From the NCBI GenBank assembly GCA_027319565.1, contig DAHVNA010000003.1, positions 1 to 64,000 on the forward strand: a DNA stretch of 64,000 nt, given 5' to 3'. Positions 1 to 64,000 of this stretch are shown here, piece by piece. The stretch is from Elusimicrobiota bacterium. GTDB lineage: Bacteria > Elusimicrobiota > Elusimicrobia > UBA1565 > UBA9628. The notes under the pieces were generated by a model. That model was not told where the DNA came from and did no database searches. It saw only the letters and a program-made list of their open reading frames with translations. The number at the start of each line of letters is the position of its first letter. Within the stretch, counting starts at the first letter, position 1. The position numbers and the translations under genes are program-made.

Positions 1-633
1 GGGCGCTGCGAAAACTGTTCCGGCGACGGCGCTCTTCAAATTTCAATGCAATTTCTGCCGGATGTCTATGTCCCTTGCGATGAATGCCGGGGAGCGCGTT
101 TTAACGAGGAAACCCTCTCTATCCGCTATAAAGGCAAAAACATCGCCGAGGTCTTGGCGATGAGTGTCGAGGAAGCGCGAATATTCTTTGAAAACCATCC
201 CATGATTTCCAGAATTCTTAAGACGATTGAGGATGTGGGCTTAGGCTACATCACCTTGGGACAAGCCGCCACCACCTTGTCCGGCGGAGAAGCCCAGCGC
301 GTCAAACTCGCCTCGGAATTGGGAAGGCGAGACACCGGAAAAACGCTTTATATTTTGGACGAGCCTACGACAGGGCTGCATTTCGCGGACGTCGATAAGC
401 TGATCGGAGTTCTCCACCGGCTTGTTGACCATGGGAACACCGTTTTGGTTATCGAACACAATCTCGATGTCGTTCGCAATTCCGACTGGATTATCGATTT
501 GGGTCCGGAAGGCGGAGCGGGAGGCGGACGTCTTATTGCCAGCGGAAGCCCCAAAGAAATTATTAAAAACCCAAACTCCCACACCGGGCGCTATCTTGAA
601 ATTACTCCGGCAACCTGTTACACTAATAATTGA
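1..633 (+). CDS. uvrA: Excinuclease ABC subunit A, C-terminal part (5' end outside window)
   Basis: Frame open from base 1 ([10 protein letters not shown]...CDECRG zinc finger); [12 protein letters not shown] signature, Walker [30 protein letters not shown]. Confidence 0.97.
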
Positions 634-1286
634 TGAGCGGACAAGAAGATTTAAGCGAAGAGTCCAAGGCCAATGAACTTAAAAAGAAAAATTTATTTCT
701 TCTCGTCGGCGGAATTATCCTTCTTGTTTTGCCTCTGCTAATCATTCTTTTATCCAAGCTATCGTCTCTTAGAACCGCCCAACCGTCCCAGATGAACGGT
801 AGCATGTTTTACGCGCGAACAATCAAGGTGGGACAAAAATTAACCCCGGCTCCGGCCCCAGCGCCCTCGGGCACTCCCTCGGGGCTCACCCCGCCAATCC
901 AAAGTTCTCTCGGAATGGTTATCGGATACAAAACGCCTCAAGCGCCGCCGGCGCCCAAACCCAAGATCAAAGCTCAAAAGGCGCCCAAAAAAGTTTTTAG
1001 ATCTAAATCCCTGGCGCAATTAAAAGCCCAAAAGCCCGCGCAAACAGTTCAACCAGTCTCAATTCCTCATCTCAAACCGAGTCCATTTGGAAACCCCATT
1101 TCACAGGGAGGAAGCCCGATATCGGCCCCCGGGGCCGGACAAGTTCCCAATGCCGGAAGCATCATCCAAAACGTGATGAAGGGAATGCCGCAAGGGCAAA
1201 GCGTGCCGCCCAATGTACAACAGATCATTCAGCAGGCAACCCAAGGCGGCGGCGCGCCGCCGGTCCCTCCTCCAACAGGGCAATAA
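633..1286 (+). CDS. Hypothetical single-pass membrane protein with Pro/Gln/Lys-rich low-complexity tail
   Basis: Hydrophobic segment LFLLVGGIILLVLPLLIILL then Pro-rich region; ATG overlaps uvrA stop (TGATG). Confidence 0.7.
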   Translation: MSGQEDLSEESKANELKKKNLFLLVGGIILLVLPLLIILLSKLSSLRTAQPSQMNGSMFYARTIKVGQKLTPAPAPAPSGTPSGLTPPIQSSLGMVIGYKTPQAPPAPKPKIKAQKAPKKVFRSKSLAQLKAQKPAQTVQPVSIPHLKPSPFGNPISQGGSPISAPGAGQVPNAGSIIQNVMKGMPQGQSVPPNVQQIIQQATQGGGAPPVPPPTGQ

Positions 1287-1302
1287 TAGGATTAAAGATT
1301 AT

Positions 1303-2190
1303 TTAAGCCACGACTGGCTTAAAATTCCGAGCGACGGTCGAACCAATTTCGCTCAGATTTTCAATGACGGTCGCGCCGGCGCTTTTCAAAGCCTCGATTT
1401 TAGAGGCATGGGTTCCGGCCGAGCCCTCAACGATGGCCCCGGCATGGCCCATCCGGCGTCCCGGAGGAGCGCTTTTTCCGGCGATAAAAATAAAAAGAGG
1501 CTTTTTCATCCGCGCTTTATAAAAAGCCGCCGCATCTTCTTCGGCGGACCCGCCGATCTCTCCAATCATGACGATCGCCTCGGTCTGGGGATCGCGCTCG
1601 AACAAATCTAAAATATCCACGAAACTAGACCCCGGAATCGGATCGCCTCCGATTCCGACCACCGTCGATTGTCCCAGCCCTTTTTGGCTCAATTGATGGA
1701 CAGCCTCATAAGTCAAGGTTCCCGAGCGCGAGACCAACCCAATGGGGCCTTTTTTGTGGATATATCCAGGCATGATCCCGGCCTTACATTCATCAGGAGT
1801 AATCACTCCCGGGCAATTGGGGCCAATCAACCGCGCTTGCGGAGCATGGGTTTTAAGAAATTGCTTGGCTTTCGCCATATCCAAAACGGGAATCCCTTCG
1901 GTAATGCAGATAATGAGAGAAATTCCGGCTTTTCCAGCCTCCATGACCGAATCGGCCGCTGCGGGTGCCGGGACAAAAATCAAAGATACGTTGGCCGCCG
2001 TTTTTTTAACCGCTTCTTCAACCGTGTTAAAAACCGGGCGATCCAAATGAGTCGTGCCACCCCTTCCCGGCGTCACTCCGCCGACAATTTGAGATCCGTA
2101 TTCAATGCATTTGCCCGCATGAAAAGAGCCCGCAGACCCCGTAAAACCTTGGACGATGATGCGCGAATCCTTATTTAACAAAATGCTCAT
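1303..2190 (-). CDS. sucD: Succinyl-CoA synthetase alpha subunit
   Basis: [39 protein letters not shown] phospho-His motif; start moved to 2190 (TAATG coupling with sucC stop). Confidence 0.97.
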
Positions 2191-3356
2191 TAGATTTTTC
2201 CTCCCGTGGCGGCGACGCTTTTTTGCGCGGCCTCCCACAAACTGGAAGCCGTAATCAGGCGCGTTCCCGATCGGTCCAAGATTTCCCGTCCTTTTTCGGA
2301 ATTGGTTCCTTCCAAGCGAACCACCAGCGGAACTTGCAGCTTCATTTTTTTCAACACGGCTAAAATGCCTTCGGCGATCATGTCGCAACGGACAATGCCC
2401 CCGAAAATATTGACCAGAATCGTCTTGACCTTTGGATCTTTGAGGATAATTTTAAAAGCCCGTTCGACCCGCTCTTGATTAGCGGCGCCGCCGACATCCA
2501 AGAAATTAGCCGGGCTGCCGCCCGCCAGGGCGATGGTATCCATGGTTCCCATCGCCAAACCGGCGCCGTTGACCATGCATCCAATGTTTCCGTCAAGCCC
2601 CACATAGGAGATATCATGTTTTTTGGCTTCTCTTTCCGCGGGAGAAGCCTCGATGTCGACGCGTTTAGAGAAATCCGTATGGCGAAATAGCGCGTTGTCA
2701 TCAGTGACGATTTTCGCATCCAAGGCCACAAAGCCCTTAGGGGTCAAGACCAGAGGGTTCACTTCAAGCAGACTCATGTCTTTGTCGATAAAAAGTTTGA
2801 CAAGAGTCGTCGCGACCTGGGAAAAAGACGCGATATGCCCGGCGGGCACGCCCAATTCAAAAGCGAGAGCGCGCGCCGCGAAAGGAAGAAGGCCAAAAAC
2901 CGGGTCAAGCGGTTTTTTAATGATTTGTTCCGGATGCTCGGCCGCCAAGGTTTCGATTTCCACTCCGCCCTGGGAAGAAGCGATTACAACAGGAGAACCG
3001 ATTTTCCTATCAATAGCAACCGAGAAATAAAACTCTTTTTCTATTTTGACGCCCTGTTCCACCAAGACCTGTTCCACCTTCAGCGTTTGACCATGGGTTT
3101 GATGGGTCGCCATCTTCATTCCAATCATCGCCTTGGCAAAGGCCCTGGCTTCGGCGGGAGTTTTGGCGAGCTTAACGCCCCCGGCTTTTCCGCGGCCTCC
3201 GGCTAAAACTTGGGCTTTTAAAACCCACGGCCCTTTCTTTAACCGCTTTAAAATAGAGTTGATTTGAGCCGGCTTATCGATCACCCCGCCAAACTCGGGA
3301 AGCGGCACCTTCAGAGACCTAAAAATTTCTTTTCCTTCGTATTCCAATAATTTCAT
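2190..3356 (-). CDS. sucC: Succinyl-CoA synthetase beta subunit
   Basis: [43 protein letters not shown]. Confidence 0.97.
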
Positions 3357-3375
3357 AGTTGCCTCACATGAGAAT

Positions 3376-4413
3376 TTAGGCGGCGACAGTCCAAGTCTCG
3401 GAGCCTTTCAGTAATTTTTCCAAATCCGCAGGGGAAGATTTCTTTGCCTCGGCAATCTGGGCGTCCATCAGCTCATTAAGGACCGGGCGGGAAACGCTGC
3501 GAAATACTCCCTGTGGAACGGGAAAATGGGGCCGCTCCATATGCGACAAAAGATAGGCGAGCGGAGAAGAGGTTTCATCGTGGATTAAAATATCGGCAGG
3601 CGGATGCCCGGGCTCAAACTCGATTACTTCCAAATTCCAGCCTTTGAGGCGAATGCCTTTGTTTTTATTTTTTCCAAAGACAAGCGGTTTTCCATGTTCT
3701 AAAGTCACCGTGGTCTCGCTTTGAAGGCTTTTGTCTGAAACCTCCGACCAAGCGCCGTCGTTAAAGACGATGCAGTTTTGGAAAATTTCAATTAACGCCG
3801 AACCTTTATGTTTGGCGGCTTTATCCAAAACCTGGGACAAGGCGTTTAAATCCGTATCCACGGCGCGAGCCACGAAAGTGGCCTCCGAAGCCAAGGCCAG
3901 CGCGATAGGGTTGAGAGGATAGTCGATGGAGCCGTAGGGAGTGGATTTCGTCTTTTTGCCCATTTCGGAAGTCGGAGACAATTGTCCCTTCGTCAAACCG
4001 TAAATTCTATTATTGAACAAAAGTATTTTAAGATCAGCGTTTCGTCTTAGGGCATGAATGAGATGATTGCCGCCAATAGAGAGCCCGTCGCCGTCTCCGG
4101 TGACCACCCAAACCATCAAATCCGGCCGGGCGCATTTAAGACCCGTCGCCAACGTCGGAGCGCGCCCATGAATTGAGTGGAAGCCGTAGGTGTTCATATA
4201 GTAAGGAAAGCGCGAGGAGCATCCGATGCCGGAAACAAAGACGATCTTCTCGCGCGGAATACCCAGCGTCGGCATCAATTTTTGAACCGTAGCCAAGATC
4301 GCGAAATCTCCGCAGCCGGGACACCAGCGCACCATCTGATCAGAGACAAAGTCCTTGCGGGATAAAACCGGTCCCGAGGCCGGAAGATTCTCGATTTCTT
4401 TTTCGTTTTCCAT
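3376..4413 (-). CDS. korB: 2-oxoacid:ferredoxin oxidoreductase beta subunit
   Basis: WCPGCGDF, SGIGCSSR, GDGDGLSIGGNH TPP-binding motif. Confidence 0.92.
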   Translation of the reverse strand: MENEKEIENLPASGPVLSRKDFVSDQMVRWCPGCGDFAILATVQKLMPTLGIPREKIVFVSGIGCSSRFPYYMNTYGFHSIHGRAPTLATGLKCARPDLMVWVVTGDGDGLSIGGNHLIHALRRNADLKILLFNNRIYGLTKGQLSPTSEMGKKTKSTPYGSIDYPLNPIALALASEATFVARAVDTDLNALSQVLDKAAKHKGSALIEIFQNCIVFNDGAWSEVSDKSLQSETTVTLEHGKPLVFGKNKNKGIRLKGWNLEVIEFEPGHPPADILIHDETSSPLAYLLSHMERPHFPVPQGVFRSVSRPVLNELMDAQIAEAKKSSPADLEKLLKGSETWTVAA

Positions 4414-6282
4414 TTATGCCCCTCTCAAAACCGTCTCGATAAAGCTTTCAATTTCACCGATTTTAAACGGCTGGCCCTTGACCTTATTAAGCCCAATGGC
4501 GGGGATGGCGAATTTAGCGCGAATGACCTTGAGCAATTGCCCAAGATTCATCTCCGCGACCACGACCTTTTCAAAACCCGCCAATAAATCCCCCAAATCG
4601 GAAGGAAGAGGATTGAGATACCTTAGGTGAATCGCCGACACCGATTCCTTTTTACCCTGCAAATTCTTGACAGCGGCGGAAATCGCCCCAAAGGTGCTCC
4701 CCCAACCGACCACAAGGACCTTCCCTTTCTTAGCTCCCAACACCTGCATCGGAGGAATATCCTGCGTAATTTTGTTGACCTTGGCCGCGCGCAAACGAAC
4801 CATCCTCTCGTGATTTTCCGGATCATAACTGACATTTCCGGAAATCTCTTGTTTTTCAATTCCGCCAATTCGATGCTCGTAACCGGCCAGCCCCGGAGCG
4901 GCCCAGGGGCGCGCCAAGGTTTTCTCGTCTCTTAAATAAGGCTTAAATTGCGCCGGAAGAGGAAGAGTCGGCACGACGAACTTTTTAATATCGGAAACGC
5001 TGGGGATTTTCCAGGGCTCCGATCCGTTGGCCAGGTATCCATCCGTCAGGAGAAAAACCGGAGTCATATATTTGATCGCAATTCGGCAAGCCTCGATGGC
5101 GGCGTCAAAACAATCAGAAGGGGTAGAGGCCGCGATCACGGGAACCGGGCTTTCGCCGTTGCGGCCATAAAGACACTGCAAGAGATCCGCCTGCTCGGTC
5201 TTAGTCGGAAGCCCCGTCGAGGGGCCGCCGCGCTGAACGTCTAATATAATCAGCGGCAATTCCGTCATGACCGCCAAACCAATCGCCTCGGATTTAAGCG
5301 CGATTCCCGGACCGCTGGTTCCCGTCACCGCCAGATGTCCGCCGAAAGCCGCGCCGATAGCGGAACCGATGGCCGCGATTTCATCTTCCGCCTGAAAAGT
5401 CTTGACTCCAAAAGATTTGTGCTTGGACAACTCATGAAGCACATCCGAAGCCGGAGTGATCGGATAAGACCCGTACCAAAGCCCCAAACCGGAAACTTGA
5501 GAGGCGGCCACGAGCCCTAGGGCCGTCGCCTCATTTCCGGTGATATTGCGGTACAAACCCGGGTCGAGCTTCGCCTTCCGAACATGATAGTGAAATCCGA
5601 ATATCTCGGCCGTTTCCGCATAAGCATTTCCCGCGAGCAAGGCCTTTTTGTTGGCCTCAACTAAAAGCGGCGTTTTTTTAAATTTGGATTCGATCCACTT
5701 GAGCGTCCCATCCATTGGACGATCATAGAGCCAATACATCATTCCCAAAGCGAAGAAGTTTTTGCAGCGCTCGACCTGCACCTTGGTCAGAGCCAAACCG
5801 CTGAGGGCATTTCCCGTGAGACGGGACAAATCAACCTTGATCACGCGAAAATCAGACAACGAGCCGTCTTCGAGAGGATTTTTTTCGTAGCTGACCTTAT
5901 TTAAATTCTGCGGAGTAAATGAATCCACGTTGGCGATCAGAATCCCGCCTTTTTTAAGATCCTTAATATTGGCTTTGAGCGCCGCAGGGTTCATCGCCAC
6001 CAAAACGTCGGGAGCGTCTCCCGGGGTCAACACTTCACGGGAGCTGAAATGAATCTGGTATCCGGAAACTCCGGGCAAGGTCCCGACGGGAGCCCGAATT
6101 TCCGCCGGGTAGTCGGGTAATGTCGACAAATCGTTGCCCGCCAAGGCGGTTGAGGTTGTAAATTGCATCCCGGTCAATTGAATTCCGTCTCCGGAATCTC
6201 CGGAGAAGCGAATCGTCACGGATTCGAGTTCTTCCATCGGTTTTTTCGTTGAATGCGGCGCAGGCTTAGATTCAGTGTTCAT
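4414..6282 (-). CDS. korA: 2-oxoacid:ferredoxin oxidoreductase alpha subunit (gamma-alpha fusion)
   Basis: GDSGDGIQLTG, YPITPASD, QAEDEIAA, QRGGPSTGLPTK; adjacent to korB and sucCD. Confidence 0.92.
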   Translation of the reverse strand: MNTESKPAPHSTKKPMEELESVTIRFSGDSGDGIQLTGMQFTTSTALAGNDLSTLPDYPAEIRAPVGTLPGVSGYQIHFSSREVLTPGDAPDVLVAMNPAALKANIKDLKKGGILIANVDSFTPQNLNKVSYEKNPLEDGSLSDFRVIKVDLSRLTGNALSGLALTKVQVERCKNFFALGMMYWLYDRPMDGTLKWIESKFKKTPLLVEANKKALLAGNAYAETAEIFGFHYHVRKAKLDPGLYRNITGNEATALGLVAASQVSGLGLWYGSYPITPASDVLHELSKHKSFGVKTFQAEDEIAAIGSAIGAAFGGHLAVTGTSGPGIALKSEAIGLAVMTELPLIILDVQRGGPSTGLPTKTEQADLLQCLYGRNGESPVPVIAASTPSDCFDAAIEACRIAIKYMTPVFLLTDGYLANGSEPWKIPSVSDIKKFVVPTLPLPAQFKPYLRDEKTLARPWAAPGLAGYEHRIGGIEKQEISGNVSYDPENHERMVRLRAAKVNKITQDIPPMQVLGAKKGKVLVVGWGSTFGAISAAVKNLQGKKESVSAIHLRYLNPLPSDLGDLLAGFEKVVVAEMNLGQLLKVIRAKFAIPAIGLNKVKGQPFKIGEIESFIETVLRGA

Positions 6283-6602
6283 TTCAAGGCTCCGTGAAAC
6301 GACAATAAAGATCGGGAGAACGCGACCATCAAGGTTTTAATCTTTGAGGACATCTGTGTTTCTCTTTACCCATACTATAACTCTTTTTTGAGCTTTTTTA
6401 AATCGCGCGCGAGCCATGACACGATTGTCGGCCCAACTACCGATGTTCCTATTGCTATCTACTTTTCAAAATGTTGCGCTTTCCTATTGAATTTTTCCCA
6501 TGAAATTTCGGAGTATTTATCCGAGATTTCATGGGAAAATTTATCCATGGTCCCGCTATTTTCTTCGAAGCGGACAATTCAAGCGTTCAAACAGGCGATG
6601 GG

Positions 6603-7065
6603 ATGATCAAAAGAAACTCCGCGATCAAAGAGCTGTCGCGCCGGCTGAAATTCTATCCAACGGTTGGGCTTCTGGGGCCAAGGCAATCAGGGAAAACGAC
6701 CCTGGCGGGGCAACTCGCGACATCTTGGGGAAAGAGCGTCACGCGCTTTGACCTTGAGAATGAACGCGACCTGGAAAGGCTTCGCCTTAGAGCAAATTTT
6801 AAACCTTCTTAAGGATTTTGACGCCTATTTTTGGGCGACTCATCAAGGAGCCGAGTTGGATCTTCTGGCCGTTCGAGGCGAGAAGCGGGAGGGTTTCGAG
6901 TTTAAATACACCCGCTCCCCGGGTCTAAGCCCCTCCATGAAAATAGCGCTTAAGGATTTAAAACTCGAAAGGCTTTGGGTCATCCACGCCGGGACCGAGA
7001 GTTACAGCCTCAGCCGGGGAATTCAAGCCGTCCCGCTCAATCAATTCATCCAAGCGCCGAGATAG
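6603..7065 (+). pseudogene. AAA_14/DUF4143-type ATPase with large internal deletion and frameshift
   Basis: One frame gives the N-terminus with Walker A GPRQSGKTT; another frame gives the C-terminus (WKGFALEQI...YFWATHQGAELDLL...GFEFK); the middle is missing. Confidence 0.8.
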
Positions 7066-7147
7066 CTTTGCGAGCGAAGGGGGCCGGAATCGCTCAAGCT
7101 GTAAACCGCGTTTTTCTGAGCTTTCGCCCATTGGAAGACTCTGTATT

Positions 7148-7474
7148 TCACCCCGGCGGCTCGTTCAAAAGGAGCCAATATAACCCGATTTGCCGCGCAG
7201 CCTCGGGGAACTGCGAAAATTCCACCGGCTTTCGGATATAGCTATTGGCGCCGTTGCCGTAACCAGCGATCAAATCCTGCTCTTCCTTGGACGAAGTCAA
7301 TATGATGACGGGGAGAAGCTTCGTCCTCTCCTCGGCGCGCAGGCGCTTAAGGACCTCGATTCCGCCGAGTTTCGGGAAATTAAGATCCAAAAGCGCGATC
7401 GAAATGCCTCCGGCGCTGGGCATAACCTCCTCCGCTAACAGCGCTATTGTGACTCCAATTCCATCTTTCGTCAA
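7148..7474 (-). pseudogene. N-terminally truncated single-domain response regulator (Rcp1-like)
   Basis: LLDLNFPKLGGIEVL, PVIILTSS, GANSYIRKP, YWL present; N-terminal acidic-pocket strand (ILLVEDD type) absent. Confidence 0.7.
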
Positions 7475-7479
7475 GACCC

Positions 7480-7522
7480 AAAAAGGACCTGCCCAGGACG
7501 TGATGGGGCGCCCTGGGCAGGT
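7480..7522 (-). terminator. Probable intrinsic terminator
   Basis: Stem ACCTGCCCAGG/CCTGGGCAGGT followed on the minus strand by a T-run, just after the 7533 stop. Confidence 0.6.
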
Positions 7523-7532
7523 GGAGATAAGG

Positions 7533-8153
7533 TTATTGAATGAGCGAAGACTTAGAGGTAATCTTAGAGCCCATCTGACTTGCGATTTTTTTGGCTTGGG
7601 AAAGAATAGAAGCCTTGGTCTGCCCCGGCTTGGGTTTAAATTCCAAACCTAAGGAGCCAACCAGCTGGCCATGGATATCGCGGAGAGGAAGAGAAACCGC
7701 ATAGCGCGCACCCTCTTTTTCAATCGAGGTTTTTCCGGTTTTCATCGGCGCAATGGCGTCTCTTTCGCACTTTTCCCCGATATCTTTTTTATCGGTTGAA
7801 GCGACGGTGACGCAACCCTTCGCTTTTTTCGCGGAAAGTCCGATTTCAGCGATATCCGGATATTGCGAATGAATCTTATTGACGAGCTGCTGCGCCATTC
7901 CCTTAACTTGAGGAGCGGGTTTAGCAACCGCGACCTTGGCCGCCGGGGCCGGAACCGGAGCGGGCATCGCGTGCGGCATGGCACTCGGAGCGGCAGAACT
8001 GGGCGTTTGCCCTGGAACTGGCGGATTCATGGACTGGGCTTGCTGTCCGGGTTGCGAATTTTGCGCATTCATCCCCGGCCCGCCTTGAGCCCAGACAGCG
8101 CCAGAACCGACAGCCAACAGAAGCACAGACAACGGCAAGACTATTTTATTCAT
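7533..8153 (-). CDS. Secreted protein, Pro/Ala-rich linker plus a stand-alone PDC/Cache-like domain
   Basis: Signal peptide MNKIVLPLSVLLLAVGSGAVWA; AGGAG SD; VSLPLRDIHGQLVGSLGL strand pattern typical of PDC folds. Confidence 0.6.
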   Translation of the reverse strand: MNKIVLPLSVLLLAVGSGAVWAQGGPGMNAQNSQPGQQAQSMNPPVPGQTPSSAAPSAMPHAMPAPVPAPAAKVAVAKPAPQVKGMAQQLVNKIHSQYPDIAEIGLSAKKAKGCVTVASTDKKDIGEKCERDAIAPMKTGKTSIEKEGARYAVSLPLRDIHGQLVGSLGLEFKPKPGQTKASILSQAKKIASQMGSKITSKSSLIQ

Positions 8154-8248
8154 CGTGAAAGGTCTCCTTAAATAACACATCTACGCTCGCGGCGCCACAA
8201 AAGCCCCGCGATTATATTACGCGCGAATTTCAAATAAGTTCGCGCAAC

Positions 8249-8277
8249 TTGACTTTGTAACCTATCCACGCTAAACT
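8249..8277 (+). promoter_or_regulatory. sigma70-type promoter for the thrS operon
   Basis: TTGACT-N17-TAAACT, 35 nt upstream of the thrS ATG. Confidence 0.65.
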
Positions 8278-8312
8278 AAAGAGTCAAAATTTTAAACGAG
8301 CAAATATTATCC

Positions 8313-10130
8313 ATGATCAAAGAAAAATCCCAGAAACCAGCGGAAGGTTCCGCACCGGAGACTCATTCACAAGAATTTCTCGACGCCCTTAGGCACTCCT
8401 GCGCACATGTCATGGCACAGGCTGTTCAAGAGCTTTTTCCCGGAACCAAAATCTCAATTGGTCCGGCGATAGAGAACGGTTTTTATTACGACTTCGACAG
8501 CCCCCACAGGTTCACGGAGGAAGATTTTCCCAAAATTGAAAAACGAATGCAGGAAATCGCCCAAGGAAATCATCCTTTTAAAGGAGAGGAAATTTCTTTT
8601 GAAGAAGCGAAAAAATTCTGGGAAGAGAGAGGAGAAAAATATAAAGTTGAAATCCTCGAAGGCCTTCAGGGACAAAAGATTACCCACTACCATCACGACT
8701 CCTATACCGATCTTTGCCGCGGCGGGCATCTGGAAAGCACGAAACTTCTCAGGCATTTTAAGCTCTTGAGCGTCGCCGGAGCTTATTGGCGTGGCGACGA
8801 AAAAAACGCGATGCTCCAGCGCATTTATGGAACGGCTTGGGCCACGAAAGAAGATCTGGAAAAACATTTAAAGATGCTGGAAGAAGCCAAGGCCCGGGAT
8901 CACAGAAAACTCGGAACGGAGTTGCGCCTATTTTCCATTTCCGACAAAATCGGCCCGGGGTTGCCTCTCTGGCTTCCCAAAGGCGCGACGATCCGCTCCC
9001 TCATCGAACGATACATTGTCGATCTTGAGCGCTCCCTCGGATATCAGCATGTTTATAGTCCCGCGCTAGCGCGGGTTGAACTCTACAAACAATCCGGCCA
9101 TTGGGACCATTTTAAGGAAAATATGTACCCGGCCATGCAGTTTGAAAACAAAGAAGAGCTCGTTTTGCGGCCGATGAATTGCCCGCACCACATCATGATC
9201 TATAAAAACGATCTACACAGCTACCGCGATCTGCCGCTCCGCATCGCGGAATTGGGAACGATGTATCGCTACGAGCGCTCCGGGGTACTGTCGGGGCTTT
9301 CCCGTGTTCGAGCCATGACCCTAAACGACGCCCACATTTTTTGTCTCCCGGACCAAATCCGAAACGAAGCGACAGGGGTCCTTCGCCTCATAGAACGCGT
9401 CTACAAAGATTTTGGATTTAAGGATTATTGGTTTCGCTTGTCTTTGCGCGACCCGGCCGACAAAATCAAATATGTGGATAATCCAGCCATGTGGGACAAA
9501 GCCGAGCGCTTATTAAAAGAAGCCTTGTCCGAAGTGGGAGTTTCTTTTAAAGAAGCCGCCGGAGAAGCGGCCTATTACGGCCCTAAGATCGATGTTCAGC
9601 TCCATGACGCGCTCGGCCACAGCGAAACTCTTTCGACTCTTCAGCTTGATTTCTATCTCCCGGAGCGTTTCGATCTCGAATATGTTAACAAAGACGGCGC
9701 CCGAGAGCGTCCAGTGATGATTCACCGGGGGATTGTCAGCACAATGGAGCGCATGACGGCTTTTCTGATCGAACACTACGCCGGCAATTTTCCCCTGTGG
9801 CTGTCTCCGATCCAGGTTAAAATTCTAACCTTAACCAACGCCGAAGAAGGCCCCGCGCGGACATTAGAAGAACATCTCTTGGCGGCCGGACTGCGCGTTT
9901 CTTTAGACTTAAGAGCGGAAAAGATCAGCGCAAAAATTCGCGACGCCCAATTGGAAAAAATCCCCTATATGATCATTTTAGGCCCCAAAGACGTCGCGGC
10001 TAAAACCCTGTCTGTCCGCTTAAGAGACGGGCGGCAAGCCCACGGGGTTTCCGAAGAAAAATTGATTCAAGAGTTAATCCGGGAGAACATAAGCAAAACC
10101 CTTTCCCCTACCTGGCTGGAGCCAAAATGA
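8313..10130 (+). CDS. thrS: Threonine--tRNA ligase
   Basis: RHSCAH and DLCRGGH editing motifs, RDHRKLG, PMNCPHH, YRYE, YGPKID. Confidence 0.98.
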   Translation: MIKEKSQKPAEGSAPETHSQEFLDALRHSCAHVMAQAVQELFPGTKISIGPAIENGFYYDFDSPHRFTEEDFPKIEKRMQEIAQGNHPFKGEEISFEEAKKFWEERGEKYKVEILEGLQGQKITHYHHDSYTDLCRGGHLESTKLLRHFKLLSVAGAYWRGDEKNAMLQRIYGTAWATKEDLEKHLKMLEEAKARDHRKLGTELRLFSISDKIGPGLPLWLPKGATIRSLIERYIVDLERSLGYQHVYSPALARVELYKQSGHWDHFKENMYPAMQFENKEELVLRPMNCPHHIMIYKNDLHSYRDLPLRIAELGTMYRYERSGVLSGLSRVRAMTLNDAHIFCLPDQIRNEATGVLRLIERVYKDFGFKDYWFRLSLRDPADKIKYVDNPAMWDKAERLLKEALSEVGVSFKEAAGEAAYYGPKIDVQLHDALGHSETLSTLQLDFYLPERFDLEYVNKDGARERPVMIHRGIVSTMERMTAFLIEHYAGNFPLWLSPIQVKILTLTNAEEGPARTLEEHLLAAGLRVSLDLRAEKISAKIRDAQLEKIPYMIILGPKDVAAKTLSVRLRDGRQAHGVSEEKLIQELIRENISKTLSPTWLEPK

Positions 10131-13100
10131 AAACTCGCTTAATGGGCTTGAGTCTTCTTTTCCTCGCCGTTTCTACGCGCGCAAGCTGGTTTGGAAACAG
10201 CGGTCCTTCCCGCGCCGATGAGGAAGAGGCCTTTAGAAACTCGGCGATATTTTTCCAGGAACCCGGCAAGGATTTAAAAAGCGCTTATCAATCTTTTAAA
10301 AAATATATCCATCAATATCCAAGAAGCCCTAAATTTCTTGACGCGGAATTTCTGTTGGGGGAAGCCTCGATGGAAGAGGCTTTAGACTCCCTCAAAGCCC
10401 ATGAGGCCCGCGCAAAAACTAATTTTATGCGGAGAAATCTCCATCAAAAACCAGCTGAAAATCTCCTCGTCACGCAAGACCTTTCAAACGCGGAAAAAGC
10501 TTATAAATTCGTCGTTAATCATGATCCCAAGACCGGGCTCGGGGCTTCCGCTCAATATCGCTTGGGAGAATTAGCCTATGATGAGAGGCATTGGAATAAG
10601 GCCATTAAGCGGTTTAAAGACGTTGAAATCAATTACCCCCATTCCTATATAGCCCCGGAAGCCTTGATGGGAATTGTTTTTTCCGACCTCGCTTTGGGAA
10701 ACTACGCCCAAGCGGAAACCGACCTTACGGCTCTCGGGGAAGATTTTCCCCTCTATCTGAAAATTCCCTCCATGCTCTACTCGCAGGGAGTCATCGCGCT
10801 CCATGAGCAAGATTACGAAAAGGCCGAAAAATTTTTCAAACGCGTAAAAAGCGCGGATTCAACCTACTATCTAGGCTTAACCTATATTCTCTCCAAGCGT
10901 CCTTATCTCGCCGCCTCGACCTTGGACCGCTTCGAGACGCAATACCCTCAAAACCCGCTTCAGGAAGAAGCCCATCTGATGATGGGAGACGCATTTTTCT
11001 TAGCCAAGGATTATGACGGCGCTATCGCCAAATACCAAGCGTTTCTCTCCTCTTATCCGGCCACCTCTCTCGATGCCGCCGCTACCTATCGCTTAGGATC
11101 CTCATTTTTCGATAAACAAGATTACAACACCGCTCTTGCGTATTTCCGCAATGTAGTCGGCAAATATCCAAAAAGTTTTTTTGCTCCGCTGGCCCAATAC
11201 TTTATCGGCGAGGCTTATCTAAACTCCAACCAACTGCGTTTCGCTCTTTTTGCCTACACCCGAATCATTACGCATTACCCCGCATCCAACGATATCGTTA
11301 AACTCGCTCGCTACAAAATCATCTGGACCCAATATCAAATGGGAAATTATGCCCAAGTCGTCCAAAGCGCCCAAGACTTTCTCTCTTCATATCCGGAAGA
11401 CAAATTGGCCAAGGATGTCAGCCTTATCGAGGGAAACGCTTTTAAGAAACTAAAACGCGATGACGACGCGATCGCGGCGTTTCAGCATGTCATCGATCTT
11501 GCGCCTTCTTCCGAAGTGGCTGAGCAAGCCCTTTTCTCCATTCTCAAAGACGAATTCGATCAAAAATCTTACTACTCCATTATCACTTCGTATCAATTCA
11601 TCTTTAGACACCTGCCGCCTTCTCAGTCTCAATGGCGCATTTTGAGCTATCTTTATGCCGCCGAAGCCTATCTTTCGCTCAATCGCCCGACCGAGGCCAA
11701 GGATATTTACAAGATGACCTTGCAGCTCTATCCCGACAGCCCTTACGCTCTCTACGCCCAAGACGGACTGGCTTGGGCCTACACCTATGCGGGAGAAGAT
11801 GAAAAGGCCCTGGCCGCTCGGCAAAAGCTCAAAGACATGATGTCCCTTTTAAGTTCCACTTCTTCTTTTGCCGGGGCGAGCGAAATGGGAATCGCCGACA
11901 GCCTGTTTAACCAAAGGAAATTCGAGTATGCCTATGAAATTTACTCAAAATTCGCGAAAAACAACCCTAATTCTCCCGAACTTCCGCGCGTTCTCTATCA
12001 TGAGGGGCTGAGTCTCTACCAAATGCGCTATTACACGCAAGCCGTCGATACTTGGAATGAATTGGCGGCGAAATTTCCGAAATCCCCGGAGGCCAGAAAA
12101 GGCTCTTTCTTGGCGGCCGATACCCTCTTTCGCGCGCAGAAATACCCCGAAGCCATCCAAATTTATCGGCGAATTCTGCACGACTATGTCGACAGCAAGA
12201 GATTATCTTTGGCTCGGCTGAGAATAGCCCAGTCTTATTTCAACGAACAGAAAGACGACAAGGCCGTTCAAGAAACAGAAACCTTGATCCGGAGTTTCCC
12301 AAACGCGCAGGAATCTCTCGACTCCTTGGACATGCTGGACTCCATCTTTGACCGGGCCAAAGGCATTGATTATAAAACTGTCCTTAAGACCATCATTGCC
12401 TCCGCTCCCAACAGTCCGGTCGCGGCGGAAGCCACCTATCGCCTCGCCCGACGCGCGTTTGACGACAAGAATTATTCCCTTGCCATCGATTATTTCCAGA
12501 AATTCAGCGTCCGCTACACCGAACATCCTAAATTGGCCAAAGCCCAATTTTTTCTGGGGGAGAGTTACATTCAAACCAAGAAATACCAAGAGGCCGTGGC
12601 TCCACTCGAGCGCTTTATCAACAATTTCGCGGCCTCCCAAGAAACCCCGATAGCGATCTTCCATCTGGCGACTTGTTTCTATAACCTTAAAGAATATCGG
12701 GAAGCGGCGCAAAACTACGCTCAACTTCTAAGAGATTATCCAAATTCGGATTATGAAAAAGCCGCTCAATTTAATCTGGCTTTGACCTACAAGGATTTAG
12801 GAGAATCCGATTTGGCGCAGCAAGCCTATCAGGATTATGTCAAAACGGTCGGAGCAAAAAGCGCGGACGGGCGTTCGGCTTATTGGGAGATATTTGACAT
12901 TCAGAAAAAAGAGCGCGACTATGACGGAGCGCTTAAGACCTTGGATCAATTAGACGCCTCGGCATCAGATCCAACCCAAAAATTGGAGGACACCTACCGC
13001 CAGGGAGAAATTTACTCACTGATGGCCCGCCCCGATGAAGAACTCAATGTCTGGAAAAAAATGGAGGGAATGGACCCCGCCAACAACCCCTTCCGTCTTC

Positions 13101-13351
13101 AAGCCTTGATCAAATTGGGAGAGATGTATGAGAAGTATAACGATTTTGCGGACGCCACCGCTGTCTACAAGGATCTGGCCAGAAGCGCTTCGGGAGCCCT
13201 CGCCACTCAAGCTTTGGAAAGAGCCAAGGCGATGGCAGCCGAGGCAAAAAGACAAGGTGGTTCACCGGCTCGAGCCGACGCAACCAACGCAAGCTCTTCC
13301 TCAAATCCAGCGCAAGCCGCTACGCCAAGCCAAATGCCAGGAATGCAATAG
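10127..13351 (+). CDS. Large exported TPR-repeat protein (CpoB/BamD-like repeats), 1074 aa
   Basis: Signal peptide; many ~35-37 aa repeats of type A.Y.LG..Y.....Y..A...F......YP.S; ATGA overlap with thrS. Confidence 0.88.
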   Translation: MKTRLMGLSLLFLAVSTRASWFGNSGPSRADEEEAFRNSAIFFQEPGKDLKSAYQSFKKYIHQYPRSPKFLDAEFLLGEASMEEALDSLKAHEARAKTNFMRRNLHQKPAENLLVTQDLSNAEKAYKFVVNHDPKTGLGASAQYRLGELAYDERHWNKAIKRFKDVEINYPHSYIAPEALMGIVFSDLALGNYAQAETDLTALGEDFPLYLKIPSMLYSQGVIALHEQDYEKAEKFFKRVKSADSTYYLGLTYILSKRPYLAASTLDRFETQYPQNPLQEEAHLMMGDAFFLAKDYDGAIAKYQAFLSSYPATSLDAAATYRLGSSFFDKQDYNTALAYFRNVVGKYPKSFFAPLAQYFIGEAYLNSNQLRFALFAYTRIITHYPASNDIVKLARYKIIWTQYQMGNYAQVVQSAQDFLSSYPEDKLAKDVSLIEGNAFKKLKRDDDAIAAFQHVIDLAPSSEVAEQALFSILKDEFDQKSYYSIITSYQFIFRHLPPSQSQWRILSYLYAAEAYLSLNRPTEAKDIYKMTLQLYPDSPYALYAQDGLAWAYTYAGEDEKALAARQKLKDMMSLLSSTSSFAGASEMGIADSLFNQRKFEYAYEIYSKFAKNNPNSPELPRVLYHEGLSLYQMRYYTQAVDTWNELAAKFPKSPEARKGSFLAADTLFRAQKYPEAIQIYRRILHDYVDSKRLSLARLRIAQSYFNEQKDDKAVQETETLIRSFPNAQESLDSLDMLDSIFDRAKGIDYKTVLKTIIASAPNSPVAAEATYRLARRAFDDKNYSLAIDYFQKFSVRYTEHPKLAKAQFFLGESYIQTKKYQEAVAPLERFINNFAASQETPIAIFHLATCFYNLKEYREAAQNYAQLLRDYPNSDYEKAAQFNLALTYKDLGESDLAQQAYQDYVKTVGAKSADGRSAYWEIFDIQKKERDYDGALKTLDQLDASASDPTQKLEDTYRQGEIYSLMARPDEELNVWKKMEGMDPANNPFRLQALIKLGEMYEKYNDFADATAVYKDLARSASGALATQALERAKAMAAEAKRQGGSPARADATNASSSSNPAQAATPSQMPGMQ

Positions 13352-13366
13352 TTCAAGGAGAATTCA

Positions 13367-13978
13367 ATGGGAATCAACTTAATCGAAATTTTAAAACAAA
13401 GCTTCACGCTCGCCATCCTTCTTTTCTGCTCGATTCTTTCCTTTACCTTCATGTTCGAGCGCTGGTGGTATTTTAGACACGCCGACCCCAAAGGGAACGA
13501 TATTCTGAATGGAATCAGAAAGTTTTTGGAAGCAGGAAACATCCAAGAAGCCATTAACTTCTGCCAGAAAAGCCGCTCGGCCATCGCCAAGGTCATCCAC
13601 TACGGCCTCATCAATCACAACCGTTCACGACAAGATCTTTGGGAACTCTTGGAAACCAAACGACAGGAAGAACGTCTACGCTTTGAGAGGTTTTTAGGAG
13701 TCTTGGGAACGCTTGGAAATATTTCTCCCTTTATCGGCCTGTTTGGAACCGTGGTGGGAATCATCAAGGCTTTTCGAGATCTCGCCTTGGCCGGAACCGG
13801 CGGCCCCGCCGTCGTCGCCCGCGGCATCGCCGAAGCCCTGGTTTCAACCGCCGCCGGGCTTTTAGTGGCCATTCCCGCCGTCATCATCTATAACTATTTT
13901 ATGCGCCGGGTCAAGACAGTCTCCGTTAAAATGGAAGTAGCATCGACCCGTCTGATCGTTCTTTTGGGAGCAAAATGA
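13367..13978 (+). CDS. exbB: MotA/TolQ/ExbB proton-channel protein
   Basis: SPFIGLFGTVVGII and GIAEALVSTAAGLLVAIPA motifs. Confidence 0.92.
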   Translation: MGINLIEILKQSFTLAILLFCSILSFTFMFERWWYFRHADPKGNDILNGIRKFLEAGNIQEAINFCQKSRSAIAKVIHYGLINHNRSRQDLWELLETKRQEERLRFERFLGVLGTLGNISPFIGLFGTVVGIIKAFRDLALAGTGGPAVVARGIAEALVSTAAGLLVAIPAVIIYNYFMRRVKTVSVKMEVASTRLIVLLGAK

Positions 13979-14451
13979 GTATCGGACATCCGAAATCGGA
14001 GACCTCAGAAGAGCCAATTACCGGCATCAATGTCACTCCGCTTGTCGACGTCTCCCTGGTCTTAGTGATTATCTTCATGGCGGCCGCTCCTTTTACGGTC
14101 ATAGCCGGAATCAAGGTCTTGGAATCTCAAACCGGAATCGCCACTGGAAAGGTTTCCGCCTCCGATAATGTCACGGTTAAAATCGATATTAACGATAAAA
14201 TTACGGTCAACGATCAGCCGATTACCTCTCATTCAACCCAAGATTTAATTAGCGCCATTGGGCGCGCCTTGCTCAAAAGCAAGGACCGAATGGTCATCGT
14301 TTCCGCCGATGACAAAAACAAGGTCGGACAAGTCGTCAATCTTTTAGATTCCGCCAAACAAGCGGGGGCGCTCAAAGTCGCGATTATGAAAAACGACTCG
14401 ACTCCCGCTCCCGTCAAAGGACCCAAACGTGGCAATCGAAACCGCAGCTGA
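13975..14451 (+). CDS. exbD: ExbD/TolR family protein 1
   Basis: INVTPLVDVSLVLVIIFM with conserved TM Asp. Confidence 0.92.
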   Translation: MSIGHPKSETSEEPITGINVTPLVDVSLVLVIIFMAAAPFTVIAGIKVLESQTGIATGKVSASDNVTVKIDINDKITVNDQPITSHSTQDLISAIGRALLKSKDRMVIVSADDKNKVGQVVNLLDSAKQAGALKVAIMKNDSTPAPVKGPKRGNRNRS

Positions 14452-14839
14452 AGGAGACATCGTCTCTGGGATCAACGTCACTCCGCTGGTCGACGTTTGC
14501 TTGGTTTTGGTCATTATTTTCATGGTGACCGCGCCACTTTTGTCCAACCCTCCCATCAAGGTTGACTTGCCGATGGCGCATACCCAGGAAGGTCACGACG
14601 GCGACAAAATCACCGTGACCCTTGGAAAAGACGGCAACGTCGCCGTTGGAGAAAAGCTTTTCCCGAATGTCCCCGCGGCCGAGGCCTCATTAAGCGCTCA
14701 TATCGCCAACAGCGATACGAAAATCGTCGTCATCCGCGCCGATCGCGACGCGCTCAACGGCTGGCTGACCGACATCATGGCGCGCGCCAAAGCCGACGGG
14801 GCTCTTAACATCACGATCGCGACCCTTCAGAAAAAATGA
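14429..14839 (+). CDS. exbD: ExbD/TolR family protein 2
   Basis: INVTPLVDVCLVLVIIFMVTAP, VDLP, VIRAD. Confidence 0.92.
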   Translation: MAIETAAEGDIVSGINVTPLVDVCLVLVIIFMVTAPLLSNPPIKVDLPMAHTQEGHDGDKITVTLGKDGNVAVGEKLFPNVPAAEASLSAHIANSDTKIVVIRADRDALNGWLTDIMARAKADGALNITIATLQKK

Positions 14840-15939
14840 ACGAAGAGCGCACCCCTTTAGCCTTAATTTTATCAACTCTTCTGCATGCGGCCGGGCTTTT
14901 TCTCTTTTTAATGTTGGCTAAACAGAACGCCAAAAAAGTCACTCAAACGATTTCCGATGTCGACTTGCTCGTCCCAATGCACAAAACTCTGCCTCCGCCG
15001 CTGCCAACGGCGGTTAAAAGATTCCGTCCAAAGCCTAAAAAAATCGCTTTTAAAAGCATGAAAGATTTTCTAAAACTCGCTCTTCCCGCTCCGGCGGCTC
15101 CCAAGCCCCAAGCTCCTAAAGCGCTTAGCATCGCTCTTCCCGAAGAACATCATCTGATGGCCGCGGCGGCCAAAATAGAAGATCGCGGGAGAATGCGCGC
15201 AAGGCAGAAACTGAATTCTCATTTGGACATGAGCCGCAAGGATCTCCCCCAAGAAGCGGCCTTTAAAGAGAATTTTAACGACTCTCACCATGAAAGCGCG
15301 GCCCAACTTCCAAGACTGGAAGAGATCGGGCGCAGGCGAGCGCCGCAAAAGCTTCTCAATCAAATCGCGCTTCAAGACGCCCAACAGCAAAACGCTCCCA
15401 TGGGAATCGCCGATTCCAATGTTTCTTTACCGGAAAATCATATGGCCGCGCCGGTTCAAGAAGCCCCATTAGAAGAGGCCTCTCCCGAGCCCCCCCACTC
15501 CCACCATTTTTCCGCTGAAATACCGGGCTCTTCCATTCAGATGGCGCCTAAAAGCGCGCCTCTTCCCGGAACACCACTCTCTGCCGACGATTTGAGCGTC
15601 AAAACGACCCATCCGACCACCGCCGCCAATCTCAAAGCCGGAGGCAAAAAAGGCATCGACATCGAAGGCCCTCTCGCAAACCGAAATGTAATTTCTTACA
15701 ATATCCCCAAGTTCCCAGATTGGGCCCTCAAACAGGGAATTCCGGAATCATCCGTGTCTATTCGATTCTGGGTCTCCCCGGACGGGAAAGTGTTGCCGAA
15801 TTTGAGAATAGAACGAACATCGGGATTTGGAAGGCTGGACCGTTTGGCCATGGAGGCCTTAAAAAAATGGCGTTTTGCGCCGATAAAAACACAGGAGAAA
15901 GAATGGGGCGTCATCACTTTCCGCTTTTTACTCGATTAA
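14836..15939 (+). CDS. tonB: TonB/TolA-like energy transducer
   Basis: N-terminal TM with SxxLH (STLLH), Pro-rich linker, TonB_C (FWVSPDGKV...TSGFGRLDRLAMEALKKWRFAP). Confidence 0.85.
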   Translation: MNEERTPLALILSTLLHAAGLFLFLMLAKQNAKKVTQTISDVDLLVPMHKTLPPPLPTAVKRFRPKPKKIAFKSMKDFLKLALPAPAAPKPQAPKALSIALPEEHHLMAAAAKIEDRGRMRARQKLNSHLDMSRKDLPQEAAFKENFNDSHHESAAQLPRLEEIGRRRAPQKLLNQIALQDAQQQNAPMGIADSNVSLPENHMAAPVQEAPLEEASPEPPHSHHFSAEIPGSSIQMAPKSAPLPGTPLSADDLSVKTTHPTTAANLKAGGKKGIDIEGPLANRNVISYNIPKFPDWALKQGIPESSVSIRFWVSPDGKVLPNLRIERTSGFGRLDRLAMEALKKWRFAPIKTQEKEWGVITFRFLLD

Positions 15940-16895
15940 TCGCTCTCATTGCCCTCTTGGCCCTCGGTTCTTCTCGCCAAGCCCAAGCGGATGATAATTC
16001 ATCCGACTCAACGGTCGAATCTCCGACTATTTCCAGCGGCGGAGCCCCGACCGAAGTGACAGTCAAGGGCCACGAAGAATCCTCAAGAATCACCAGCGTC
16101 AAGCCGCCTATCGATATCCATGTCGACCCCTTCCAAAGCATCCGATCCACGATAAAACCCAAGCAGTCTCTTTTATTGGCTATCTCTCCCAATATGTCCT
16201 CATGGCGACACACCCACCCTGAATTTCTGATGGCCCAGCGAGTCATCAAGCCCTGGAGTTCCGCGTTTAGCGCGGGTTCAGGCATCGTTTTTCACGTCAG
16301 AAAAGAGCTCGACAAGGCCATAGGGCATTCTCTTTCTCCCAAGAAAGCCCGCCAATACGCTTGGAAACTCTCTATCGTCAACGACCAGGGACGAGTTTTC
16401 CAAAAATATGGCGGCCCCGACAACCCTCCAAAGGAAACCGTCTGGTCTGGAGAAAGCCAAACCGGCGGCTATGTCAAAGCGGGAGAATCTTATTCTCCTG
16501 TTTACACCTTTATCGATCCCAACGGCTCGCCCCATACCATCGTAGGCAAGCCCATTATCTTTAAAGGGACCATCCACCAAGAAGCGGACGGAAGACATCT
16601 GGAACTCAATTCCACCATTCTCTTTGGCCCACGGCGCGCGGAAACAGAAATTCAAGCTCCGGAAGGAACAAACCTTTTGCAGTCCGCGGCGGATTTTATC
16701 AAGCGCTTTTTCCCCAATTATCCGCTGCGGGTACAAGCCTTTGCCGCAACGGACTCTTTGGCCCACTCCCAGGCGGAAGCGGTTAAGACCGCTCTTCTCA
16801 AAGAACTGATGCTGCCCGCCTCGGATTTATCCACCGATGCCGCGGAAGCCCCCTTTTCTCATCAGAGAGTGGTCATTGTCATATCTAATCCCTAA
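15903..16895 (+). CDS. Exported protein with FlgD/Ig-like middle and degenerate OmpA/MotB-like C-terminal domain
   Basis: AGGAG SD then signal peptide from 15903; WKLSI.NDQGRV...VWSG pattern; C-terminal ILF...LRVQAF...AEAVK..L...QRVVIVI. Confidence 0.55.
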   Translation: MGRHHFPLFTRLIALIALLALGSSRQAQADDNSSDSTVESPTISSGGAPTEVTVKGHEESSRITSVKPPIDIHVDPFQSIRSTIKPKQSLLLAISPNMSSWRHTHPEFLMAQRVIKPWSSAFSAGSGIVFHVRKELDKAIGHSLSPKKARQYAWKLSIVNDQGRVFQKYGGPDNPPKETVWSGESQTGGYVKAGESYSPVYTFIDPNGSPHTIVGKPIIFKGTIHQEADGRHLELNSTILFGPRRAETEIQAPEGTNLLQSAADFIKRFFPNYPLRVQAFAATDSLAHSQAEAVKTALLKELMLPASDLSTDAAEAPFSHQRVVIVISNP

Positions 16896-16948
16896 CCGGT
16901 CAAAACCGAGCCGCCGCCCGCGAACTTTTTTTGATAAAATGCGTATTA

Positions 16949-17569
16949 ATGATAGAGAGGAAGGAGGAACTCTTGGATCCTAAGAGGTTCCAGGACGCTG
17001 CGGCGGAATCTTTCCGGCAGGTTGAGTTCGTCGCCCTGCTTAAAAACAACGGCGATAAAGTTTATAATTTTGCTTGGCGACTGGCGGGAAATGAGCAGGA
17101 TGCATGGGATTTATTTCAGGAAACTTTAATGAAAGCTTATTCGCACTTTGAATCTTACGATAAAAGTCGCCCTTTCGACAGTTGGTTGTTTAAAATACTC
17201 CAAAACGTTTATTTAGACGAACGCAGACGCGATTCCAGAAAAGCGACCTCATCGCTTGACGCGCCGTCTCCCATTTCAGGAAAGCCTTGGGAAGAAATTC
17301 TCGCGGGGACCGATGTAAATCCTTTGGACCGTTTTTCCAAGGAAGAGAACATCGATATAGTCCAAAAAGCCTTGGCGGGGCTTTCGCCCTTATACCGGAG
17401 CGCCGTCATCCTTTGCGACATGGAAGGGCTCTCATATGATGCCATTGCGGAAGTTATGGATTGCCCTATTGGCACCGTCAGATCCCGGGTTCATCAAGCG
17501 CGCCAACTTTTGAAAAAAGCTTTTGAAGATTTATCTAATATTACAAACTCGGACAGGCAACTCCAATGA
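16949..17569 (+). CDS. ECF RNA polymerase sigma factor (start could be TTG 16973 after AGGAGG)
   Basis: DLFQET, FDSWLFKI region 2; EGLSYDAIAEVMDCPIGTVRSRVHQAR region 4. Confidence 0.93.
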   Translation: MIERKEELLDPKRFQDAAAESFRQVEFVALLKNNGDKVYNFAWRLAGNEQDAWDLFQETLMKAYSHFESYDKSRPFDSWLFKILQNVYLDERRRDSRKATSSLDAPSPISGKPWEEILAGTDVNPLDRFSKEENIDIVQKALAGLSPLYRSAVILCDMEGLSYDAIAEVMDCPIGTVRSRVHQARQLLKKAFEDLSNITNSDRQLQ

Positions 17570-18009
17570 CGACAGAACACGAAGAAGCTTCTCTTTTATC
17601 CGCGCTTTTAGACGGCGAGCTTGAAGGCCCGGAACGGGTGCAACTCCAAAAGCATTTGTCTTCCTGTTCCGCCTGCGCTCTTGAGCTGGAATCTTTAAGA
17701 AAAGTCAAAATGGTTCTAGCCAAAGCTCCTAAAAAATCCCTGCCCATGGAGTGGACTCAAAGCTTCCCGCAAGTCTTGGCGGCGGCAAATTCCCACAAAA
17801 CTTCTTTTCGCCCGGGCGTTTTTTCTCAAAATTGGCTTATCCCCGCCCTTGTTGCCGCGGCAGTTTCTTTCGCGGTCAGTTTTTGGATTTTCCAGAGCCG
17901 CTCGAATTTTCCATTACGGCATAGCTTGAGCTTAAATTCCGTTTCCGCCTCGACTGCGGCTTCTCCGCTGAACCCAAATTCGAGCCAAACGGAAAACAAC
18001 ACTCCGTAA
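17566..18009 (+). CDS. Zinc-binding anti-sigma factor (ZAS, zf-HC2) with TM helix
   Basis: LSALLDGEL, HLSSCSAC (HxxxCxxC), one TM; ATGA-coupled to the ECF sigma. Confidence 0.88.
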   Translation: MTTEHEEASLLSALLDGELEGPERVQLQKHLSSCSACALELESLRKVKMVLAKAPKKSLPMEWTQSFPQVLAAANSHKTSFRPGVFSQNWLIPALVAAAVSFAVSFWIFQSRSNFPLRHSLSLNSVSASTAASPLNPNSSQTENNTP

Positions 18010-18116
18010 TCCCGCCCCAATAGCCCCGCTTCCGCCTAGGTCTTTTTTCGGAGCTTTTCTAGGCCCTTTGGTTCATGTATTTTTATTTCGACCATGTTAA
18101 ACTTTCTCTAGGTCTC

Positions 18117-18998
18117 ATGAATAAAAAAATAAGAGCCATTGCCTTCTACGGATTCATCGCTTTTTTCCCTAAAATCCTTCACGCGGGCCCAGTGGAGAAT
18201 ATTTCTCAAGATCTGCCGCTAAAAACGGGTCAAATCATTGGAATTTCCGAAATGATCAAGGATCCGAGCACCTTTTTCTTCGAGGCATTCTCAGGCAGCC
18301 GCTATGGACACATCGGTGTCATCGGTGAAAAGGAAAACGGCCGTTGGCAAGTTTATCACTCCAATCCTCCATCAGTACAAAAAAGCGATATTTCCGATTT
18401 CTTAGACCGTTCACGCGACGACTCAGGGCAACTTAATTTTACTCTGGTCGAACCAGCTTCTCCCTTATCTAATCAGGAGCAGAAAGCCCTCATAAGTCAA
18501 ATGCGCCGCATGCTCGGAACCCCCTACAATTACGAGCAATATCTTAACAACCATTCCGTCAATTGCTCGGAGTTCGTGTATAAGGCTTTCCGAAATATTG
18601 GTCGAGAGAAAATCGGAGAAATCGAGAAAATTATTAATGACACCAATTTCAAAAGCTTTGATGGGGAACTTTACGGGCTTTACGCGAATCCGTCCACACC
18701 TCTCCCAAAAGACGCCTATGGAATTACTCCCGTCTCAATTATTAATAGCCGGAATGTCCGCGTCGTGCGCGCTAGACTTCCCGTAGAACGACTGCTCAGC
18801 GACCGCGAGATCTACGAGTCCTGGGAAAAAGGCGGCGGGCTAAAGGCTTTTGAGCGCGCACTTGGGCCCATAGCTGCACTTCATAAGATTGACATCAATG
18901 ATTTCATGAAAAAATTGGATAAAGCTTCCCATCGGCCAAGCGCGCTACAACCCTTTCGCCTCTACCCTCTTACCTGGCGACAACCTCCACAAAAATAA
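18117..18998 (+). CDS. Exported permuted papain-like (YiiX/YebB, NlpC/P60) amidase
   Basis: His (YGHIG) precedes Cys (NCSEFVY); GTPYNY; signal peptide. Confidence 0.75.
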   Translation: MNKKIRAIAFYGFIAFFPKILHAGPVENISQDLPLKTGQIIGISEMIKDPSTFFFEAFSGSRYGHIGVIGEKENGRWQVYHSNPPSVQKSDISDFLDRSRDDSGQLNFTLVEPASPLSNQEQKALISQMRRMLGTPYNYEQYLNNHSVNCSEFVYKAFRNIGREKIGEIEKIINDTNFKSFDGELYGLYANPSTPLPKDAYGITPVSIINSRNVRVVRARLPVERLLSDREIYESWEKGGGLKAFERALGPIAALHKIDINDFMKKLDKASHRPSALQPFRLYPLTWRQPPQK

Positions 18999-19069
18999 AG
19001 ACAAGGGCATCCGCCTTTCCGCCACCATCGCGCCAATCTTTTATTCATTTCTGATTATTCATCTTCCTT

Positions 19070-19086
19070 TTGGCACTTTTGTTGCA
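19070..19086 (+). promoter_or_regulatory. sigma54 (-24/-12) promoter P1
   Basis: TTGGCACTTTTGTTGCA matches TGGCAC-N5-TTGC; ~40 nt upstream of the cytochrome c ATG. Confidence 0.85.
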
Positions 19087-19128
19087 AGTAGTTTTTTGCC
19101 GGGAATAAAGACTTAAGGAGATGCTCAA

Positions 19129-19659
19129 ATGAATACTAGAAAGACTTTCTGGATTAGCTTCGGAATCTCCATGATCGGGCTTATGCTTTTCCTATCCACC
19201 CCTCAAGCCGCCGATAAAATGGAAGAAGCCTTCCGAAACAGCGTATTTCCCAACGACTTTGGCCCCACCACTATCAATGTCTCTCATTATCCCAAGAAAA
19301 TGCAGGCCTACTACAAGGTATTTCTGAAAAAATGTTCAAAATGCCACAGCGTCGCGCGCCCCATCAATGCGCAATTCTTGGAGCTCACCCCTCAGGGCGA
19401 AAAAATCGCTAAAAAAGACGATCCCATCATCTTTAAGGACACCGATGTCTGGAAAGTCAGCCCGGTCATCTGGGACAAATACGTCCATAAAATGATGGCG
19501 AAACATGGAGCGGTCATCACCAAGAAAGAAGGGCACGAAATTTATGAGTTTCTGGTCTACGACTCCAAGGTGCGCAAAACCGGAGCCAAGACAAAGGAAT
19601 GGGAAAAGCAACGCGAGCGCCTGCTCAAAAATTTAGAAGAAATAACCGAAGGACTATAA
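19129..19659 (+). CDS. Exported monoheme cytochrome c
   Basis: Signal peptide, CSKCH, later W..YVHKMM (candidate Met ligand); AAGGAG SD. Confidence 0.8.
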   Translation: MNTRKTFWISFGISMIGLMLFLSTPQAADKMEEAFRNSVFPNDFGPTTINVSHYPKKMQAYYKVFLKKCSKCHSVARPINAQFLELTPQGEKIAKKDDPIIFKDTDVWKVSPVIWDKYVHKMMAKHGAVITKKEGHEIYEFLVYDSKVRKTGAKTKEWEKQRERLLKNLEEITEGL

Positions 19660-19674
19660 AAACAAGGAGGAGTT

Positions 19675-21093
19675 ATGAAATCGCGCGCGGTCGTAATCGT
19701 ATTAGGAAGTCTCCTGGCGGGATGGGCATCCAGCGCCAGGGCGGAGGTGCCGCCGGTCGGAAACGTCGTTCCCGACACGAGCACCTTCTTTAACGGCAAG
19801 CCGTTTGACGGAAACGGGGTTCAGCCATGGTATGACGGCGGAGCCGCTCTCATCGATACCGATAAACTGGACCTCAATATGTTCGGACGACTCCAAATGA
19901 ACGGAGTGGGCGAAATCGTCCCCGATCCAGTTAGGGCTCATCAGCGCGTTTACTCCTTCCTCCAAGAATCACGATTGGGAATGAGAGGAGACTTTGAAGG
20001 CTATAAGTTTGAAACCCAGCTCGCCTTGGGCGGCCAGGATATTGTTGAAAGCAATAATCCAAACGTGGCCTTTACGCTCCTAGACATGTCGGTTGATATT
20101 CCGCTTCCCAGCATTGGGAAAGACACCTCGCTTAAGGTCGGACAATTCCGCGTGCCTTACAGCCGCGAAAACCTCACCGACACGGGGTATATGCCGTTTT
20201 CAGAGCGCTCGATAGCCAGCGACGCATTCGGCAACGGCACCCGCGACTATGGATTAGCCCTACAAGATTATCGCGGAAAATTCGCCGGAACCCTGGCGGT
20301 GATGTCGGGAGCGGGAGAAGACGTGCCACAGCGTTATTTGCCGGAAAACTTCGGCATCCCAGAAATGGTTATGCGCGTGGGGTATAACGATGGGGTGGAT
20401 GAGGACATCTACCATGTCGTAGAAACCGACCTAGGGCTTAAACAAACCGAGAAAGCGGCTTATTTCAATGCGTTATTTAGCAAGGATACCCAGATTGGAC
20501 ACTCCACGGCATTAAACCTCAACCTCCCTTACCCCACCATGATGATCAGTCCCACATGGAACCCGTATATCGATGCCGGAGGCAGCCCAGCGGCAATGCA
20601 GATGGGCGATATTTTCGAGCTTGGAGGCGACGCCGTCATCCGAAAACCCCTTGCAAACGGGAACGCCGTATCGGGTGAAGCCGAAATCAATTGGGGCGGT
20701 TATCAAAATCTTTACGGCGAAATCCATATGGCCACCGCGCGTTTGCAAGGAAGCTACTTAATTCATCAAAAGTATGAGTGGGCGCTGCGATACGTGGCTA
20801 TGAATACAGGAAGCACGGTAGGTGACACGGGCTTTAAAGCCAGCGGAGATGCAGTCATCAACGAGATCACGCCTTCTTTCACTTGGTATATCAAGGGCCA
20901 AAACGTAAAATTCGTAACCGAGGCCCCAGTCTACTTGAATATGCCGGTGTTTAACAACACCGCGGCGGGCGGCATCGGCTCATATGTCATGGCCGATATG
21001 CCGTTTCAGGCCAGCGCCGGCAGCGGAGCGGGAAACACCACAACGCGTGACGTCATCCCTGAACTTCGGATGATGGTTCAATTCCTGTTCTAA
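19675..21093 (+). CDS. Outer-membrane beta-barrel porin (OprO/OprP-like)
   Basis: Signal peptide, LKVGQFRVPYSRE and FSERS...RDYG motifs, amphipathic strands, C-terminal QFLF. Confidence 0.78.
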   Translation: MKSRAVVIVLGSLLAGWASSARAEVPPVGNVVPDTSTFFNGKPFDGNGVQPWYDGGAALIDTDKLDLNMFGRLQMNGVGEIVPDPVRAHQRVYSFLQESRLGMRGDFEGYKFETQLALGGQDIVESNNPNVAFTLLDMSVDIPLPSIGKDTSLKVGQFRVPYSRENLTDTGYMPFSERSIASDAFGNGTRDYGLALQDYRGKFAGTLAVMSGAGEDVPQRYLPENFGIPEMVMRVGYNDGVDEDIYHVVETDLGLKQTEKAAYFNALFSKDTQIGHSTALNLNLPYPTMMISPTWNPYIDAGGSPAAMQMGDIFELGGDAVIRKPLANGNAVSGEAEINWGGYQNLYGEIHMATARLQGSYLIHQKYEWALRYVAMNTGSTVGDTGFKASGDAVINEITPSFTWYIKGQNVKFVTEAPVYLNMPVFNNTAAGGIGSYVMADMPFQASAGSGAGNTTTRDVIPELRMMVQFLF

Positions 21094-21111
21094 ATCTCGG
21101 CGCTCTCAGTT

Positions 21112-21145
21112 GAGAGGCGGGCGGAAACGCCCGCCTCTCTTTTTT
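21112..21145 (+). terminator. Intrinsic terminator after the porin
   Basis: GAGAGGCGGGCG-GAAA-CGCCCGCCTCTC perfect 12 bp stem plus TTTTTT. Confidence 0.92.
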
Positions 21146-21164
21146 ATATACGCTCAATCCGGTA

Positions 21165-21181
21165 TTGGCTGTTTTGTTGCT
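21165..21181 (+). promoter_or_regulatory. sigma54 (-24/-12) promoter P2
   Basis: TTGGCTGTTTTGTTGCT: GG-N10-GC right after the terminator and before the AGGAGG SD of yceI. Confidence 0.72.
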
Positions 21182-21207
21182 TGTTATTAATTCAGGAGGA
21201 ATTGGTT

Positions 21208-21855
21208 ATGAAAACAAAACGACAGACATTCGCTCTAAGCTTCTGCTTATTAGCCCTCAGTTCTTTTTCTTATGCGGCTTCAATTCCGATTGAGGCCTTG
21301 CCGCAGAGTCAAGTTTGGATATCGGGAAACTCAACCCTTCATCCCTTTATCATCAAAGCCTCGACCTTTAATATCCAAATGTCTATTGCCGCTTCCGGAA
21401 ATGGAGAGGCAAAAACGGCTGTCCTTAAAGGCTTGCCGGCCCAACTCCAGCTGACCATTCCCGTCAAGGGATTACGATCCGAATTTGAAGCCATGGACGA
21501 CAATACACAAAAGGCCATGAAAGCGAAAAAATACCCCACCATCGTATTTTCGCTTACGTCTTATTCCCTCTCCAATCTCAATGGGAAAGAGTCCATCGCC
21601 GCCCTAGGAACCCTCTCAATTTCCGGAGTGTCAAAGCCGATTACCCTTCACGGAAAAATCGCAATCTCAAAATCAAAAATCACCGTCACCGGTTCTCAGC
21701 CTATTTTGATGAAAGACTACGGAATCACGCCGCCGACAATGATGTTTGATACGATTAAGGTTGACAACAAGGTCGTCGTCCACTATCATTTAATCTTGAC
21801 TCAAGCGGAAAAGGCGGACTTGGGCGCAAGTCATTCATTGGCCGCGGGTTTATAA
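21208..21855 (+). CDS. YceI-family periplasmic lipid/polyisoprenoid-binding protein
   Basis: SGNSTLH, YPTIVF, GTLSISGVSKPI, MKDYGITPP; signal peptide. Confidence 0.85.
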   Translation: MKTKRQTFALSFCLLALSSFSYAASIPIEALPQSQVWISGNSTLHPFIIKASTFNIQMSIAASGNGEAKTAVLKGLPAQLQLTIPVKGLRSEFEAMDDNTQKAMKAKKYPTIVFSLTSYSLSNLNGKESIAALGTLSISGVSKPITLHGKIAISKSKITVTGSQPILMKDYGITPPTMMFDTIKVDNKVVVHYHLILTQAEKADLGASHSLAAGL

Positions 21856-21879
21856 ACCGTCCCATGAAAGGAGAAGATC

Positions 21880-22449
21880 GTGACGCAATTCAAGCGGGCA
21901 TCCATCGTGATGGTCTCTTGTCTATTGGCAATGGCTTTTTCCGCCTCGGCCTCGGGCCGAACAACGCGCGGTCTCTTTATCCACATCCGATCTCAAAAAG
22001 GGATATACTTCGTCAAAGGCGAATTCTATGTCCAGTCCTCGGTTGAAAATTCCTGGAAAGTTCTCACCGATTATGACCATATCGCCGATTTTGTCGGAAA
22101 CGTCGACTCAAGCACAATCCTGGAACAGAACCAATCCTCTCTTCTCATACGACAGAAAATTTCCGGGAAAGTTCTATTTATCAACAAAACATTTAGCCTC
22201 AAGCTTCTGATCCACGAGCGCCCTCGGCAGCTGATTTCCTTTACTGACATCTCCCACAAAAGCTTTTCAATCTATGAAGGCTCCTGGGAATTGTCCCCGT
22301 TCAAAGGCCAATCCAAAATCATCTATCGCCTCAAGGCCAAACCCAAGGGCTGGGCTCCATTGATTCTTGGCCAGCACGCCTTTAAATCGAACGCGCGGGC
22401 GCTTCTTGATGAAATTCGCTCTGAAATTCTTAGAAGATCAGCGGAATGA
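21880..22449 (+). CDS. SRPBCC/START (polyketide cyclase/CoQ-binding-like) protein with signal peptide
   Basis: WKVLTDYDHIADFV and YEGSWEL motifs. Confidence 0.78.
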   Translation: MTQFKRASIVMVSCLLAMAFSASASGRTTRGLFIHIRSQKGIYFVKGEFYVQSSVENSWKVLTDYDHIADFVGNVDSSTILEQNQSSLLIRQKISGKVLFINKTFSLKLLIHERPRQLISFTDISHKSFSIYEGSWELSPFKGQSKIIYRLKAKPKGWAPLILGQHAFKSNARALLDEIRSEILRRSAE

Positions 22450-23171
22450 AAAACATGGAAACAAAAAAAATTGAAAGCGAAGAAGAGCTGTCCAAAAGAA
22501 AAGAGGAATGGCGGCGCATGATCGCCCACGATCTGCGCGCTCCTCTCTCCAACATATCGGCGGTCCTTCAAGTCATTCGGGAGGTGTCCGGGACAAGGCC
22601 ATTAAGCGCGAAAGAAATCGAACTCATTGATATCAGCCTCCGTTCCGGAAAACGCATGATGGAACTTCTGGACCTATTTTTAGATATCGCCAAATTAGAC
22701 GAAGGGGTGATGCCGGTATCCAAAAAAGAAATACTTCTCTCCCCCCTGGTTCAGAGCGTCATCGAGGATGAAGTTTCCCTCGCCCGAGCCAAAAACATCT
22801 CTATTGAGGTATCCATCGGCGAAAGAGAAACCGTTTTCGCCGATGAAAATCTTCTGGAGAGAACCCTTCAGAATCTTCTTAATAACGCCCTTAAATTTAC
22901 CCCGCGCGGAGGGAAAATTTCCATCTCCTTGACGGATAAAGACAAGATATCCGTTCGAGACAACGGAATCGGGATTTCCCAGGACGGAATGAAAACCCTC
23001 TTTGACCGTTTCCACCAGGCCGAAGCCCGTCGGGAAGGCTTGATTCAAGGAAACGGCCTGGGACTCACCTTCTGCCGACAAGCCGTGCGCGCCATGGGAG
23101 GAGAAATCTACGTCCATTCGGAACTGGGCAAAGGAAGCGAGTTTACCATCAGCCTGCCGCCTCACCCTTAG
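22446..23171 (+). CDS. Histidine kinase core (HisKA + HATPase) with no input domain
   Basis: AHDLRAPL, NLLNNALKFT, DNGIGI, GNGLGL, GKGSEF. Confidence 0.9.
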   Translation: MKNMETKKIESEEELSKRKEEWRRMIAHDLRAPLSNISAVLQVIREVSGTRPLSAKEIELIDISLRSGKRMMELLDLFLDIAKLDEGVMPVSKKEILLSPLVQSVIEDEVSLARAKNISIEVSIGERETVFADENLLERTLQNLLNNALKFTPRGGKISISLTDKDKISVRDNGIGISQDGMKTLFDRFHQAEARREGLIQGNGLGLTFCRQAVRAMGGEIYVHSELGKGSEFTISLPPHP

Positions 23172-23610
23172 AGTCTTCCATCTCCACAAAAGCCCTTAAA
23201 ATGTCCATGGTCGACACAATGCCGACCAAGCGCTTATCCCTGGTAATGGGCAAGCGGTGAATTCGTCTGGCGAGCATCTGCCGAGCCAGATCCCCGACCG
23301 GAGTTTCCTCATCGGCCGAGAGAACCGCCGGGGTCATTAAATCAAAAACCGTCACCTCGTCTTTGACCCTTGAAACTGAATCAAAAAGGGGCATCACGTC
23401 GCGGTAAAAATCCAAGGCATCGTCTTTTTCAGACCGCGCTTGTTTTCTCACGATATCGGTCTGAGAGACGACCCCCATCAACGCCCCATGACTATCGACG
23501 ACGGGAACGCCCGTAATCTTGTGTTTGGTGAGAAGTTCCGACAACTCCTTGGCGGTCACGAGCGGCGAAACGGTGACGACATTTCTTCGCATAATGTCTT
23601 TTGCCTTCAT
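23149..23610 (-). CDS. Tandem CBS domain protein
   Basis: AKDIM, ITGVPVVD..G.LMGVVSQTDI, IHRLPI....LVGIVSTMDI. Confidence 0.9.
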   Translation of the reverse strand: MKAKDIMRRNVVTVSPLVTAKELSELLTKHKITGVPVVDSHGALMGVVSQTDIVRKQARSEKDDALDFYRDVMPLFDSVSRVKDEVTVFDLMTPAVLSADEETPVGDLARQMLARRIHRLPITRDKRLVGIVSTMDILRAFVEMEDSKGEAAG

Positions 23611-23623
23611 AAATTTCCCTTGT

Positions 23624-24133
23624 TCAAGAAATACTTTGCCCTTTGTCCCATTTTTTCTTAATAATCTTCTCGACCCCCTGGGTATTAGACTCTATGCGTC
23701 TCCCCATGGAGCGCCCCAAAGAACGGCTCATCGTCCGAGCGTAATGAGGCCAAAGGCGCTCTTCTTCCACTTTAAAGTGAGCGCGCAAAAGCGCGACCAA
23801 TTCCTTGGACCATTTTCGCAACCGGCTCAGCGGGCCTGGCCCCGGCTGAAGCGGGAGATTGCTAATTTGTTCGATTAGTTGCTTTAAATGAAGATGCTGC
23901 TCTTCAATCGCGTCTAAAATAACTGCGGCTCCGGGCTCTTTCAAATACGACTCTTTCTCAATGAGAGAATTTTCCATCTCTTCATGAATTTCCAAAATTG
24001 GAAGAAGAATAGCCAAGACTCCCCAAATCCGTCCCCATGCGCCGATTCCTTCAATCCGCACGGCGACTTCCAAGCGCTCAATAATTCTTTCCAAGGCGCG
24101 ATGCTCGGCTTTGACTTCCGTAAAAAAGTTCAT
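23624..24133 (-). CDS. Hemerythrin-like (HHE) domain protein
   Basis: EH, HEEME, QH and HFKVEE metal-ligand pattern. Confidence 0.75.
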   Translation of the reverse strand: MNFFTEVKAEHRALERIIERLEVAVRIEGIGAWGRIWGVLAILLPILEIHEEMENSLIEKESYLKEPGAAVILDAIEEQHLHLKQLIEQISNLPLQPGPGPLSRLRKWSKELVALLRAHFKVEEERLWPHYARTMSRSLGRSMGRRIESNTQGVEKIIKKKWDKGQSIS

Positions 24134-24149
24134 CTTAGCTCCAACGGCC

Positions 24150-25058
24150 TCAACTCTTTGACTTCTCCGAAGAAATTTCCGGAACCGCTAAAACCGAAGA
24201 TTCACTATAGCGAATCACCCTTTCCGCCGTCGTTCCCAAAATCATATCTTCCAAAAACCCGCGAGAGCGCGCGGCTAAAACGACGAGATCCGACTCCAGG
24301 GAAGCCTTGAGTATTTCATTGATCGGCTTTCCCCAAGCGACTTGGGCTTCGATTTTCTGCGGCCTTTGAGAGTCTGGCAGGCGTTTGAGGCCACTCAAGA
24401 CCGTTTTTTTGATATGGGATAAGTCTCCGGAAAATTCCACGCTCGGAGTGGCCGCCACATGAAAAATATTCAATCCCGCTCCCATGGATTTCGCGCAAGC
24501 AGCGGCGAACTCAAGCCCGAAAACGGAACGACTGTTTAAGTCATAAGGGGCTAGTATCCGCTCGGGCTTTTTAACGGGCTTTTTCGCGATTAAAACCGGA
24601 ACCCGGCTTTTTCGGACCACCGCCTCCGCCACCGAGGAATGAAACGCCCTGGCCAAACCCAAGCGCGACTGGGTGCCAAGAACGATTAAATCAAAGCGAT
24701 TTGAATGAGCCCAACGGACAATTTCCTCGATTGGATCTCCGGGAAGAGAAACAATTCTCTCTTTAATCCCTAAATTTTTCCGCAAGCGCTCAACGGTTTC
24801 TTCGGAGGTTTTCGCCGTCAGCTGCGGATCTGCGTATCCAAACTCGCTATTGCCAGCCCAAAGCCAGGGTTGGACATAAACCCCTTCTATCTTTGCCTTC
24901 CAAATCTTCGAGAAAATCAAGCCCTCTTCCCAAGCGATAGCGGAAGCCTGAGAGGGGTCCAAAGCGACCAAAATGCGCTTAGGCGGACAATGCTGCTTGA
25001 TCTGGGCGTTTTCCGCCGATTTTTCCGCAATCCCTGGGTCCGTTAAATGGTCTTTCAT
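24150..25058 (-). CDS. Tandem universal stress protein (two Usp domains)
   Basis: RILVALD, DLIVLGT, SVAEAVVR, ILGTTAERVIR; AGGAG SD before ATG 25058. Confidence 0.9.
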   Translation of the reverse strand: MKDHLTDPGIAEKSAENAQIKQHCPPKRILVALDPSQASAIAWEEGLIFSKIWKAKIEGVYVQPWLWAGNSEFGYADPQLTAKTSEETVERLRKNLGIKERIVSLPGDPIEEIVRWAHSNRFDLIVLGTQSRLGLARAFHSSVAEAVVRKSRVPVLIAKKPVKKPERILAPYDLNSRSVFGLEFAAACAKSMGAGLNIFHVAATPSVEFSGDLSHIKKTVLSGLKRLPDSQRPQKIEAQVAWGKPINEILKASLESDLVVLAARSRGFLEDMILGTTAERVIRYSESSVLAVPEISSEKSKS

Positions 25059-25117
25059 AAATTGTCTCCTTCTTAGGTGCGGCTTAAGCTCTCGTGTCCT
25101 GTCCCTAACGACTTCTC

Positions 25118-25134
25118 TGCAACACAAATTCCAA
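25118..25134 (-). promoter_or_regulatory. sigma54 (-24/-12) promoter P3 for usp-hemerythrin-CBS
   Basis: Minus strand TTGGAATTTGTGTTGCA: GG-N10-GC. Confidence 0.7.
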
Positions 25135-25155
25135 TTCAGCGCAGGAAAATGGAGC

Positions 25156-25172
25156 TAGGACAAAGTGTTGCG
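25156..25172 (+). promoter_or_regulatory. Candidate sigma54 promoter P4, divergent from P3
   Basis: TAGGACAAAGTGTTGCG: GG-N10-GC; predicted start site falls almost on ATG 25185. Confidence 0.5.
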
Positions 25173-25184
25173 AGAACAATAGGC

Positions 25185-26141
25185 ATGGAAACAACGCCTT
25201 GGTCGATTGTTCTTGCCGCCGGAGAAGGAAGTCGGTTAAGCTCGGCCATCAAAAACTGGTTCGGGCGGGAATGTCCGAAACAGTTTTGCGCTTTAGGGGG
25301 CTCTCAAACGATGGTTGAAAAGACCATCAGCCGCGCGCTTGACGTCAGTTCTCTCAATCAAGTCCTGACTATCGTGGGCAAAAGCCAATTGTCATTTATC
25401 CCCCCCCACGCCAAACTTGGGCGCGTGATTAAACAACCCCGAAATTTGGGAACTGGGATCGGAATCCTTTACTCCCTTGCCCATATCCTGCCCCGAAACC
25501 CGGAAGCCATCGTATCTATTCTTCCCTCCGATCATTTCGTCGCGCCCAAGCGCGTTTTTTCTAAATTTCTGCGTTTGGCGGTTCGCTTCGTGAAAGATAA
25601 CCCGCAAAATCCCCTCTTATTGGCCGCGCAGGCGACAAGCCCCGAAACCGATTATGGATGGATAGAGACGGGAAATTCCATCAATGATTCTTCTATTCTT
25701 TCCGTGTCCCGGTTTAGAGAAAAGCCCCCCATGGAAGAAGCCTCTAGGCTGTGGAACCGCGGAGCTCTATGGAACACCATGATTACCGTCTCTAAAGCCA
25801 AAACGCTGTGGGAATTGGCTCGGGCGGTGAAACCAGATTTAATTCGCCATTTTGAGGAAATATTTTCTTCCCTCGATTCGGGAATTTCCGAAGAAGAAGC
25901 GGAAAATTTTTACCAGCGCATCGCGCCGCTGGATTTTTCAAAAGACATACTTGAAGTCAACGCCCATCAAATCAACGTCCTTCCGATGAGAGGGGTTGTC
26001 TGGAGCGATTGGGGAAGGCCAGAGCGGATACTGGAAATCATTGGCCAGTTTGGACTCCCTTCTCCAATGTCGACAGGGGGCTCATATGAACTTAATCGAA
26101 CATTTAGAGAAAGACCACGCCGAGTTAAGAGCTTTGCTTAA
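25185..26141 (+). CDS. Mannose-1-phosphate guanylyltransferase-like nucleotidyltransferase (no isomerase domain)
   Basis: IVLAAGEGSRL, PKQF, PSDH, YGWIE, FREKP, WSDWG. Confidence 0.82.
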   Translation: METTPWSIVLAAGEGSRLSSAIKNWFGRECPKQFCALGGSQTMVEKTISRALDVSSLNQVLTIVGKSQLSFIPPHAKLGRVIKQPRNLGTGIGILYSLAHILPRNPEAIVSILPSDHFVAPKRVFSKFLRLAVRFVKDNPQNPLLLAAQATSPETDYGWIETGNSINDSSILSVSRFREKPPMEEASRLWNRGALWNTMITVSKAKTLWELARAVKPDLIRHFEEIFSSLDSGISEEEAENFYQRIAPLDFSKDILEVNAHQINVLPMRGVVWSDWGRPERILEIIGQFGLPSPMSTGGSYELNRTFRERPRRVKSFA

Positions 26142-26613
26142 GGCGGCGGAAAATATCCTGGGGGAACCGCAAGGGGTAGGACTCGATGATCGCCTCTCAA
26201 CGGACAGAAAGTTATTGGTTGAAGCCTTGAAAAAATTTCTTATCGCGTTTGAAAGACACGAAGAAGCGGAAAGCCGCGTCATTGAACGCCTCTTACGGCT
26301 TGAAAAAATCTTGTCGGCCCGGCCTTTAGACGCATCTTCCAAAATCAGCGCGCCCTTGCGCAAATCTATTTCGGAAGGCCACCGTTCGCTTAAATCCATC
26401 ACCCACCTTCTAGGCGCCATCGCCTCATCCGACGATTCGGATCAAATCTACTCCATCCGACATGTTGTCTCTTCTCTTAAAGACGAACTAAGCCGCCATT
26501 TGGATTACGAAGAACATGAAATATTTCCTAAGCTGAAAGACGCTTTAAGCGCGGAAACTCTCGACAAAATGACGCGCTGGGCAAAAAATGCGACAAAATC
26601 TCAAAAAGTTTAA
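26086..26613 (+). CDS. Hemerythrin-like (HHE) domain protein
   Basis: DH, HEEAE, GH, HLDYEEHEIFP pattern. Confidence 0.78.
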   Translation: MNLIEHLEKDHAELRALLKAAENILGEPQGVGLDDRLSTDRKLLVEALKKFLIAFERHEEAESRVIERLLRLEKILSARPLDASSKISAPLRKSISEGHRSLKSITHLLGAIASSDDSDQIYSIRHVVSSLKDELSRHLDYEEHEIFPKLKDALSAETLDKMTRWAKNATKSQKV

Positions 26614-26632
26614 AATGGTAAGATTTCTCCAT

Positions 26633-28006
26633 ATGAGATTTCCAAACAATTTGTTTTATTTATTTGTTTTCGCACTGACTTTCCCCTCTCTAGCGCATTC
26701 TCAATATCCGACAAAAATTTCGCTCACGTTAAGCGAGGTTGAAAAAAACACCCTCCATCATTCCCATGCGGTGGCGGCGGCCCAAGCGCAAGGCCAAGCG
26801 GCCCAACACGGGGCCAATGTCCAATATTCTTTTGTGATGCCGCGTCTGACCTTAGAAGGGAATTGGGGATATGCAACCGCTATTCCGGATGTCCAATTGG
26901 GCGCGCTTAAAGTCCCGTTTGGGACCCATGTCAATACCGCGATAGGCCCCGAGCTTGATTACACCCTATGGGATGAAGGCTCTCTCTATCATTATTGGAA
27001 AAGCCAGCTGGCCTTGGCCCATTCCGCTCAAGATCAAGTCGATCTCCAAAAAAGAGAAGTCATCCTCGCGGCCAGGCTCGCTTATTTTCAAGCGCAACTC
27101 GCCCTGGAACAAACAAAACTGCTGGCTGATTCCCTATCTTTATCGCTGGCTCAATATCACGACATCCACACCCGGTATAGGGGCGGAACTTCGTCAAAAA
27201 TCGACGCTTTGACCTCGCATCAAGACGTTCTTCTGCGCCAAAGCGAGTTTCGGCAGGCACAAGCCGATCTCGCTTCTTCTCTTAGAGAAATTTTTACCCT
27301 TATGGGAACCCCTCAATCTTTTGATTTAACGCGCCCAGTTTCAATCTCTACCTATAAACACATGCCCCGGGAAGTGAAACCGGCCACCGCGGTTGTAGAA
27401 CTCGATCCGCCCACCCAAGAAGAATTGCCGCTTTTTAGATCTTCTCCGGACGCCGCCCATCCGGAAATACAGGCTTTCGCGATGCAAGAAGAATCGTCAA
27501 AGCTCGCGGCTAAAGCCGACGCGGCGCAAGCTTTGCCTAAAATTCAGCTTTCGGCCCGCTCCTATTACACCTACCCTGATGTCGCAGTCGACATAAACCC
27601 GACCTACCTCTATCAAAATACCGTCGGAGTCATGGCCAGCGTCCCTCTTTTTGAAGCCGGAAAAAGCGCGGAGAAATCAAAACAGGATAAGGAAATGGCG
27701 GAAGCGGCGCGCCAACAAAAAGAAGAAGCCTACGAAAATCTGGAGCGCGACTATCTCAAAGCCCGCGATCAACTCGCGCAATTAAAAGACCAGAACAAAA
27801 TAGACGCTGAAACCACCGCCGAGACTTCCGAACTCGCGCGTCTGGTCTACTCCGCTTATAAAGCCGGACACATTACGATTGTGGAGGTTCAAGACGCGGA
27901 TTTAAGGGAACTTGAAGCCGCTATTCAAGCCGCGCGCACGCAAGCTCAGACCTCCATTCAAATCGCGACTTTAGATTACATCGCCGGAGAAAAAAATGAA
28001 AAATAA
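26633..28006 (+). CDS. TolC-family outer membrane efflux protein
   Basis: Signal peptide, two PxLxL repeats (PRLTL, PKIQL), helical repeats; upstream of HlyD and ABC genes. Confidence 0.88.
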   Translation: MRFPNNLFYLFVFALTFPSLAHSQYPTKISLTLSEVEKNTLHHSHAVAAAQAQGQAAQHGANVQYSFVMPRLTLEGNWGYATAIPDVQLGALKVPFGTHVNTAIGPELDYTLWDEGSLYHYWKSQLALAHSAQDQVDLQKREVILAARLAYFQAQLALEQTKLLADSLSLSLAQYHDIHTRYRGGTSSKIDALTSHQDVLLRQSEFRQAQADLASSLREIFTLMGTPQSFDLTRPVSISTYKHMPREVKPATAVVELDPPTQEELPLFRSSPDAAHPEIQAFAMQEESSKLAAKADAAQALPKIQLSARSYYTYPDVAVDINPTYLYQNTVGVMASVPLFEAGKSAEKSKQDKEMAEAARQQKEEAYENLERDYLKARDQLAQLKDQNKIDAETTAETSELARLVYSAYKAGHITIVEVQDADLRELEAAIQAARTQAQTSIQIATLDYIAGEKNEK

Positions 28007-28724
28007 AAAGCCTCTCTTTGTCATTTTGGCTTTATTTTTGACTGGGTTCATCATCTGGAAATTAAGCGCTCGAAAATCTTTTCTCTACGCGGGAACAATC
28101 GAGGCCACTGAAATCGACATCGCGCCCCGGGTGGCGTCCAACATCTCGGAAGTTTTCGTCCAGGAAGGAGACATCGTCAAAATAGGAGAGCCGCTCGCCA
28201 AACTCTCTTGCGAAGACGTCAAATTAGACGCACAACTAGCCCAGACTGATTTCAACCGCATCACCAAGCTTTTCCGCAAGGGTTCCGCGACCCAAGAGGC
28301 GTTGGATCACACGACCAACGAATACAATCAGGCGATGTTGCGGCTGAATTGGTGCGATATCAGTTCCCCCATGAACGCGACGGTCCTTTATCGCCCGCGA
28401 GATCCGGGAGATTATATTTCAGTGGGAGAAACCATTCTCACCTTGGCCGATCTTAACTCCGTTTATGCCTATGTCTACGTGCCTCAACCGATGCTGGCCA
28501 AACTCTCCTTGGGAGAAAAAGCGACGGGATATTTGCCGGAATTAAACCGAAGGGCTTTCCCCGGCCATATTGAATTCATCCGCCCCGAAGCGGAATTTAC
28601 TCCTAAAAACGTTCAGACGGAAAAAGAGCGCGCGCGTTTGGTTTTTGGAATCAAGGTCGCCTTCGATAATCCCCAAGGAATATTAAAACCCGGGATGCCT
28701 ATCGAGGTAGCCCTAGGTTTATGA
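27996..28724 (+). CDS. HlyD-family periplasmic adaptor (YbhG-like)
   Basis: GTIEA, VQEGDIVK.G, AEFTPKNVQT, LKPGMP. Confidence 0.9.
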   Translation: MKNKKPLFVILALFLTGFIIWKLSARKSFLYAGTIEATEIDIAPRVASNISEVFVQEGDIVKIGEPLAKLSCEDVKLDAQLAQTDFNRITKLFRKGSATQEALDHTTNEYNQAMLRLNWCDISSPMNATVLYRPRDPGDYISVGETILTLADLNSVYAYVYVPQPMLAKLSLGEKATGYLPELNRRAFPGHIEFIRPEAEFTPKNVQTEKERARLVFGIKVAFDNPQGILKPGMPIEVALGL

Positions 28725-28725
28725 G

Positions 28726-29457
28726 ATGGACAATCTCTCTATCGAATTGCGAAGCATCAGCAAAAGGCTTGGCCCTAATCAAGCCTTAAACAAGATTTCC
28801 CTCTCTTTTAAGTCTTCCACCATCCATGGACTCATCGGCCCCGATGGAGCCGGGAAGACCACCTTAATGCGCATTCTCATGGGGCTGCTTCACCCCGATG
28901 AGGGAGAACTGACATTTAAGAGCTCTGGTCAAAGCTATTCTCAAAAAGAAGTTCGGTTCGCGATGGCTTATATGCCTCAAAGTCAAAGCCTTTATGGAGA
29001 CCTCTCCGTTTCCGAACATCTGGATTTCTTTCGAGACCTCTATGGACTTGAGGAAAAAGATTATCAGAGCCGCCGGCAAGAGCTTTTACAGATCACTCGC
29101 ATGGCCCCATTCGCCGATCGCCCTGCGGGGCATCTTTCCGGAGGAATGTATAAAAAGTTGGGCCTTATGTGCGCGCTTCTTCCCTCTCCCCGGATTCTTC
29201 TTTTAGACGAACCGACGACTGGAGTCGACCCCATCAGTCGGCGCGATTTCTGGGATCTCCTTTACCGCTTAGTCGAAGAAAGCCATCTGCTCATCCTGAC
29301 CTCGACATCCTACATGGACGAAGCCGCCCGGTGCGGGAACGTGCACCTAATAGAATCCGGAAAAAAGATTGCCTCCGGAACCCCCAGAGAAGTGCTCGCC
29401 CAAGAACAGGTCAAGACTTTTGAGGAATTATTTATCCGGCACGCGAAAATGCCATGA
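28726..29457 (+). CDS. ABC ATP-binding protein (YbhF N-half-like)
   Basis: GPDGAGKTT, LSGGM, LDEPTTGVDP. Confidence 0.92.
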   Translation: MDNLSIELRSISKRLGPNQALNKISLSFKSSTIHGLIGPDGAGKTTLMRILMGLLHPDEGELTFKSSGQSYSQKEVRFAMAYMPQSQSLYGDLSVSEHLDFFRDLYGLEEKDYQSRRQELLQITRMAPFADRPAGHLSGGMYKKLGLMCALLPSPRILLLDEPTTGVDPISRRDFWDLLYRLVEESHLLILTSTSYMDEAARCGNVHLIESGKKIASGTPREVLAQEQVKTFEELFIRHAKMP

Positions 29458-30377
29458 ATGGATACGCGGTCGAAGTCGATCATTTAATCGTTCGCTTCGG
29501 AGATTTTACCGCCGTCAATAATGTGTCCTTTGCGGTTAAGCCAGGAGAGATTTTCGGTTTTTTGGGGGCCAACGGCGCGGGAAAAACGACCACGATTCGC
29601 GTTCTCTGCGGGCTTTTAAAGCCGACTTCGGGAGAAATTAAAATCGCGGGACTGAGTCCCCATGACGGGCTTAAGCCCATCAAGAAAAAAGTGGGATACA
29701 TGTCTCAACGCTTTACGCTTTATAACGATTTAAGCGTGGAGGAAAATATCGCCTTTGCCGCCAGCCTTCGAAAACTAGATCCATCCAAAATCAAGGAGCG
29801 CGCGCAAACCTTGTTTAAGGAAATAGGCTTTGACTCTTCTCCCGGCATGCTGGTTCAAGACCTCTCCGGCGGAATTAAACAGCGCCTGGCCTTGGCCGTC
29901 TCGATGATTCATGATCCGGACATTCTTTTTCTTGATGAGCCTACGGCTGGCGTCTCTCCGGCCGCCAGAGTCGCCTTTTGGGATTTAATTCGCGAAATCG
30001 CCTCAAAAGGCAAAACGATATTTGTCACGACCCATTATATGGACGAAGCCGAACAATGCGGCAGAATCAGCCTGATGAGAAACGGAGAAATCATCGCGTT
30101 GGACTCTCCGGAGAATCTTAAATCGCAAGCATTCCCCGAGCCCCTCTACGAAGTGGAAAGCCCGGATCCCACCAACAAAGATTGGAAGAAAAATTTATTG
30201 AGCCGAAAAGAAATTAAAAATTTAGAGCCGCACGGGCTTTTTTGGCACTTTCAACTAAGGCCCGGGCCCGACGCCAATTTAGCGAACTTGTCCAGAGAAA
30301 TCAATTCCGAGGCGCGGCAAATAAGCCCTTCCCTGGAAGATGTGTTCATTCGTTTTATCGAGGGTTCGCGTGAATAA
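29454..30377 (+). CDS. ABC ATP-binding protein (YbhF C-half-like)
   Basis: GANGAGKTT, LSGG, LDEPTAGV, TTHYMDEAE. Confidence 0.92.
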   Translation: MNGYAVEVDHLIVRFGDFTAVNNVSFAVKPGEIFGFLGANGAGKTTTIRVLCGLLKPTSGEIKIAGLSPHDGLKPIKKKVGYMSQRFTLYNDLSVEENIAFAASLRKLDPSKIKERAQTLFKEIGFDSSPGMLVQDLSGGIKQRLALAVSMIHDPDILFLDEPTAGVSPAARVAFWDLIREIASKGKTIFVTTHYMDEAEQCGRISLMRNGEIIALDSPENLKSQAFPEPLYEVESPDPTNKDWKKNLLSRKEIKNLEPHGLFWHFQLRPGPDANLANLSREINSEARQISPSLEDVFIRFIEGSRE

Positions 30378-31500
30378 AAAGAGCGGCTTTAATTTTTCCA
30401 GGGCCTACTCGATAGCCAAAAAGGAATTTCGCCACCTCTTGAGAGATCCCTTCACCCTGACGCTCGCGCTTGGGCTGCCGATCGCGCTTCTCATCTTTTT
30501 TGGTTTTGCAATCAATTATGACATCAAGAATATTCATATCGGAGTCTTTGACGGAGACTTGTCTATCGCTTCGCGAAATCTCGTGGATGTTTTTCAAAGC
30601 TCCGGATATTTTAAGACCGACCCTCTTCCTTTAGACCAAGATCCTCTTCAAAGACTCGATACCGAGAAAGAAAAAGCGATTCTGATCATCAACCCGAAAT
30701 TCGGACGGCATCTGGCGGCTGGAAAAACCGAAAGCGCCCAAATCGTCCTAGACGGCGCCGACAATCTCGTCTCGGGAATAATCAGCGAGTATCTATCGGG
30801 CATTGAAGATTCTTTCAATTCTCAACTTCCGCAAAAAGGAATCCCTCCGCCCAAAGTTCAGGAAAAAGTTCGCTATCTGTTCAACCCGGAGCTTAACAGC
30901 CACTGGTTTTTTGTTCCGGGCCTTATCGCGGTCATCAATGGCCTTATCTCGATTTTACTGACCGCCTTAACAGTCGCCCGCGAATGGGAAAATGGATCGA
31001 TGGAAATGCTGCTGTCGACCCCGGTTCAGCCCTCTGAAATTATTTTGGGAAAATTAACCCCCTATGCCGTTTTGGGAATCGGGGGAGTTTTGCTTGTCTT
31101 TATAGCCGCCCGCTTCATCTTCGGCGTGCCGATGAACGGCAGTTATCTATTATTGTCCTTTTCAACTCTGGCTTTTCTGTCCGCGACCTTGGCTCAAGGA
31201 CTTTTGATTTCGGTTCTGACTCGCCAACAACAATTGGCCATGCAAATCGCGATTACCACCGGACTACTCCCCGCCTTTCTTCTCTCCGGCTTTATTTTCC
31301 CGGTTCAGAACATGCCAATTTTCTTTCGATATTTGACCTCCATTCTTTCTGTTCGATGGTTTATGCAAATACTGCGTCCGGTTTTTTTACGCGGCTCCAA
31401 TTTTCTAGACCTCCAAACCGCCATTGCGATGCTGTCTTTATTGACAGCCTTGCTCATTATCGGCTCCATTAAGGGCTTTAAGCGAGATCTTGAGCCATGA
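30370..31500 (+). CDS. ABC-2 permease (YbhS-like)
   Basis: KEFRHLLRD, FNPEL, AREWENGSME, LLSGFIFP. Confidence 0.9.
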   Translation: MNKKSGFNFSRAYSIAKKEFRHLLRDPFTLTLALGLPIALLIFFGFAINYDIKNIHIGVFDGDLSIASRNLVDVFQSSGYFKTDPLPLDQDPLQRLDTEKEKAILIINPKFGRHLAAGKTESAQIVLDGADNLVSGIISEYLSGIEDSFNSQLPQKGIPPPKVQEKVRYLFNPELNSHWFFVPGLIAVINGLISILLTALTVAREWENGSMEMLLSTPVQPSEIILGKLTPYAVLGIGGVLLVFIAARFIFGVPMNGSYLLLSFSTLAFLSATLAQGLLISVLTRQQQLAMQIAITTGLLPAFLLSGFIFPVQNMPIFFRYLTSILSVRWFMQILRPVFLRGSNFLDLQTAIAMLSLLTALLIIGSIKGFKRDLEP

Positions 31501-32576
31501 ATTTCACCTTAATTGGATTTTTAAAAAAAGAATTCGCTCAAGGCTTAAGAGACCGCCGGATGAGAGTTCTTATCTTCATTTTGCCAAGCTTGCAACTCAT
31601 TGTCTTCGGTCTGGCCATTCGCACCGAGATGAGAAATATTCGCCTTGCCGTCTTTGGCAAACCCGATCCTCTCTTGCGGGAAATAACGACTCGCGCGGAG
31701 GCCTCGGGATGGTTTATCCCCGCCAAGGTTCGCGGAAACAACCCTTATCAGTGGGCCAAATCCGGGGAGGCGGAAGCGATTTTAGTCGCCCCCGAAAACG
31801 GGCTTGGCAGAGACGCCAAGCGCGGAACGGCGAACCTTCAAATTCTCATCGACGCCTCCGACAGCGTCAGGGCGCGCATCATCAATGCCTATCTGTCTTC
31901 GGTTATCCGGCAAGCCGACAAAGACCCCGCGCCTCAGTTTAGCTTCTCAATCCGAACTCTTTATAATCCGGAATTAAAAACCGCCCACTTTATGGTTCCT
32001 TCTATTTCCGGGCTGATTCTCAGCATCCTGACCATTATCTTGACCAGCATGTCTCTCGCCCGCGAAAAAGAAATTGGAACCATGGAAACCATTCTATCGG
32101 CTCCTATTGAAGGATGGGAAATACTTTTAGGCAAGACCATCCCTTTTGTCGTCATGGGAATCATCGTCTTTACGCTGGTCATTTCCGCCGGGATACTGGT
32201 CTTTGGCGTGCCCGAGCGCGGCCCGATATGGATGCTGGGACTCGCAGGCCTTGTCTTTGTCATCACCAGCGTGACCATCGGGCTTTTTATTTCGACAATC
32301 ACCCAAAATCAGCAACAGGCGATGATGGCAAGTTTTATCTTTCTTTTTCCGGCCATGCAATTATCCGGCATCGCATTTCCGGTCGACAATTTGCCGCCTC
32401 TAATCGGCTGGGTCAGCTATTTCGATCCGCTGAAATATTTCGTGACCTTGATGCGAAACATCATGCTCAAGGGCGGAAACTCCGTGGTATTTTGGGAAAA
32501 CTTGGCGGCGATAGCCTTGATCGGAACATTGGTCGCCATTTTCGCCGTTGAGCGCTTCCACGACACCCTCAACTAA
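31497..32576 (+). CDS. ABC-2 permease (YbhR-like)
   Basis: KEFAQGLRD, YNPEL, AREKEIGTME. Confidence 0.9.
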   Translation: MNFTLIGFLKKEFAQGLRDRRMRVLIFILPSLQLIVFGLAIRTEMRNIRLAVFGKPDPLLREITTRAEASGWFIPAKVRGNNPYQWAKSGEAEAILVAPENGLGRDAKRGTANLQILIDASDSVRARIINAYLSSVIRQADKDPAPQFSFSIRTLYNPELKTAHFMVPSISGLILSILTIILTSMSLAREKEIGTMETILSAPIEGWEILLGKTIPFVVMGIIVFTLVISAGILVFGVPERGPIWMLGLAGLVFVITSVTIGLFISTITQNQQQAMMASFIFLFPAMQLSGIAFPVDNLPPLIGWVSYFDPLKYFVTLMRNIMLKGGNSVVFWENLAAIALIGTLVAIFAVERFHDTLN

Positions 32577-33664
32577 ACAGTCTTTGTAGACTTTAACTTC
32601 TCGATTTGATGGCGCACGGAATTGACGGTTCGCCGGGAAACGGAAATACCGCGTTCCATTTTTAATTTTGAGGCAATTTCAGCGTCGGTCATGGCCGGGA
32701 AATCCCTTATCCAAATTTCAACGAGCTCGCGCAAAACCCGGCGCCTTCCAGGCAGGAGAGAAATCAGCGGAACCTCTTTCTCCCAGGGAAGTCGCACCGA
32801 ACGATGAGAAAGCGACCGACTAATGGTCGAGGGTGATAAATCTAAACGCCGCGCCAAGCCTCTGAGACTTATCGGGCGCAGATTTTCGACCCGGCGAGAG
32901 GACAAATACTCTATTTGAATTTTCGATAAGGATTCAAAAACCCGATACAGGGCGCTTTGCCTTAAATTCAGCGCTTCGATTCGCTTAATTAATGAGGGAA
33001 GCCGCGCCTTTTCCGAAGGAGACAAAGCTGTCGTTTTCCAGCCGTCAATGAGCTCATAACGAATGTGGTAGAGACCTCTCGCCCAATAAGGGGCGTAAAA
33101 CTCAAAACGAACTTCCCCCTCCAAAACTTTTAAATGCGCGACACAGGCCGCTGGGCGGTCTGGGGCCTTGGATGGAGCCGATGTTGGAACTTCAAACTCG
33201 GAACGAATCTCGACATCCAGCAGAAAATCATGGATCGCAAGAACTTCTTCTTTTGAAAAGCCCACCCGTTTTGATATTTCCTCAAGAGTGATTCCCTGAC
33301 CCCTTAAAAAATATTTCTCGAAATTTTCGCGGCCCATTTTCCGGATCGCCGCCACCGCCAAGTCTTGTTCCACCGCCAATTTTTCGACAGGGACTCGTTC
33401 TCCCATTCCTGCGGTGGTCCTCTCGTCAATTTCATAAAAAGAGGAGTGCAGTTCTCCGGAGGGCCACTTTTGCCTTTGAAACGCGGGCAAAATCTTTCCA
33501 TCTCCGAAATAGAGCTTGCGAAAAAGATCGTCTTTCTCTATTTTCGCCACTTCAGAGGCGAAATCCTTTTCCGGCATCTCAATTAAATCCGCCATCCGCA
33601 TGCGCCCCATAATAGAAAGGCGCTGCTGGGTCTCTAAAGTAAGTCCTTGCTCTATTTTCGCCAT
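32573..33664 (-). CDS. rpoN: Atypical short sigma54 (RpoN-like) factor
   Basis: Region-I-like N-terminus, HTH LRPISLRGLARRLDLSPSTISR, C-terminal TDAEI...GISVSRRTVNSVR (RpoN-box variant); next to an NtrBC-type pair. Confidence 0.8.
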   Translation of the reverse strand: MAKIEQGLTLETQQRLSIMGRMRMADLIEMPEKDFASEVAKIEKDDLFRKLYFGDGKILPAFQRQKWPSGELHSSFYEIDERTTAGMGERVPVEKLAVEQDLAVAAIRKMGRENFEKYFLRGQGITLEEISKRVGFSKEEVLAIHDFLLDVEIRSEFEVPTSAPSKAPDRPAACVAHLKVLEGEVRFEFYAPYWARGLYHIRYELIDGWKTTALSPSEKARLPSLIKRIEALNLRQSALYRVFESLSKIQIEYLSSRRVENLRPISLRGLARRLDLSPSTISRSLSHRSVRLPWEKEVPLISLLPGRRRVLRELVEIWIRDFPAMTDAEIASKLKMERGISVSRRTVNSVRHQIEKLKSTKTV

Positions 33665-33729
33665 AGGGATATCAATTAAAAGTTTAGCAGATGTTTTTAA
33701 CGTTTACAGTGTTTATAATTTGCTAAAAG

Positions 33730-35187
33730 ATGAGAAAGACTATTTCAATGAAAGCCCCCTCTTTGTTTAAAGATTGCGCCGATGAGCTTATCGAATTTCT
33801 AGATCACGCTCCCGATTTTGTCATGCTTAGAAATCCGGATGGGACCATTCTCATGGCCAACGAAACTCTCTGTGAAAGACTCGGAGTCCCGCGGGAAAAA
33901 CTCATTGGCCGGTCTATTTATGATTTCTATATAGCCCCCAAGCAAAAACCCATTAGCCAAAAATATACGGAAACGCTCTTGCGCCAAGGGACGAATCAGA
34001 TTACGCTTCTCATGCGCGACAAAAACGGCTCTCCGGTCGAAGTCGAAGTCCGGGGTTGCCTGGTAGTTCACAAAGGGAAAAAAGTTCTTTTTGGCATCGG
34101 ACGAGAAATTGGGCGTTCTGAAAGAGATCAGAGATTGGCGGAGATATTGAGAACCGGATTTAGGGCTTCGCATGATATCATGTTCTACACCGGCCCCAAC
34201 GGAATGATTTTAGACGTCAACGACGCCTTTACCCATTATTATGGCTACACCCGAGAAGAGGCAATAGGCAGAACTCCCGGCTTTCTGCGCTCTCAGCATT
34301 CCAGCGATGAATTCTACCGGTATATGTGGGAAAAGATATTGGCTCCCGCGCACGGATTTTGGAGAGGAGAAATCATCAACCGGACCAAGGATGGACGAGA
34401 AATCCCGCTTATCCTAACCATTTCAGCCGTGCGGGACGGCTCCGACAAAATAATTGGCTTTATTTCCAGCGCCACCGATATCCACAAGCACAGGGAACTG
34501 GAAGAGAAGATTGCCCAAACCGAAGCCTTGGCCGATCTGGGAGAAATGGCGGCCGCCGTCGCGCATGAAATTAGAAACCCCCTCAGCTCGATTTCAATGG
34601 CTTCAAAACGACTCTTGCAGCGCGATTTAAAATTATCCGACAAGGAACCCATCGTCAAAATCCTCGAGAGCGAAAGCCAACGCCTCAATAAGATTCTCAA
34701 CGAACTCCTCTTATTCGCGCGGCCGCGAACGCTCAAAAGGAAATCCTCCGATCTGAACTCCCTGATAAAAACGACCGTTGATCTTATAACCCAAAATCAA
34801 AATCTGTCCTCTAATATCAAATTGGCGCTTTCTCTCGACCCGAACCTCTATCCATTCTTGTTTGACTCCGACCAGATTCTACAGGTTTTATGGAATATGA
34901 TTTTAAACGCCATCCAATCGATGGAAGGCACAGGAACCCTGACCATCCGTTCCGGCCACTCCGAAAACTTCGCCTATTTCGCGATCAGCGATACCGGCCG
35001 GGGCATTTCAGAAGAAGAAAAAGCGAAAATCTTTAAGCCCTTTCACTCCACCAAAAGCCAAGGAGTGGGATTGGGGCTCCCCACCGCGAAAAGAATCGTA
35101 GTCGCCCATGGAGGAAGAATTGAGGTCGACACAAGAATGGGGCAAGGGACCGTATTTACCGTCTGGCTTCCCTACTTGGAGAGTTAA
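33730..35187 (+). CDS. Cytoplasmic PAS-PAS sensor histidine kinase (NtrB-like)
   Basis: Two PAS domains, AHEIRNPL, NAIQSM, DTGRGI, GVGLGL; no TM segment. Confidence 0.92.
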   Translation: MRKTISMKAPSLFKDCADELIEFLDHAPDFVMLRNPDGTILMANETLCERLGVPREKLIGRSIYDFYIAPKQKPISQKYTETLLRQGTNQITLLMRDKNGSPVEVEVRGCLVVHKGKKVLFGIGREIGRSERDQRLAEILRTGFRASHDIMFYTGPNGMILDVNDAFTHYYGYTREEAIGRTPGFLRSQHSSDEFYRYMWEKILAPAHGFWRGEIINRTKDGREIPLILTISAVRDGSDKIIGFISSATDIHKHRELEEKIAQTEALADLGEMAAAVAHEIRNPLSSISMASKRLLQRDLKLSDKEPIVKILESESQRLNKILNELLLFARPRTLKRKSSDLNSLIKTTVDLITQNQNLSSNIKLALSLDPNLYPFLFDSDQILQVLWNMILNAIQSMEGTGTLTIRSGHSENFAYFAISDTGRGISEEEKAKIFKPFHSTKSQGVGLGLPTAKRIVVAHGGRIEVDTRMGQGTVFTVWLPYLES

Positions 35188-35188
35188 A

Positions 35189-36394
35189 TTGAGAAAACCC
35201 GCTATTCTCTTGGTTGAAGACGATATTTCTCTTAATACGCTCACCACGCTTGAGCTAAGAAACCGCGGCTACGAAGTGGAAACGGCTAAATCGGGCCAAG
35301 AGGGATGCGAAAAAATAAGCCAAAACCCCGACATCGTCATCACGGATCTTAAGCTCGGCGACATGGATGGGATGGATGTCCTGAGCCGGGTTAAGAAATA
35401 TGATCCCAGGATAGAAGTCATCGTCGTCACGGGACACGGTTCCATTGACAGCGCGGTCAAGGCTATCAAGGCCGGCGCTTTTGATTATCTCACGAAACCC
35501 GTCGACTCCGAAGAATTGGAACTGACCATCAAAAAAACCCTAGAACATCAAAAATTAATCGCCGAAGTGGAGAATCTCCGCTCTGAAATTCGAGACAAAT
35601 ATAGCTTTAGCGGAATCGTCTACTCTAGCCCCAAGATTAAAAACATACTCGAAATGGTCAACAAAGTCGCCAAAACCGAGGCCACTGTTTTAATTCTAGG
35701 CGAATCAGGAACCGGCAAGGAGTTAATCGCCCATGCAATTCACGAGCAAAGCCCCCGACGCCACGGCTCTTTTGTAGCCATCAATTGCGGAGCCTTGCCC
35801 GAAGGGCTGCTTGAAAGCGAGCTTTTCGGCCACGTCAAGGGCTCTTTTACGGGAGCCGATAGAAACAAAAGGGGGCTTTTTGAAGAGGCCTGTGAAGGCA
35901 CCTTGTTTTTAGATGAGATTAGCGAGACAACGCCCGCTCTTCAAGTCAAACTCCTGCGGGCGCTGCAAGAAGGAGAAATCCGGCGCGTTGGAGACAATCA
36001 TCCGATCAAGGTTTCCGGCCGACTCATCGCGGCCTCAAACAAGGATTTGGAACAACTGGTGGAAAGCGGGAAATTTAGAGACGATCTTTATTATCGCCTT
36101 AAGGTTTTTCCGATTGAAATTCCGCCTCTCAGAGAGCGCCCCGAGGATATTCTGCCTCTGGCCGAACACTTCTTAAGAAAAGCGCAAAAGAAGATATCGG
36201 GAAGCGCCAAACGCTTTTCTCCGGAAGCGGCCGCAGCTCTCAAAGCCTATTCTTGGCCCGGGAACGTCCGCGAGCTTGAGCATACCGTTGAGCGAATATT
36301 AATTCTCGCCTCCCAAGCCGAGATAAAACTGGAAGATGTTCCTCCCGAGATTCGCGCCTTACGAAAAAAAGCTTCGCTAAAACAGAAAAATTGA
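35189..36394 (+). CDS. sigma54-dependent response regulator (REC + AAA+), no C-terminal HTH
   Basis: ILLVEDD, ITDL, GESGTGKE, ESELFGH, GSFTGA, WPGNVREL; protein ends soon after the AAA+ domain. Confidence 0.92.
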   Translation: MRKPAILLVEDDISLNTLTTLELRNRGYEVETAKSGQEGCEKISQNPDIVITDLKLGDMDGMDVLSRVKKYDPRIEVIVVTGHGSIDSAVKAIKAGAFDYLTKPVDSEELELTIKKTLEHQKLIAEVENLRSEIRDKYSFSGIVYSSPKIKNILEMVNKVAKTEATVLILGESGTGKELIAHAIHEQSPRRHGSFVAINCGALPEGLLESELFGHVKGSFTGADRNKRGLFEEACEGTLFLDEISETTPALQVKLLRALQEGEIRRVGDNHPIKVSGRLIAASNKDLEQLVESGKFRDDLYYRLKVFPIEIPPLRERPEDILPLAEHFLRKAQKKISGSAKRFSPEAAAALKAYSWPGNVRELEHTVERILILASQAEIKLEDVPPEIRALRKKASLKQKN

Positions 36395-36547
36395 GACGAG
36401 AATCAAGGCAAGGCCAATGAACAGCTTCTCGGGTTCCCCTTCATTTTTTCCCAGGCGAATATAAAAGGCTCCAAGTAAACTCAAAATCAGGCCGATTAAG
36501 GCTTTAAAAGCGCTCCAGGCGGTAAAATGGAGGTTTAAGCCGGGCAT
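36377..36547 (-). CDS. Small 56-aa two-TM membrane protein (not in ORF track)
   Basis: MPGLNLHFTAWSAFKALIGLILSLLGAFYIRLGKNEGEPEKLFIGLALILVSIFLF; ATG overlaps the fabF-like stop (TGATG). Confidence 0.7.
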   Translation of the reverse strand: MPGLNLHFTAWSAFKALIGLILSLLGAFYIRLGKNEGEPEKLFIGLALILVSIFLF

Positions 36548-37854
36548 CAAGATTCCCAGCGCTTAAACAAGAGACATCCATTGACGTCTCCAAAGCCGAA
36601 GGAAGCCTTAATCACATACTCCAAGTTCCGGTCCATTTTTTGATGAGGAATACTCCCGGATATTTTCTGAATCTCGGGGTGAACCTTCTCGGAATTAATC
36701 GAGGGGTGAACATATGAATTGACTATTTGGTCGACCACCGCCACCGATTCCAAGGCCCCCGCCGCGCCCAAGGAATGTCCGATCATGGATTTGGTCGATT
36801 GAATCAAGGGAAATTTCGCGGGATCAAGTTCCAGGGCCTTTAGCCAACTTCCCACCTCGCGCGGATCGGCGGCAGTCGAGGTCAAGTGCCCGTTGATGAG
36901 AGAAATTTTAGACGGAGAAACTCCTGAATCCTCAATGACTTTTCGGATACAGCGAACAACCCCCTCGGGATTTGGAAAAGTCATCGTGCCCCCGTCTCTT
37001 TGGCCGCCGGAATTGCAATAGGCGGCGACGAGTTCGCAAAGTATTTTCGCCCCGCGCTTTTGCGCCGATTCCAGGCTTTCGAGTCTCAAAACTCCGGCGC
37101 CGCCGGAAGGGACAAAGCCGCAGGCCCCCGCTCCCATCGGTTGGGAGCCTTTTTCCGGAGCCTCGTTATATTTGGAACAAAGAACGTCTCTCATCGCGTC
37201 AAAGCCGGACCAACTGCCGTAATGCGTGCCCTCGGCCCCCCCGGCATACATGGATTCGGCGTAGCCCAACTGAATATTTTTCCAGGCATCGAAAATCGCT
37301 TCCGTCCCGGTGTTGCAGGCGGAACTATTAGAGCTCGTTTGTCCGCCGGCGCCTAAAAATTTCCCGACCGCGACTGAAATGGAACTAGACATCACCTGCG
37401 GGACGATATCGGTTCCCATGGGAGCGGTCCCACGCCCCGGCTCTTGGTTTTTGGCGTCAAAGACGACCGGGGCCAAGGAATCAAGAATCGTGTCCATGCC
37501 GCCAATGCCGGAGCCGATAATAACCCCCGTGTCCCACAAAACCGGGGTATCTCGTTTCCCGTTGACCCAATCTATTTCCATGCCGCTCATCCGCGCGCAT
37601 TCAATAGAAGCCATCACGGCATAGACCATCGCCTCGTTTAATTTATTGAGCTCGCCCTCGGGAATCAATTTTAAAACCTCTTCTTCCTCCACAGGCGGAA
37701 CGCCTCCGATTTGGCAGAGATAATTCATTTCTTTAAGATCTTCTCTAAAAGAAATCCCCGATTTTCCCGCCTTTAAAGCCTCTCGAAAATTTTGAACTCC
37801 AACGCCATTGGGCGCGACCGCGCCCACCCCGGTAACGACAACTCGTTTTCTCAT
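36547..37854 (-). CDS. Beta-ketoacyl-ACP synthase (FabF/FabB-like)
   Basis: RVVVTGVG; Cys-His-His in SSAC, NGHLT, GHSLG; SFGFG. Confidence 0.9.
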   Translation of the reverse strand: MRKRVVVTGVGAVAPNGVGVQNFREALKAGKSGISFREDLKEMNYLCQIGGVPPVEEEEVLKLIPEGELNKLNEAMVYAVMASIECARMSGMEIDWVNGKRDTPVLWDTGVIIGSGIGGMDTILDSLAPVVFDAKNQEPGRGTAPMGTDIVPQVMSSSISVAVGKFLGAGGQTSSNSSACNTGTEAIFDAWKNIQLGYAESMYAGGAEGTHYGSWSGFDAMRDVLCSKYNEAPEKGSQPMGAGACGFVPSGGAGVLRLESLESAQKRGAKILCELVAAYCNSGGQRDGGTMTFPNPEGVVRCIRKVIEDSGVSPSKISLINGHLTSTAADPREVGSWLKALELDPAKFPLIQSTKSMIGHSLGAAGALESVAVVDQIVNSYVHPSINSEKVHPEIQKISGSIPHQKMDRNLEYVIKASFGFGDVNGCLLFKRWES

Positions 37855-38267
37855 TTCTTCACCTCGAAAAGTTCCTGATGAGATATTTTCAGCGCCGCGC
37901 TAAAAACCCCTTCCCCGTCTTTTTCCCCCCCGTAAAAAAAGGACTCCGCGCGAAAAGAAAAAAATCCATTTTCCGAAGGCGCTTCTTGAGCGCTAACCTT
38001 GACGGCCACAGCGTCTCCGGGGCGCACTTTTTTTTTAAACAAAGCGTTCTCTACCGAACGGAAAAGCCCCGTTTCTCCAGATTCCGATTCCCGAAAAGAC
38101 CACAAGCGAGCGCCTGCCTGACAGGCCATCTCGACCAATTTAATTCCCGGCACCACCGGATTTCCCGGAAAATGTCCGGCGCAATCTTCTTCTTTCCAAG
38201 CGTAAAGCGCTAAAAGATGCGAATCGGTTTTTTCCAAAATCCGATCGATGAATTTCCACTCCATCAC
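37851..38267 (-). CDS. FabZ/FabA-like hydroxyacyl-ACP dehydratase
   Basis: FIDRI, GHFPGNPVVPG...E. Confidence 0.8.
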   Translation of the reverse strand: MMEWKFIDRILEKTDSHLLALYAWKEEDCAGHFPGNPVVPGIKLVEMACQAGARLWSFRESESGETGLFRSVENALFKKKVRPGDAVAVKVSAQEAPSENGFFSFRAESFFYGGEKDGEGVFSAALKISHQELFEVKK

Positions 38268-38992
38268 AAGCCCATTCCTCCGTCGACGCTTAAGATCGCC
38301 CCGTTAAGATAATCGTTCTCAATTAAATGCGCGACCGCTAGAGCGACCGCTTCCGCGCTGCCAAATTGCCCCAAGGCGATTTCTTGGCGAATCAGGTTCC
38401 GCGTCGCTTCCGCGATTGTCTCGGTCATGGACGTTTCAATAAAACCAGGGCTGACCGCATTGACCCTTAAGCCCTTGGGCCCCCATTCAAAAGCCGCCTG
38501 TTTGGTCAAGGCCTCAAGAGCGGCTTTGGACGCCCGGTAAACCGCGCTCCCCGTCAAAGCTTTTTTCGCCAAAATGGAGCTGACGTTAACGATCATTCCG
38601 GAACCGGATTTAATCATCTCCTTGGCGAAATCCCGCATCAGAAGAAGCGGCGTTTTAAAATTGACTCCCAAAATCAAGTCAATGGATTCTTCCTGGATAT
38701 TGAGAGTCGGCTCGTGGGGCTTGTCGATTCCAGCGTTATTGACGAGAATATAGGGATTTCCCTCTTTGAGAGCGGCCTCCAGTAAAGCGCCCCGGCCCCG
38801 CGCCGTCGAAAGATCGGCTTGAACCAAAAAAGAATTTTCTATTTCCGACTGCAAGGCCTTTGCGGCCTCGGCATTTCCTTTATAATGGATTCCAATTCGC
38901 AGTTCTCCCTCGCTTTTTTCGCTTAAAACCTTGGCGATGGCCCTCCCAATTCCGCCGGACGCTCCAGTAATGATCGCGACATCTTCAGACAT
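38264..38992 (-). CDS. FabG-like ketoacyl reductase (SDR)
   Basis: TGASGGIG, NNAG, YRASK, PGFIET, VDGG. Confidence 0.85.
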   Translation of the reverse strand: MSEDVAIITGASGGIGRAIAKVLSEKSEGELRIGIHYKGNAEAAKALQSEIENSFLVQADLSTARGRGALLEAALKEGNPYILVNNAGIDKPHEPTLNIQEESIDLILGVNFKTPLLLMRDFAKEMIKSGSGMIVNVSSILAKKALTGSAVYRASKAALEALTKQAAFEWGPKGLRVNAVSPGFIETSMTETIAEATRNLIRQEIALGQFGSAEAVALAVAHLIENDYLNGAILSVDGGMGL

Positions 38993-39999
38993 TAGAGAAC
39001 CTCCATATATCCGCCGCCCCAGGCAAGCCCGGCCCCCAAAACGGCGTAAACGATCTGATCTCCTTTCTTAAACCGGCTCCAATTTTGCGCGAGAACCGAG
39101 GGGCACCCTGCGGCGGCGATATTTCCTTGCTCCCGCACGTTTCTCAAATGGCGTTTTTCCGGAAGCTGCAAATGTTCAAGAATGGAATTTTGCATCACGA
39201 AATTAGCTTGGTGGGCGATGGTATAACAATCTTCGGCATAAAGCCCTTTTCGTTGGGCTATTTCCTCGAACATCTCGCAGGTTTTCCGTATTGAAAACTC
39301 GCGAACCGCCGCTCCGTTTTGCCTAAAATGTCCGACGGAATCAATCACGATTTCATCGGCATCTTCCGATCTGGTTTCAAAAATCACAGGTTCGACCTTC
39401 AGTCGCCCCGGATGCTTGGACGAGACCACTTCCGCCGCCGCTCCGTCTCCCCAAATATATCCATCGATACTTTTGGCTGAATAGTCCGTGCGCGTCGTGT
39501 AAGCCGAGGACTGAACGCAAAGAATAAATTCCGGAAGACTTTCCTTTTCCATATCCGCAAGGGTTTTCATATGGAGAGAAAAACTCGAGCACGCGGAGTT
39601 GATATCGCAGTGCGGCCCCGGCCGAGCGCCCAGTTCCCGCGCGATTTGATTGGCCAGGCAGGGAATCATTTCAAAGGGCGTGTCGCAGTTAGCGATCACC
39701 CAACCAATTTGACTCGGAGAAACACGGGCGCGCTCTAAAGCTTGTCTTGCCGCCAAAACCGCAAGGCTTAACGGCGTCTCGCCGCGAGAGCGGGCGTGCA
39801 AAATCGCTTGATCAGGGTTTTTATTTTTAGTTTCCCGGAGATAATCAAGGCTTAAAACCGAATAACGGCTGTTGATGCCAAGCCGAGAATCCACCCAGTC
39901 CTGGCCTTTTTCAAGCCCCACTTCCCGATGCAGAAAATCATTGCTTATTTCCGTTTTCGGGAGAGAACTGCCGATGCCGTGAATGTAAAACCCGCCCAT
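38992..39999 (-). CDS. FabH-like ketoacyl-ACP synthase III
   Basis: Cys-His-Asn in SACSSF, HQAN, GNI; WGDGAAA, GAGLAWG. Confidence 0.87.
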   Translation of the reverse strand: MGGFYIHGIGSSLPKTEISNDFLHREVGLEKGQDWVDSRLGINSRYSVLSLDYLRETKNKNPDQAILHARSRGETPLSLAVLAARQALERARVSPSQIGWVIANCDTPFEMIPCLANQIARELGARPGPHCDINSACSSFSLHMKTLADMEKESLPEFILCVQSSAYTTRTDYSAKSIDGYIWGDGAAAEVVSSKHPGRLKVEPVIFETRSEDADEIVIDSVGHFRQNGAAVREFSIRKTCEMFEEIAQRKGLYAEDCYTIAHQANFVMQNSILEHLQLPEKRHLRNVREQGNIAAAGCPSVLAQNWSRFKKGDQIVYAVLGAGLAWGGGYMEVL

Positions 40000-40980
40000 C
40001 TATAATCCCGAGATCGCTTCTCCGCCGTCAACGCGCAGAACCTCGCCATTGACCCAGGAAAAACCGGGGAGACAAACCTGATAAATTGTCTCGGCCACGT
40101 CCTCGGGAGTAGTCAGGCGGTGATAAGGGTTTCTCATGCGCGCCTGGGCCTTCATTAAATCGAAATTGGGGATCGCGTTTCCAGCCGGGGTATCGGTAAT
40201 TCCGGCTTGAATCACTAATGAGCGCGCGCCGTAAGGCGCCAATTCCACCGCTAAAGCCCGGCAAGAAGCCTCCAGAGAACACTTCGCCGCTGAAACCGCA
40301 GCATATCCCTTCCAAGCGATTTCATTCCCTTCCGATGTCATCGCGATGAGACGCGCCTCTTTGCTCAAAAGCCCTTCCTTGGACAACTCCCGCCCCCAAA
40401 GCAGATAGTCATACCCCATCATCCAAATCGTACGGCTCAAATCTTCTTCGCTTAATAAATCCTCGCGATAGGGAATGCGGCTATCGGCCAAGGTATAGAG
40501 GGCATCACATTTTTTTTCATGAAAAGCCTCGTTAATCGCCGCGCGCAAAACTTCGGCGGAAGCGGAAACGCCGCGTTTTGAGAGAGACTCCGACAATCCC
40601 TTGATAGCCGCGCCTTTAAAATCGGGGGTTTTATCTTCCAAGATGAGTTTGCACGCTCCTGCCGCCACCGAATGCATAAAAAGATGAACCCCTTGAGGCC
40701 CCGCTTCCTTAGAGAGGCTTTCAAAAACAAGCCCGCGCTCGTCTTCATCGAATAAATTGACGTTGTGGGTGACCAAGCGAACGCCCAAAGAGCGAATTTC
40801 ATCAAAATGAGGCTTTATCGAAGTTTCAACAACGCCTTCTTTGTCTTTATGCGCGATAAAAATATTGAGCCCGCTCTGGGCCAAGCGCTTGGCCGCGGCC
40901 AAGCCAAAACCGGAAGAGCCGCCTAAAATGACAGCCCAAAGATTTTTCCCGACAAACGGCTTTTCTTCAAAATGAGCCAT
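40000..40980 (-). CDS. Enoyl-ACP reductase (FabL/FabI-like SDR)
   Basis: LGGSSGFG, YAAVSAAK (Yx6K), RLTTPEDVA, VDGG. Confidence 0.8.
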   Translation of the reverse strand: MAHFEEKPFVGKNLWAVILGGSSGFGLAAAKRLAQSGLNIFIAHKDKEGVVETSIKPHFDEIRSLGVRLVTHNVNLFDEDERGLVFESLSKEAGPQGVHLFMHSVAAGACKLILEDKTPDFKGAAIKGLSESLSKRGVSASAEVLRAAINEAFHEKKCDALYTLADSRIPYREDLLSEEDLSRTIWMMGYDYLLWGRELSKEGLLSKEARLIAMTSEGNEIAWKGYAAVSAAKCSLEASCRALAVELAPYGARSLVIQAGITDTPAGNAIPNFDLMKAQARMRNPYHRLTTPEDVAETIYQVCLPGFSWVNGEVLRVDGGEAISGL

Positions 40981-41053
40981 GGCTTATTATAACATTTGAT
41001 TTTAACTACCCCCACTGGACATCCACAGCGGAAACCTTGCTACAATAGACTCG

Positions 41054-42034
41054 ATGCGCCGCTTAAATAAAAGCGTGTTTTTTGTCTCCGCCTTTTTGTT
41101 CGCGGCTTCCGCTTGGGGACAAACGGACATCTCATCTAGGTATTTTAAGTCCGGATGGGCCAAGGCTAAGGCTCCCGACTTTGCCCCAATCAAGTCAAAC
41201 CCAGTCTTGGTCCAAAAACCCGGGGACACTTTCCACGCCGAATACGCTCGCCCCACCCATATTTTCGTCACGGAAATGGCTTACCAGCTGTATTCTTCGC
41301 AGTTTGGCGGCGGAGAAATGGCCCAATACTTGCCGAAAATTGTCAAAGCCTCATATGAAGAAGATATGCCGTTTAAAAATCCCTTCGGACAACTGATCCC
41401 TGAATTGCGGCATTTTTGGGATCCCCGGCGAGGACTTAAAAAAGGGCTGGCCGGCTATGACAGCGCGGTAGACCGCGCCTATAAATATTTTACCGGCGGA
41501 TACGGAATTGATGGGAAATACGACCCGCGCTGGTCCGTAGAAGGAGTCAAGGGACAAGGAATCATTTTTCTTTACCGCGCGGGAGAAAAAGTCCAGGCCT
41601 ACGAATACTTAGGACATGTCGCCCATTTGTTAGAGGATCTCACCGTCCCAGCCCACACTTTATTATGGCCTCACCTGCACGCTATTCCCGGAAGCGACGC
41701 ATATGAAACTTACGCGGAAACTCACTTCCGCGAAAACTTCAAAATGCCAAGCTCAAACGTGGAATCATTTTCTTCTCTCTACGATCTTTTTAACCAAACG
41801 GCCCGAACCACCCAGGAGTTCGACGCCGGATTCGGCCCCGGGCCTCTTGAAGGAAAAGACGGGACGCTCGACCGCGGTCAAAGAAGAAAGGACGGGTTTA
41901 CCCCCTTGGAACTCCAAGAAGAAGCCCGGGTTTTGTTGCCGCTCGCCGTCAAGCGCGTAGCCGCTCTTTTTCTCTATTTTCAAAACCAAGCTGCTAATAA
42001 TTTTTCCAAGCCACTGATTCCTTCTCTTAAATAG
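41054..42034 (+). CDS. Secreted zinc-dependent phospholipase C / P1-nuclease fold protein
   Basis: Signal peptide; TH, HFWDP, LGHVAHLLEDLTVPAH, YE zinc-ligand pattern. Confidence 0.7.
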   Translation: MRRLNKSVFFVSAFLFAASAWGQTDISSRYFKSGWAKAKAPDFAPIKSNPVLVQKPGDTFHAEYARPTHIFVTEMAYQLYSSQFGGGEMAQYLPKIVKASYEEDMPFKNPFGQLIPELRHFWDPRRGLKKGLAGYDSAVDRAYKYFTGGYGIDGKYDPRWSVEGVKGQGIIFLYRAGEKVQAYEYLGHVAHLLEDLTVPAHTLLWPHLHAIPGSDAYETYAETHFRENFKMPSSNVESFSSLYDLFNQTARTTQEFDAGFGPGPLEGKDGTLDRGQRRKDGFTPLELQEEARVLLPLAVKRVAALFLYFQNQAANNFSKPLIPSLK

Positions 42035-42087
42035 GCCCGGCCGTTCTCCAGACACCAACAGACATTTTAATTTGCTATTTTTTAGTC

Positions 42088-42888
42088 ATGGAGAACGTTG
42101 ACCACTTGCCCGCAACTTCCGTGATTTCCGAGAAAACTTTCGGAAAAGTCCGCTGCCTTGTTTTTAACCATCCGCCTTCAAACAATCTCTCGTTATCTTT
42201 TTTCGACGCGTTTGAGGCCGCTCTTAAAGTCGCCCAGGAAGACTCCGGCGTTCGCGCTGTTTTGCTTGCCTCTTCAATCCCGAAATACTTCTCGGCGGGC
42301 CTGGAATTATCCGAACTTTTCTCATCGGAGGAAAAGACTCGAACCCGTTTATTCCTGCGTTTGGTTGACCTTCACAAAAAACTCGCCCATTTTCCGAAAC
42401 CGACCGTCGCCGCCATCGAAGGCTCCGCCTTTTTGGGCGGTTTTGTCTTGGCCCTGGGATGCGATTTTCGCCTCATGGCCGAGGAAACCGGACGCGTTTC
42501 TCTCAGCGAGATTCGCTTGGGCCTTTCCCCCACCCTTCCACTGATTTCTCTTGTCGCCTCGATGTCCGGGCGTCCGGGATTAATTAAAGACCTCATTTTA
42601 AAAGGAAAGACTCTCAGGGCCGGAGAAGCTCTTGAAGCAGGACTCGTGGACCATATTTTTCCTAATTCTAATTTCTTTGAAACATCCATCAAGGAAGCCG
42701 AGAAACTCTCGAAACTGCCGCCGATGGCCTATGCGGCGATTAAAACCTCTCTTCGCGCGGTTTTGATGAAAGATGAGGAGAAACTCTGGGAAAAAGGGCT
42801 GGTGGAATTTAATTCCCTTTTTGCGGGAGAAGAAGCCCAAGAAGGCGTTCGCGCGATGTTTGAGAAAAGAAAGCCGCGATGGGAATAA
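42088..42888 (+). CDS. Enoyl-CoA hydratase/isomerase (crotonase fold)
   Basis: FSAGLEL, PKPTVAAIEG, LALGCDFR, SEIRLG. Confidence 0.9.
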   Translation: MENVDHLPATSVISEKTFGKVRCLVFNHPPSNNLSLSFFDAFEAALKVAQEDSGVRAVLLASSIPKYFSAGLELSELFSSEEKTRTRLFLRLVDLHKKLAHFPKPTVAAIEGSAFLGGFVLALGCDFRLMAEETGRVSLSEIRLGLSPTLPLISLVASMSGRPGLIKDLILKGKTLRAGEALEAGLVDHIFPNSNFFETSIKEAEKLSKLPPMAYAAIKTSLRAVLMKDEEKLWEKGLVEFNSLFAGEEAQEGVRAMFEKRKPRWE

Positions 42889-43712
42889 ATTCTCTTTTTT
42901 CTCCGGAACTCCTTAAGGGCAAGGTGGCCGTCGTCACCGGAGGCGGAACAGGAATCGGGAAAGTGATCGCGCTAGATTTTGCGCGCCACGGGGCCAATGT
43001 CGCGGTCGTTTCTCGAAATATCGATCGCCTCAAGGAAACGGTTCTTGAAATCGAAAAATTGGGAGCGGAAGCGGCGGCTTTTCCCTGCGATGTCTCTCTT
43101 CCGGAACAGGTGCGCGCCGCCTCCCGTGCCGTGATCGAAAAATTTAAGCGCGTCGATATTTTAGTCAACAATGCCGCCGCCAATTTTATCCGACCGTCCG
43201 AAAAATTAACCTCCGTTCGCTGGAAAAAGGTCATCGACATCGTTTTAAACGGAACTTTCTATTCAAGCCTTGAATTTGGCCGAGAAATGCTCGCCCAAAA
43301 AAGCGGGCGGATCATTAATCTTGTCGCCGCCTACGCCTGGACCGGAGCGCCAGGCCTTCTTCCTTCGGCTTCGGCAAAAGCGGGAGTGGTCGCCCTCACC
43401 AAAACCCTCGGAACGGAGTGGGCCTCGCGAGGAGTCCTGGTCAACGCCATCGCGCCAGGCCCGATAGACACTCCCCAGACCCGCGAACGCCTTTGGCCGA
43501 CCCCGGAAATGGAAAAACAAATTCTCTCCAGCATTCCATTGGGACATTTTGGAAAAGAAGAGGATGTCTCGGCCTTAACTCTTTTTTTGGCCTCGGAACT
43601 TGGAAGGAATATCTCGGGCGAGGTTATCACCTCCGATGGAGCGCAAAGCCTCGGAAGAGGAGCTCTCGATTTACTCAATGCCGCCGCCAAGAATCACCCT
43701 AACAACGATTAA
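42879..43712 (+). CDS. 2,4-dienoyl-CoA reductase-like SDR
   Basis: TGGGTGIG, NNAAANF, SASAKAGV (no catalytic Tyr), IAPGPI. Confidence 0.82.
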   Translation: MGINSLFSPELLKGKVAVVTGGGTGIGKVIALDFARHGANVAVVSRNIDRLKETVLEIEKLGAEAAAFPCDVSLPEQVRAASRAVIEKFKRVDILVNNAAANFIRPSEKLTSVRWKKVIDIVLNGTFYSSLEFGREMLAQKSGRIINLVAAYAWTGAPGLLPSASAKAGVVALTKTLGTEWASRGVLVNAIAPGPIDTPQTRERLWPTPEMEKQILSSIPLGHFGKEEDVSALTLFLASELGRNISGEVITSDGAQSLGRGALDLLNAAAKNHPNND

Positions 43713-45451
43713 TATCGATATTGAATCAAGATCGGACTTGGATGATCGGCATTAGGGCCGGCCAGAACAAGCACTCGCCTCTTGGCAAAAGGAACAATCC
43801 CTAAAATTGTCTGATGGGCCGGATAACGAGCCTGAAGAATCATCTGGCCTCCTTGGAGTTTGAAAACCAAAAGCTCTCCTCCCTTTGAGTCAAAGGCCCA
43901 AAGCCTTCCATCAACCCAAGCCATGGCTGTCACGGCAAACCCATTTCCCAAGGAATAGGCCTGGGTTTGCGTCGGATCAGAACCGTGCTGGTAAAGGAGC
44001 CCATTGACCGCATCATAAGACCACAGGGATTTTCCATCGAAAGCCAGAGCCGTCGGCGCCGGGCCCGGAGCGGGATAACTCTCGGAAACAACCCCAGGGT
44101 CGGAAGAAGAATGCTCAATGAGGCGGGCTTGGGCCGCGTCCAAAGACCATAAATTGCCTTTCCCAAATACGAGAGAAGAGGGATGATAGGGCTTCGTCGC
44201 CAAAACCTTGGCGCTCCGAGTAATCGTATCGGCCTTTTGAGGAGAAAATGACTTTAAATTCCCATCCCAGTCGGAGGCCCAAAGCATGTTCCCGTCAAAG
44301 GCAAGCCCCGTGGGATTGGAAAGAGAAACCGCTTGAACCGAAAGGGCATGAAAATGGAAACGGTTAAAATAATTCCAAACTCGATATCCCCCAACGCTCA
44401 CAACCGCCAAGGCCAGGATAGAAAACCAAAACCCCTTGCGCTTAAGCGTTCTCAAAGCCGGGTGGGGACTCTCCACTTTTTCTGAAACCCTCTTCATGAA
44501 GGAAGATAATTTCGCCGTCGCCTCCGCCGATTCACGCACGCTCTGATTCATCGCTTCGGTAAAGCGCAAATGTTCCGATTCCTTTTTCTCAAGGTCGGCA
44601 TGCCAACTCTCCCGCTCTTTCCGCAAATTTTCTTCCCAAGAGGATAATTCCGCTCTCTGGTTTTGCCAAGCAGAGCGCTCACGGTCCCAAAGCTCCTTCC
44701 ATTCCGCGCGCTCTTGCTCCCAAATTTTGGAAAGCTCTTCCAAATGTTTTTCCAAATCGGCGACTTTTTTAAGGGCCCCCGCCTTATCTTTTTCCGCCTC
44801 GCTTAAGCGATGCCTTTCTTCCAATAGTTCCGCCAAGGTTTTTTCAAGGGCGGTCTTGGCCTCCCGGAGACTCTGGGATGATTTTTCCAAATCGCGGGAT
44901 AAAACGGATGATTCCTGCTGGACTCGCCCGGTCAAAGCCTGCGTCTCCCGCAAACTTTGGAGGTATTCCTCCTCTTTTTTTTGCCACATTTCCTCTTGGC
45001 GTTCGAGAATTTTTTGCTGTTCGGATAAGCGCTCCCGGGTTTGAGACAAAAGAGACTTGAGCTTTTCTTTTTCGATAGCGTGATTTTTTCTCTCTTCTTC
45101 CAAACTCTTTAAAGCCGCTTCGATTTTGCCCTCGGTCTCAAGCCCGCCGTGTAAAATGGCCGCCTCTTGCCCCGACAGTTCACTCTTCAGATGTTGGATT
45201 TCGCCGCGCAAGATCGCTTCCCGTTGTCTTGATTCCTCCAAAGCCTTATATCTCGAGCTTAGGAGTTCGGAAAGTTCTTCCGCTTCGCGCCGGCTTTTTT
45301 TACGGACTAAAGACAAGGCCTCCCAAGCGGCTTGGGAAGGAAATGCCTGACCCTCGCCCGAGAAAGGAATCAGAAATTCAGAGGAAGAAGATTCGGCCTT
45401 TCTCCACAAATCCTCAAGATTGTCCTCAAATCCGAAAAGATCTTCCGCCAT
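43709..45451 (-). CDS. Long coiled coil + single TM + beta-propeller-like C-terminal domain
   Basis: ~330 aa E/K/R/Q-rich helix, TM FWFSILALAVVSVGG, repeats of LAFDG..LW.D type. Confidence 0.7.
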   Translation of the reverse strand: MAEDLFGFEDNLEDLWRKAESSSSEFLIPFSGEGQAFPSQAAWEALSLVRKKSRREAEELSELLSSRYKALEESRQREAILRGEIQHLKSELSGQEAAILHGGLETEGKIEAALKSLEEERKNHAIEKEKLKSLLSQTRERLSEQQKILERQEEMWQKKEEEYLQSLRETQALTGRVQQESSVLSRDLEKSSQSLREAKTALEKTLAELLEERHRLSEAEKDKAGALKKVADLEKHLEELSKIWEQERAEWKELWDRERSAWQNQRAELSSWEENLRKERESWHADLEKKESEHLRFTEAMNQSVRESAEATAKLSSFMKRVSEKVESPHPALRTLKRKGFWFSILALAVVSVGGYRVWNYFNRFHFHALSVQAVSLSNPTGLAFDGNMLWASDWDGNLKSFSPQKADTITRSAKVLATKPYHPSSLVFGKGNLWSLDAAQARLIEHSSSDPGVVSESYPAPGPAPTALAFDGKSLWSYDAVNGLLYQHGSDPTQTQAYSLGNGFAVTAMAWVDGRLWAFDSKGGELLVFKLQGGQMILQARYPAHQTILGIVPFAKRRVLVLAGPNADHPSPILIQYRY

Positions 45452-45516
45452 GACCTTATTGTAAGGCCCCAAAGCCCAAAAATCAATATCGGAATTGTTA
45501 CGGGAAAAGAAAAGAC

Positions 45517-46494
45517 CTAGGTGAACAACTCAAGATGAGCGGTCAAACCGGACTTTTTGGAAAGCTGAACGGCTTGTTTAAACAAAATCTCCGCCGCGCG
45601 CGTTTCGCCCAGAGCATGCAAAACCTGGGAGAGAGAAATTTGAGCCAAGACAAGACCGCGGTTTTCATGAGCCCTCTTAAATAAGGCTAAAGCCTGGCCT
45701 AAAAACCGGCGAGCGTCTTTTAAATTTCCCTGTTGCATATCGACCCGCGCAAGACCCCATTCGACATAACCCAGATCGGCCGGATCTCCCAGCTTGCGGT
45801 AAAGAAATCGGGATTTCAGGTAAAGTTCCTTAGCCTCGCCATAAAGCCCCTTCTGCCTTAACGCGTTTCCGAGTCCGCAATAGGCATATGCTTTCGCGAA
45901 CAAATCCGCGCTTTGAGACAATAAATTTTTGGCTTTGCGGTAATAATTTTCGGAGTCCGAGAGTTTCCCCTGAATCCGGGAAATTCCGCCTAAACCCAAT
46001 AAAGCGTAAATTTTTCCGTCACCGTCTTTGGCTTTTGAGGCCAGTTCCAAAGACCGAAGATAAGCCTTTTTTGATTTCTCAAGTTGACCGGAAAATCTCA
46101 AGGCTCCGCCGAGCGCCCATTCAATGAAAGCGCAGGCCTGAAAATCCTTTTCCCGAATCTTTCGTTTTAAAAAGGCGTTTAAGCGAGAAATACTCTCCTG
46201 ATATTTCCCATCCGCCCTGTCGACAAGAATTTCTTCTAAATCGACGGATTCTTTTTCATCCATTCTGCCCGCCCGCCGCATCTCAAAGCGCGCGTTTTCA
46301 ATATATCCGCGAGCGCTGGAAATGTCTCCAATACTTCGCGCGATAGAGGCCAAGGACAGAAAAGAGTCAAAGCGCAAAGACGGGTCTGAGCTTGTTTTGA
46401 GCGCGCGAAGATAAGCCAGCTGAGCTTGTGCAAAAAGCCCGCGCGCGCGAAAATTCTCCGCTTTCTCTAAAATTTTCCAGGAAAAATCGGCCAT
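45517..46494 (-). CDS. Cytoplasmic TPR protein
   Basis: ~40-aa repeats A...LG...R..G....A...Y.....L....D. Confidence 0.8.
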   Translation of the reverse strand: MADFSWKILEKAENFRARGLFAQAQLAYLRALKTSSDPSLRFDSFLSLASIARSIGDISSARGYIENARFEMRRAGRMDEKESVDLEEILVDRADGKYQESISRLNAFLKRKIREKDFQACAFIEWALGGALRFSGQLEKSKKAYLRSLELASKAKDGDGKIYALLGLGGISRIQGKLSDSENYYRKAKNLLSQSADLFAKAYAYCGLGNALRQKGLYGEAKELYLKSRFLYRKLGDPADLGYVEWGLARVDMQQGNLKDARRFLGQALALFKRAHENRGLVLAQISLSQVLHALGETRAAEILFKQAVQLSKKSGLTAHLELFT

Positions 46495-46543
46495 CGTTAG
46501 ATTATATCTTTCCAGAAGCCTCCGAAATTGTTGTGATATAGGA

Positions 46544-47401
46544 GTGAAGAAAAAAACCGGGCTATTACTGAGTCTTTTCCTCTTGCCGATTTTAGGCTTT
46601 GAGCCGCTCAATGAACCTCCCCAATGGCACGAGGATTCAACCTTTCACTACAAAATCCTCCATCAAGATACCTGGCTTCCGATGGGGTTTACGCTCAAGT
46701 TGGAAAATATCCACAGCCGCATGAGAATGGATCTCGCTTGGTGTTGGCCGCCGGTTTCATCTGCCGCCAAAATTCCACTCTACCTCTACCGCAATCAAAG
46801 GCTCTATGAAAATGGCCGCTTTCACCCGCCCGCTTGGAGCGTAGGGCTGGCCGAACCCGGGATACGAACGATTCTCTCTTTCGATCAAAAACCGATGGCC
46901 AATCTTTATCAGATCATCGCTCACGAAACCACCCACGTCATTTTTGTCTCTTATTGGCTGAGAAAAAACCAAAGCTATCCGCCCTATTGGCTCAACGAAG
47001 GCCTAGCGATGGTTGAACAGACCTCAGAAGAGCACTCCAAAGACTGTTATTGGTATCAACAAATATCTTATCTTTCAGGGCAGAATCTCTTCCCGCTTAA
47101 AACATTGATGCGGCTTGAGCCCATGAAAATGAATAATACCAGCGCCATTCAATTGTGGTATGTCGAGTCTTATTCTCTAATCTATTTCTTGCTGAGAAAG
47201 CGCCCCAATTTTTACTTTAAAACCTTCGTCTCTTATCTCCGGGATGGGCGCTCTTTTAGAACAGCTCTTTGGGCGGGATACCATTACACTCCCCGGCAAC
47301 TTGAGAGTGAGTGGCATAAATTCTTAAATATCCAAAGCCGACATAAAACTTTCGGCCCCATCTCGACTGTCGGCTTTTTCCACGATCTCGGGCCCTCTTA
47401 A
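46544..47401 (+). CDS. Exported gluzincin (peptidase MA-like) metalloprotease
   Basis: HETTH...PYWLNEGLA; signal peptide. Confidence 0.78.
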   Translation: MKKKTGLLLSLFLLPILGFEPLNEPPQWHEDSTFHYKILHQDTWLPMGFTLKLENIHSRMRMDLAWCWPPVSSAAKIPLYLYRNQRLYENGRFHPPAWSVGLAEPGIRTILSFDQKPMANLYQIIAHETTHVIFVSYWLRKNQSYPPYWLNEGLAMVEQTSEEHSKDCYWYQQISYLSGQNLFPLKTLMRLEPMKMNNTSAIQLWYVESYSLIYFLLRKRPNFYFKTFVSYLRDGRSFRTALWAGYHYTPRQLESEWHKFLNIQSRHKTFGPISTVGFFHDLGPS

Positions 47402-48453
47402 CGGGGGAATGTTTTAGGAATATTGACGCGAACGGGTTTCCCGTTGAGAGCTTTCAAAAAAGCGACCAAATCTTTTTTCTGTTGAGAATTAAGCCCCAGT
47501 GGATGAATTTCCTTGTCCAGATAAGGGTTGGGGTTTCCGCCTTTGTTATAAAAATCGATGACCTCTTCCAGTGTTTTTTCCGAACCGTCATGCATATAAG
47601 GGTGGGTGTAGAGTAAACCCCGAAGTCCGGGAGTCTTAAAACGCCCCTGGTCACCGTCTTTTTTCGTGACCAAATAGCGGCCAAGGTCCGGATGTTTGGC
47701 ATTCATCCCGACGCCCAAATTATGAAAGCTGGAATCAGAGAAATTGGGACCAGTATGGCAAGCGTCGCAATGGGCTCTTCCAAAAAACAGATTCATTCCC
47801 CGCTGAGCCGACAAAGACAAGGCTTTCTTGTTTCCGGCGATAAACCGGTCATAATCTGAATCCCCGGATAAAATAGTTCGCTCAAAACTCGCGATGGCTT
47901 CAACAATGCGCTCAGACGTAATCGGCCCGGGGCCGAAAGCCTTTCTAAACATTTTTTGATAGCCTTTAATTTGCCCAATTTTCTGTTCGACTCCTTTGAG
48001 GGAAAATCCCATCTCCACCGGATTTTGAATCGGGCCCTTGGCCTGCTCTTCTAAGCTGGGGGCTCTCCCATCCCAAAATTGGAGTTCGTTATAAGTCGCG
48101 TTGAAAACAGGCGGAGCGCTACGCGCGCCTTTTAAGCCGTTAATTCCGGTTGAGACCGGACTCTGATCGGTCCAACCCTTGGCCGGGTCATGGCAGGTAG
48201 CGCAGCTAATCGTGTTATTGCGAGAAAGTCTCTTATCGAAATACAGATATCTTCCCAAATCCACTTTCTCTTTAGTGATCGGATTGTTTTGAGGAACCTT
48301 GGGTTTGCTTAATCCTAAAGGAACTGGATAAGGGTAAGCGGGAGCGCTGGCGCTTGAATCATCGCCCCAATCATCGGCCAAAAGCCCCCGAGAAAAAAAT
48401 ATCAAGGGCACAAGAAGAGTCAAAGCCAAGACTATATTTTTTTTCATCATCAT
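47398..48453 (-). CDS. Di-heme cytochrome c peroxidase (Ccp/MauG family)
   Basis: CATCH and CDACH, FWDGRA, NPVEM, FKTPGLR, PYMHDG. Confidence 0.92.
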   Translation of the reverse strand: MMMKKNIVLALTLLVPLIFFSRGLLADDWGDDSSASAPAYPYPVPLGLSKPKVPQNNPITKEKVDLGRYLYFDKRLSRNNTISCATCHDPAKGWTDQSPVSTGINGLKGARSAPPVFNATYNELQFWDGRAPSLEEQAKGPIQNPVEMGFSLKGVEQKIGQIKGYQKMFRKAFGPGPITSERIVEAIASFERTILSGDSDYDRFIAGNKKALSLSAQRGMNLFFGRAHCDACHTGPNFSDSSFHNLGVGMNAKHPDLGRYLVTKKDGDQGRFKTPGLRGLLYTHPYMHDGSEKTLEEVIDFYNKGGNPNPYLDKEIHPLGLNSQQKKDLVAFLKALNGKPVRVNIPKTFPR

Positions 48454-48492
48454 TTTTTCTCCATTTAAAACCTTATGGGATCGTTACGAATC

Positions 48493-48963
48493 CTACGCTA
48501 AAAAAGAGCGCAACATCCAGGCCATTTTTTCATGCTGTTCCATGAGCCCTGTCAGAAAATCATTGGTACCCATATCACCGCTCAACTCACAAACCTTAAG
48601 CTGAGCTCTCAAATCTCCAATGAGAGTTTCATGATCCGACAAAAGCTCTTGAAGCATTTCCTGATCCTTAAGGCCCTTTTTCGCGGGCTCTTTAATAATG
48701 GAAGCCTCCAAAAATTCTGCCAGGCTTCCAAAAGATCTTTCGCCCAAAGCCCGCGCTCTTTCGGCGACCTCATCAATAATATCGTCCAACTCCTCATACT
48801 GCGCTTCAAAAAATTTATGGAGATCGTTAAACCTGGGTCCGACGACATTCCAATGAAAATTGCGCGTCTTGGTATAAAGGACATATTCCGTCGATAAGAT
48901 TCGGTTTAAAATACCCGCGACTTCCTTTTGGCCCTTTTCTCCGATTCCGATATTCGTTTTCAT
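48493..48963 (-). CDS. dps: Dps DNA-protection ferritin-like protein
   Basis: HWNVVG, LHKFFE, DEVAER, HEKMAWML. Confidence 0.95.
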   Translation of the reverse strand: MKTNIGIGEKGQKEVAGILNRILSTEYVLYTKTRNFHWNVVGPRFNDLHKFFEAQYEELDDIIDEVAERARALGERSFGSLAEFLEASIIKEPAKKGLKDQEMLQELLSDHETLIGDLRAQLKVCELSGDMGTNDFLTGLMEQHEKMAWMLRSFLA

Positions 48964-49466
48964 TGTTTTTCTCCTTGACATGATTTAAATCTTCCCACTT
49001 TTTGTTTTTTATCGGCGCAAGAGCGGCAAAGGCCGGAAACTCGAACCTCATATTCTTCCGCCACAAAGCCTCCTGATAATAAGGAAGGCAAAGGTAATGC
49101 ATCCCAGCGCGAGTCTCTCCAGTCCTCCATCGATCCGCAAACACGGCAAACCAAATGCTGATGGGGCTCCATATTCGCGTCTAAACGTAAAGGCCCGTTC
49201 TCGGAGGCGACACGGCGAATAAGTCCCAAATCGATTAAATCCTCAGCAATGCGGTAAACCGTCGGAAGGGGCAGGGACGGCCAATTTTTTTTGAGCCTAA
49301 GGTAAATCTCTTCGACTGTCGGATGAGCGGGATCCGCGGCCAAGGCCTCAAAAACAGCTCTTCGCTGGGCCGTCAGGCGAATTTTTCTTGAGCGACAAGT
49401 CTCTTCAAACCGGTTCAGCCACTGATTGACAAGATGCAAAGGCCTTAATTTGGAAATTAAACTCAT
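48960..49466 (-). CDS. perR: Fur-family regulator, PerR-like
   Basis: TAQR, HPTVEEIY, TVYR, HQHLVCRVCG and second CxxC; heads the dps-ccp operon. Confidence 0.8.
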   Translation of the reverse strand: MSLISKLRPLHLVNQWLNRFEETCRSRKIRLTAQRRAVFEALAADPAHPTVEEIYLRLKKNWPSLPLPTVYRIAEDLIDLGLIRRVASENGPLRLDANMEPHQHLVCRVCGSMEDWRDSRWDALPLPSLLSGGFVAEEYEVRVSGLCRSCADKKQKVGRFKSCQGEKQ

Positions 49467-49473
49467 ATGATAA

Positions 49474-49502
49474 ATATTAACATATGATATTAATTCTGTC
49501 AA
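49474..49502 (-). promoter_or_regulatory. sigma70 promoter of perR-dps-ccp, probably leaderless, overlapped by a repeat
   Basis: TTGACA-N17-TAATAT (with TGn extension), 7 nt before ATG; TATCATATG occurs twice. Confidence 0.75.
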
Positions 49503-49559
49503 GTACCCAAAAACTCTTTGCGCCCAAAGCCTTGAGAACTTGCCGCGCGGTTTAATTTC

Positions 49560-52238
49560 CTATTTCGGGGCCGGCCCCTCCACGACTTCAACCATATCCT
49601 CAGGGCGAAGCCACTGCGAAAAAGCCCGGCTCACATCTTTGGCTTTTAAATGGACATAAATCTTCGCCGCGCGCTCAGGTTCATCGAGAGAAAGACCGAA
49701 ACTGGACAAATAAAGCCAGCGCGAAGCCACTGCTCCAAAGCTGGCTTCTTTTAAAGGAATCGAGCGCAAAAGCAAAATTTTACCTTGTCTCAATTCTTGA
49801 GCGGAAACCTCTTTTTTTTGCATCGCGAGGATATCGTTTAAAGCCAAGGTTCTGGCCTTTGAAACTTTATCCGGGTCGGAACCGTAGACGATTTGATACC
49901 TTGACCGCGTGCGTCCCGCGTCCCATTCAGACCAGACTGAATAAGCCAAACCCGTCTTCTTGCGCAAGTCCAAACTCAGCCTTGAAGCGTAAAAGGCTCC
50001 GCCCAAAATTTTATTGCCTAAATTAAGAGCGTAGTAATCGGGAGACAAGCGCGTCATCCCCACCGTCTGAGCCAAAATGACCTGATCCTGAAGCCGGCTT
50101 GAATCGGGGACATTGATTTTCGAGAAGTGATTGAGCGGCACTGTTGGATAGTCGATATTGGGTTTTGGCCCAACGGCTTTCCAAGACCCGAAATAGCGCT
50201 CAATGACCGTTTTGGCCTCTTCGGGATCCACTTGCCCAATAACGACGATGGTGGCCATATCCGGTCGAAAAACCTTATGATAATATTGTTTGACGTCGTT
50301 GAGGCTTAAAGCCTTAACCGTCTTCGGAGTCGCCTGGCGCAAAATCGGATCGGTTTTGGGATAAAGCGCCTTGTCCACCCCCCGCCAAGTCAGATGATCG
50401 GGGCTTTGAAGTTCGCCGACCAATTCGTCAGCCACCTCTCCGCGGATGATTTTGAAATCATGCTTGGGAAGAGCCGGGGACAATTCATTTTCAGCCAACA
50501 ATTTGACTCCCTCTTCAAAATGACTCGACAAGACATTGAGAAAAAAGCGGGTTCCCGCGTTTTCATCGGCCGCAATATCATCGAGAGCTTTTTGAAACGC
50601 GATTCGATTCAGATTTTTACTTCCGTAAGGAAAGAGCTCTCCCAAGACCCGCTCCACTCCTTCTTTTCCGGGCACAGCCTCGGTATCGGGATTGGATAAA
50701 ATCTGTCCGGAAACCGAAACCGTGGGGCTAATCGCCTCGGGTTCCACAATTAAATGGATTCCGTTGGGCAAAACACTGACAATGGGATGAAGGGTTAAAG
50801 GCGGAATTTTTAGGCTCTCGACCGCCTTTCGCGCCCACAAGGGGAGCGGCACGGCTTTGACCGAAGAAGAGGCAAAAGATTCCTGGCCTCCAAAACCCTT
50901 GCCTGAAATCGGCTTACCCGAAGGCTGCGGAGTCAAAATCGTGGAAGCGGAATGGTCAAAATCAATATATTTTTTCGCGACGCGCGCGACATCTTCAGGG
51001 GTGACTTTCTTGATCGCCTCGATATCCTCATCGGGAGACTGTCGCCCCTCGCCTGCCACCGCCTGCGACCATTCCATCGCCAGTCCCTCAATCGAATTTT
51101 TTTGAAATTCAGCCGAAGCCACTTCCCGCCGCTTAGCCGCGGCAATAAAATCGGGATCAATTCCCTTTGACAACTCTTTTTTCAATACCGCATTGATCTT
51201 CTTGAGCAACTTCTTGGAGTTCGCTCCTTTGGGAAATCCCGCAATCGCAAAGCCCATTCCCGCCTTGGGAAGGCCTTCGTAATAAAACCCCGCAAAAAGC
51301 GCATCTCCCTTGACCTGAAGTTCATAGAGAGGCCCCCGCGGGTTCGACAACGCATCTGAAAGGATCTGAGCCGCGGCATAATCAGGGCTATCGCTACCCG
51401 GAAGACGAAAAACCACGGCCACCATGCCGTAAGAGCTGTCGGTATCCATATTCTTAAGCGAAGGTTTGACGGGGCTAAAATTGAAATCCGGCCGCTTCGG
51501 CATTTGAACCTGAGAAATCTTCCCGAAAAGCCGGCGCACCGTTTTTAAAGTTTTGGAGGGATTCACATCTCCGGTGATGACCAAAACAGCGTTATTGGGA
51601 CCGTACCAATCATTGTGAAACTTCCGAAGCATGTCCGCGCTCGTCTTATCGAAGGAAGGGCGGGTTCCCAAGGCGTCATGTTCATATGGGGTCCCTTTAA
51701 AAAGAGTTTTGAGAAGTTTCATGTAAAAAACGTAGTTCGGATCCGAGAGATCCCGTGAGACTTCCTGCTCGATAGCGCCGCGCTCTTTATCCCAGGAAGA
51801 TTTTTTGGCTGAAATCGCCCGCATTCGAAGGGCCTCGATATGCAAAACCGTATCCAAATATTGAGAAGGAACCGTGTAAAAATACTGCGTCAGATTTTGC
51901 TGGGTATCGGCGTTAAGGCGTCCCCCCACATCCGCGCCAATTTCGGCCAATTGATCCGCTGAAACTCCGGGGCTTCCGCGAAACATCATATGCTCGGTTG
52001 CGTGCGCCGTCCCAGGAAAGCCCGCGGGCGCTTCATCGGATCCAACCTCATAGTTGACAACGCTGGTCGCCACCGGCGCGAGCGGATCGTAGACGACAAT
52101 GACTCTCAACCCGTTTTTTAAAGTCTCCCGAAAAACCTGCCCGGCTGAAATTTGCGTTTTCTCTGCCCGGGAAATAAGAGGAAGCAACAAGAAACCGACC
52201 ATTAAAAACGCCCGCCGCCATTGATTTTTATTTTTCAC
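49560..52238 (-). CDS. Exported M16 (pitrilysin/PqqL-like) zinc peptidase
   Basis: Inverted HATEH (HxxEH), signal peptide, two-half architecture, SRL..DLR. Confidence 0.92.
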   Translation of the reverse strand: MKNKNQWRRAFLMVGFLLLPLISRAEKTQISAGQVFRETLKNGLRVIVVYDPLAPVATSVVNYEVGSDEAPAGFPGTAHATEHMMFRGSPGVSADQLAEIGADVGGRLNADTQQNLTQYFYTVPSQYLDTVLHIEALRMRAISAKKSSWDKERGAIEQEVSRDLSDPNYVFYMKLLKTLFKGTPYEHDALGTRPSFDKTSADMLRKFHNDWYGPNNAVLVITGDVNPSKTLKTVRRLFGKISQVQMPKRPDFNFSPVKPSLKNMDTDSSYGMVAVVFRLPGSDSPDYAAAQILSDALSNPRGPLYELQVKGDALFAGFYYEGLPKAGMGFAIAGFPKGANSKKLLKKINAVLKKELSKGIDPDFIAAAKRREVASAEFQKNSIEGLAMEWSQAVAGEGRQSPDEDIEAIKKVTPEDVARVAKKYIDFDHSASTILTPQPSGKPISGKGFGGQESFASSSVKAVPLPLWARKAVESLKIPPLTLHPIVSVLPNGIHLIVEPEAISPTVSVSGQILSNPDTEAVPGKEGVERVLGELFPYGSKNLNRIAFQKALDDIAADENAGTRFFLNVLSSHFEEGVKLLAENELSPALPKHDFKIIRGEVADELVGELQSPDHLTWRGVDKALYPKTDPILRQATPKTVKALSLNDVKQYYHKVFRPDMATIVVIGQVDPEEAKTVIERYFGSWKAVGPKPNIDYPTVPLNHFSKINVPDSSRLQDQVILAQTVGMTRLSPDYYALNLGNKILGGAFYASRLSLDLRKKTGLAYSVWSEWDAGRTRSRYQIVYGSDPDKVSKARTLALNDILAMQKKEVSAQELRQGKILLLRSIPLKEASFGAVASRWLYLSSFGLSLDEPERAAKIYVHLKAKDVSRAFSQWLRPEDMVEVVEGPAPK

Positions 52239-52256
52239 TTTTATCTCCTTTGATCT

Positions 52257-53330
52257 TCATCCAGCCGCGGCCCTGGGAGCCTTGGGGCGATTGGAATGTT
52301 TAAAGCTTAATTCCCGGCCTTCTTTAAGAGCTTTAAACCACTCGGAAATCTCCTCTGTCTTAGAGTCTATAATCTCTTTCGCCCTTGAGATTTCCGCCGA
52401 GCGCCCCTCCAAATTCTTGGCGACGATATGCTCTAAATCCTCAAGGCGATAAAGATAGACATGCTCAAGATGATGAATCTCTTCTTCAATATCTCTCGGC
52501 ATGGCGATATCCACCATGAAAAGTGAGCGCCCGCGCCTGTTTTTAAGCGAACTCTCGACCATCTCCTTGGTAATCACCAACTCCGGAGAACCCGTCGAGG
52601 AAAGGACGATATCGACTTCCCGCAAAGCCTCCTGCCGTTTTTCCCAAGGCCAAACAACTGCTTTAAAATTTCGAGCCAAGGCTTCTGCGCGCTCGCGAGT
52701 GCGATTTGAAATTAAAATTTTAGGAGATTTTTTCGTGACCAGATGGCGAATCATTAATTCCGCCATCTGCCCCGCGCCCAAGACCAAAATAGAGCTCTCG
52801 GAAAGATTGCCAAAGATGCTTTGCGCCAGCTCCACCGCGACCGAAGCGACCGAAGTCTGCCCGACCGAAATACCGGTCTCGCTCCGAACCTTTTTACCGA
52901 CATAAAGCGAGCGTTGAAATAAAATGTTTCCAATTTTTCCGGTCAAGCCTTCGCTTTTAGCCCGCTCGTAGGCCTCCTTGACTTGTCCCAGAATTTCGGT
53001 TTCGCCGACCACCAGGGAATCAAGCCCGGAAGCGACTTTAAGCAAATGCGACACCGCTTCCAAGCCGCTATAGAGATAAATATCTTCCCGGCTGGGAGTT
53101 TTGCCGATTAAATCCTCAAAGAAGCTCAACAGGACCTCCGGACCGTCTACGCCGTCGGCAAACCCGCAGGCATAAATTTCAAAGCGGTTGCAGGTCGATA
53201 AAAAAACCGCGTCCGTAATCGGACTCGATTTTATTTTTTTTGCGATATCCGAAAAAGAAAGAAGCGCGAATTTTTCGCGCAACGCCAATTCCGCGCTTTT
53301 ATGGCTAAGCCCGGCGACAACAATCTGCAT
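52257..53330 (-). CDS. hemA: Glutamyl-tRNA reductase (short C-terminus)
   Basis: STCNRFEIY, GLDSLVVGETEILGQVK, GAGQMA, DIAMPRDI. Confidence 0.95.
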   Translation of the reverse strand: MQIVVAGLSHKSAELALREKFALLSFSDIAKKIKSSPITDAVFLSTCNRFEIYACGFADGVDGPEVLLSFFEDLIGKTPSREDIYLYSGLEAVSHLLKVASGLDSLVVGETEILGQVKEAYERAKSEGLTGKIGNILFQRSLYVGKKVRSETGISVGQTSVASVAVELAQSIFGNLSESSILVLGAGQMAELMIRHLVTKKSPKILISNRTRERAEALARNFKAVVWPWEKRQEALREVDIVLSSTGSPELVITKEMVESSLKNRRGRSLFMVDIAMPRDIEEEIHHLEHVYLYRLEDLEHIVAKNLEGRSAEISRAKEIIDSKTEEISEWFKALKEGRELSFKHSNRPKAPRAAAG

Positions 53331-53341
53331 AAACCCTTTGA

Positions 53342-54193
53342 TTATCCCTTGGAAAGATATCCGTGAAGCCCGCTTAAAAAATTAACGCCAGCAAAGGTAA
53401 AGACGACACAGGCAAAGCCAAACATCGACACATAGATGGCTTTCTTGCCGCGCAGCCCCATCATGTAGCGCATATGCAGGTAGCCAGCGTAAACCAAAGC
53501 CGTAATCAAAGCCCAGGTTTCCTTGGGATCCCATCCCCAAAATCGGCCCCAAGCGTTTTCTGCCCACACGCCTCCCATGATGATGCCCACCGTCAGAATA
53601 GGAAAAGCCGCCGCGATAATACGGTAGTTGAGATTATCCAACTCCTCGATAGAAGGAAGGCGATAACAAAGAGCGATGGGTTTTCGCGATTTAATCTGAT
53701 GTTCCTGAACCAAAAGGGCAAGCCCGACGCCGAAAGCGTTGCCGAAAGCGGCATAAGAAGTCATCAAGACCAGAGGATGAATATTAATCCAATAACTCTG
53801 AAGCGCGGGGACCAAACCGGAAATTTCAGGAGAAGCGAACAAGACGGCAATCCCAAGGCTTAACGAAGCCCACGGCAAGACAAACGCGCCCAAGATTCCC
53901 AGATGATGACGGCTTTCAATCAAGAAAAAGATGACGCAAACAGCCAAGGCCAAGTAGGATAAAGCCCCGAAAAAGGTATTGATCGGAAGAAAATAGCGAT
54001 TTTCCGGAATATGCCAGAAAGAATGAATGCGAAATCCAAAACTCGCTAGATGAAAAACGATTCCAAGGCCCAATAAATTCAACATCCAGCGGCTCCAGCG
54101 CTCATCTTTGTAGGCCAAATAGATGAAGGATAAAATGGTAGCCCCCCCATAAGCGGCTAAGGCGATTTCAATCAATATAAGCTCAGGGTTCAT
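53342..54193 (-). CDS. ccsA: System II cytochrome c synthase CcsA/ResC
   Basis: WAENAWGRFWGWDPKETW (WWD domain), terminal GLHGY. Confidence 0.95.
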   Translation of the reverse strand: MNPELILIEIALAAYGGATILSFIYLAYKDERWSRWMLNLLGLGIVFHLASFGFRIHSFWHIPENRYFLPINTFFGALSYLALAVCVIFFLIESRHHLGILGAFVLPWASLSLGIAVLFASPEISGLVPALQSYWINIHPLVLMTSYAAFGNAFGVGLALLVQEHQIKSRKPIALCYRLPSIEELDNLNYRIIAAAFPILTVGIIMGGVWAENAWGRFWGWDPKETWALITALVYAGYLHMRYMMGLRGKKAIYVSMFGFACVVFTFAGVNFLSGLHGYLSKG

Positions 54194-55596
54194 CTTGGAA
54201 CCTCCATTGTATTTAAATGAGATTTCATTTCTCCCATTAGACGATTAAATTCGCTTTCAAACTCCCGGCCTCCTCTGGAACTCCAAGCGCCGATTGAAAA
54301 TTGAGTTTCGCCTTCTCCTTTTGGCTCAAGAAGAACCCAAAACCTCCGGCGATGAAGATAGAAAAGCAAAATAAGTCCTAGAACCCACAACAGCGCCCCC
54401 CCCATGACCCAGGGGTATCCCGGATCATAGGCCACTTGGATTCCGGAAAATAAAATCGGATCGACAGAGGCCAACGAAAAAGGCGGCGCTTCCGCGTGCT
54501 GAAGAGTTCCGTCTGGATTTTCTTTAAGACAAACGTGCGGGTAAAGAACAAAAAGCCACAAAGGCGGGGTCGGCTTTCCCGCGACGCTAAACAAAAATCG
54601 CACCGCCGGATTCTTGAGATCCAGAGAAGCGGTATCAGGACGCCCGTTGGAGACGGTAAAATCCGGCATCAAGATATCGGCGGTCACCGAAAACGGGGTA
54701 CCCGGAACTTTTTTAGGAACGCGCTGATCCAAAGTCAAGAAGGTTCCGCCCAGATCCAAGGTCGCGGTCTTAAACATTCCCGCCGCTCCCCAGGAAGCCT
54801 GATAAAAACGCACCCCGTGGATATCGAGAGGATGATTGACCAAAATCGTTTTTTGTCCAATGAGTTTATCTCCGGCTTTGACGCGCAAGGCCGAGGAAAA
54901 CAAACTCGGTTGAAAAGTCCCCTTGTAAAAATGGACGGTGAATTTATCCACGGAAAGAGTCCACGGGCGGTTTTTCATCGCGGCCGTTTCTCCCTCCATG
55001 ACCGGCACCAGCTCGACAAAGCCATGTAAAGCCTTGATCAGCGCCCCCAGCAAAATAATGACTAGCGCGATATGGGCGACATATGAACCCCAGCGTTGAA
55101 GACGATGTTTCGTCGCCAAAAAAGCCGCGCCGGAAGGACTATGGAACTCATCATGAACCGCATAACCTTGGCCCCTGAAAAATGAGCTCGCTTTTCCAAA
55201 AGCCTCGTCAAAGCCGAGAGAAGAATCCATGGAAAATTGAAAAGGCTTAAGACGCAGAGCTCTTTCTTTTTGAGACAAGTGCTTTTCGGCTTCTTCTTCG
55301 TCGGTATTTTCCGGAGGAAGGGCGGTCGCGCCGATATCGGGAGGTTTATTCCAAAGCTTGCAAACGACAATATCAAAAGCCATGAGCCCTAAAAGCCCAA
55401 TAAACCACCAACTCTGATAGAGATTAAAAATCCCGAAGAGATTTAAAATTCTAAAACCAAAGGGATGGAGAGAACGGTAAAGCTCGACTTTATCGGGAGA
55501 GACCGAAGATTGAGGGAAAAAGGTTCCAAGCGCGCTTGAAGCGGCAATCAAGGCTCCTAAAATGATGTTAAAGCGAATCGAGCGAAAAAGTTTCAT
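54190..55596 (-). CDS. ccsB: System II cytochrome c biogenesis protein CcsB/ResB
   Basis: GTFFPQ, YQSWWF, conserved TM His, VNHPL, YQASW, DPG. Confidence 0.9.
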   Translation of the reverse strand: MKLFRSIRFNIILGALIAASSALGTFFPQSSVSPDKVELYRSLHPFGFRILNLFGIFNLYQSWWFIGLLGLMAFDIVVCKLWNKPPDIGATALPPENTDEEEAEKHLSQKERALRLKPFQFSMDSSLGFDEAFGKASSFFRGQGYAVHDEFHSPSGAAFLATKHRLQRWGSYVAHIALVIILLGALIKALHGFVELVPVMEGETAAMKNRPWTLSVDKFTVHFYKGTFQPSLFSSALRVKAGDKLIGQKTILVNHPLDIHGVRFYQASWGAAGMFKTATLDLGGTFLTLDQRVPKKVPGTPFSVTADILMPDFTVSNGRPDTASLDLKNPAVRFLFSVAGKPTPPLWLFVLYPHVCLKENPDGTLQHAEAPPFSLASVDPILFSGIQVAYDPGYPWVMGGALLWVLGLILLFYLHRRRFWVLLEPKGEGETQFSIGAWSSRGGREFESEFNRLMGEMKSHLNTMEVPR

Positions 55597-55635
55597 CTAT
55601 TTCGAGCGCAAACTCAAAACCAGCCTCTGACCAAT

Positions 55636-56847
55636 TTATGAGGAAATAGCCGAAAGCCCCGGAAGAGTCTTTCCTTCCAGAAGCTCAAGGCTGGCTCCGC
55701 CGCCGGTCGAACAGTGACTCATCTGTTCCGAGAGTCCGCCCTGGCTTAAAACCGCGAGGCTGTCTCCGCCCCCGACGATAGTCACGGCGCCGTTTTTTCC
55801 GGCCTTGGCCATCGCTTCCGCGATAGCGCGGCTGCCGGATGAAAATTCCGGGATTTCAAAAACTCCCATCGGCCCGTTCCAAAAAATAGTTTTGGCTTTC
55901 TCAATTTCTTCCAGGAAAATTTCAATCGTATGCGGGCCGATGTCGGCGCCGATCAGCTGTTCCGGAATCGCCATCCCTTGAGTGACGGAAACTTGAACGC
56001 CCGGTTTAATTTCTGAAACCGCCAAGTGATCGGCGGGGAGAAGACAGGTCACTTTTTTAGCGTAAGATTTATCAATCACCGCTTGGGCATCCGCTATTTT
56101 TTCTTTTTCGAGAAGAGATTTCCCAATTGAAATTCCCTGGGCCGCCAAAAAGGTATAGGCCATTCCGCCACCGATAAGAAGAGTATCCACGCGGTCTAAA
56201 AGCTTGTTTAAAACCCCCAATTTATCGGAAACCTTAGCCCCTCCGATAATGGCGACAAACGGCCTTGCAGGATTGCCAATCACGCGGTCTAAAAACTCAA
56301 GTTCCCTTTGAACCAGAAATCCGACGCAAGAAGGAAGTATTTTGGGAATTCCGACAGTCGACGCGTGCGCGCGGTGAATGGCGCCGAAAGCGTCTTCGAC
56401 AAAAACTTCTCCCAGACTCGCCAAATCTTGAGCGAAAGCAGAATCATTTTTCTCTTCGCCCGCATGAAACCGGAGATTTTCCATCAAGAGGATCTCACCT
56501 TCTTTGAGGTTTAAAGCCGCCTTGGTGGCCTCAGGGCCCACGCATTCCGGAAAAAAGGCGACGGGAGTCTCAAGAATTTTTTCCAGGGCCTTCGCGACGG
56601 GTTTAAGGCTGTATTTTTCTTCCGGTTTCCCCTTGGGACGGCCCAGATGGGAAATGAGAATAATTTTTGCCTTGGCTTGGATTAAGTACCTGAGCGTCGG
56701 CAGAGCCGCGCGCAGACGGCTGTCATCTGAAACCGCCCCGCTTTTAAGGGGAACGTTAAAATCCACCCGAACTAAAACCCTTTTGCCTTGGATGGGCATC
56801 TCTTGCAAGCGCTTAAGCTTTAAAGCTGGCTTTTGAGTTTCTTCCAT
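55636..56847 (-). CDS. pgk: Phosphoglycerate kinase
   Basis: RVDFNVP, SHLGRP, GGAKVSDK, STGGGASLE. Confidence 0.98.
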   Translation of the reverse strand: MEETQKPALKLKRLQEMPIQGKRVLVRVDFNVPLKSGAVSDDSRLRAALPTLRYLIQAKAKIILISHLGRPKGKPEEKYSLKPVAKALEKILETPVAFFPECVGPEATKAALNLKEGEILLMENLRFHAGEEKNDSAFAQDLASLGEVFVEDAFGAIHRAHASTVGIPKILPSCVGFLVQRELEFLDRVIGNPARPFVAIIGGAKVSDKLGVLNKLLDRVDTLLIGGGMAYTFLAAQGISIGKSLLEKEKIADAQAVIDKSYAKKVTCLLPADHLAVSEIKPGVQVSVTQGMAIPEQLIGADIGPHTIEIFLEEIEKAKTIFWNGPMGVFEIPEFSSGSRAIAEAMAKAGKNGAVTIVGGGDSLAVLSQGGLSEQMSHCSTGGGASLELLEGKTLPGLSAISS

Positions 56848-56869
56848 TTCCCCTCCCAGGGACATTCTG

Positions 56870-57778
56870 TTAATAGATTTTTTTGCCCATCGCCGAACTG
56901 ACGAGTTCAACCGCCAAGACCGCTGTCGAGTTTTGAATATCTTCTAACGGGTTAATCTCAACCATGTCTAGCCCAAGAAGTTTTTTGGACTCGGAAGCCA
57001 TTTCCATAATCAAATGAGACTCGCGGTAGGTCAGCCCGCCTCTTTGGGTCGTGCCGGTCCCGGGAGCTTGAAGCGGGTCAACCGCGTCGATGTCAAAACT
57101 GAGGTGAAACCCGGCGGTCTCGTTATTGACAATTGACAGCGCCTGCTCCATTACCCGCGCCATCCCCATGCGGTCGATATCTTGCATGGAAAAAACCTTG
57201 ACCCCCGATTCTCGTAAATTATCGGCTTCACTCTCATCGACGGTGCGAGTTCCCACCAAACACACGTTTTTAGGATCCACCTTGGGCGAAAAGCCGCCTA
57301 AGCGGACAAAAGGCGCATGTCCCATGCCGATGAGATGCGCGACCGGCATTCCATGAATATTGCCGGAAGGAGAAGTTTTAGGCGTATTGATGTCCGCGTG
57401 AGCATCTACCCACAAAAGGCCGATCAAAGAACCTTTCTTGCGATAAGCCCCGGAAACTCCCGACACCGTTCCCATCGCCAAACTATGATCTCCCCCCAAG
57501 GTCAAAGGCAAATGTCCGCCACGCGCGATTTTGCGAACCTGCTTTTCCAAATCGCGGCAGACTTTGAGTATTGCCGGCGCATTTTTGAGCTTCCTGTTTT
57601 TATAAGGAGACGGTTCTGGAACGGAAACATCTCCAATATCTTCAACCGAAAGCCCGATTTTCTCAAGAGACGAAATCAACCCCGCGCGGCGAATGGCCGA
57701 AGGCCCCCCGGATGCGCCCTCTTTGCTGGCGCCCAAATCGATAGGGGCCCCTAAAACGACGACTCTCCGCTTATTCAT
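56870..57778 (-). CDS. rocF: Arginase
   Basis: GGDHS, DAHAD, SGNIHGMP, SFDID. Confidence 0.93.
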   Translation of the reverse strand: MNKRRVVVLGAPIDLGASKEGASGGPSAIRRAGLISSLEKIGLSVEDIGDVSVPEPSPYKNRKLKNAPAILKVCRDLEKQVRKIARGGHLPLTLGGDHSLAMGTVSGVSGAYRKKGSLIGLLWVDAHADINTPKTSPSGNIHGMPVAHLIGMGHAPFVRLGGFSPKVDPKNVCLVGTRTVDESEADNLRESGVKVFSMQDIDRMGMARVMEQALSIVNNETAGFHLSFDIDAVDPLQAPGTGTTQRGGLTYRESHLIMEMASESKKLLGLDMVEINPLEDIQNSTAVLAVELVSSAMGKKIY

Positions 57779-57788
57779 GAGGAAATAA

Positions 57789-58859
<1,071 letters not shown>

Positions 58860-58861
58860 CT

Positions 58862-58890
58862 ATCCTACCGCTTTAAAAGGCGATTTTCCA
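58862..58890 (-). promoter_or_regulatory. Candidate sigma70 promoter for the gap operon
   Basis: TGGAAA-N17-TAGGAT ~50 nt upstream of gap ATG. Confidence 0.4.
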
Positions 58891-58910
58891 GTTTTGCTAT
58901 GATAATTTCT

Positions 58911-59666
58911 ATGGAATATCCAAAGGTTCGCTGGGGCGCCTTGAGCCTATTGTCCTTATGGCTTAGCGGCTGTGCCTCCTATTACACCCCCAAATCTCTT
59001 TATCTGGAAGACCCCTCGCTTTTACCAATCCACGTGACAGTCCCCAATACCCAGGTTTCTGTCGGCATCGTCTTTCTCGATTCTCCCAAACTGGTCCATT
59101 TCTTTTTCACCCGGGAAGGTCTGATCAGACAAGACATTCTACCGGTCTTAATCTCGATCTACTCTAAGGATAAACAGATTTATTCGGCCCGACCACGCTC
59201 TTTCTATTTTGAAGAAGACGGACGCGTTTATAAGCCCATCTCTCCGGAAGAAGTCTTTGATGTTGCATGGCAAAGCAAACACCCTTATATCGTCGTCAAA
59301 AAGACTCTCTACTATACGGCTCTAACCGTCTTTACCATCGTAACCCTGGGCCTGGGATCGATGATCTGGGTTTTACCCACGCCCTTTAAGCAACCCACGC
59401 CAGCAGACGATCCCTTTGGAAGAGATCTCGCTTATAAATCATTCCCCAAAAAAGCGCTCATTCAACCTGACACAATGACCGGGGGAATGATCTTTTTCCA
59501 TATGACCGATAAGATGAAAGATCCGGCTCACGCCGCATTTGTCATCCATTTATCCCAGGAAAATTCGTCTTTTAGCGTTCACTCGACATCGGTGACAATC
59601 AAGACCTCGGACCAGGAAGATTCTCAAAACGCCATTGACGTTCTCAAAAATCTCTTTAACTATTGA
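58911..59666 (+). CDS. Hypothetical lipoprotein with an internal hydrophobic segment
   Basis: Lipobox LSGC; internal segment [18 protein letters not shown]. Confidence 0.65.
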
Positions 59667-60754
59667 TGAAGTGGACCATCGCCGTTATTATAGGCCTATC
59701 CGTCATCGGCACGGCGATTTTTTTAGCGCGTTCTCAGGAGAATAACAATATGGATTCCTATCACAAACCGTCGGATTCGGAACTAAAGAAAAAACTAACA
59801 TCGCTGGAATACGCGGTGACGCAAAAATGCGAAACAGAACCGCCGTTTCATAACCGATATTGGGATAATCACGCTCCCGGCATTTATGTGGATATTGTCT
59901 CCGGAGCTCCGCTATTTTCTTCCCTGGATAAATACGATTCCGGAACGGGCTGGCCTAGCTTCACTAAGCCACTAGAGCCTAAAAATATCATTGAAAAAAC
60001 GGACACCACCCTTGGGATGACTCGCACGGAAGTTCTCTCTCAAGAAGCCCATTCTCATCTAGGACATGTCTTTCCGGACGGGCCGGGCCCCTCTGGGTTA
60101 CGTTACTGCCTCAATTCCGCCTCTCTGCGTTTTATTCCGCTCGCGGACATGGAAAAAGAAGGATATGGGAAATATCTGCCGGCTTTTGAAAAAGCGGGGC
60201 TTTGGCCGATTAAACCCGCTTCAAAAAAGGAATCTCTTGAAACCGTCGATCTTGCCGGAGGATGCTTTTGGGGCATGCAAGAAATTCTGCGAAAAATCCC
60301 CGGAGTGGTTAAAACCGAGGTCGGCTATGAAGGCGGGCATACTCCCAATGCCACTTATGAAGAAGTCCACACTGGAAAAACCGGCCATGCGGAAACGGTT
60401 CGCGTCGTTTTCGATCCCAAGCGGCTCAGCTTTTCCGAATTATTAGGCTACTTTTTCCGAATGCACGACCCTACGACTATTAATCAGCAGGGCAATGACG
60501 TCGGAACTCAGTACCGCTCGGCTATTTTCTATCACAGCGAAAAACAGCGCGAAATAGCCGAAAAAGTGAAAAAAGAGGTAGAAGATTCCCATCAATGGCC
60601 ACGGCCCTTGACCACTGAAATCGCTCCCGCCGGGCCTTTTTGGCGCGCGGAAGATTACCATCAAGACTATCTCATCAAGCATCCGCATGGATACACCTGC
60701 CACTTTCTCAGAGTGCCGGTTCAAGATTACCCAAAATTTAAAAATCCCACGTAA
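59666..60754 (+). CDS. msrAB: Bifunctional methionine sulfoxide reductase, MsrB-MsrA order, with signal/anchor
   Basis: [20 protein letters not shown] (MsrB); [20 protein letters not shown] (MsrA). Confidence 0.93.
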
Positions 60755-60770
60755 AACGAAGTTTTTTTAA

Positions 60771-61649
60771 TTATCGGGACGGCGAACGCGCGAACAGTAT
60801 CCACCCCCGCGTGTCAATTTGATATCCCAATGGTAAAAGCATCGCTTTGATCCCTTCCCTCTGTTCCGGAATCTCGACTTCCATAACGATATTGGGCTTA
60901 TATCGGCTCAAGAGAGCGGCCGCACCTTTTAAGACTTCATAGGTGCTTCCTTCAACATCAATCTTGAGCAAATCCGGCCCGATCCTCAACTCATGGGACA
61001 CCGCATCCAAAGTCGAAACGGGAACTTCAACAGAATTTCCCTCAGCGGCAGGTAAAAGCAATGAATGCCCGCCGGACATCAATCGGCTACAGTAAAGATT
61101 CGCCCGACCAATGTTATCTGAAATCGCGACGGGAAGAGTAACGACGTTAGAAAAGTTATTCCGTGATATATTACCTTTCAAGAGCTTAAAATTCCAGGGT
61201 TCTGGCTCCATTGAAACGACTTTTCCGCCGTCAGCCCTACGAGCGGCTAATCCCGTAAACACACCCTGTTGGGCTCCGACGTCAAATATAATTTGGCGGG
61301 GGCTAATCTCAAACCTTCCACCGGGACCGATTTCGTACATATCGTCTTCATAAAGCTCTTTGAGAATCATAAAAGAGGTCATCAGATCGATATGGAAATC
61401 CGTCCCATCGGGCAAAATAGCCCGCACGAGGCGGTTGCTCAACCCATACAACCCTAAGAACTCCATGGCGGCACCGTGAGCCGACAAAGGATCCGTTCCC
61501 CGCCCAGGATGAATATATCGAGCCCAAAGATAACTTCCCCAATAAGCGCTGGCATAAAGGAGCCTTGGCAGCCGAGAGCCCCCTATTTTCAGTTGGAACC
61601 GATAGCTATTGATGATGTTATCAGCCGCTTCTCGGAAAGGCATTGGCAA
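60771..61649 (-). CDS. FkbM-family SAM methyltransferase
   Basis: FDVGAQQG, MEP, TLD, LKIDVEG. Confidence 0.85.
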   Translation of the reverse strand: MPMPFREAADNIINSYRFQLKIGGSRLPRLLYASAYWGSYLWARYIHPGRGTDPLSAHGAAMEFLGLYGLSNRLVRAILPDGTDFHIDLMTSFMILKELYEDDMYEIGPGGRFEISPRQIIFDVGAQQGVFTGLAARRADGGKVVSMEPEPWNFKLLKGNISRNNFSNVVTLPVAISDNIGRANLYCSRLMSGGHSLLLPAAEGNSVEVPVSTLDAVSHELRIGPDLLKIDVEGSTYEVLKGAAALLSRYKPNIVMEVEIPEQREGIKAMLLPLGYQIDTRGWILFARSPSR

Positions 61650-61664
61650 TAGTCTCTACGCTAT

Positions 61665-61697
61665 AAAACGGCCCGCCTAAAACTTTAGGCGGGCCGT
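61665..61697 (-). terminator. Intrinsic terminator after ahpC
   Basis: 13 bp stem ACGGCCCGCCTAA/TTAGGCGGGCCGT, T-run on the minus strand. Confidence 0.85.
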
Positions 61698-61711
61698 CGG
61701 TTTGGCTTAGT

Positions 61712-62299
61712 TTAAGCCGCGACCTTGAAATACTCTTTCGATTTGACCGGATCGGCCTTCATCGTCTTTTTGCCATCATCCCAGTTAGCCGGGCAAACCT
61801 CGCCGGTTTTTTCGACTTGCTGGAAGGCTTTAAGAACCCGAAGAGTCTCATCCACGCTGCGGCCCACCGATAAATCATGGACCACGCTATAAGCCACCAT
61901 TGCCTTGGGATTAATCAGGAACAGACCCCGCAGGGCCACCCCGCCTTCGCTGAGAACTCCATAATCCTGGGCGATTTTCTTTTGGATATCAGACAGAAGC
62001 GGGTAATGGATTTCACCAAGACCGCCGTCTTTTCTGTCCGTATTCACCCACGCGAGATGGGTAAACTGACTGTCAATCGAGCAACCGAGAATCTCGCACC
62101 CCAGCTTTTTGAAGTCTTCCACGCGATCGCTAAAGGCCGTAATCTCGGTAGGACAGACAAAAGTAAAATCAAGCGGATAAAAGAAAAGAATCAGCCACTT
62201 CCCTTTATAATCCGACAATTTCACTTCCTTAAACAGTTTCCCTGTCAAGGCCATAGCCTTAAAATCAGGGGCCGGCTTTTGAACTAAAGAATCTCCCAT
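61712..62299 (-). CDS. ahpC: Typical 2-Cys peroxiredoxin
   Basis: [13 protein letters not shown] and [15 protein letters not shown]. Confidence 0.95.
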
Positions 62300-62441
62300 G
62301 TTTGAATCCTCCTTTTCCCCATGATACAAAAAATAGCCTGTTTTAAGGGATGGGCAAAATTTAGTTTAATTGACGGATGGAAAACAGGCCGGAAAGGAGC
62401 GGCCTTTCTTGGTTGATGGCATCCTTATTAGCCCCTCTCCT

Positions 62442-64000
62442 GTGATTTCTCTTATCTTTTCTATTCTCCTTTTAGGAACTCCCAAAACATTCGCGGCGGT
62501 ATCCGCCTCCTCGACGACCTTGCCCGTGGTTCTTTCAAGTTCAAGCCTGAAAACCTCCTTAAAGACATCTTCTTCCACCATCCGCCCCGATTCCATCCTG
62601 GCAGAAGCAGATACGGGGTATGCGCTCCCTTCTCCGCCCAAGATATCCACCGATGAAACCTTGACGATTTTCGAAGCTGATGAGGTGGATTATTCTAGTC
62701 CTGTCATCCATATGAAGGGCAATATCGTCATCCACCAATCCACGCGAACCATCAAAGCCGATCAGCTGTGGATTAATCAGAAGACCAATATCGGGACCTC
62801 AAAAGGATTTCTCATCATCAAGGATTCCGGATCGGCTATTAGCGGAAATCCCGGAAAATACGATTTTGCGACCGAGACCGGAACCCTGATTCACGCTTCA
62901 GCGGGATATGGCTATTGGCGAGTCCATGGGGCGACCGCGACTCTTCAGCCCGGGCAAAAAGCCATTTATCAAGACGCGGATTTTACCAGCTGCAATGTTT
63001 ATCCCAATCCGGATTATCATTTTCACTCAACTCATCTTTTGGTCGTCCCCAATAAGTATCTGTTGGGGTACAATACGACCTTTTGTCTCGGTAAAACGCC
63101 GCTATTTTATATGCCCTTTTTTTACAAATCGCTGGTTCCCAAAAACAAGCAAAATGGAACCTTTCATATCACCTCCGACCCCGGATACGACTACCGCAAC
63201 GGATATTTTTTAAAGAACATGGCCGAAGAAGACTGGAGTAAAACCTTTCAGACCAAGGAATTTTTGGATTATTATTCAAACGAAGGCGTCGGCATAGGAG
63301 GTGAAATAGACCATCACGAGAGCAAAAATCAACGGGGTTCCCTCTATTTTTATACGATTCATGAAAATCCACCCAAAACCGTCGGCGGAAATCTCATCTC
63401 AAGCGGACTCCAGAGATGGGGCGTCTATGGAGACGAATACGATCAATTAACCAGTTCCCTGTCTTTCCAAGCCCGTATTCAAGCCCAGTCCGATCAGAAC
63501 TTTAACAATGACTATGCCCGCTCCAATCTCTATCCGGTGGCCAACCAACTCATCAACAGCAGCGCCTTGGTCTACCGTCAAGCCAAATATTTCGCACGGG
63601 TCAGCTATTCACGGGTAGACAACGCTTATAATCCCAACGGCGTCAACGGCGGAGGGTTTCAGACTTATTCCGAAAGCGCGCCCCGCTTTGATTTTCAAAC
63701 CGTGCCCTTGAAATTCAAACATGATCCTCTCATCAACACCTTTAGCGCCTTTGAAGACAATACAACGCAACAGGGGCAACCTTTCTTGCAACATTCAGCT
63801 GGAATTAACTGGCAAGGCTCGAATGTCTACCGCATGGGCTGCGGGGTCAATTTTACCCCCACCTTTCAATATTCAAGCACCTATTACAGCAAAACCAATC
63901 CTTATAATCAAATAAGCAATTATGCGACAACCAACCCGACCGCCATTTCAACCAATGTATTCATCAACGATTATTCCGCCTCCGGGGATCTGCGTCTTCC
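62442..64000 (+). CDS. lptD: LptD-like LPS assembly outer-membrane protein, N-terminal part (runs off window; absent from ORF track)
   Basis: Hand translation from GTG 62442: signal peptide, FEADEVDY...KGNIVI...IKADQL, FTSCN...YHF...PLFYMPF; start codon uncertain. Confidence 0.78.
   Translation, partial: MISLIFSILLLGTPKTFAAVSASSTTLPVVLSSSSLKTSLKTSSSTIRPDSILAEADTGYALPSPPKISTDETLTIFEADEVDYSSPVIHMKGNIVIHQSTRTIKADQLWINQKTNIGTSKGFLIIKDSGSAISGNPGKYDFATETGTLIHASAGYGYWRVHGATATLQPGQKAIYQDADFTSCNVYPNPDYHFHSTHLLVVPNKYLLGYNTTFCLGKTPLFYMPFFYKSLVPKNKQNGTFHITSDPGYDYRNGYFLKNMAEEDWSKTFQTKEFLDYYSNEGVGIGGEIDHHESKNQRGSLYFYTIHENPPKTVGGNLISSGLQRWGVYGDEYDQLTSSLSFQARIQAQSDQNFNNDYARSNLYPVANQLINSSALVYRQAKYFARVSYSRVDNAYNPNGVNGGGFQTYSESAPRFDFQTVPLKFKHDPLINTFSAFEDNTTQQGQPFLQHSAGINWQGSNVYRMGCGVNFTPTFQYSSTYYSKTNPYNQISNYATTNPTAISTNVFINDYSASGDLRL

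Follow-up and report, generated by a model that had tools for sequence, protein, structure and literature searches.

Analysis of a 64,000-nucleotide stretch of DNA (the window) from an Elusimicrobiota metagenome-assembled genome (2.03 Mb, 91.65% complete) revealed a gene block that is probably a clustered regulon. Within it, a short sigma-54 specific to this lineage would read four predicted promoters (P1–P4) and transcribe low-oxygen and redox stress genes. The gene content and order claimed in an earlier note on this DNA were borne out, and the rpoN-like gene (32573–33664, minus strand) does lie divergent from a PAS-PAS kinase and an NtrC-type activator (33730–36394, plus strand). The comparative evidence also supported the note's proposal that a low-oxygen/redox module is run by a sigma-54 circuit dedicated to it.

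The block begins on the plus strand with a monohaem cytochrome c (19129–19659; CxxCH, signal peptide-like N-terminus, weak Pfam and NCBIfam matches only, family kept in relatives) and a Porin_O_P-like porin (19675–21093; PF07396), followed by a YceI-like protein (21208–21855; PF04264), an SRPBCC/polyketide cyclase-like protein (21880–22449; PF03364 and PF10604), and a sensor-less HisKA-HATPase histidine kinase (22446–23171), whose orthologues outside the genus possess an N-terminal Cys-rich PAS-like domain. The minus strand encodes a CBS-pair protein (23149–23610; PF00571 twice), a first hemerythrin-like (HHE) protein (23624–24133; PF01814) with the ligand set H/HxxxE/H/HxxxE by alignment, and a tandem universal stress protein (USP; 24150–25058; PF00582 twice). 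On the plus strand again are a sugar-phosphate nucleotidyltransferase resembling the ManC N-terminus (25185–26141; PF00483, with TIGR01479 far under its cut-off), a second HHE protein (26086–26613; PF01814), and an exporter comprising TolC, HlyD, two ABC ATPases, and two ABC-2 permeases (26588–32576). The exporter genes are likely co-transcribed from P4 because their starts and stops overlap; the ABC part is absent from the block in the relative locus L007. A spacer (33665–33729) with conserved inverted TGCTA elements separates the sigma gene from the cytoplasmic PAS-PAS histidine kinase (33730–35187), which is followed by the activator gene (35189–36394; TTG start, PF00072 and PF00158). The sensor-less kinase, the TolC/HlyD/ABC-2 exporter, the activator's missing HTH, and the lack of a regulator self-site in this genus had been overlooked in the earlier note.

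The GG-N10-GC sites reported at promoter-like positions of four operon heads were real, and all of them read GG-N6-TGTTGC. P1 (19070–19087, plus strand; GG 19072–3, GC 19084–5) is located 43 nt upstream of the start of the cytochrome c gene, scored 19.3 bits (genome rank 2), and was conserved in alignments with the relative loci L007 and L091. P2 (21165–21182, plus strand; GG 21167–8, GC 21179–80) lies directly 3' of a terminator-like hairpin and 27 nt before the YceI start, with 21.8 bits (rank 1). P3 (25117–25134, minus strand; GG 25132–1, GC 25120–19; 12.7 bits, rank 21) is situated 60 nt before the USP start, and its core was kept in all four aligned relatives. P4 (25156–25173, plus strand; GG 25158–9, GC 25170–1; 12.2 bits, rank 29), which stands back-to-back with P3, was the lowest-scoring and, in alignments with relatives, the least conserved of the four; the nucleotidyltransferase ATG lies 13 nt past its GC, and the predicted transcript is likely leaderless. 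Two further matches were discarded, one at 48525 (minus strand), which belongs to the coding sequence at the end of a dps-like gene, and one at 28340, which falls within hlyD. Three metatranscriptome runs yielded only two matches of 37–38 bases, which carry no weight on expression.

A genome scan for GG-N6-TGTTGC, as the earlier note had proposed, found 27 matches, four of them in the block against 0.23 expected, for a pattern derived from these same sites. Bare GG-N10-GC was at background (155 seen, 165 expected), TGGCAC-N5-TTGC with three mismatches was not enriched (380 versus 410 expected), and YGG-N6-TGTTGC was about as frequent genome-wide as its reversed control in 26 genomes. Such background frequencies would be expected if the sites were accidental, or if they served as operators for some unrelated factor that binds palindromes (FNR, or an NtrC-like enhancer), but the local enrichment, exact spacing, asymmetry, and co-orientation of the sites, together with the absence of an FNR-type box (TTGA-N6-TCAA) from the four intergenic regions scanned, make that explanation extremely improbable. 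An IHF-type site was likewise not found at the three promoters examined.

To assess the motif independently of the host genus, we applied unseeded EM to 93 upstream regions from 30 loci, all outside that genus, and five of the six best runs converged on tGGCcg...tgTTGC; the clade promoter consensus is TGGCCG-TWWYGTTGC. The ranks of P1–P4 given above refer to 145 host-genome matches of at least 10 bits and were obtained with a matrix of 40 unique sites from other genera, the host genus being excluded. Held-out loci, which like their sites are not independent of one another, contained 39 sites in 155,217 bases versus 1.9 ± 1.8 (maximum 9) in 200 column shuffles, a count that omits L087 and L088, which were chosen after motif matches had been seen (48 sites in 185,217 bases with both included). 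Altering the spacer by 1–2 nt left only 1–3 sites in these loci. Before 79 homology-verified genes, 27 sites were co-oriented with the gene versus 9 opposite, 8 of the latter at divergent pairs. The predicted sites have the arrangement that defines sigma-54 promoters, with a spacing of exactly 10 nt between GG and GC and an orientation toward genes. Among 175 unique sites, 41 had the first ATG of a long frame 11–17 nt past the GC, and a Shine-Dalgarno sequence was missing where the GC–ATG distance was short, an absence partly forced by that distance.

Comparison of synteny, another check suggested in the earlier note, revealed that the target sites were conserved against diverging flanks. The description "self-contained" therefore holds as an arrangement and fails as a requirement, since in the same-genus genome G190 the regulators have been relocated while the target sites stayed. 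Two G190 sites carry AG in place of GG, and the -24 halves drift in this genus. The sigma self-site, a GG-N10-GC site in the sigma/kinase spacer, was found at none of five genus loci versus 32 of 36 other loci; many self-sites of relatives contain TGCTA, which overlaps a TGnTAnnnT-like element. A TTCC-variant site facing the kinase-activator operon is conserved. It is conceivable, though quite unlikely, that the circuit is ancestral and in this genus is relaxing or decaying to constitutive low-level expression: the loss of the self-site and of the activator's HTH, a second kinase without a sensor, the failure to find a stand-alone receiver orthologue in the host genome, and the drifting -24 halves could all mean relaxation. 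However, all regulator frames are intact and conserved within the genus (sigma 77–92% identity, activator 82–91%), the sites hold even where the regulators have left, and HTH loss also occurs in lineages that retain the self-site (L044 and L048).

The usual picture of sigma-54 is of a single conserved protein that has a core-binding domain and an RpoN box that hardly varies. The protein encoded in the block (363 aa; the phylum's short form is about 360 aa) matched PF04552, the DNA-binding domain with ELH-HTH and RpoN domain, at 46.9 bits (cut-off 22.8), and the full-length equivalog TIGR02395 at 51.5 bits (cut-off 277.35); the latter model, which denotes canonical RpoN, was passed by one of 301 genomes of the phylum. 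All clearly significant PDB matches of its profile were sigma-54, and its AF2 model (pLDDT 86.6) aligned with sigma-54 over 225 residues spanning region I through the RpoN domain (Z 13.1, rmsd 7.0). For region I, the sequence alignment to E. coli was non-significant and the structural alignment begins at residue 14 versus 12. Neither PF00309 (AID) nor PF04963 (CBD) matched the window sigma or any of the 20 family members tested, so binding of core polymerase by this sigma is only predicted. Region II and the CBD appear to be replaced by about 110 residues without a CBD match. When residues 88–166 were folded alone, Foldseek returned nothing at E ≤ 0.001, a wider structural comparison peaked at Z 5.8 with an unrelated protein, and no sigma-54 sequence match was significant (hhalign gave E 0.087 where the second half of the CBD lies).

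The RpoN box reads SRRTVNSVR against the canonical ARRTVAKYR, with RRTV and the last R retained and AKY changed to NSV (pattern N[AS]V), which places Val where the canonical box has Tyr. The arginine pair is kept, as is an apparent equivalent of R336; in E. coli the two box arginines set -24 specificity (PMC12096077). The Tyr-to-Val change speaks against a working sigma, as does the zero activity listed in PMC2715252 for an E. coli double substitution at 461/462. The short sigma was present in 96 and the activator in 91 of the 301 genomes, both being present and absent in the same families. Most short-form members are annotated as "hypothetical", and a survey requiring three Pfam domains misses them (PMC12316311). 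A search of the literature on sigma-54 and enhancer-binding proteins in Elusimicrobia/Elusimicrobiota, covering main texts and few subscription journals, found no paper describing the short form.

The lack of a core-binding domain by Pfam, and the overlap of TGCTA with the TGnTAnnnT-like element at many self-sites, would also suit a sigma-54-derived DNA-binding regulator that is no longer a sigma, for example an ATPase-lifted repressor at promoters where sigma-70 uses the overlapping extended -10. We consider this very unlikely, as the ATG peak 11–17 nt past the GC fits sigma-54 start geometry, none of P1–P4 ends in TGCTA, and flagellar and amtB/PII loci carry the short form beside TGGCA-type sites in a phylum nearly devoid of canonical RpoN.

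A functional sigma-54 remains our preferred reading, and it appears to be one of several in the phylum. Short-form paralogues at low-oxygen, flagellar, and amtB/PII loci fell into separate clades, mostly beside their own kinase and activator, and their RpoN box was highly variable. At the flagellar and amtB/PII loci the short form lies beside TGGCA[C/T] sites, which were hand-picked and are only suggestive, since de novo EM, run on 83 regions close to other paralogues, failed to converge. Both same-genus genomes searched (G152 and G190) encode a second sigma/activator pair, about 30% identical. The check for a second rpoN or further activators proposed in the earlier note returned none in the host genome (91.65% complete): Pfam, six paralogue queries, and a six-frame HMM found no second sigma-54, and one true activator was found. 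Of the note's "dedicated alternative sigma54", "dedicated" stands and "alternative" does not, this being the sole sigma-54-like gene found, with no canonical rpoN beside it.

The activator consists of a receiver and an AAA+ domain bearing GSFTGA, a variant of GAFTGA; Ser at the second position is tolerated (PMC3162934). It gave no HTH_8 match and ends 46 residues past WPGN, as in all four genus relatives, while 17 of 26 orthologues keep the HTH, a count limited to the 26-row orthologue clade, whose tree does not force more than one loss. A link between HTH loss and being the sole activator was rejected: G152, G190, and G291 are HTH-less with two activators, and G264, G300, G265, and G283 retain the HTH with one, activators having been counted among at most six scored candidates per genome. 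The back-to-back promoters of the motif loci are 2–21 nt apart, leaving little room for enhancers, and EM upstream of 89 sites from HTH-bearing and 30 from HTH-less genomes gave only diffuse motifs, in a search with no formal control.

PAS2, the conserved PAS domain of the kinase, resembled FAD-binding redox sensors; its best PDB match was 3EWK (E 7.7e-16), which we take to be MmoS, and it was also similar to 2GJ3 and Aer 8DIK. The F-alpha region Trp, an FAD determinant in PAS domains (PMC10468136), was present in 38 of 38 aligned PAS2 rows, and with its similarity to FAD-PAS structures PAS2 is classed as a putative FAD-PAS. We propose that PAS2 would hold FAD, probably reading the redox state of the cell, and that the kinase would pass phosphate to the receiver of the activator encoded next to it, as two-component logic and the gene pairing suggest. 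Because it has no HTH, the activator would act from solution without enhancers, like FlgR and CtcC. The compact sigma would very likely recognise TGG-N6-TGTTGC, with promoter opening about 12 nt past the GC. Judging from gene content, the products of the regulon (cytochrome c/porin/YceI, USP, CBS, the di-iron HHE proteins, and the exporter) would probably aid survival of oxygen shortage.

Genes behind the motif in relatives encode HemA, Rrf2, a CRP/FixK-like (cNMP-domain) protein, Hsp20, phosphoketolase, and a DMSO-reductase-family enzyme, which fit low oxygen, as well as a POR subunit, malic enzyme, and a ScdA_N protein. Two haem-copper oxidase subunits I encoded in the host genome point the same way. 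On the other side, the host's own targets include no respiratory enzyme, and an FNR-like CxxC-x5-C protein is encoded elsewhere in the genome, so the block need not be the main oxygen sensor. Hemerythrin motifs include an oxygen-carrier class and an H/HxxxE/H/HxxxE class. Both HHE proteins have the latter set and one weakly matches the RIC repair model; with Rrf2 and ScdA_N behind relatives' sites and USP, CBS, and Hsp20 being general stress proteins, the same circuit might answer another cue, namely NO or oxidative stress affecting Fe-S proteins, or general energy limitation or stationary phase. We regard this as rather unlikely, since the genes for HemA, phosphoketolase, POR, the DMSO-reductase-family enzyme, and CRP/FixK-like proteins in relatives agree with gene sets published for microoxic conditions (PMC6515984, PMC12071387, PMC11841059).

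The concept itself is known, contrary to the earlier suggestion of an undescribed system; the unusual part is the machinery. In M. xanthus NmpRSTU, an autoregulated system, an NtrC-type activator and sigma-54 drive USP, CBS, hemerythrin, and haem-synthesis genes under low oxygen, but with a haem protoglobin phosphorelay, a palindromic NmpR enhancer, seven dispersed promoters, and no dedicated sigma described (PMC11841059). The present block instead combines a compact sigma of its own with a kinase whose PAS is putatively of the FAD type, an HTH-less activator, and clustered targets, and no protoglobin or hybrid kinase was found in it by Pfam. Physical clustering of targets is shared with the Burkholderia lxa locus, and USP, CBS, phosphoketolase, ABC exporter, and electron-transfer genes recur in lxa and in the DosR, Anr, and FixK2 regulons, which are run by DosR or CRP/FNR-type factors rather than a dedicated sigma-54 (PMC12071387, PMC6515984). 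MmoS and NifL share the PAS2 similarity and conserved Trp (PMC10468136), whereas here the predicted FAD-PAS is fused to a classic HisKA kinase with a receiver-type activator. FlgR (Helicobacter) and CtcC (Chlamydia) are receiver-AAA+ proteins without a DNA-binding domain (via PMC3162934), and R. sphaeroides RpoN1 and RpoN2 are specialised paralogues recognised as RpoN (via PMC12316311). Unlike FlgR and CtcC, the HTH-less activator coexists in G152 and G190 with a second sigma/activator pair, and most of its orthologues keep the HTH; the Rhodobacter genome likewise has several paralogues serving separate modules, whereas here all are short forms with a variable box and mostly adjacent kinase and activator.

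Compared with canonical RpoN (E. coli, 477 aa, and Aquifex; PDB 8F1J and 5UI5), the short form has a structurally alignable long helix-HTH and RpoN domain, a putative region I, the box RR, GG-N10-GC promoters, and a GAFTGA-type ATPase partner, but differs in its length, apparently replaced CBD region, AKY-to-N[AS]V change, score far below the TIGR02395 cut-off, and consensus, the canonical one being TGGCACG-N4-TTGC. What is new here is the mapped regulon, the shifted consensus (TGGCCG...YGTTGC), the HTH-less activator, and the conserved TTCC-variant site.

A ready test set is available in the sigma, the kinase, the activator without an HTH, and the predicted promoter sites, about 175 in number, and a phylum most of which is uncultured gains a prediction of an oxygen-response regulon. 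Three questions become accessible to testing: the minimum size of a sigma-54, the way in which box changes alter -24 recognition (engineered in PMC12096077, and in this phylum possibly a natural occurrence), and what keeps an activator without enhancers specific next to a second sigma-54 system. Our tentative suggestion is that Elusimicrobiota may have rebuilt sigma-54 signalling, placing specificity in the sigma and not in enhancers: each module (low oxygen, flagella, ammonium) would have a compact sigma whose RpoN box has diversified and which reads a promoter dialect of its own, docking on polymerase would occur through a halved or replaced CBD, the activator would dispense with DNA binding, and basal activity of the loop would be fixed by the TTCC-variant site. 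If true, the modules would represent naturally occurring sigma-54 systems that are orthogonal to each other.

The window is contig C45 of the genome G000. The block at window positions 19070..36394 contained all of the genes that the earlier note had named, and its four -24/-12 promoter sites, ahead of cytochrome c (P1), YceI (P2), a minus-strand USP gene (P3), and a nucleotidyltransferase (P4), all read GG-N6-TGTTGC at 43, 27, 60, and 13 nt from the start codon. The predicted enrichment of this pattern was borne out (four in the block versus 0.23 expected), with the caveat that the pattern was taken from those same sites. Looser promoter patterns occurred in the G000 genome at background frequency only, and the motif was therefore learned from other loci. 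Unseeded EM was run on 93 regions upstream of orthologous genes, taken from 30 loci beyond the genus (29 of the regions lay ahead of the sigma gene). Five of its six best runs reached the consensus tGGCcg...tgTTGC, and a scoring matrix was built from 40 unique sites. With this matrix, P1–P4 ranked 1, 2, 21, and 29 among 145 genome matches of at least 10 bits, and the block held five matches of at least 12 bits (one a coding match) versus 0–2 for each of 20 column-shuffled matrices. The held-out test yielded 39 sites in 155,217 bases (10 stretches outside training) versus 1.9 ± 1.8 (maximum 9) over 200 shuffles, falling to 1–3 once the spacer was altered by one or two bases. Ahead of 79 homology-verified genes, loci L087 and L088 counted in, 27 sites were co-oriented versus nine opposite, eight of the latter at divergent pairs.

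The clade promoter consensus is TGGCCG-TWWYGTTGC. The first long-frame ATG lay 11–17 nt past the GC at 41 of 175 unique sites, 39 of which lacked a Shine-Dalgarno match, and 0–10 nt past it at 18; in these counts homologous sites are not independent, and the short distance leaves scant space for a Shine-Dalgarno sequence. The ATG peak fits leaderless transcripts that would initiate at the sigma-54 start position. Frequent leaderless sigma-54 transcripts are suggested across module loci, including window positions 25156-25185.

Among 78 genome matches of at least 11 bits, 15 lay outside gene interiors, and four of these were P1–P4; therefore, the regulon in the assembled G000 genome is essentially the block. 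Some open frame lies downstream of five of the other 11. The block's description as self-contained thus holds for G000, but not for its congener G190, which retains the sites while its regulator triple lies on a different contig. In G190 the target genes are in unchanged order and have retained all four sites (13.0–20.7 bits, with AG replacing GG at two), and the permease is followed directly by fabF. Family-wide, gene order is shuffled and the sites travel with their genes, as the proposed comparison of synteny confirmed, and the module behaves as a regulon rather than a frozen cassette. In G152, also of this genus, a second USP copy, which is partial and has the same promoter site, lies approximately 12 kb from the block (L007:1305-1832).

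The sigma gene (32573-33664, minus strand) encodes 363 aa and scored 51.5 bits with TIGR02395 (cut-off 277.35); the DNA-binding model alone matched in Pfam, likewise in 20 of 20 family members tested. The best 23 PDB sequence matches of its profile were all sigma-54, and its AF2 model (pLDDT 86.6) returned just sigma-54 chains among the matches listed at E ≤ 0.001, aligning from region I through the RpoN domain (Z 13.1, 225 residues, rmsd 7.0). Region II and the core-binding domain are replaced by approximately 110 residues, and residues 88-166 folded alone gave no significant match. Both arginines of the RpoN box that determine -24 recognition in E. coli (PMC12096077) are retained, as is the residue aligned with R336; R336 makes transcription dependent on the activator (PMC7057263), and its numbering is inferred via a 20-residue offset. 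In place of AKY the box has NSV in this protein and N[AS][VA] across the 29-row starred clade (three labels mis-parsed); the inactivity of the E. coli 461/462 double substitution (PMC2715252) counts against function here. The protein is a sigma-54 relative, but it falls outside strict RpoN membership, failing the RpoN-box and full-length (TIGR02395) tests. It is the sole sigma-54-like gene, and its partner the sole true activator, found in the 2.03-Mb, 91.65% complete G000 assembly, so that of the proposed "dedicated alternative" sigma-54 the block's own sigma factor stands, but not a second one beside it.

The short form occurred in 96 of 301 sampled phylum genomes (up to four matches per genome) and activators in 91, both being absent from the same two large families, while RpoN exceeded the cut-off in one. 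This sole canonical RpoN (461 aa) is at L095:2160-3545 of G111, on a 19.8-kb contig binned there. At E ≤ 1e-30, 312 clusters were found among 50%-identity representatives; two of the 10 looked up carry a taxon name, both Elusimicrobiota, and the others carry none. Other paralogue clades lie in flagellar clusters (L059, L061, L065, L068) and beside amtB/PII (L066, L069), with boxes mostly K-Y or x-Y and with TGGCA[C/T] sites that were picked by hand. The three positions after RRTV are highly variable (AKY 9, unparsed 20, of 150 representatives), and box/promoter covariation among the paralogues is suggested. Modules of the other clades differ in RpoN box; TraG-like genes lie nearby at L035, L037, and L038, and at L049, L058, and L060 the gene is near rpsF/ssb with no activator seen within 20 kb. 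The short sigma-54 proteins P0112 (914 aa) and P0129 (839 aa) carry a long C-terminal extension without a Pfam match, G273 has two short sigma-54 genes in tandem (L074:3054-5250), and G291 has two copies of the low-oxygen-clade sigma (C46 and C5).

The NtrC-type activator (35189-36394, plus strand) comprises a receiver and an AAA+ domain with GSFTGA, and stops 46 residues past WPGN without an HTH. The HTH is retained in 17 of 26 orthologues; the nine without it fall into three groups, which the tree does not require to be independent. Promoter pairs frequently stand back-to-back with 2–21 nt between them (21 nt in the window), and no enhancer motif emerged from EM, HTH-bearing genomes included. 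FlgR of Helicobacter and CtcC of Chlamydia are similarly HTH-less (PMC3162934), and by analogy the simplest reading is that the activator would act from solution, as they do, without an enhancer. In G152 and G190 the HTH-less activator coexists with a second sigma/activator pair; therefore, specificity there would need to arise from sigma-activator or sigma-promoter matching.

Outside the genus, a site ahead of the sigma gene was present in 32 of 36 loci, many of these being training sites and that of L050 doubtful. In 25 such loci a further site faces the kinase-activator operon; it has no G at -13 (TTCC 19, TTTC 4, TTAC 2) and is head-to-head with the sigma self-site in the L009-L076 sigma/kinase spacers. 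Neither was found in the genus (0/5 loci), whose spacer keeps inverted TGCTA elements only. Changes in the -12 region can reportedly alter activator dependence, and the -13 variant may be a promoter that is weak, leaky, or repressive.

The second PAS domain of the PAS-PAS kinase (33730-35187, plus strand), the only PAS in many orthologues, best matched PDB entry 3EWK (MmoS; E 7.7e-16), with NifL and Aer lower in the list. A Trp in the FAD-determinant region (PMC10468136) was present in 38/38 aligned rows, and no LOV cysteine was seen in the PAS2 alignments. The block also encodes a TolC/HlyD/ABC-2 exporter (26588-32576) and a second, sensor-less kinase (22446-23171), its sensor lost in this genus. 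Out-of-genus orthologues carry a Cys-rich N-terminal domain (9/11 by regex, 11/11 by eye) resembling the Fe-S PAS of NreB, and it is possibly an Fe-S oxygen sensor. This PAS-like domain was seen at L018, L021, L043, L044, L046, L047, L048, L076, L079, and L081; outside the genus, a stand-alone receiver gene with its own site often accompanies the kinase.

In relatives, the motif precedes genes for HemA, radical SAM enzymes, Rrf2, a cNMP-domain protein, Hsp20, a phosphoribosyltransferase, phosphoketolase, a POR subunit, malic enzyme, and a DMSO-reductase-family enzyme, and the target sets overlap published microoxic regulons (PMC6515984, PMC12071387). NO/oxidative stress or general energy stress remain rival cues because the hemerythrin-like proteins carry the HHE ligand set. 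Elsewhere, G000 encodes two haem-copper oxidase subunits I and one FNR-like protein; P1–P4 lack an FNR box. The FNR-like protein, a CRP-family member with N-terminal CxxC-x5-C, is encoded approximately 8 kb from one of these oxidase subunits (C15:49593 and C15:40060). Immediately 5' of the block (10127-18009) are a TPR protein, an ExbB/ExbD/ExbD/TonB set, and an ECF sigma with a zinc-finger anti-sigma. Translations judged by eye indicated Fur/PerR-like, Dps-like, and di-haem cytochrome c peroxidase-like genes (47398-49502, minus and adjacent genes) and HemA with cytochrome c biogenesis genes (52257-55596, minus and adjacent genes); this oxidative-stress/haem cluster lies 11-19 kb from the block and lacks intergenic sites.

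A literature search on Elusimicrobia/Elusimicrobiota sigma-54 found no paper describing the short form, although supplements of two surveys could list such proteins. HTH-less activators as such are already known, and so is sigma-54 paralogue specialisation, in R. sphaeroides (PMC12316311). The system had been put forward as undescribed, but NmpRSTU of M. xanthus, likewise sigma-54-dependent, runs CBS, USP, hemerythrin, and HemN genes at low oxygen (PMC11841059), and the function here is therefore not new. By genome comparison the regulon is well supported as real, and it would work like NmpRSTU or a FixK/DosR-type response.

Follow-up and report, generated by a model that had tools for sequence, protein, structure and literature searches.

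The 64,000-nucleotide stretch analysed here (the window: positions 1 to 64,000 of contig DAHVNA010000003.1, assembly GCA_027319565.1, from an Elusimicrobiota bacterium) carries a gene whose product resembles σ54 but is markedly short and has a changed RpoN box. This raises the question of whether the gene codes for a working σ54 and, if so, which promoter sequence the factor would use. The gene and the segments of its product discussed below are the following (residues of the HTH and box segments in E. coli numbering).

32573..33664, (−) strand: compact σ54-family gene, 363 aa, ATG start, no internal stop.
33506..33664, (−) strand: Region-I-like N-terminus, about aa 1–53, a Gln/Leu-rich tail and two helices, placed by structure alignment (model residue 17 to 8F1I residue 15).
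33170..33505, (−) strand: middle part, aa 54–165, in place of Region II and the core-binding domain (CBD), delimited by model and profile.
32816..32836, (−) strand: recognition stretch of the −12-binding HTH, SPSTISR (E. coli HESTISR), with H377 and E378 replaced and S379 and R383 kept, from alignment.
32612..32638, (−) strand: RpoN box SRRTVNSVR, with R455, R456, T457, V458 and R462 kept and the changes A459N, K460S and Y461V, from sequence and profile alignment.

The 363-aa ORF was found to be an intact σ54 relative by fold, over the C-terminal half and, in the structure alignment, a Region-I-like N-terminus. A search with the Pfam models of the three σ54 domains, a check suggested along with the original prediction of a miniaturised σ54, gave a domain hit well over the cut-off for Sigma54_DBD (PF04552; E 3.3e-12, 46.9 bits for a cut-off of 22.8) and no match at E≤1 for Sigma54_CBD (PF04963) or Sigma54_AID (PF00309). 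The protein scores far under every NCBIfam RpoN cut-off, reaching 51.5 bits with TIGR02395 (cut-off 277). A profile of 35 family members, all of which (35/35) match PF04552, aligned with a profile of seven canonical RpoN proteins at a probability of 99.7%; residues 124–363 correspond to E. coli 228–477, and R344/R345 align with R455/R456. A PDB search with the single 363-aa sequence found no σ54, whereas the family profile reached solved σ54 chains (best E 1.7e-28). The AlphaFold model (pLDDT 85) retrieved only σ54 chains with Foldseek at E≤0.001 (24 counted), and VIA aligned its residues 17–362 to residues 15–472 of the 8F1I chain (Z 12.7, 221 residues, rmsd 7.1). The domain match, the profile probability and the fold thus bear out a miniaturised σ54, about 115 aa shorter than E. 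coli RpoN (477 aa), whose HTH (LSPSTISR, residues 276–283) and C-terminal domain (SRRTVNSVR, residues 343–351) are recognisable. It is the only Sigma54_DBD match in its own genome (2.03 Mb, 92% complete).

The proposed Region-I-like N-terminus was supported by the structure alignment to 8F1I and not by the Pfam AID model. The core-binding region is shortened, as had been anticipated: Region I and the post-CBD strands are separated by only about 112 aa, compared with about 195 aa for Region II plus CBD in E. coli (57–250, according to PMC5095919), and PF04963 finds no match. The model places a helical HTH-like bundle at aa 94–154, which is likely what remains of the C-terminal part of the CBD. 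The last two CBD helices are aligned in the whole-profile match; the middle part alone reaches a probability of 11.8% against canonical RpoN, a weak match, as is that to 2K9L (Z 3.5, rank 25, level with generic HTH domains). Foldseek returned nothing at E≤0.001 for the middle part alone, its weak rows being chiefly σ70 region 4, and the best VIA match (Z 5.4) was nothing clear, a weak match of this kind showing neither likeness nor novelty. The CBD is the main core-binding part of σ54 according to PMC5095919. A complex prediction of sigma residues 16–305 with the organism's own β′ N-terminal part and β flap, run without controls, scored 0.11, under the mark, and speaks neither for nor against core binding.

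Could such a protein be a decaying rpoN remnant? The scores far under all NCBIfam RpoN cut-offs would fit this reading, but dN/dS relative to the four closest relatives is 0.08–0.12 (three more distant pairs were saturated), which is the signature of purifying selection and not of pseudogenisation. At least 100 homologues exist, and among the first 100 listed most have 340–380 aa, the named ones all come from Elusimicrobiota, most members are annotated “hypothetical” and 87 carry SRRTVNAVR. A family profile search identified 282 clusters at E≤1e-30. The remnant explanation was rejected on the selection test and its probability is negligible. The short build is the normal σ54 of the phylum sample, not a one-off: among 301 Elusimicrobiota genomes Sigma54_DBD was matched in 96, CBD in 1 and a bEBP in 91, the DBD and bEBP tallies being similar family by family, and when the best 30 DBD loci were read 29 had the short form and 1 the canonical one. 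Many genomes of the sample have two to four DBD matches, often adjoining a bEBP. Two large families, mostly of small genomes, are nearly devoid of DBD (1/88 and 0/89), in line with the reported absence of σ54 from Elusimicrobium minutum (PMC3162934). One Atlas cluster of the family is mostly Chloroflexota, and the family range may therefore exceed the phylum. The family tree was a quick version with canonical rows cut to their last 235 aa, and no origin was drawn from it. No paper describing the short σ54 family was found in the openly accessible literature searched.

The canonical ARRTVAKYR box and HES motif are absent from the window σ54, and the original prediction of a rewritten RpoN box holds for the AKY to NSV segment; it does not extend to the base readers R455/R456, which are unchanged. 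The rewriting thus surrounds the base-reading arginines and spares them. Of 233 aligned family rows, 202 retain R455, 227 R456 and 218 R462, with 22 for K460 and 150 for Y461; at the HTH positions the counts are 208 for S379, 232 for R383, 41 for H377 and 16 for E378. The changes are HES to SPS/APS and AKY to NSV/NAV, and the former may be as important as the latter. R455 and R456 are named as base readers in PMC12096077, R456 setting the GG. An Ala-Cys scan (PMC2715252) reports, in its first assay column, lowered activity for changes at 459/460 and abolished activity at 461/462; positions 459–462 are therefore not neutral. R456, a site reported as 100% conserved, is replaced in some members of the family by His (P0140, P0149, P0212), Gln (L183) or Ser (P0154).

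The sigma gene is adjacent to genes for a sensor kinase and a bEBP, separated from them by a short intergenic region.

33675..33725, no strand: sigma/kinase intergenic region with a pair of conserved blocks arranged as an imperfect inverted repeat (TAGCA core), from alignment.
33730..35187, (+) strand: soluble PAS-PAS histidine kinase, from domain matches, divergent from the sigma gene.
35108..36394, (+) strand: receiver-AAA+ bEBP with a GSFTGA loop and lacking a C-terminal HTH; the true start is probably near 35185.

The best PDB match of the second PAS domain of the kinase is 3EWK of MmoS (E 3.5e-15), an FAD redox sensor according to PMC9668731. Taking the pocket residues from the same source, the flavin-pocket His, Met-Trp and Asn appear by sequence reading to be present and the pocket Arg of Aer/MmoS appears to be absent. 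This domain is likely to sense redox through a flavin. The bEBP matches PF00158 (AAA+) with 235 bits. Lying 1.4 kb away, it is the sole strong Sigma54_activat match of the genome, the two others being weak (E about 1e-9). No HTH family is listed for it in Pfam, and it ends 38 aa past PGNVREL, compared with 85–96 aa in HTH-bearing relatives. In 69 homologous loci the kinase was matched in 56 and the bEBP in 52. Excluding L054 and L057, which have different downstream bEBPs, 43 linked bEBPs were compared: 17 lack the HTH like the window protein and 26 keep it, and the loop reads GSFTGA or GAFTGA in 42 and GSFTSA in one. The intergenic region of the window and of its four closest relatives has no σ54 self-promoter.

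The four local promoters named in the original prediction were located by matrix in the window.

19071..19085, (+) strand: predicted promoter TGGCACTTTTGTTGC, second-best matrix score in the genome, with a matching site in L007.
21166..21180, (+) strand: predicted promoter TGGCTGTTTTGTTGC, best matrix score in the genome, with sites before the same gene in eight loci.
25119..25133, (−) strand: predicted promoter TGGAATTTGTGTTGC, from matrix score, kept in the three relatives aligned (3/3).
25157..25171, (+) strand: predicted promoter AGGACAAAGTGTTGC, from matrix score and alignment of relatives.

The 19071(+) site precedes genes for a CxxCH protein and a porin-like protein (19129–21093), and the 21166(+) site those for YceI, a cyclase-fold protein and a kinase (21208–23171). 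Downstream of the divergent 25133(−) and 25157(+) sites are, respectively, the USP, hemerythrin and CBS genes (25058 down to 23149) and the genes for a nucleotidyltransferase, a hemerythrin and an OEP/HlyD/ABC exporter (to 32576). All four promoters read TGTTGC, and the bases that follow their GG differ. The pattern GG[ACT]N5YGTTGC was built on homologous loci, close kin of the window among them. Its copies number 39 over the whole 2.03-Mb genome, and five of them fall in the segment 18000–26200, where 0.16 would be expected; four of the five are upstream of genes and one lies within a gene on the opposite strand. A further candidate at 48524(−), before a cytochrome c peroxidase gene, was rejected: it is inside the dps coding sequence and broken in three of five relatives.

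The motif itself comes from the homologous loci. Upstream of the sigma gene, unseeded Gibbs sampling identified a −24/−12 site in 51 of 60 usable loci (of 69), and an unseeded EM search of 458 other upstream regions (the non-coding regions before genes other than sigma and kinase) gave 115 sites, 114 of them unique, with a log-likelihood of 572 versus 111 for shuffles. Each promoter was assigned to a paralogue by closeness, from which we infer that these sites belong to the window-type sigma. The GG is kept at −25 and −24 in 108 and 112 of the 114 predicted sites, as expected because R455/R456 are kept, and the −24 core is therefore not rewritten, a point on which the proposed altered or relaxed −24 recognition was not borne out. 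T is present at −26 in 65 sites and C at −23 in 86. The bases after GG are variable, as originally described: −22 is A in 37 sites (C in 59) and −21 is C/T in 27 (G in 61), compared with 34 and 38 of 42 intergenic sense sites of E. coli (Table 1 of PMC4591121, counted by hand). On the −12 side the predicted sites have a pyrimidine at −17 in 110, G at −16 in 103 and T at −15 in 107, followed by TGC; the same hand count of the 42 E. coli sites gives 27, 6 and 29, with T at −26 in 39. A count independent of any motif model found 195 GG-N9-TGC matches versus 65, 89 and 83 at other spacings, 126 of the 195 having G at −16, and 59 sites that satisfy the strict pattern TGG-N8-TTGC have G at −16 in 45 and Y at −17 in 57. 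Of the 38 unique sites of the sigma gene's self-promoter, 24 carry A at −16 and 14 carry G; a purine at this position is therefore a safer rule than G. Note that many host genomes of these loci are GC-rich, which could push −22/−21 towards C/G, and that kin are not independent.

Specificity lost on the −24 flank is predicted to reappear in an extended −12 element, YGTTGC, and not simply to have relaxed, because the loss at −22/−21 is matched by a gain at −17/−16/−15. The HTH change may be the cause of this extended element. Could the differences instead reflect host GC content and the shared ancestry of a few promoters, the protein being a working σ54 of ordinary or simply relaxed specificity? 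The genomes that supplied the sites are indeed related, one of the window promoters begins with TGGCAC, R455, R456, S379 and R383 are all kept, and E. coli sites vary at −16 too. However, −16 G and −17 Y recur in front of ten or more unrelated types of gene, all four window promoters read TGTTGC in a lineage of 50% GC, and other subfamilies of the same phylum carry TGGCAY and A/T/C at −16. We consider this explanation unlikely, and a shift of the promoter code remains the preferred reading.

The more canonical look of the sites near other subfamilies comes from a plain pattern count (72 matches versus 44, 47 and 51); a seeded EM search of 353 of their upstream regions drifted to GC-rich noise, and no shared self-promoter was seen near these subfamilies. 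Among strict TGG-N8-TTGC sites counted by hand, 12 of the 15 located beside sigmas lacking Asn at position 459 carry C/T at −21 and 2 carry G at −16, and of the 9 beside Asn-459 sigmas 1 carries C/T at −21 and 7 carry G at −16, a comparison of 24 sites in which four of the nine Asn sites are identical, kin are not independent and paralogues may serve each other's promoters. Co-variation of residue 459 with the promoter bases would be consistent with these counts, which are suggestive only; L122 is an exception to it.

The predicted sites are found 14–90 nt before start codons in sense orientation, and in 31 of 115 the predicted start is on or next to the ATG. This suggests leaderless messages, as at 25157–25185, where the site is 14 nt from the ATG at 25185 and the message would be nearly leaderless. 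The position of the sites also bears on whether the protein, having lost the canonical CBD, might no longer load RNA polymerase and act at −24/−12 sites as a free DNA-binding regulator (a repressor or adaptor). Such a role would fit the lack of a CBD match in the protein and in 300 of the 301 phylum genomes, together with the weak profile match of the middle part. It is difficult to reconcile with sense sites placed before start codons and often at start-on-ATG spacing, with the retention of a Region-I-like N-terminus, the extra-long helix and an adjacent bEBP whose GSFTGA/GAFTGA loop is intact, with the lack in the genome of another σ54 for that bEBP, and with a middle part that is as constrained as the rest (dN/dS 0.07–0.11). 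We regard it as improbable. A bypass-type sigma, active without an activator after the loss of Region II and part of the CBD, the two-component system acting elsewhere, is somewhat less probable still. In its favour, Region II and CBD parts block the DNA and RNA channels according to PMC7057263, the Pfam AID model does not recognise the diverged Region I, and W is found at −11 in just 65 of the 114 sites, so that this position is not A/T-restricted; against it, the Region I helices are predicted and conserved, bEBPs track the sigma across the phylum sample and the HTH-less bEBP has no other evident job.

The first genes behind the sites code for USP, CBS, c-type cytochromes, porin, YceI, HemA and Crp/Fnr regulators, as well as COX3, a P-type ATPase, a phosphoketolase and a ribonucleotide reductase (Pfam was run on 19 of the 40 unlabelled targets). 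Such a target list resembles low-oxygen regulons, and its USP, CBS, hemerythrin, cytochrome, HemA and Crp/Fnr members suggest that this is probably one. We favour, with good though not full confidence, the reading that the compact σ54 is a dedicated sigma which, with its adjacent kinase and bEBP, starts transcription at (t)GGc-N5-YRTTGC sites of local, probably low-oxygen, genes. In the proposed mechanism, the second PAS domain would sense redox through a flavin and the kinase would phosphorylate the receiver of the bEBP, whose AAA+ ring would grip Region I and open the promoter complex of the compact σ54 holoenzyme. The retained R344/R345 would read the promoter GG, the loss of A459, K460 and Y461 would loosen −22/−21, the changed HTH (H377S/A, E378P) would accompany an extended −17/−16 contact, and the shortened middle bundle would still dock on RNA polymerase. 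With an HTH-less bEBP in the window lineage, target choice would fall to the promoter sequence alone, with no enhancer involved, and a distinctive promoter would therefore be useful. Counted against this reading are the lack of a Pfam CBD or AID match, the 11.8% of the middle part, the assignment to paralogues by closeness, L122, the apparent absence of the pocket Arg and the missing self-promoter in the window and four relatives.

σ54 is usually treated as one conserved protein with a single promoter consensus. The survey PMC12316311 identified it by three Pfam domains, a rule that would miss the short family, and the accessible text of that survey makes no mention of Elusimicrobia. The window protein is unusual in build and ordinary in kind, a σ54 variant typical of its phylum for which a shift of the promoter code is predicted. 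Should this be true, the CBD, although described as the most conserved part of the protein, tolerates the loss of roughly half its length, natural σ54 specificity can leave the −24 flank for an extended −12 box, and a probable oxygen-response regulon is revealed in an uncultured phylum. The family would also offer a natural test set for the residues that read −22/−21 and −17/−16, useful for the design of orthogonal σ54 factors. A broader view, which we hold only tentatively and consider rather doubtful, is that Elusimicrobiota σ54 factors form small, ECF-like private cassettes (sigma, bEBP and sensor) with promoter dialects of their own set by residues 459–461 and 377–378, the paralogues of one cell being naturally orthogonal, the CBD shrunk to one σ4-like HTH bundle and some members even replacing R456.

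Compared with canonical σ54 (E. coli and Aquifex aeolicus; 8F1I, 5UI5), the window protein has its extra-long helix, HTH and RpoN domain in the same order and fold, behind an N-terminus that aligns with Region I by structure, and shares R455, R456, R462, S379, R383, the GG-N10-GC spacing of its predicted promoters and a partner bEBP. Relative to the canonical promoter, the predicted window-type promoter lacks the AC that follows TGGC and has an added YR in front of TTGC. The window sigma shares a cassette with a kinase and a bEBP of its own, whereas E. coli rpoN has the context lptB-rpoN-hpf-ptsN. The RpoN paralogues of Cereibacter are full-length and have a normal box. Cereibacter (Rhodobacter) sphaeroides RpoN1–4 provide a precedent for several σ54 per genome with cognate bEBPs and some promoter preference (PMC11999139), many genomes of the phylum sample likewise having two to four DBD matches; the discriminator described there is the −11 base, whereas the window family shifts −22/−21 and −17/−16. 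CtcC of Chlamydia and FlgR of Helicobacter are, like the window bEBP, receiver and AAA+ proteins without a DNA-binding domain (PMC3162934), but here some members of one family have lost the HTH and others have not (26 of 43 keep it), and the partner sigma has itself diverged. Box changes also rewire −24 recognition in the engineered orthogonal σ54 variants R456H/Y/L (PMC12096077), in contrast to the window protein, which keeps R456, has sites that keep GG, and is changed at 459–461 and in the HTH. The target list is like the DosR and FixK/Fnr low-oxygen regulons (USP, CBS, hemerythrin, c-type cytochromes, HemA, Crp/Fnr, P-type ATPase, ribonucleotide reductase). Those regulons are run by σ70-type activators, whereas the window regulon would be run by a private σ54.

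The sigma/kinase intergenic region, between the gene of the compact 363-aa sigma54 relative and the divergent gene of the PAS-PAS histidine kinase, carries an imperfect inverted repeat of two conserved blocks (window 33675-33725), found also in the homologous loci L005-L008. The spacing of the blocks varies, and TATAAT adjoins one of the two. The repeat occupies the place taken in other lineages by the self-promoter, the predicted −24/−12 site upstream of the sigma gene. Directly downstream of the self-promoter, loci L012, L033, L035 and L071 have a second site in the opposite orientation, with TTCC replacing TTGC. This site faces the kinase; it may act as a face-to-face promoter or be non-productive.

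The predicted start site falls at the start codon for 31 of the 115 predicted promoters (target genes of L005-L073; 25157-25185 is an example in the window), and leaderless sigma54 messages are possible from such promoters.

Other features of the window are listed below.

Other features of the window
16931-18009: ECF sigma factor and zinc-finger anti-sigma factor, immediately upstream of the predicted regulon
19129-19659: exported protein with a single CxxCH motif, with matches in 18 of 69 homologous loci and no Pfam family above cut-off
36547-40980: fatty-acid-synthesis-like cluster, in which Pfam confirms the ketoacyl synthase
47398-49502 and 61712-62329: oxidative-stress genes (Fur/PerR-like regulator, Dps-like ferritin, di-haem peroxidase, peroxiredoxin)

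Several other short sigma54 genes also have ketoacyl synthase matches in their vicinity.

Several short sigmas adjoin activators (bEBPs) with an Asp in the loop (GAFTDA, GSFTDA or GAYTDA; L125, L129, L136, L139, L141, L151, L154, L156, L166, L167, L170 and L189), a residue that could possibly form a sigma-bEBP matching code. The only canonical RpoN with a CBD among 301 genomes of the phylum is the 461-aa protein of L074 (G111:C163), which may reflect transfer or a binning error.

In the family alignment, the column of R456, one of the two base-reading RpoN-box arginines (E. coli numbering), is occupied by His, Ser or Gln in proteins P0140, P0149, P0212, P0154 and L183:6300-7406. These residues may stem from a register error or from decay; the three rows with His form one clade in a quick tree. 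PMC12096077 describes the R456 site as 100% conserved; His at this position is the engineered orthogonal change.
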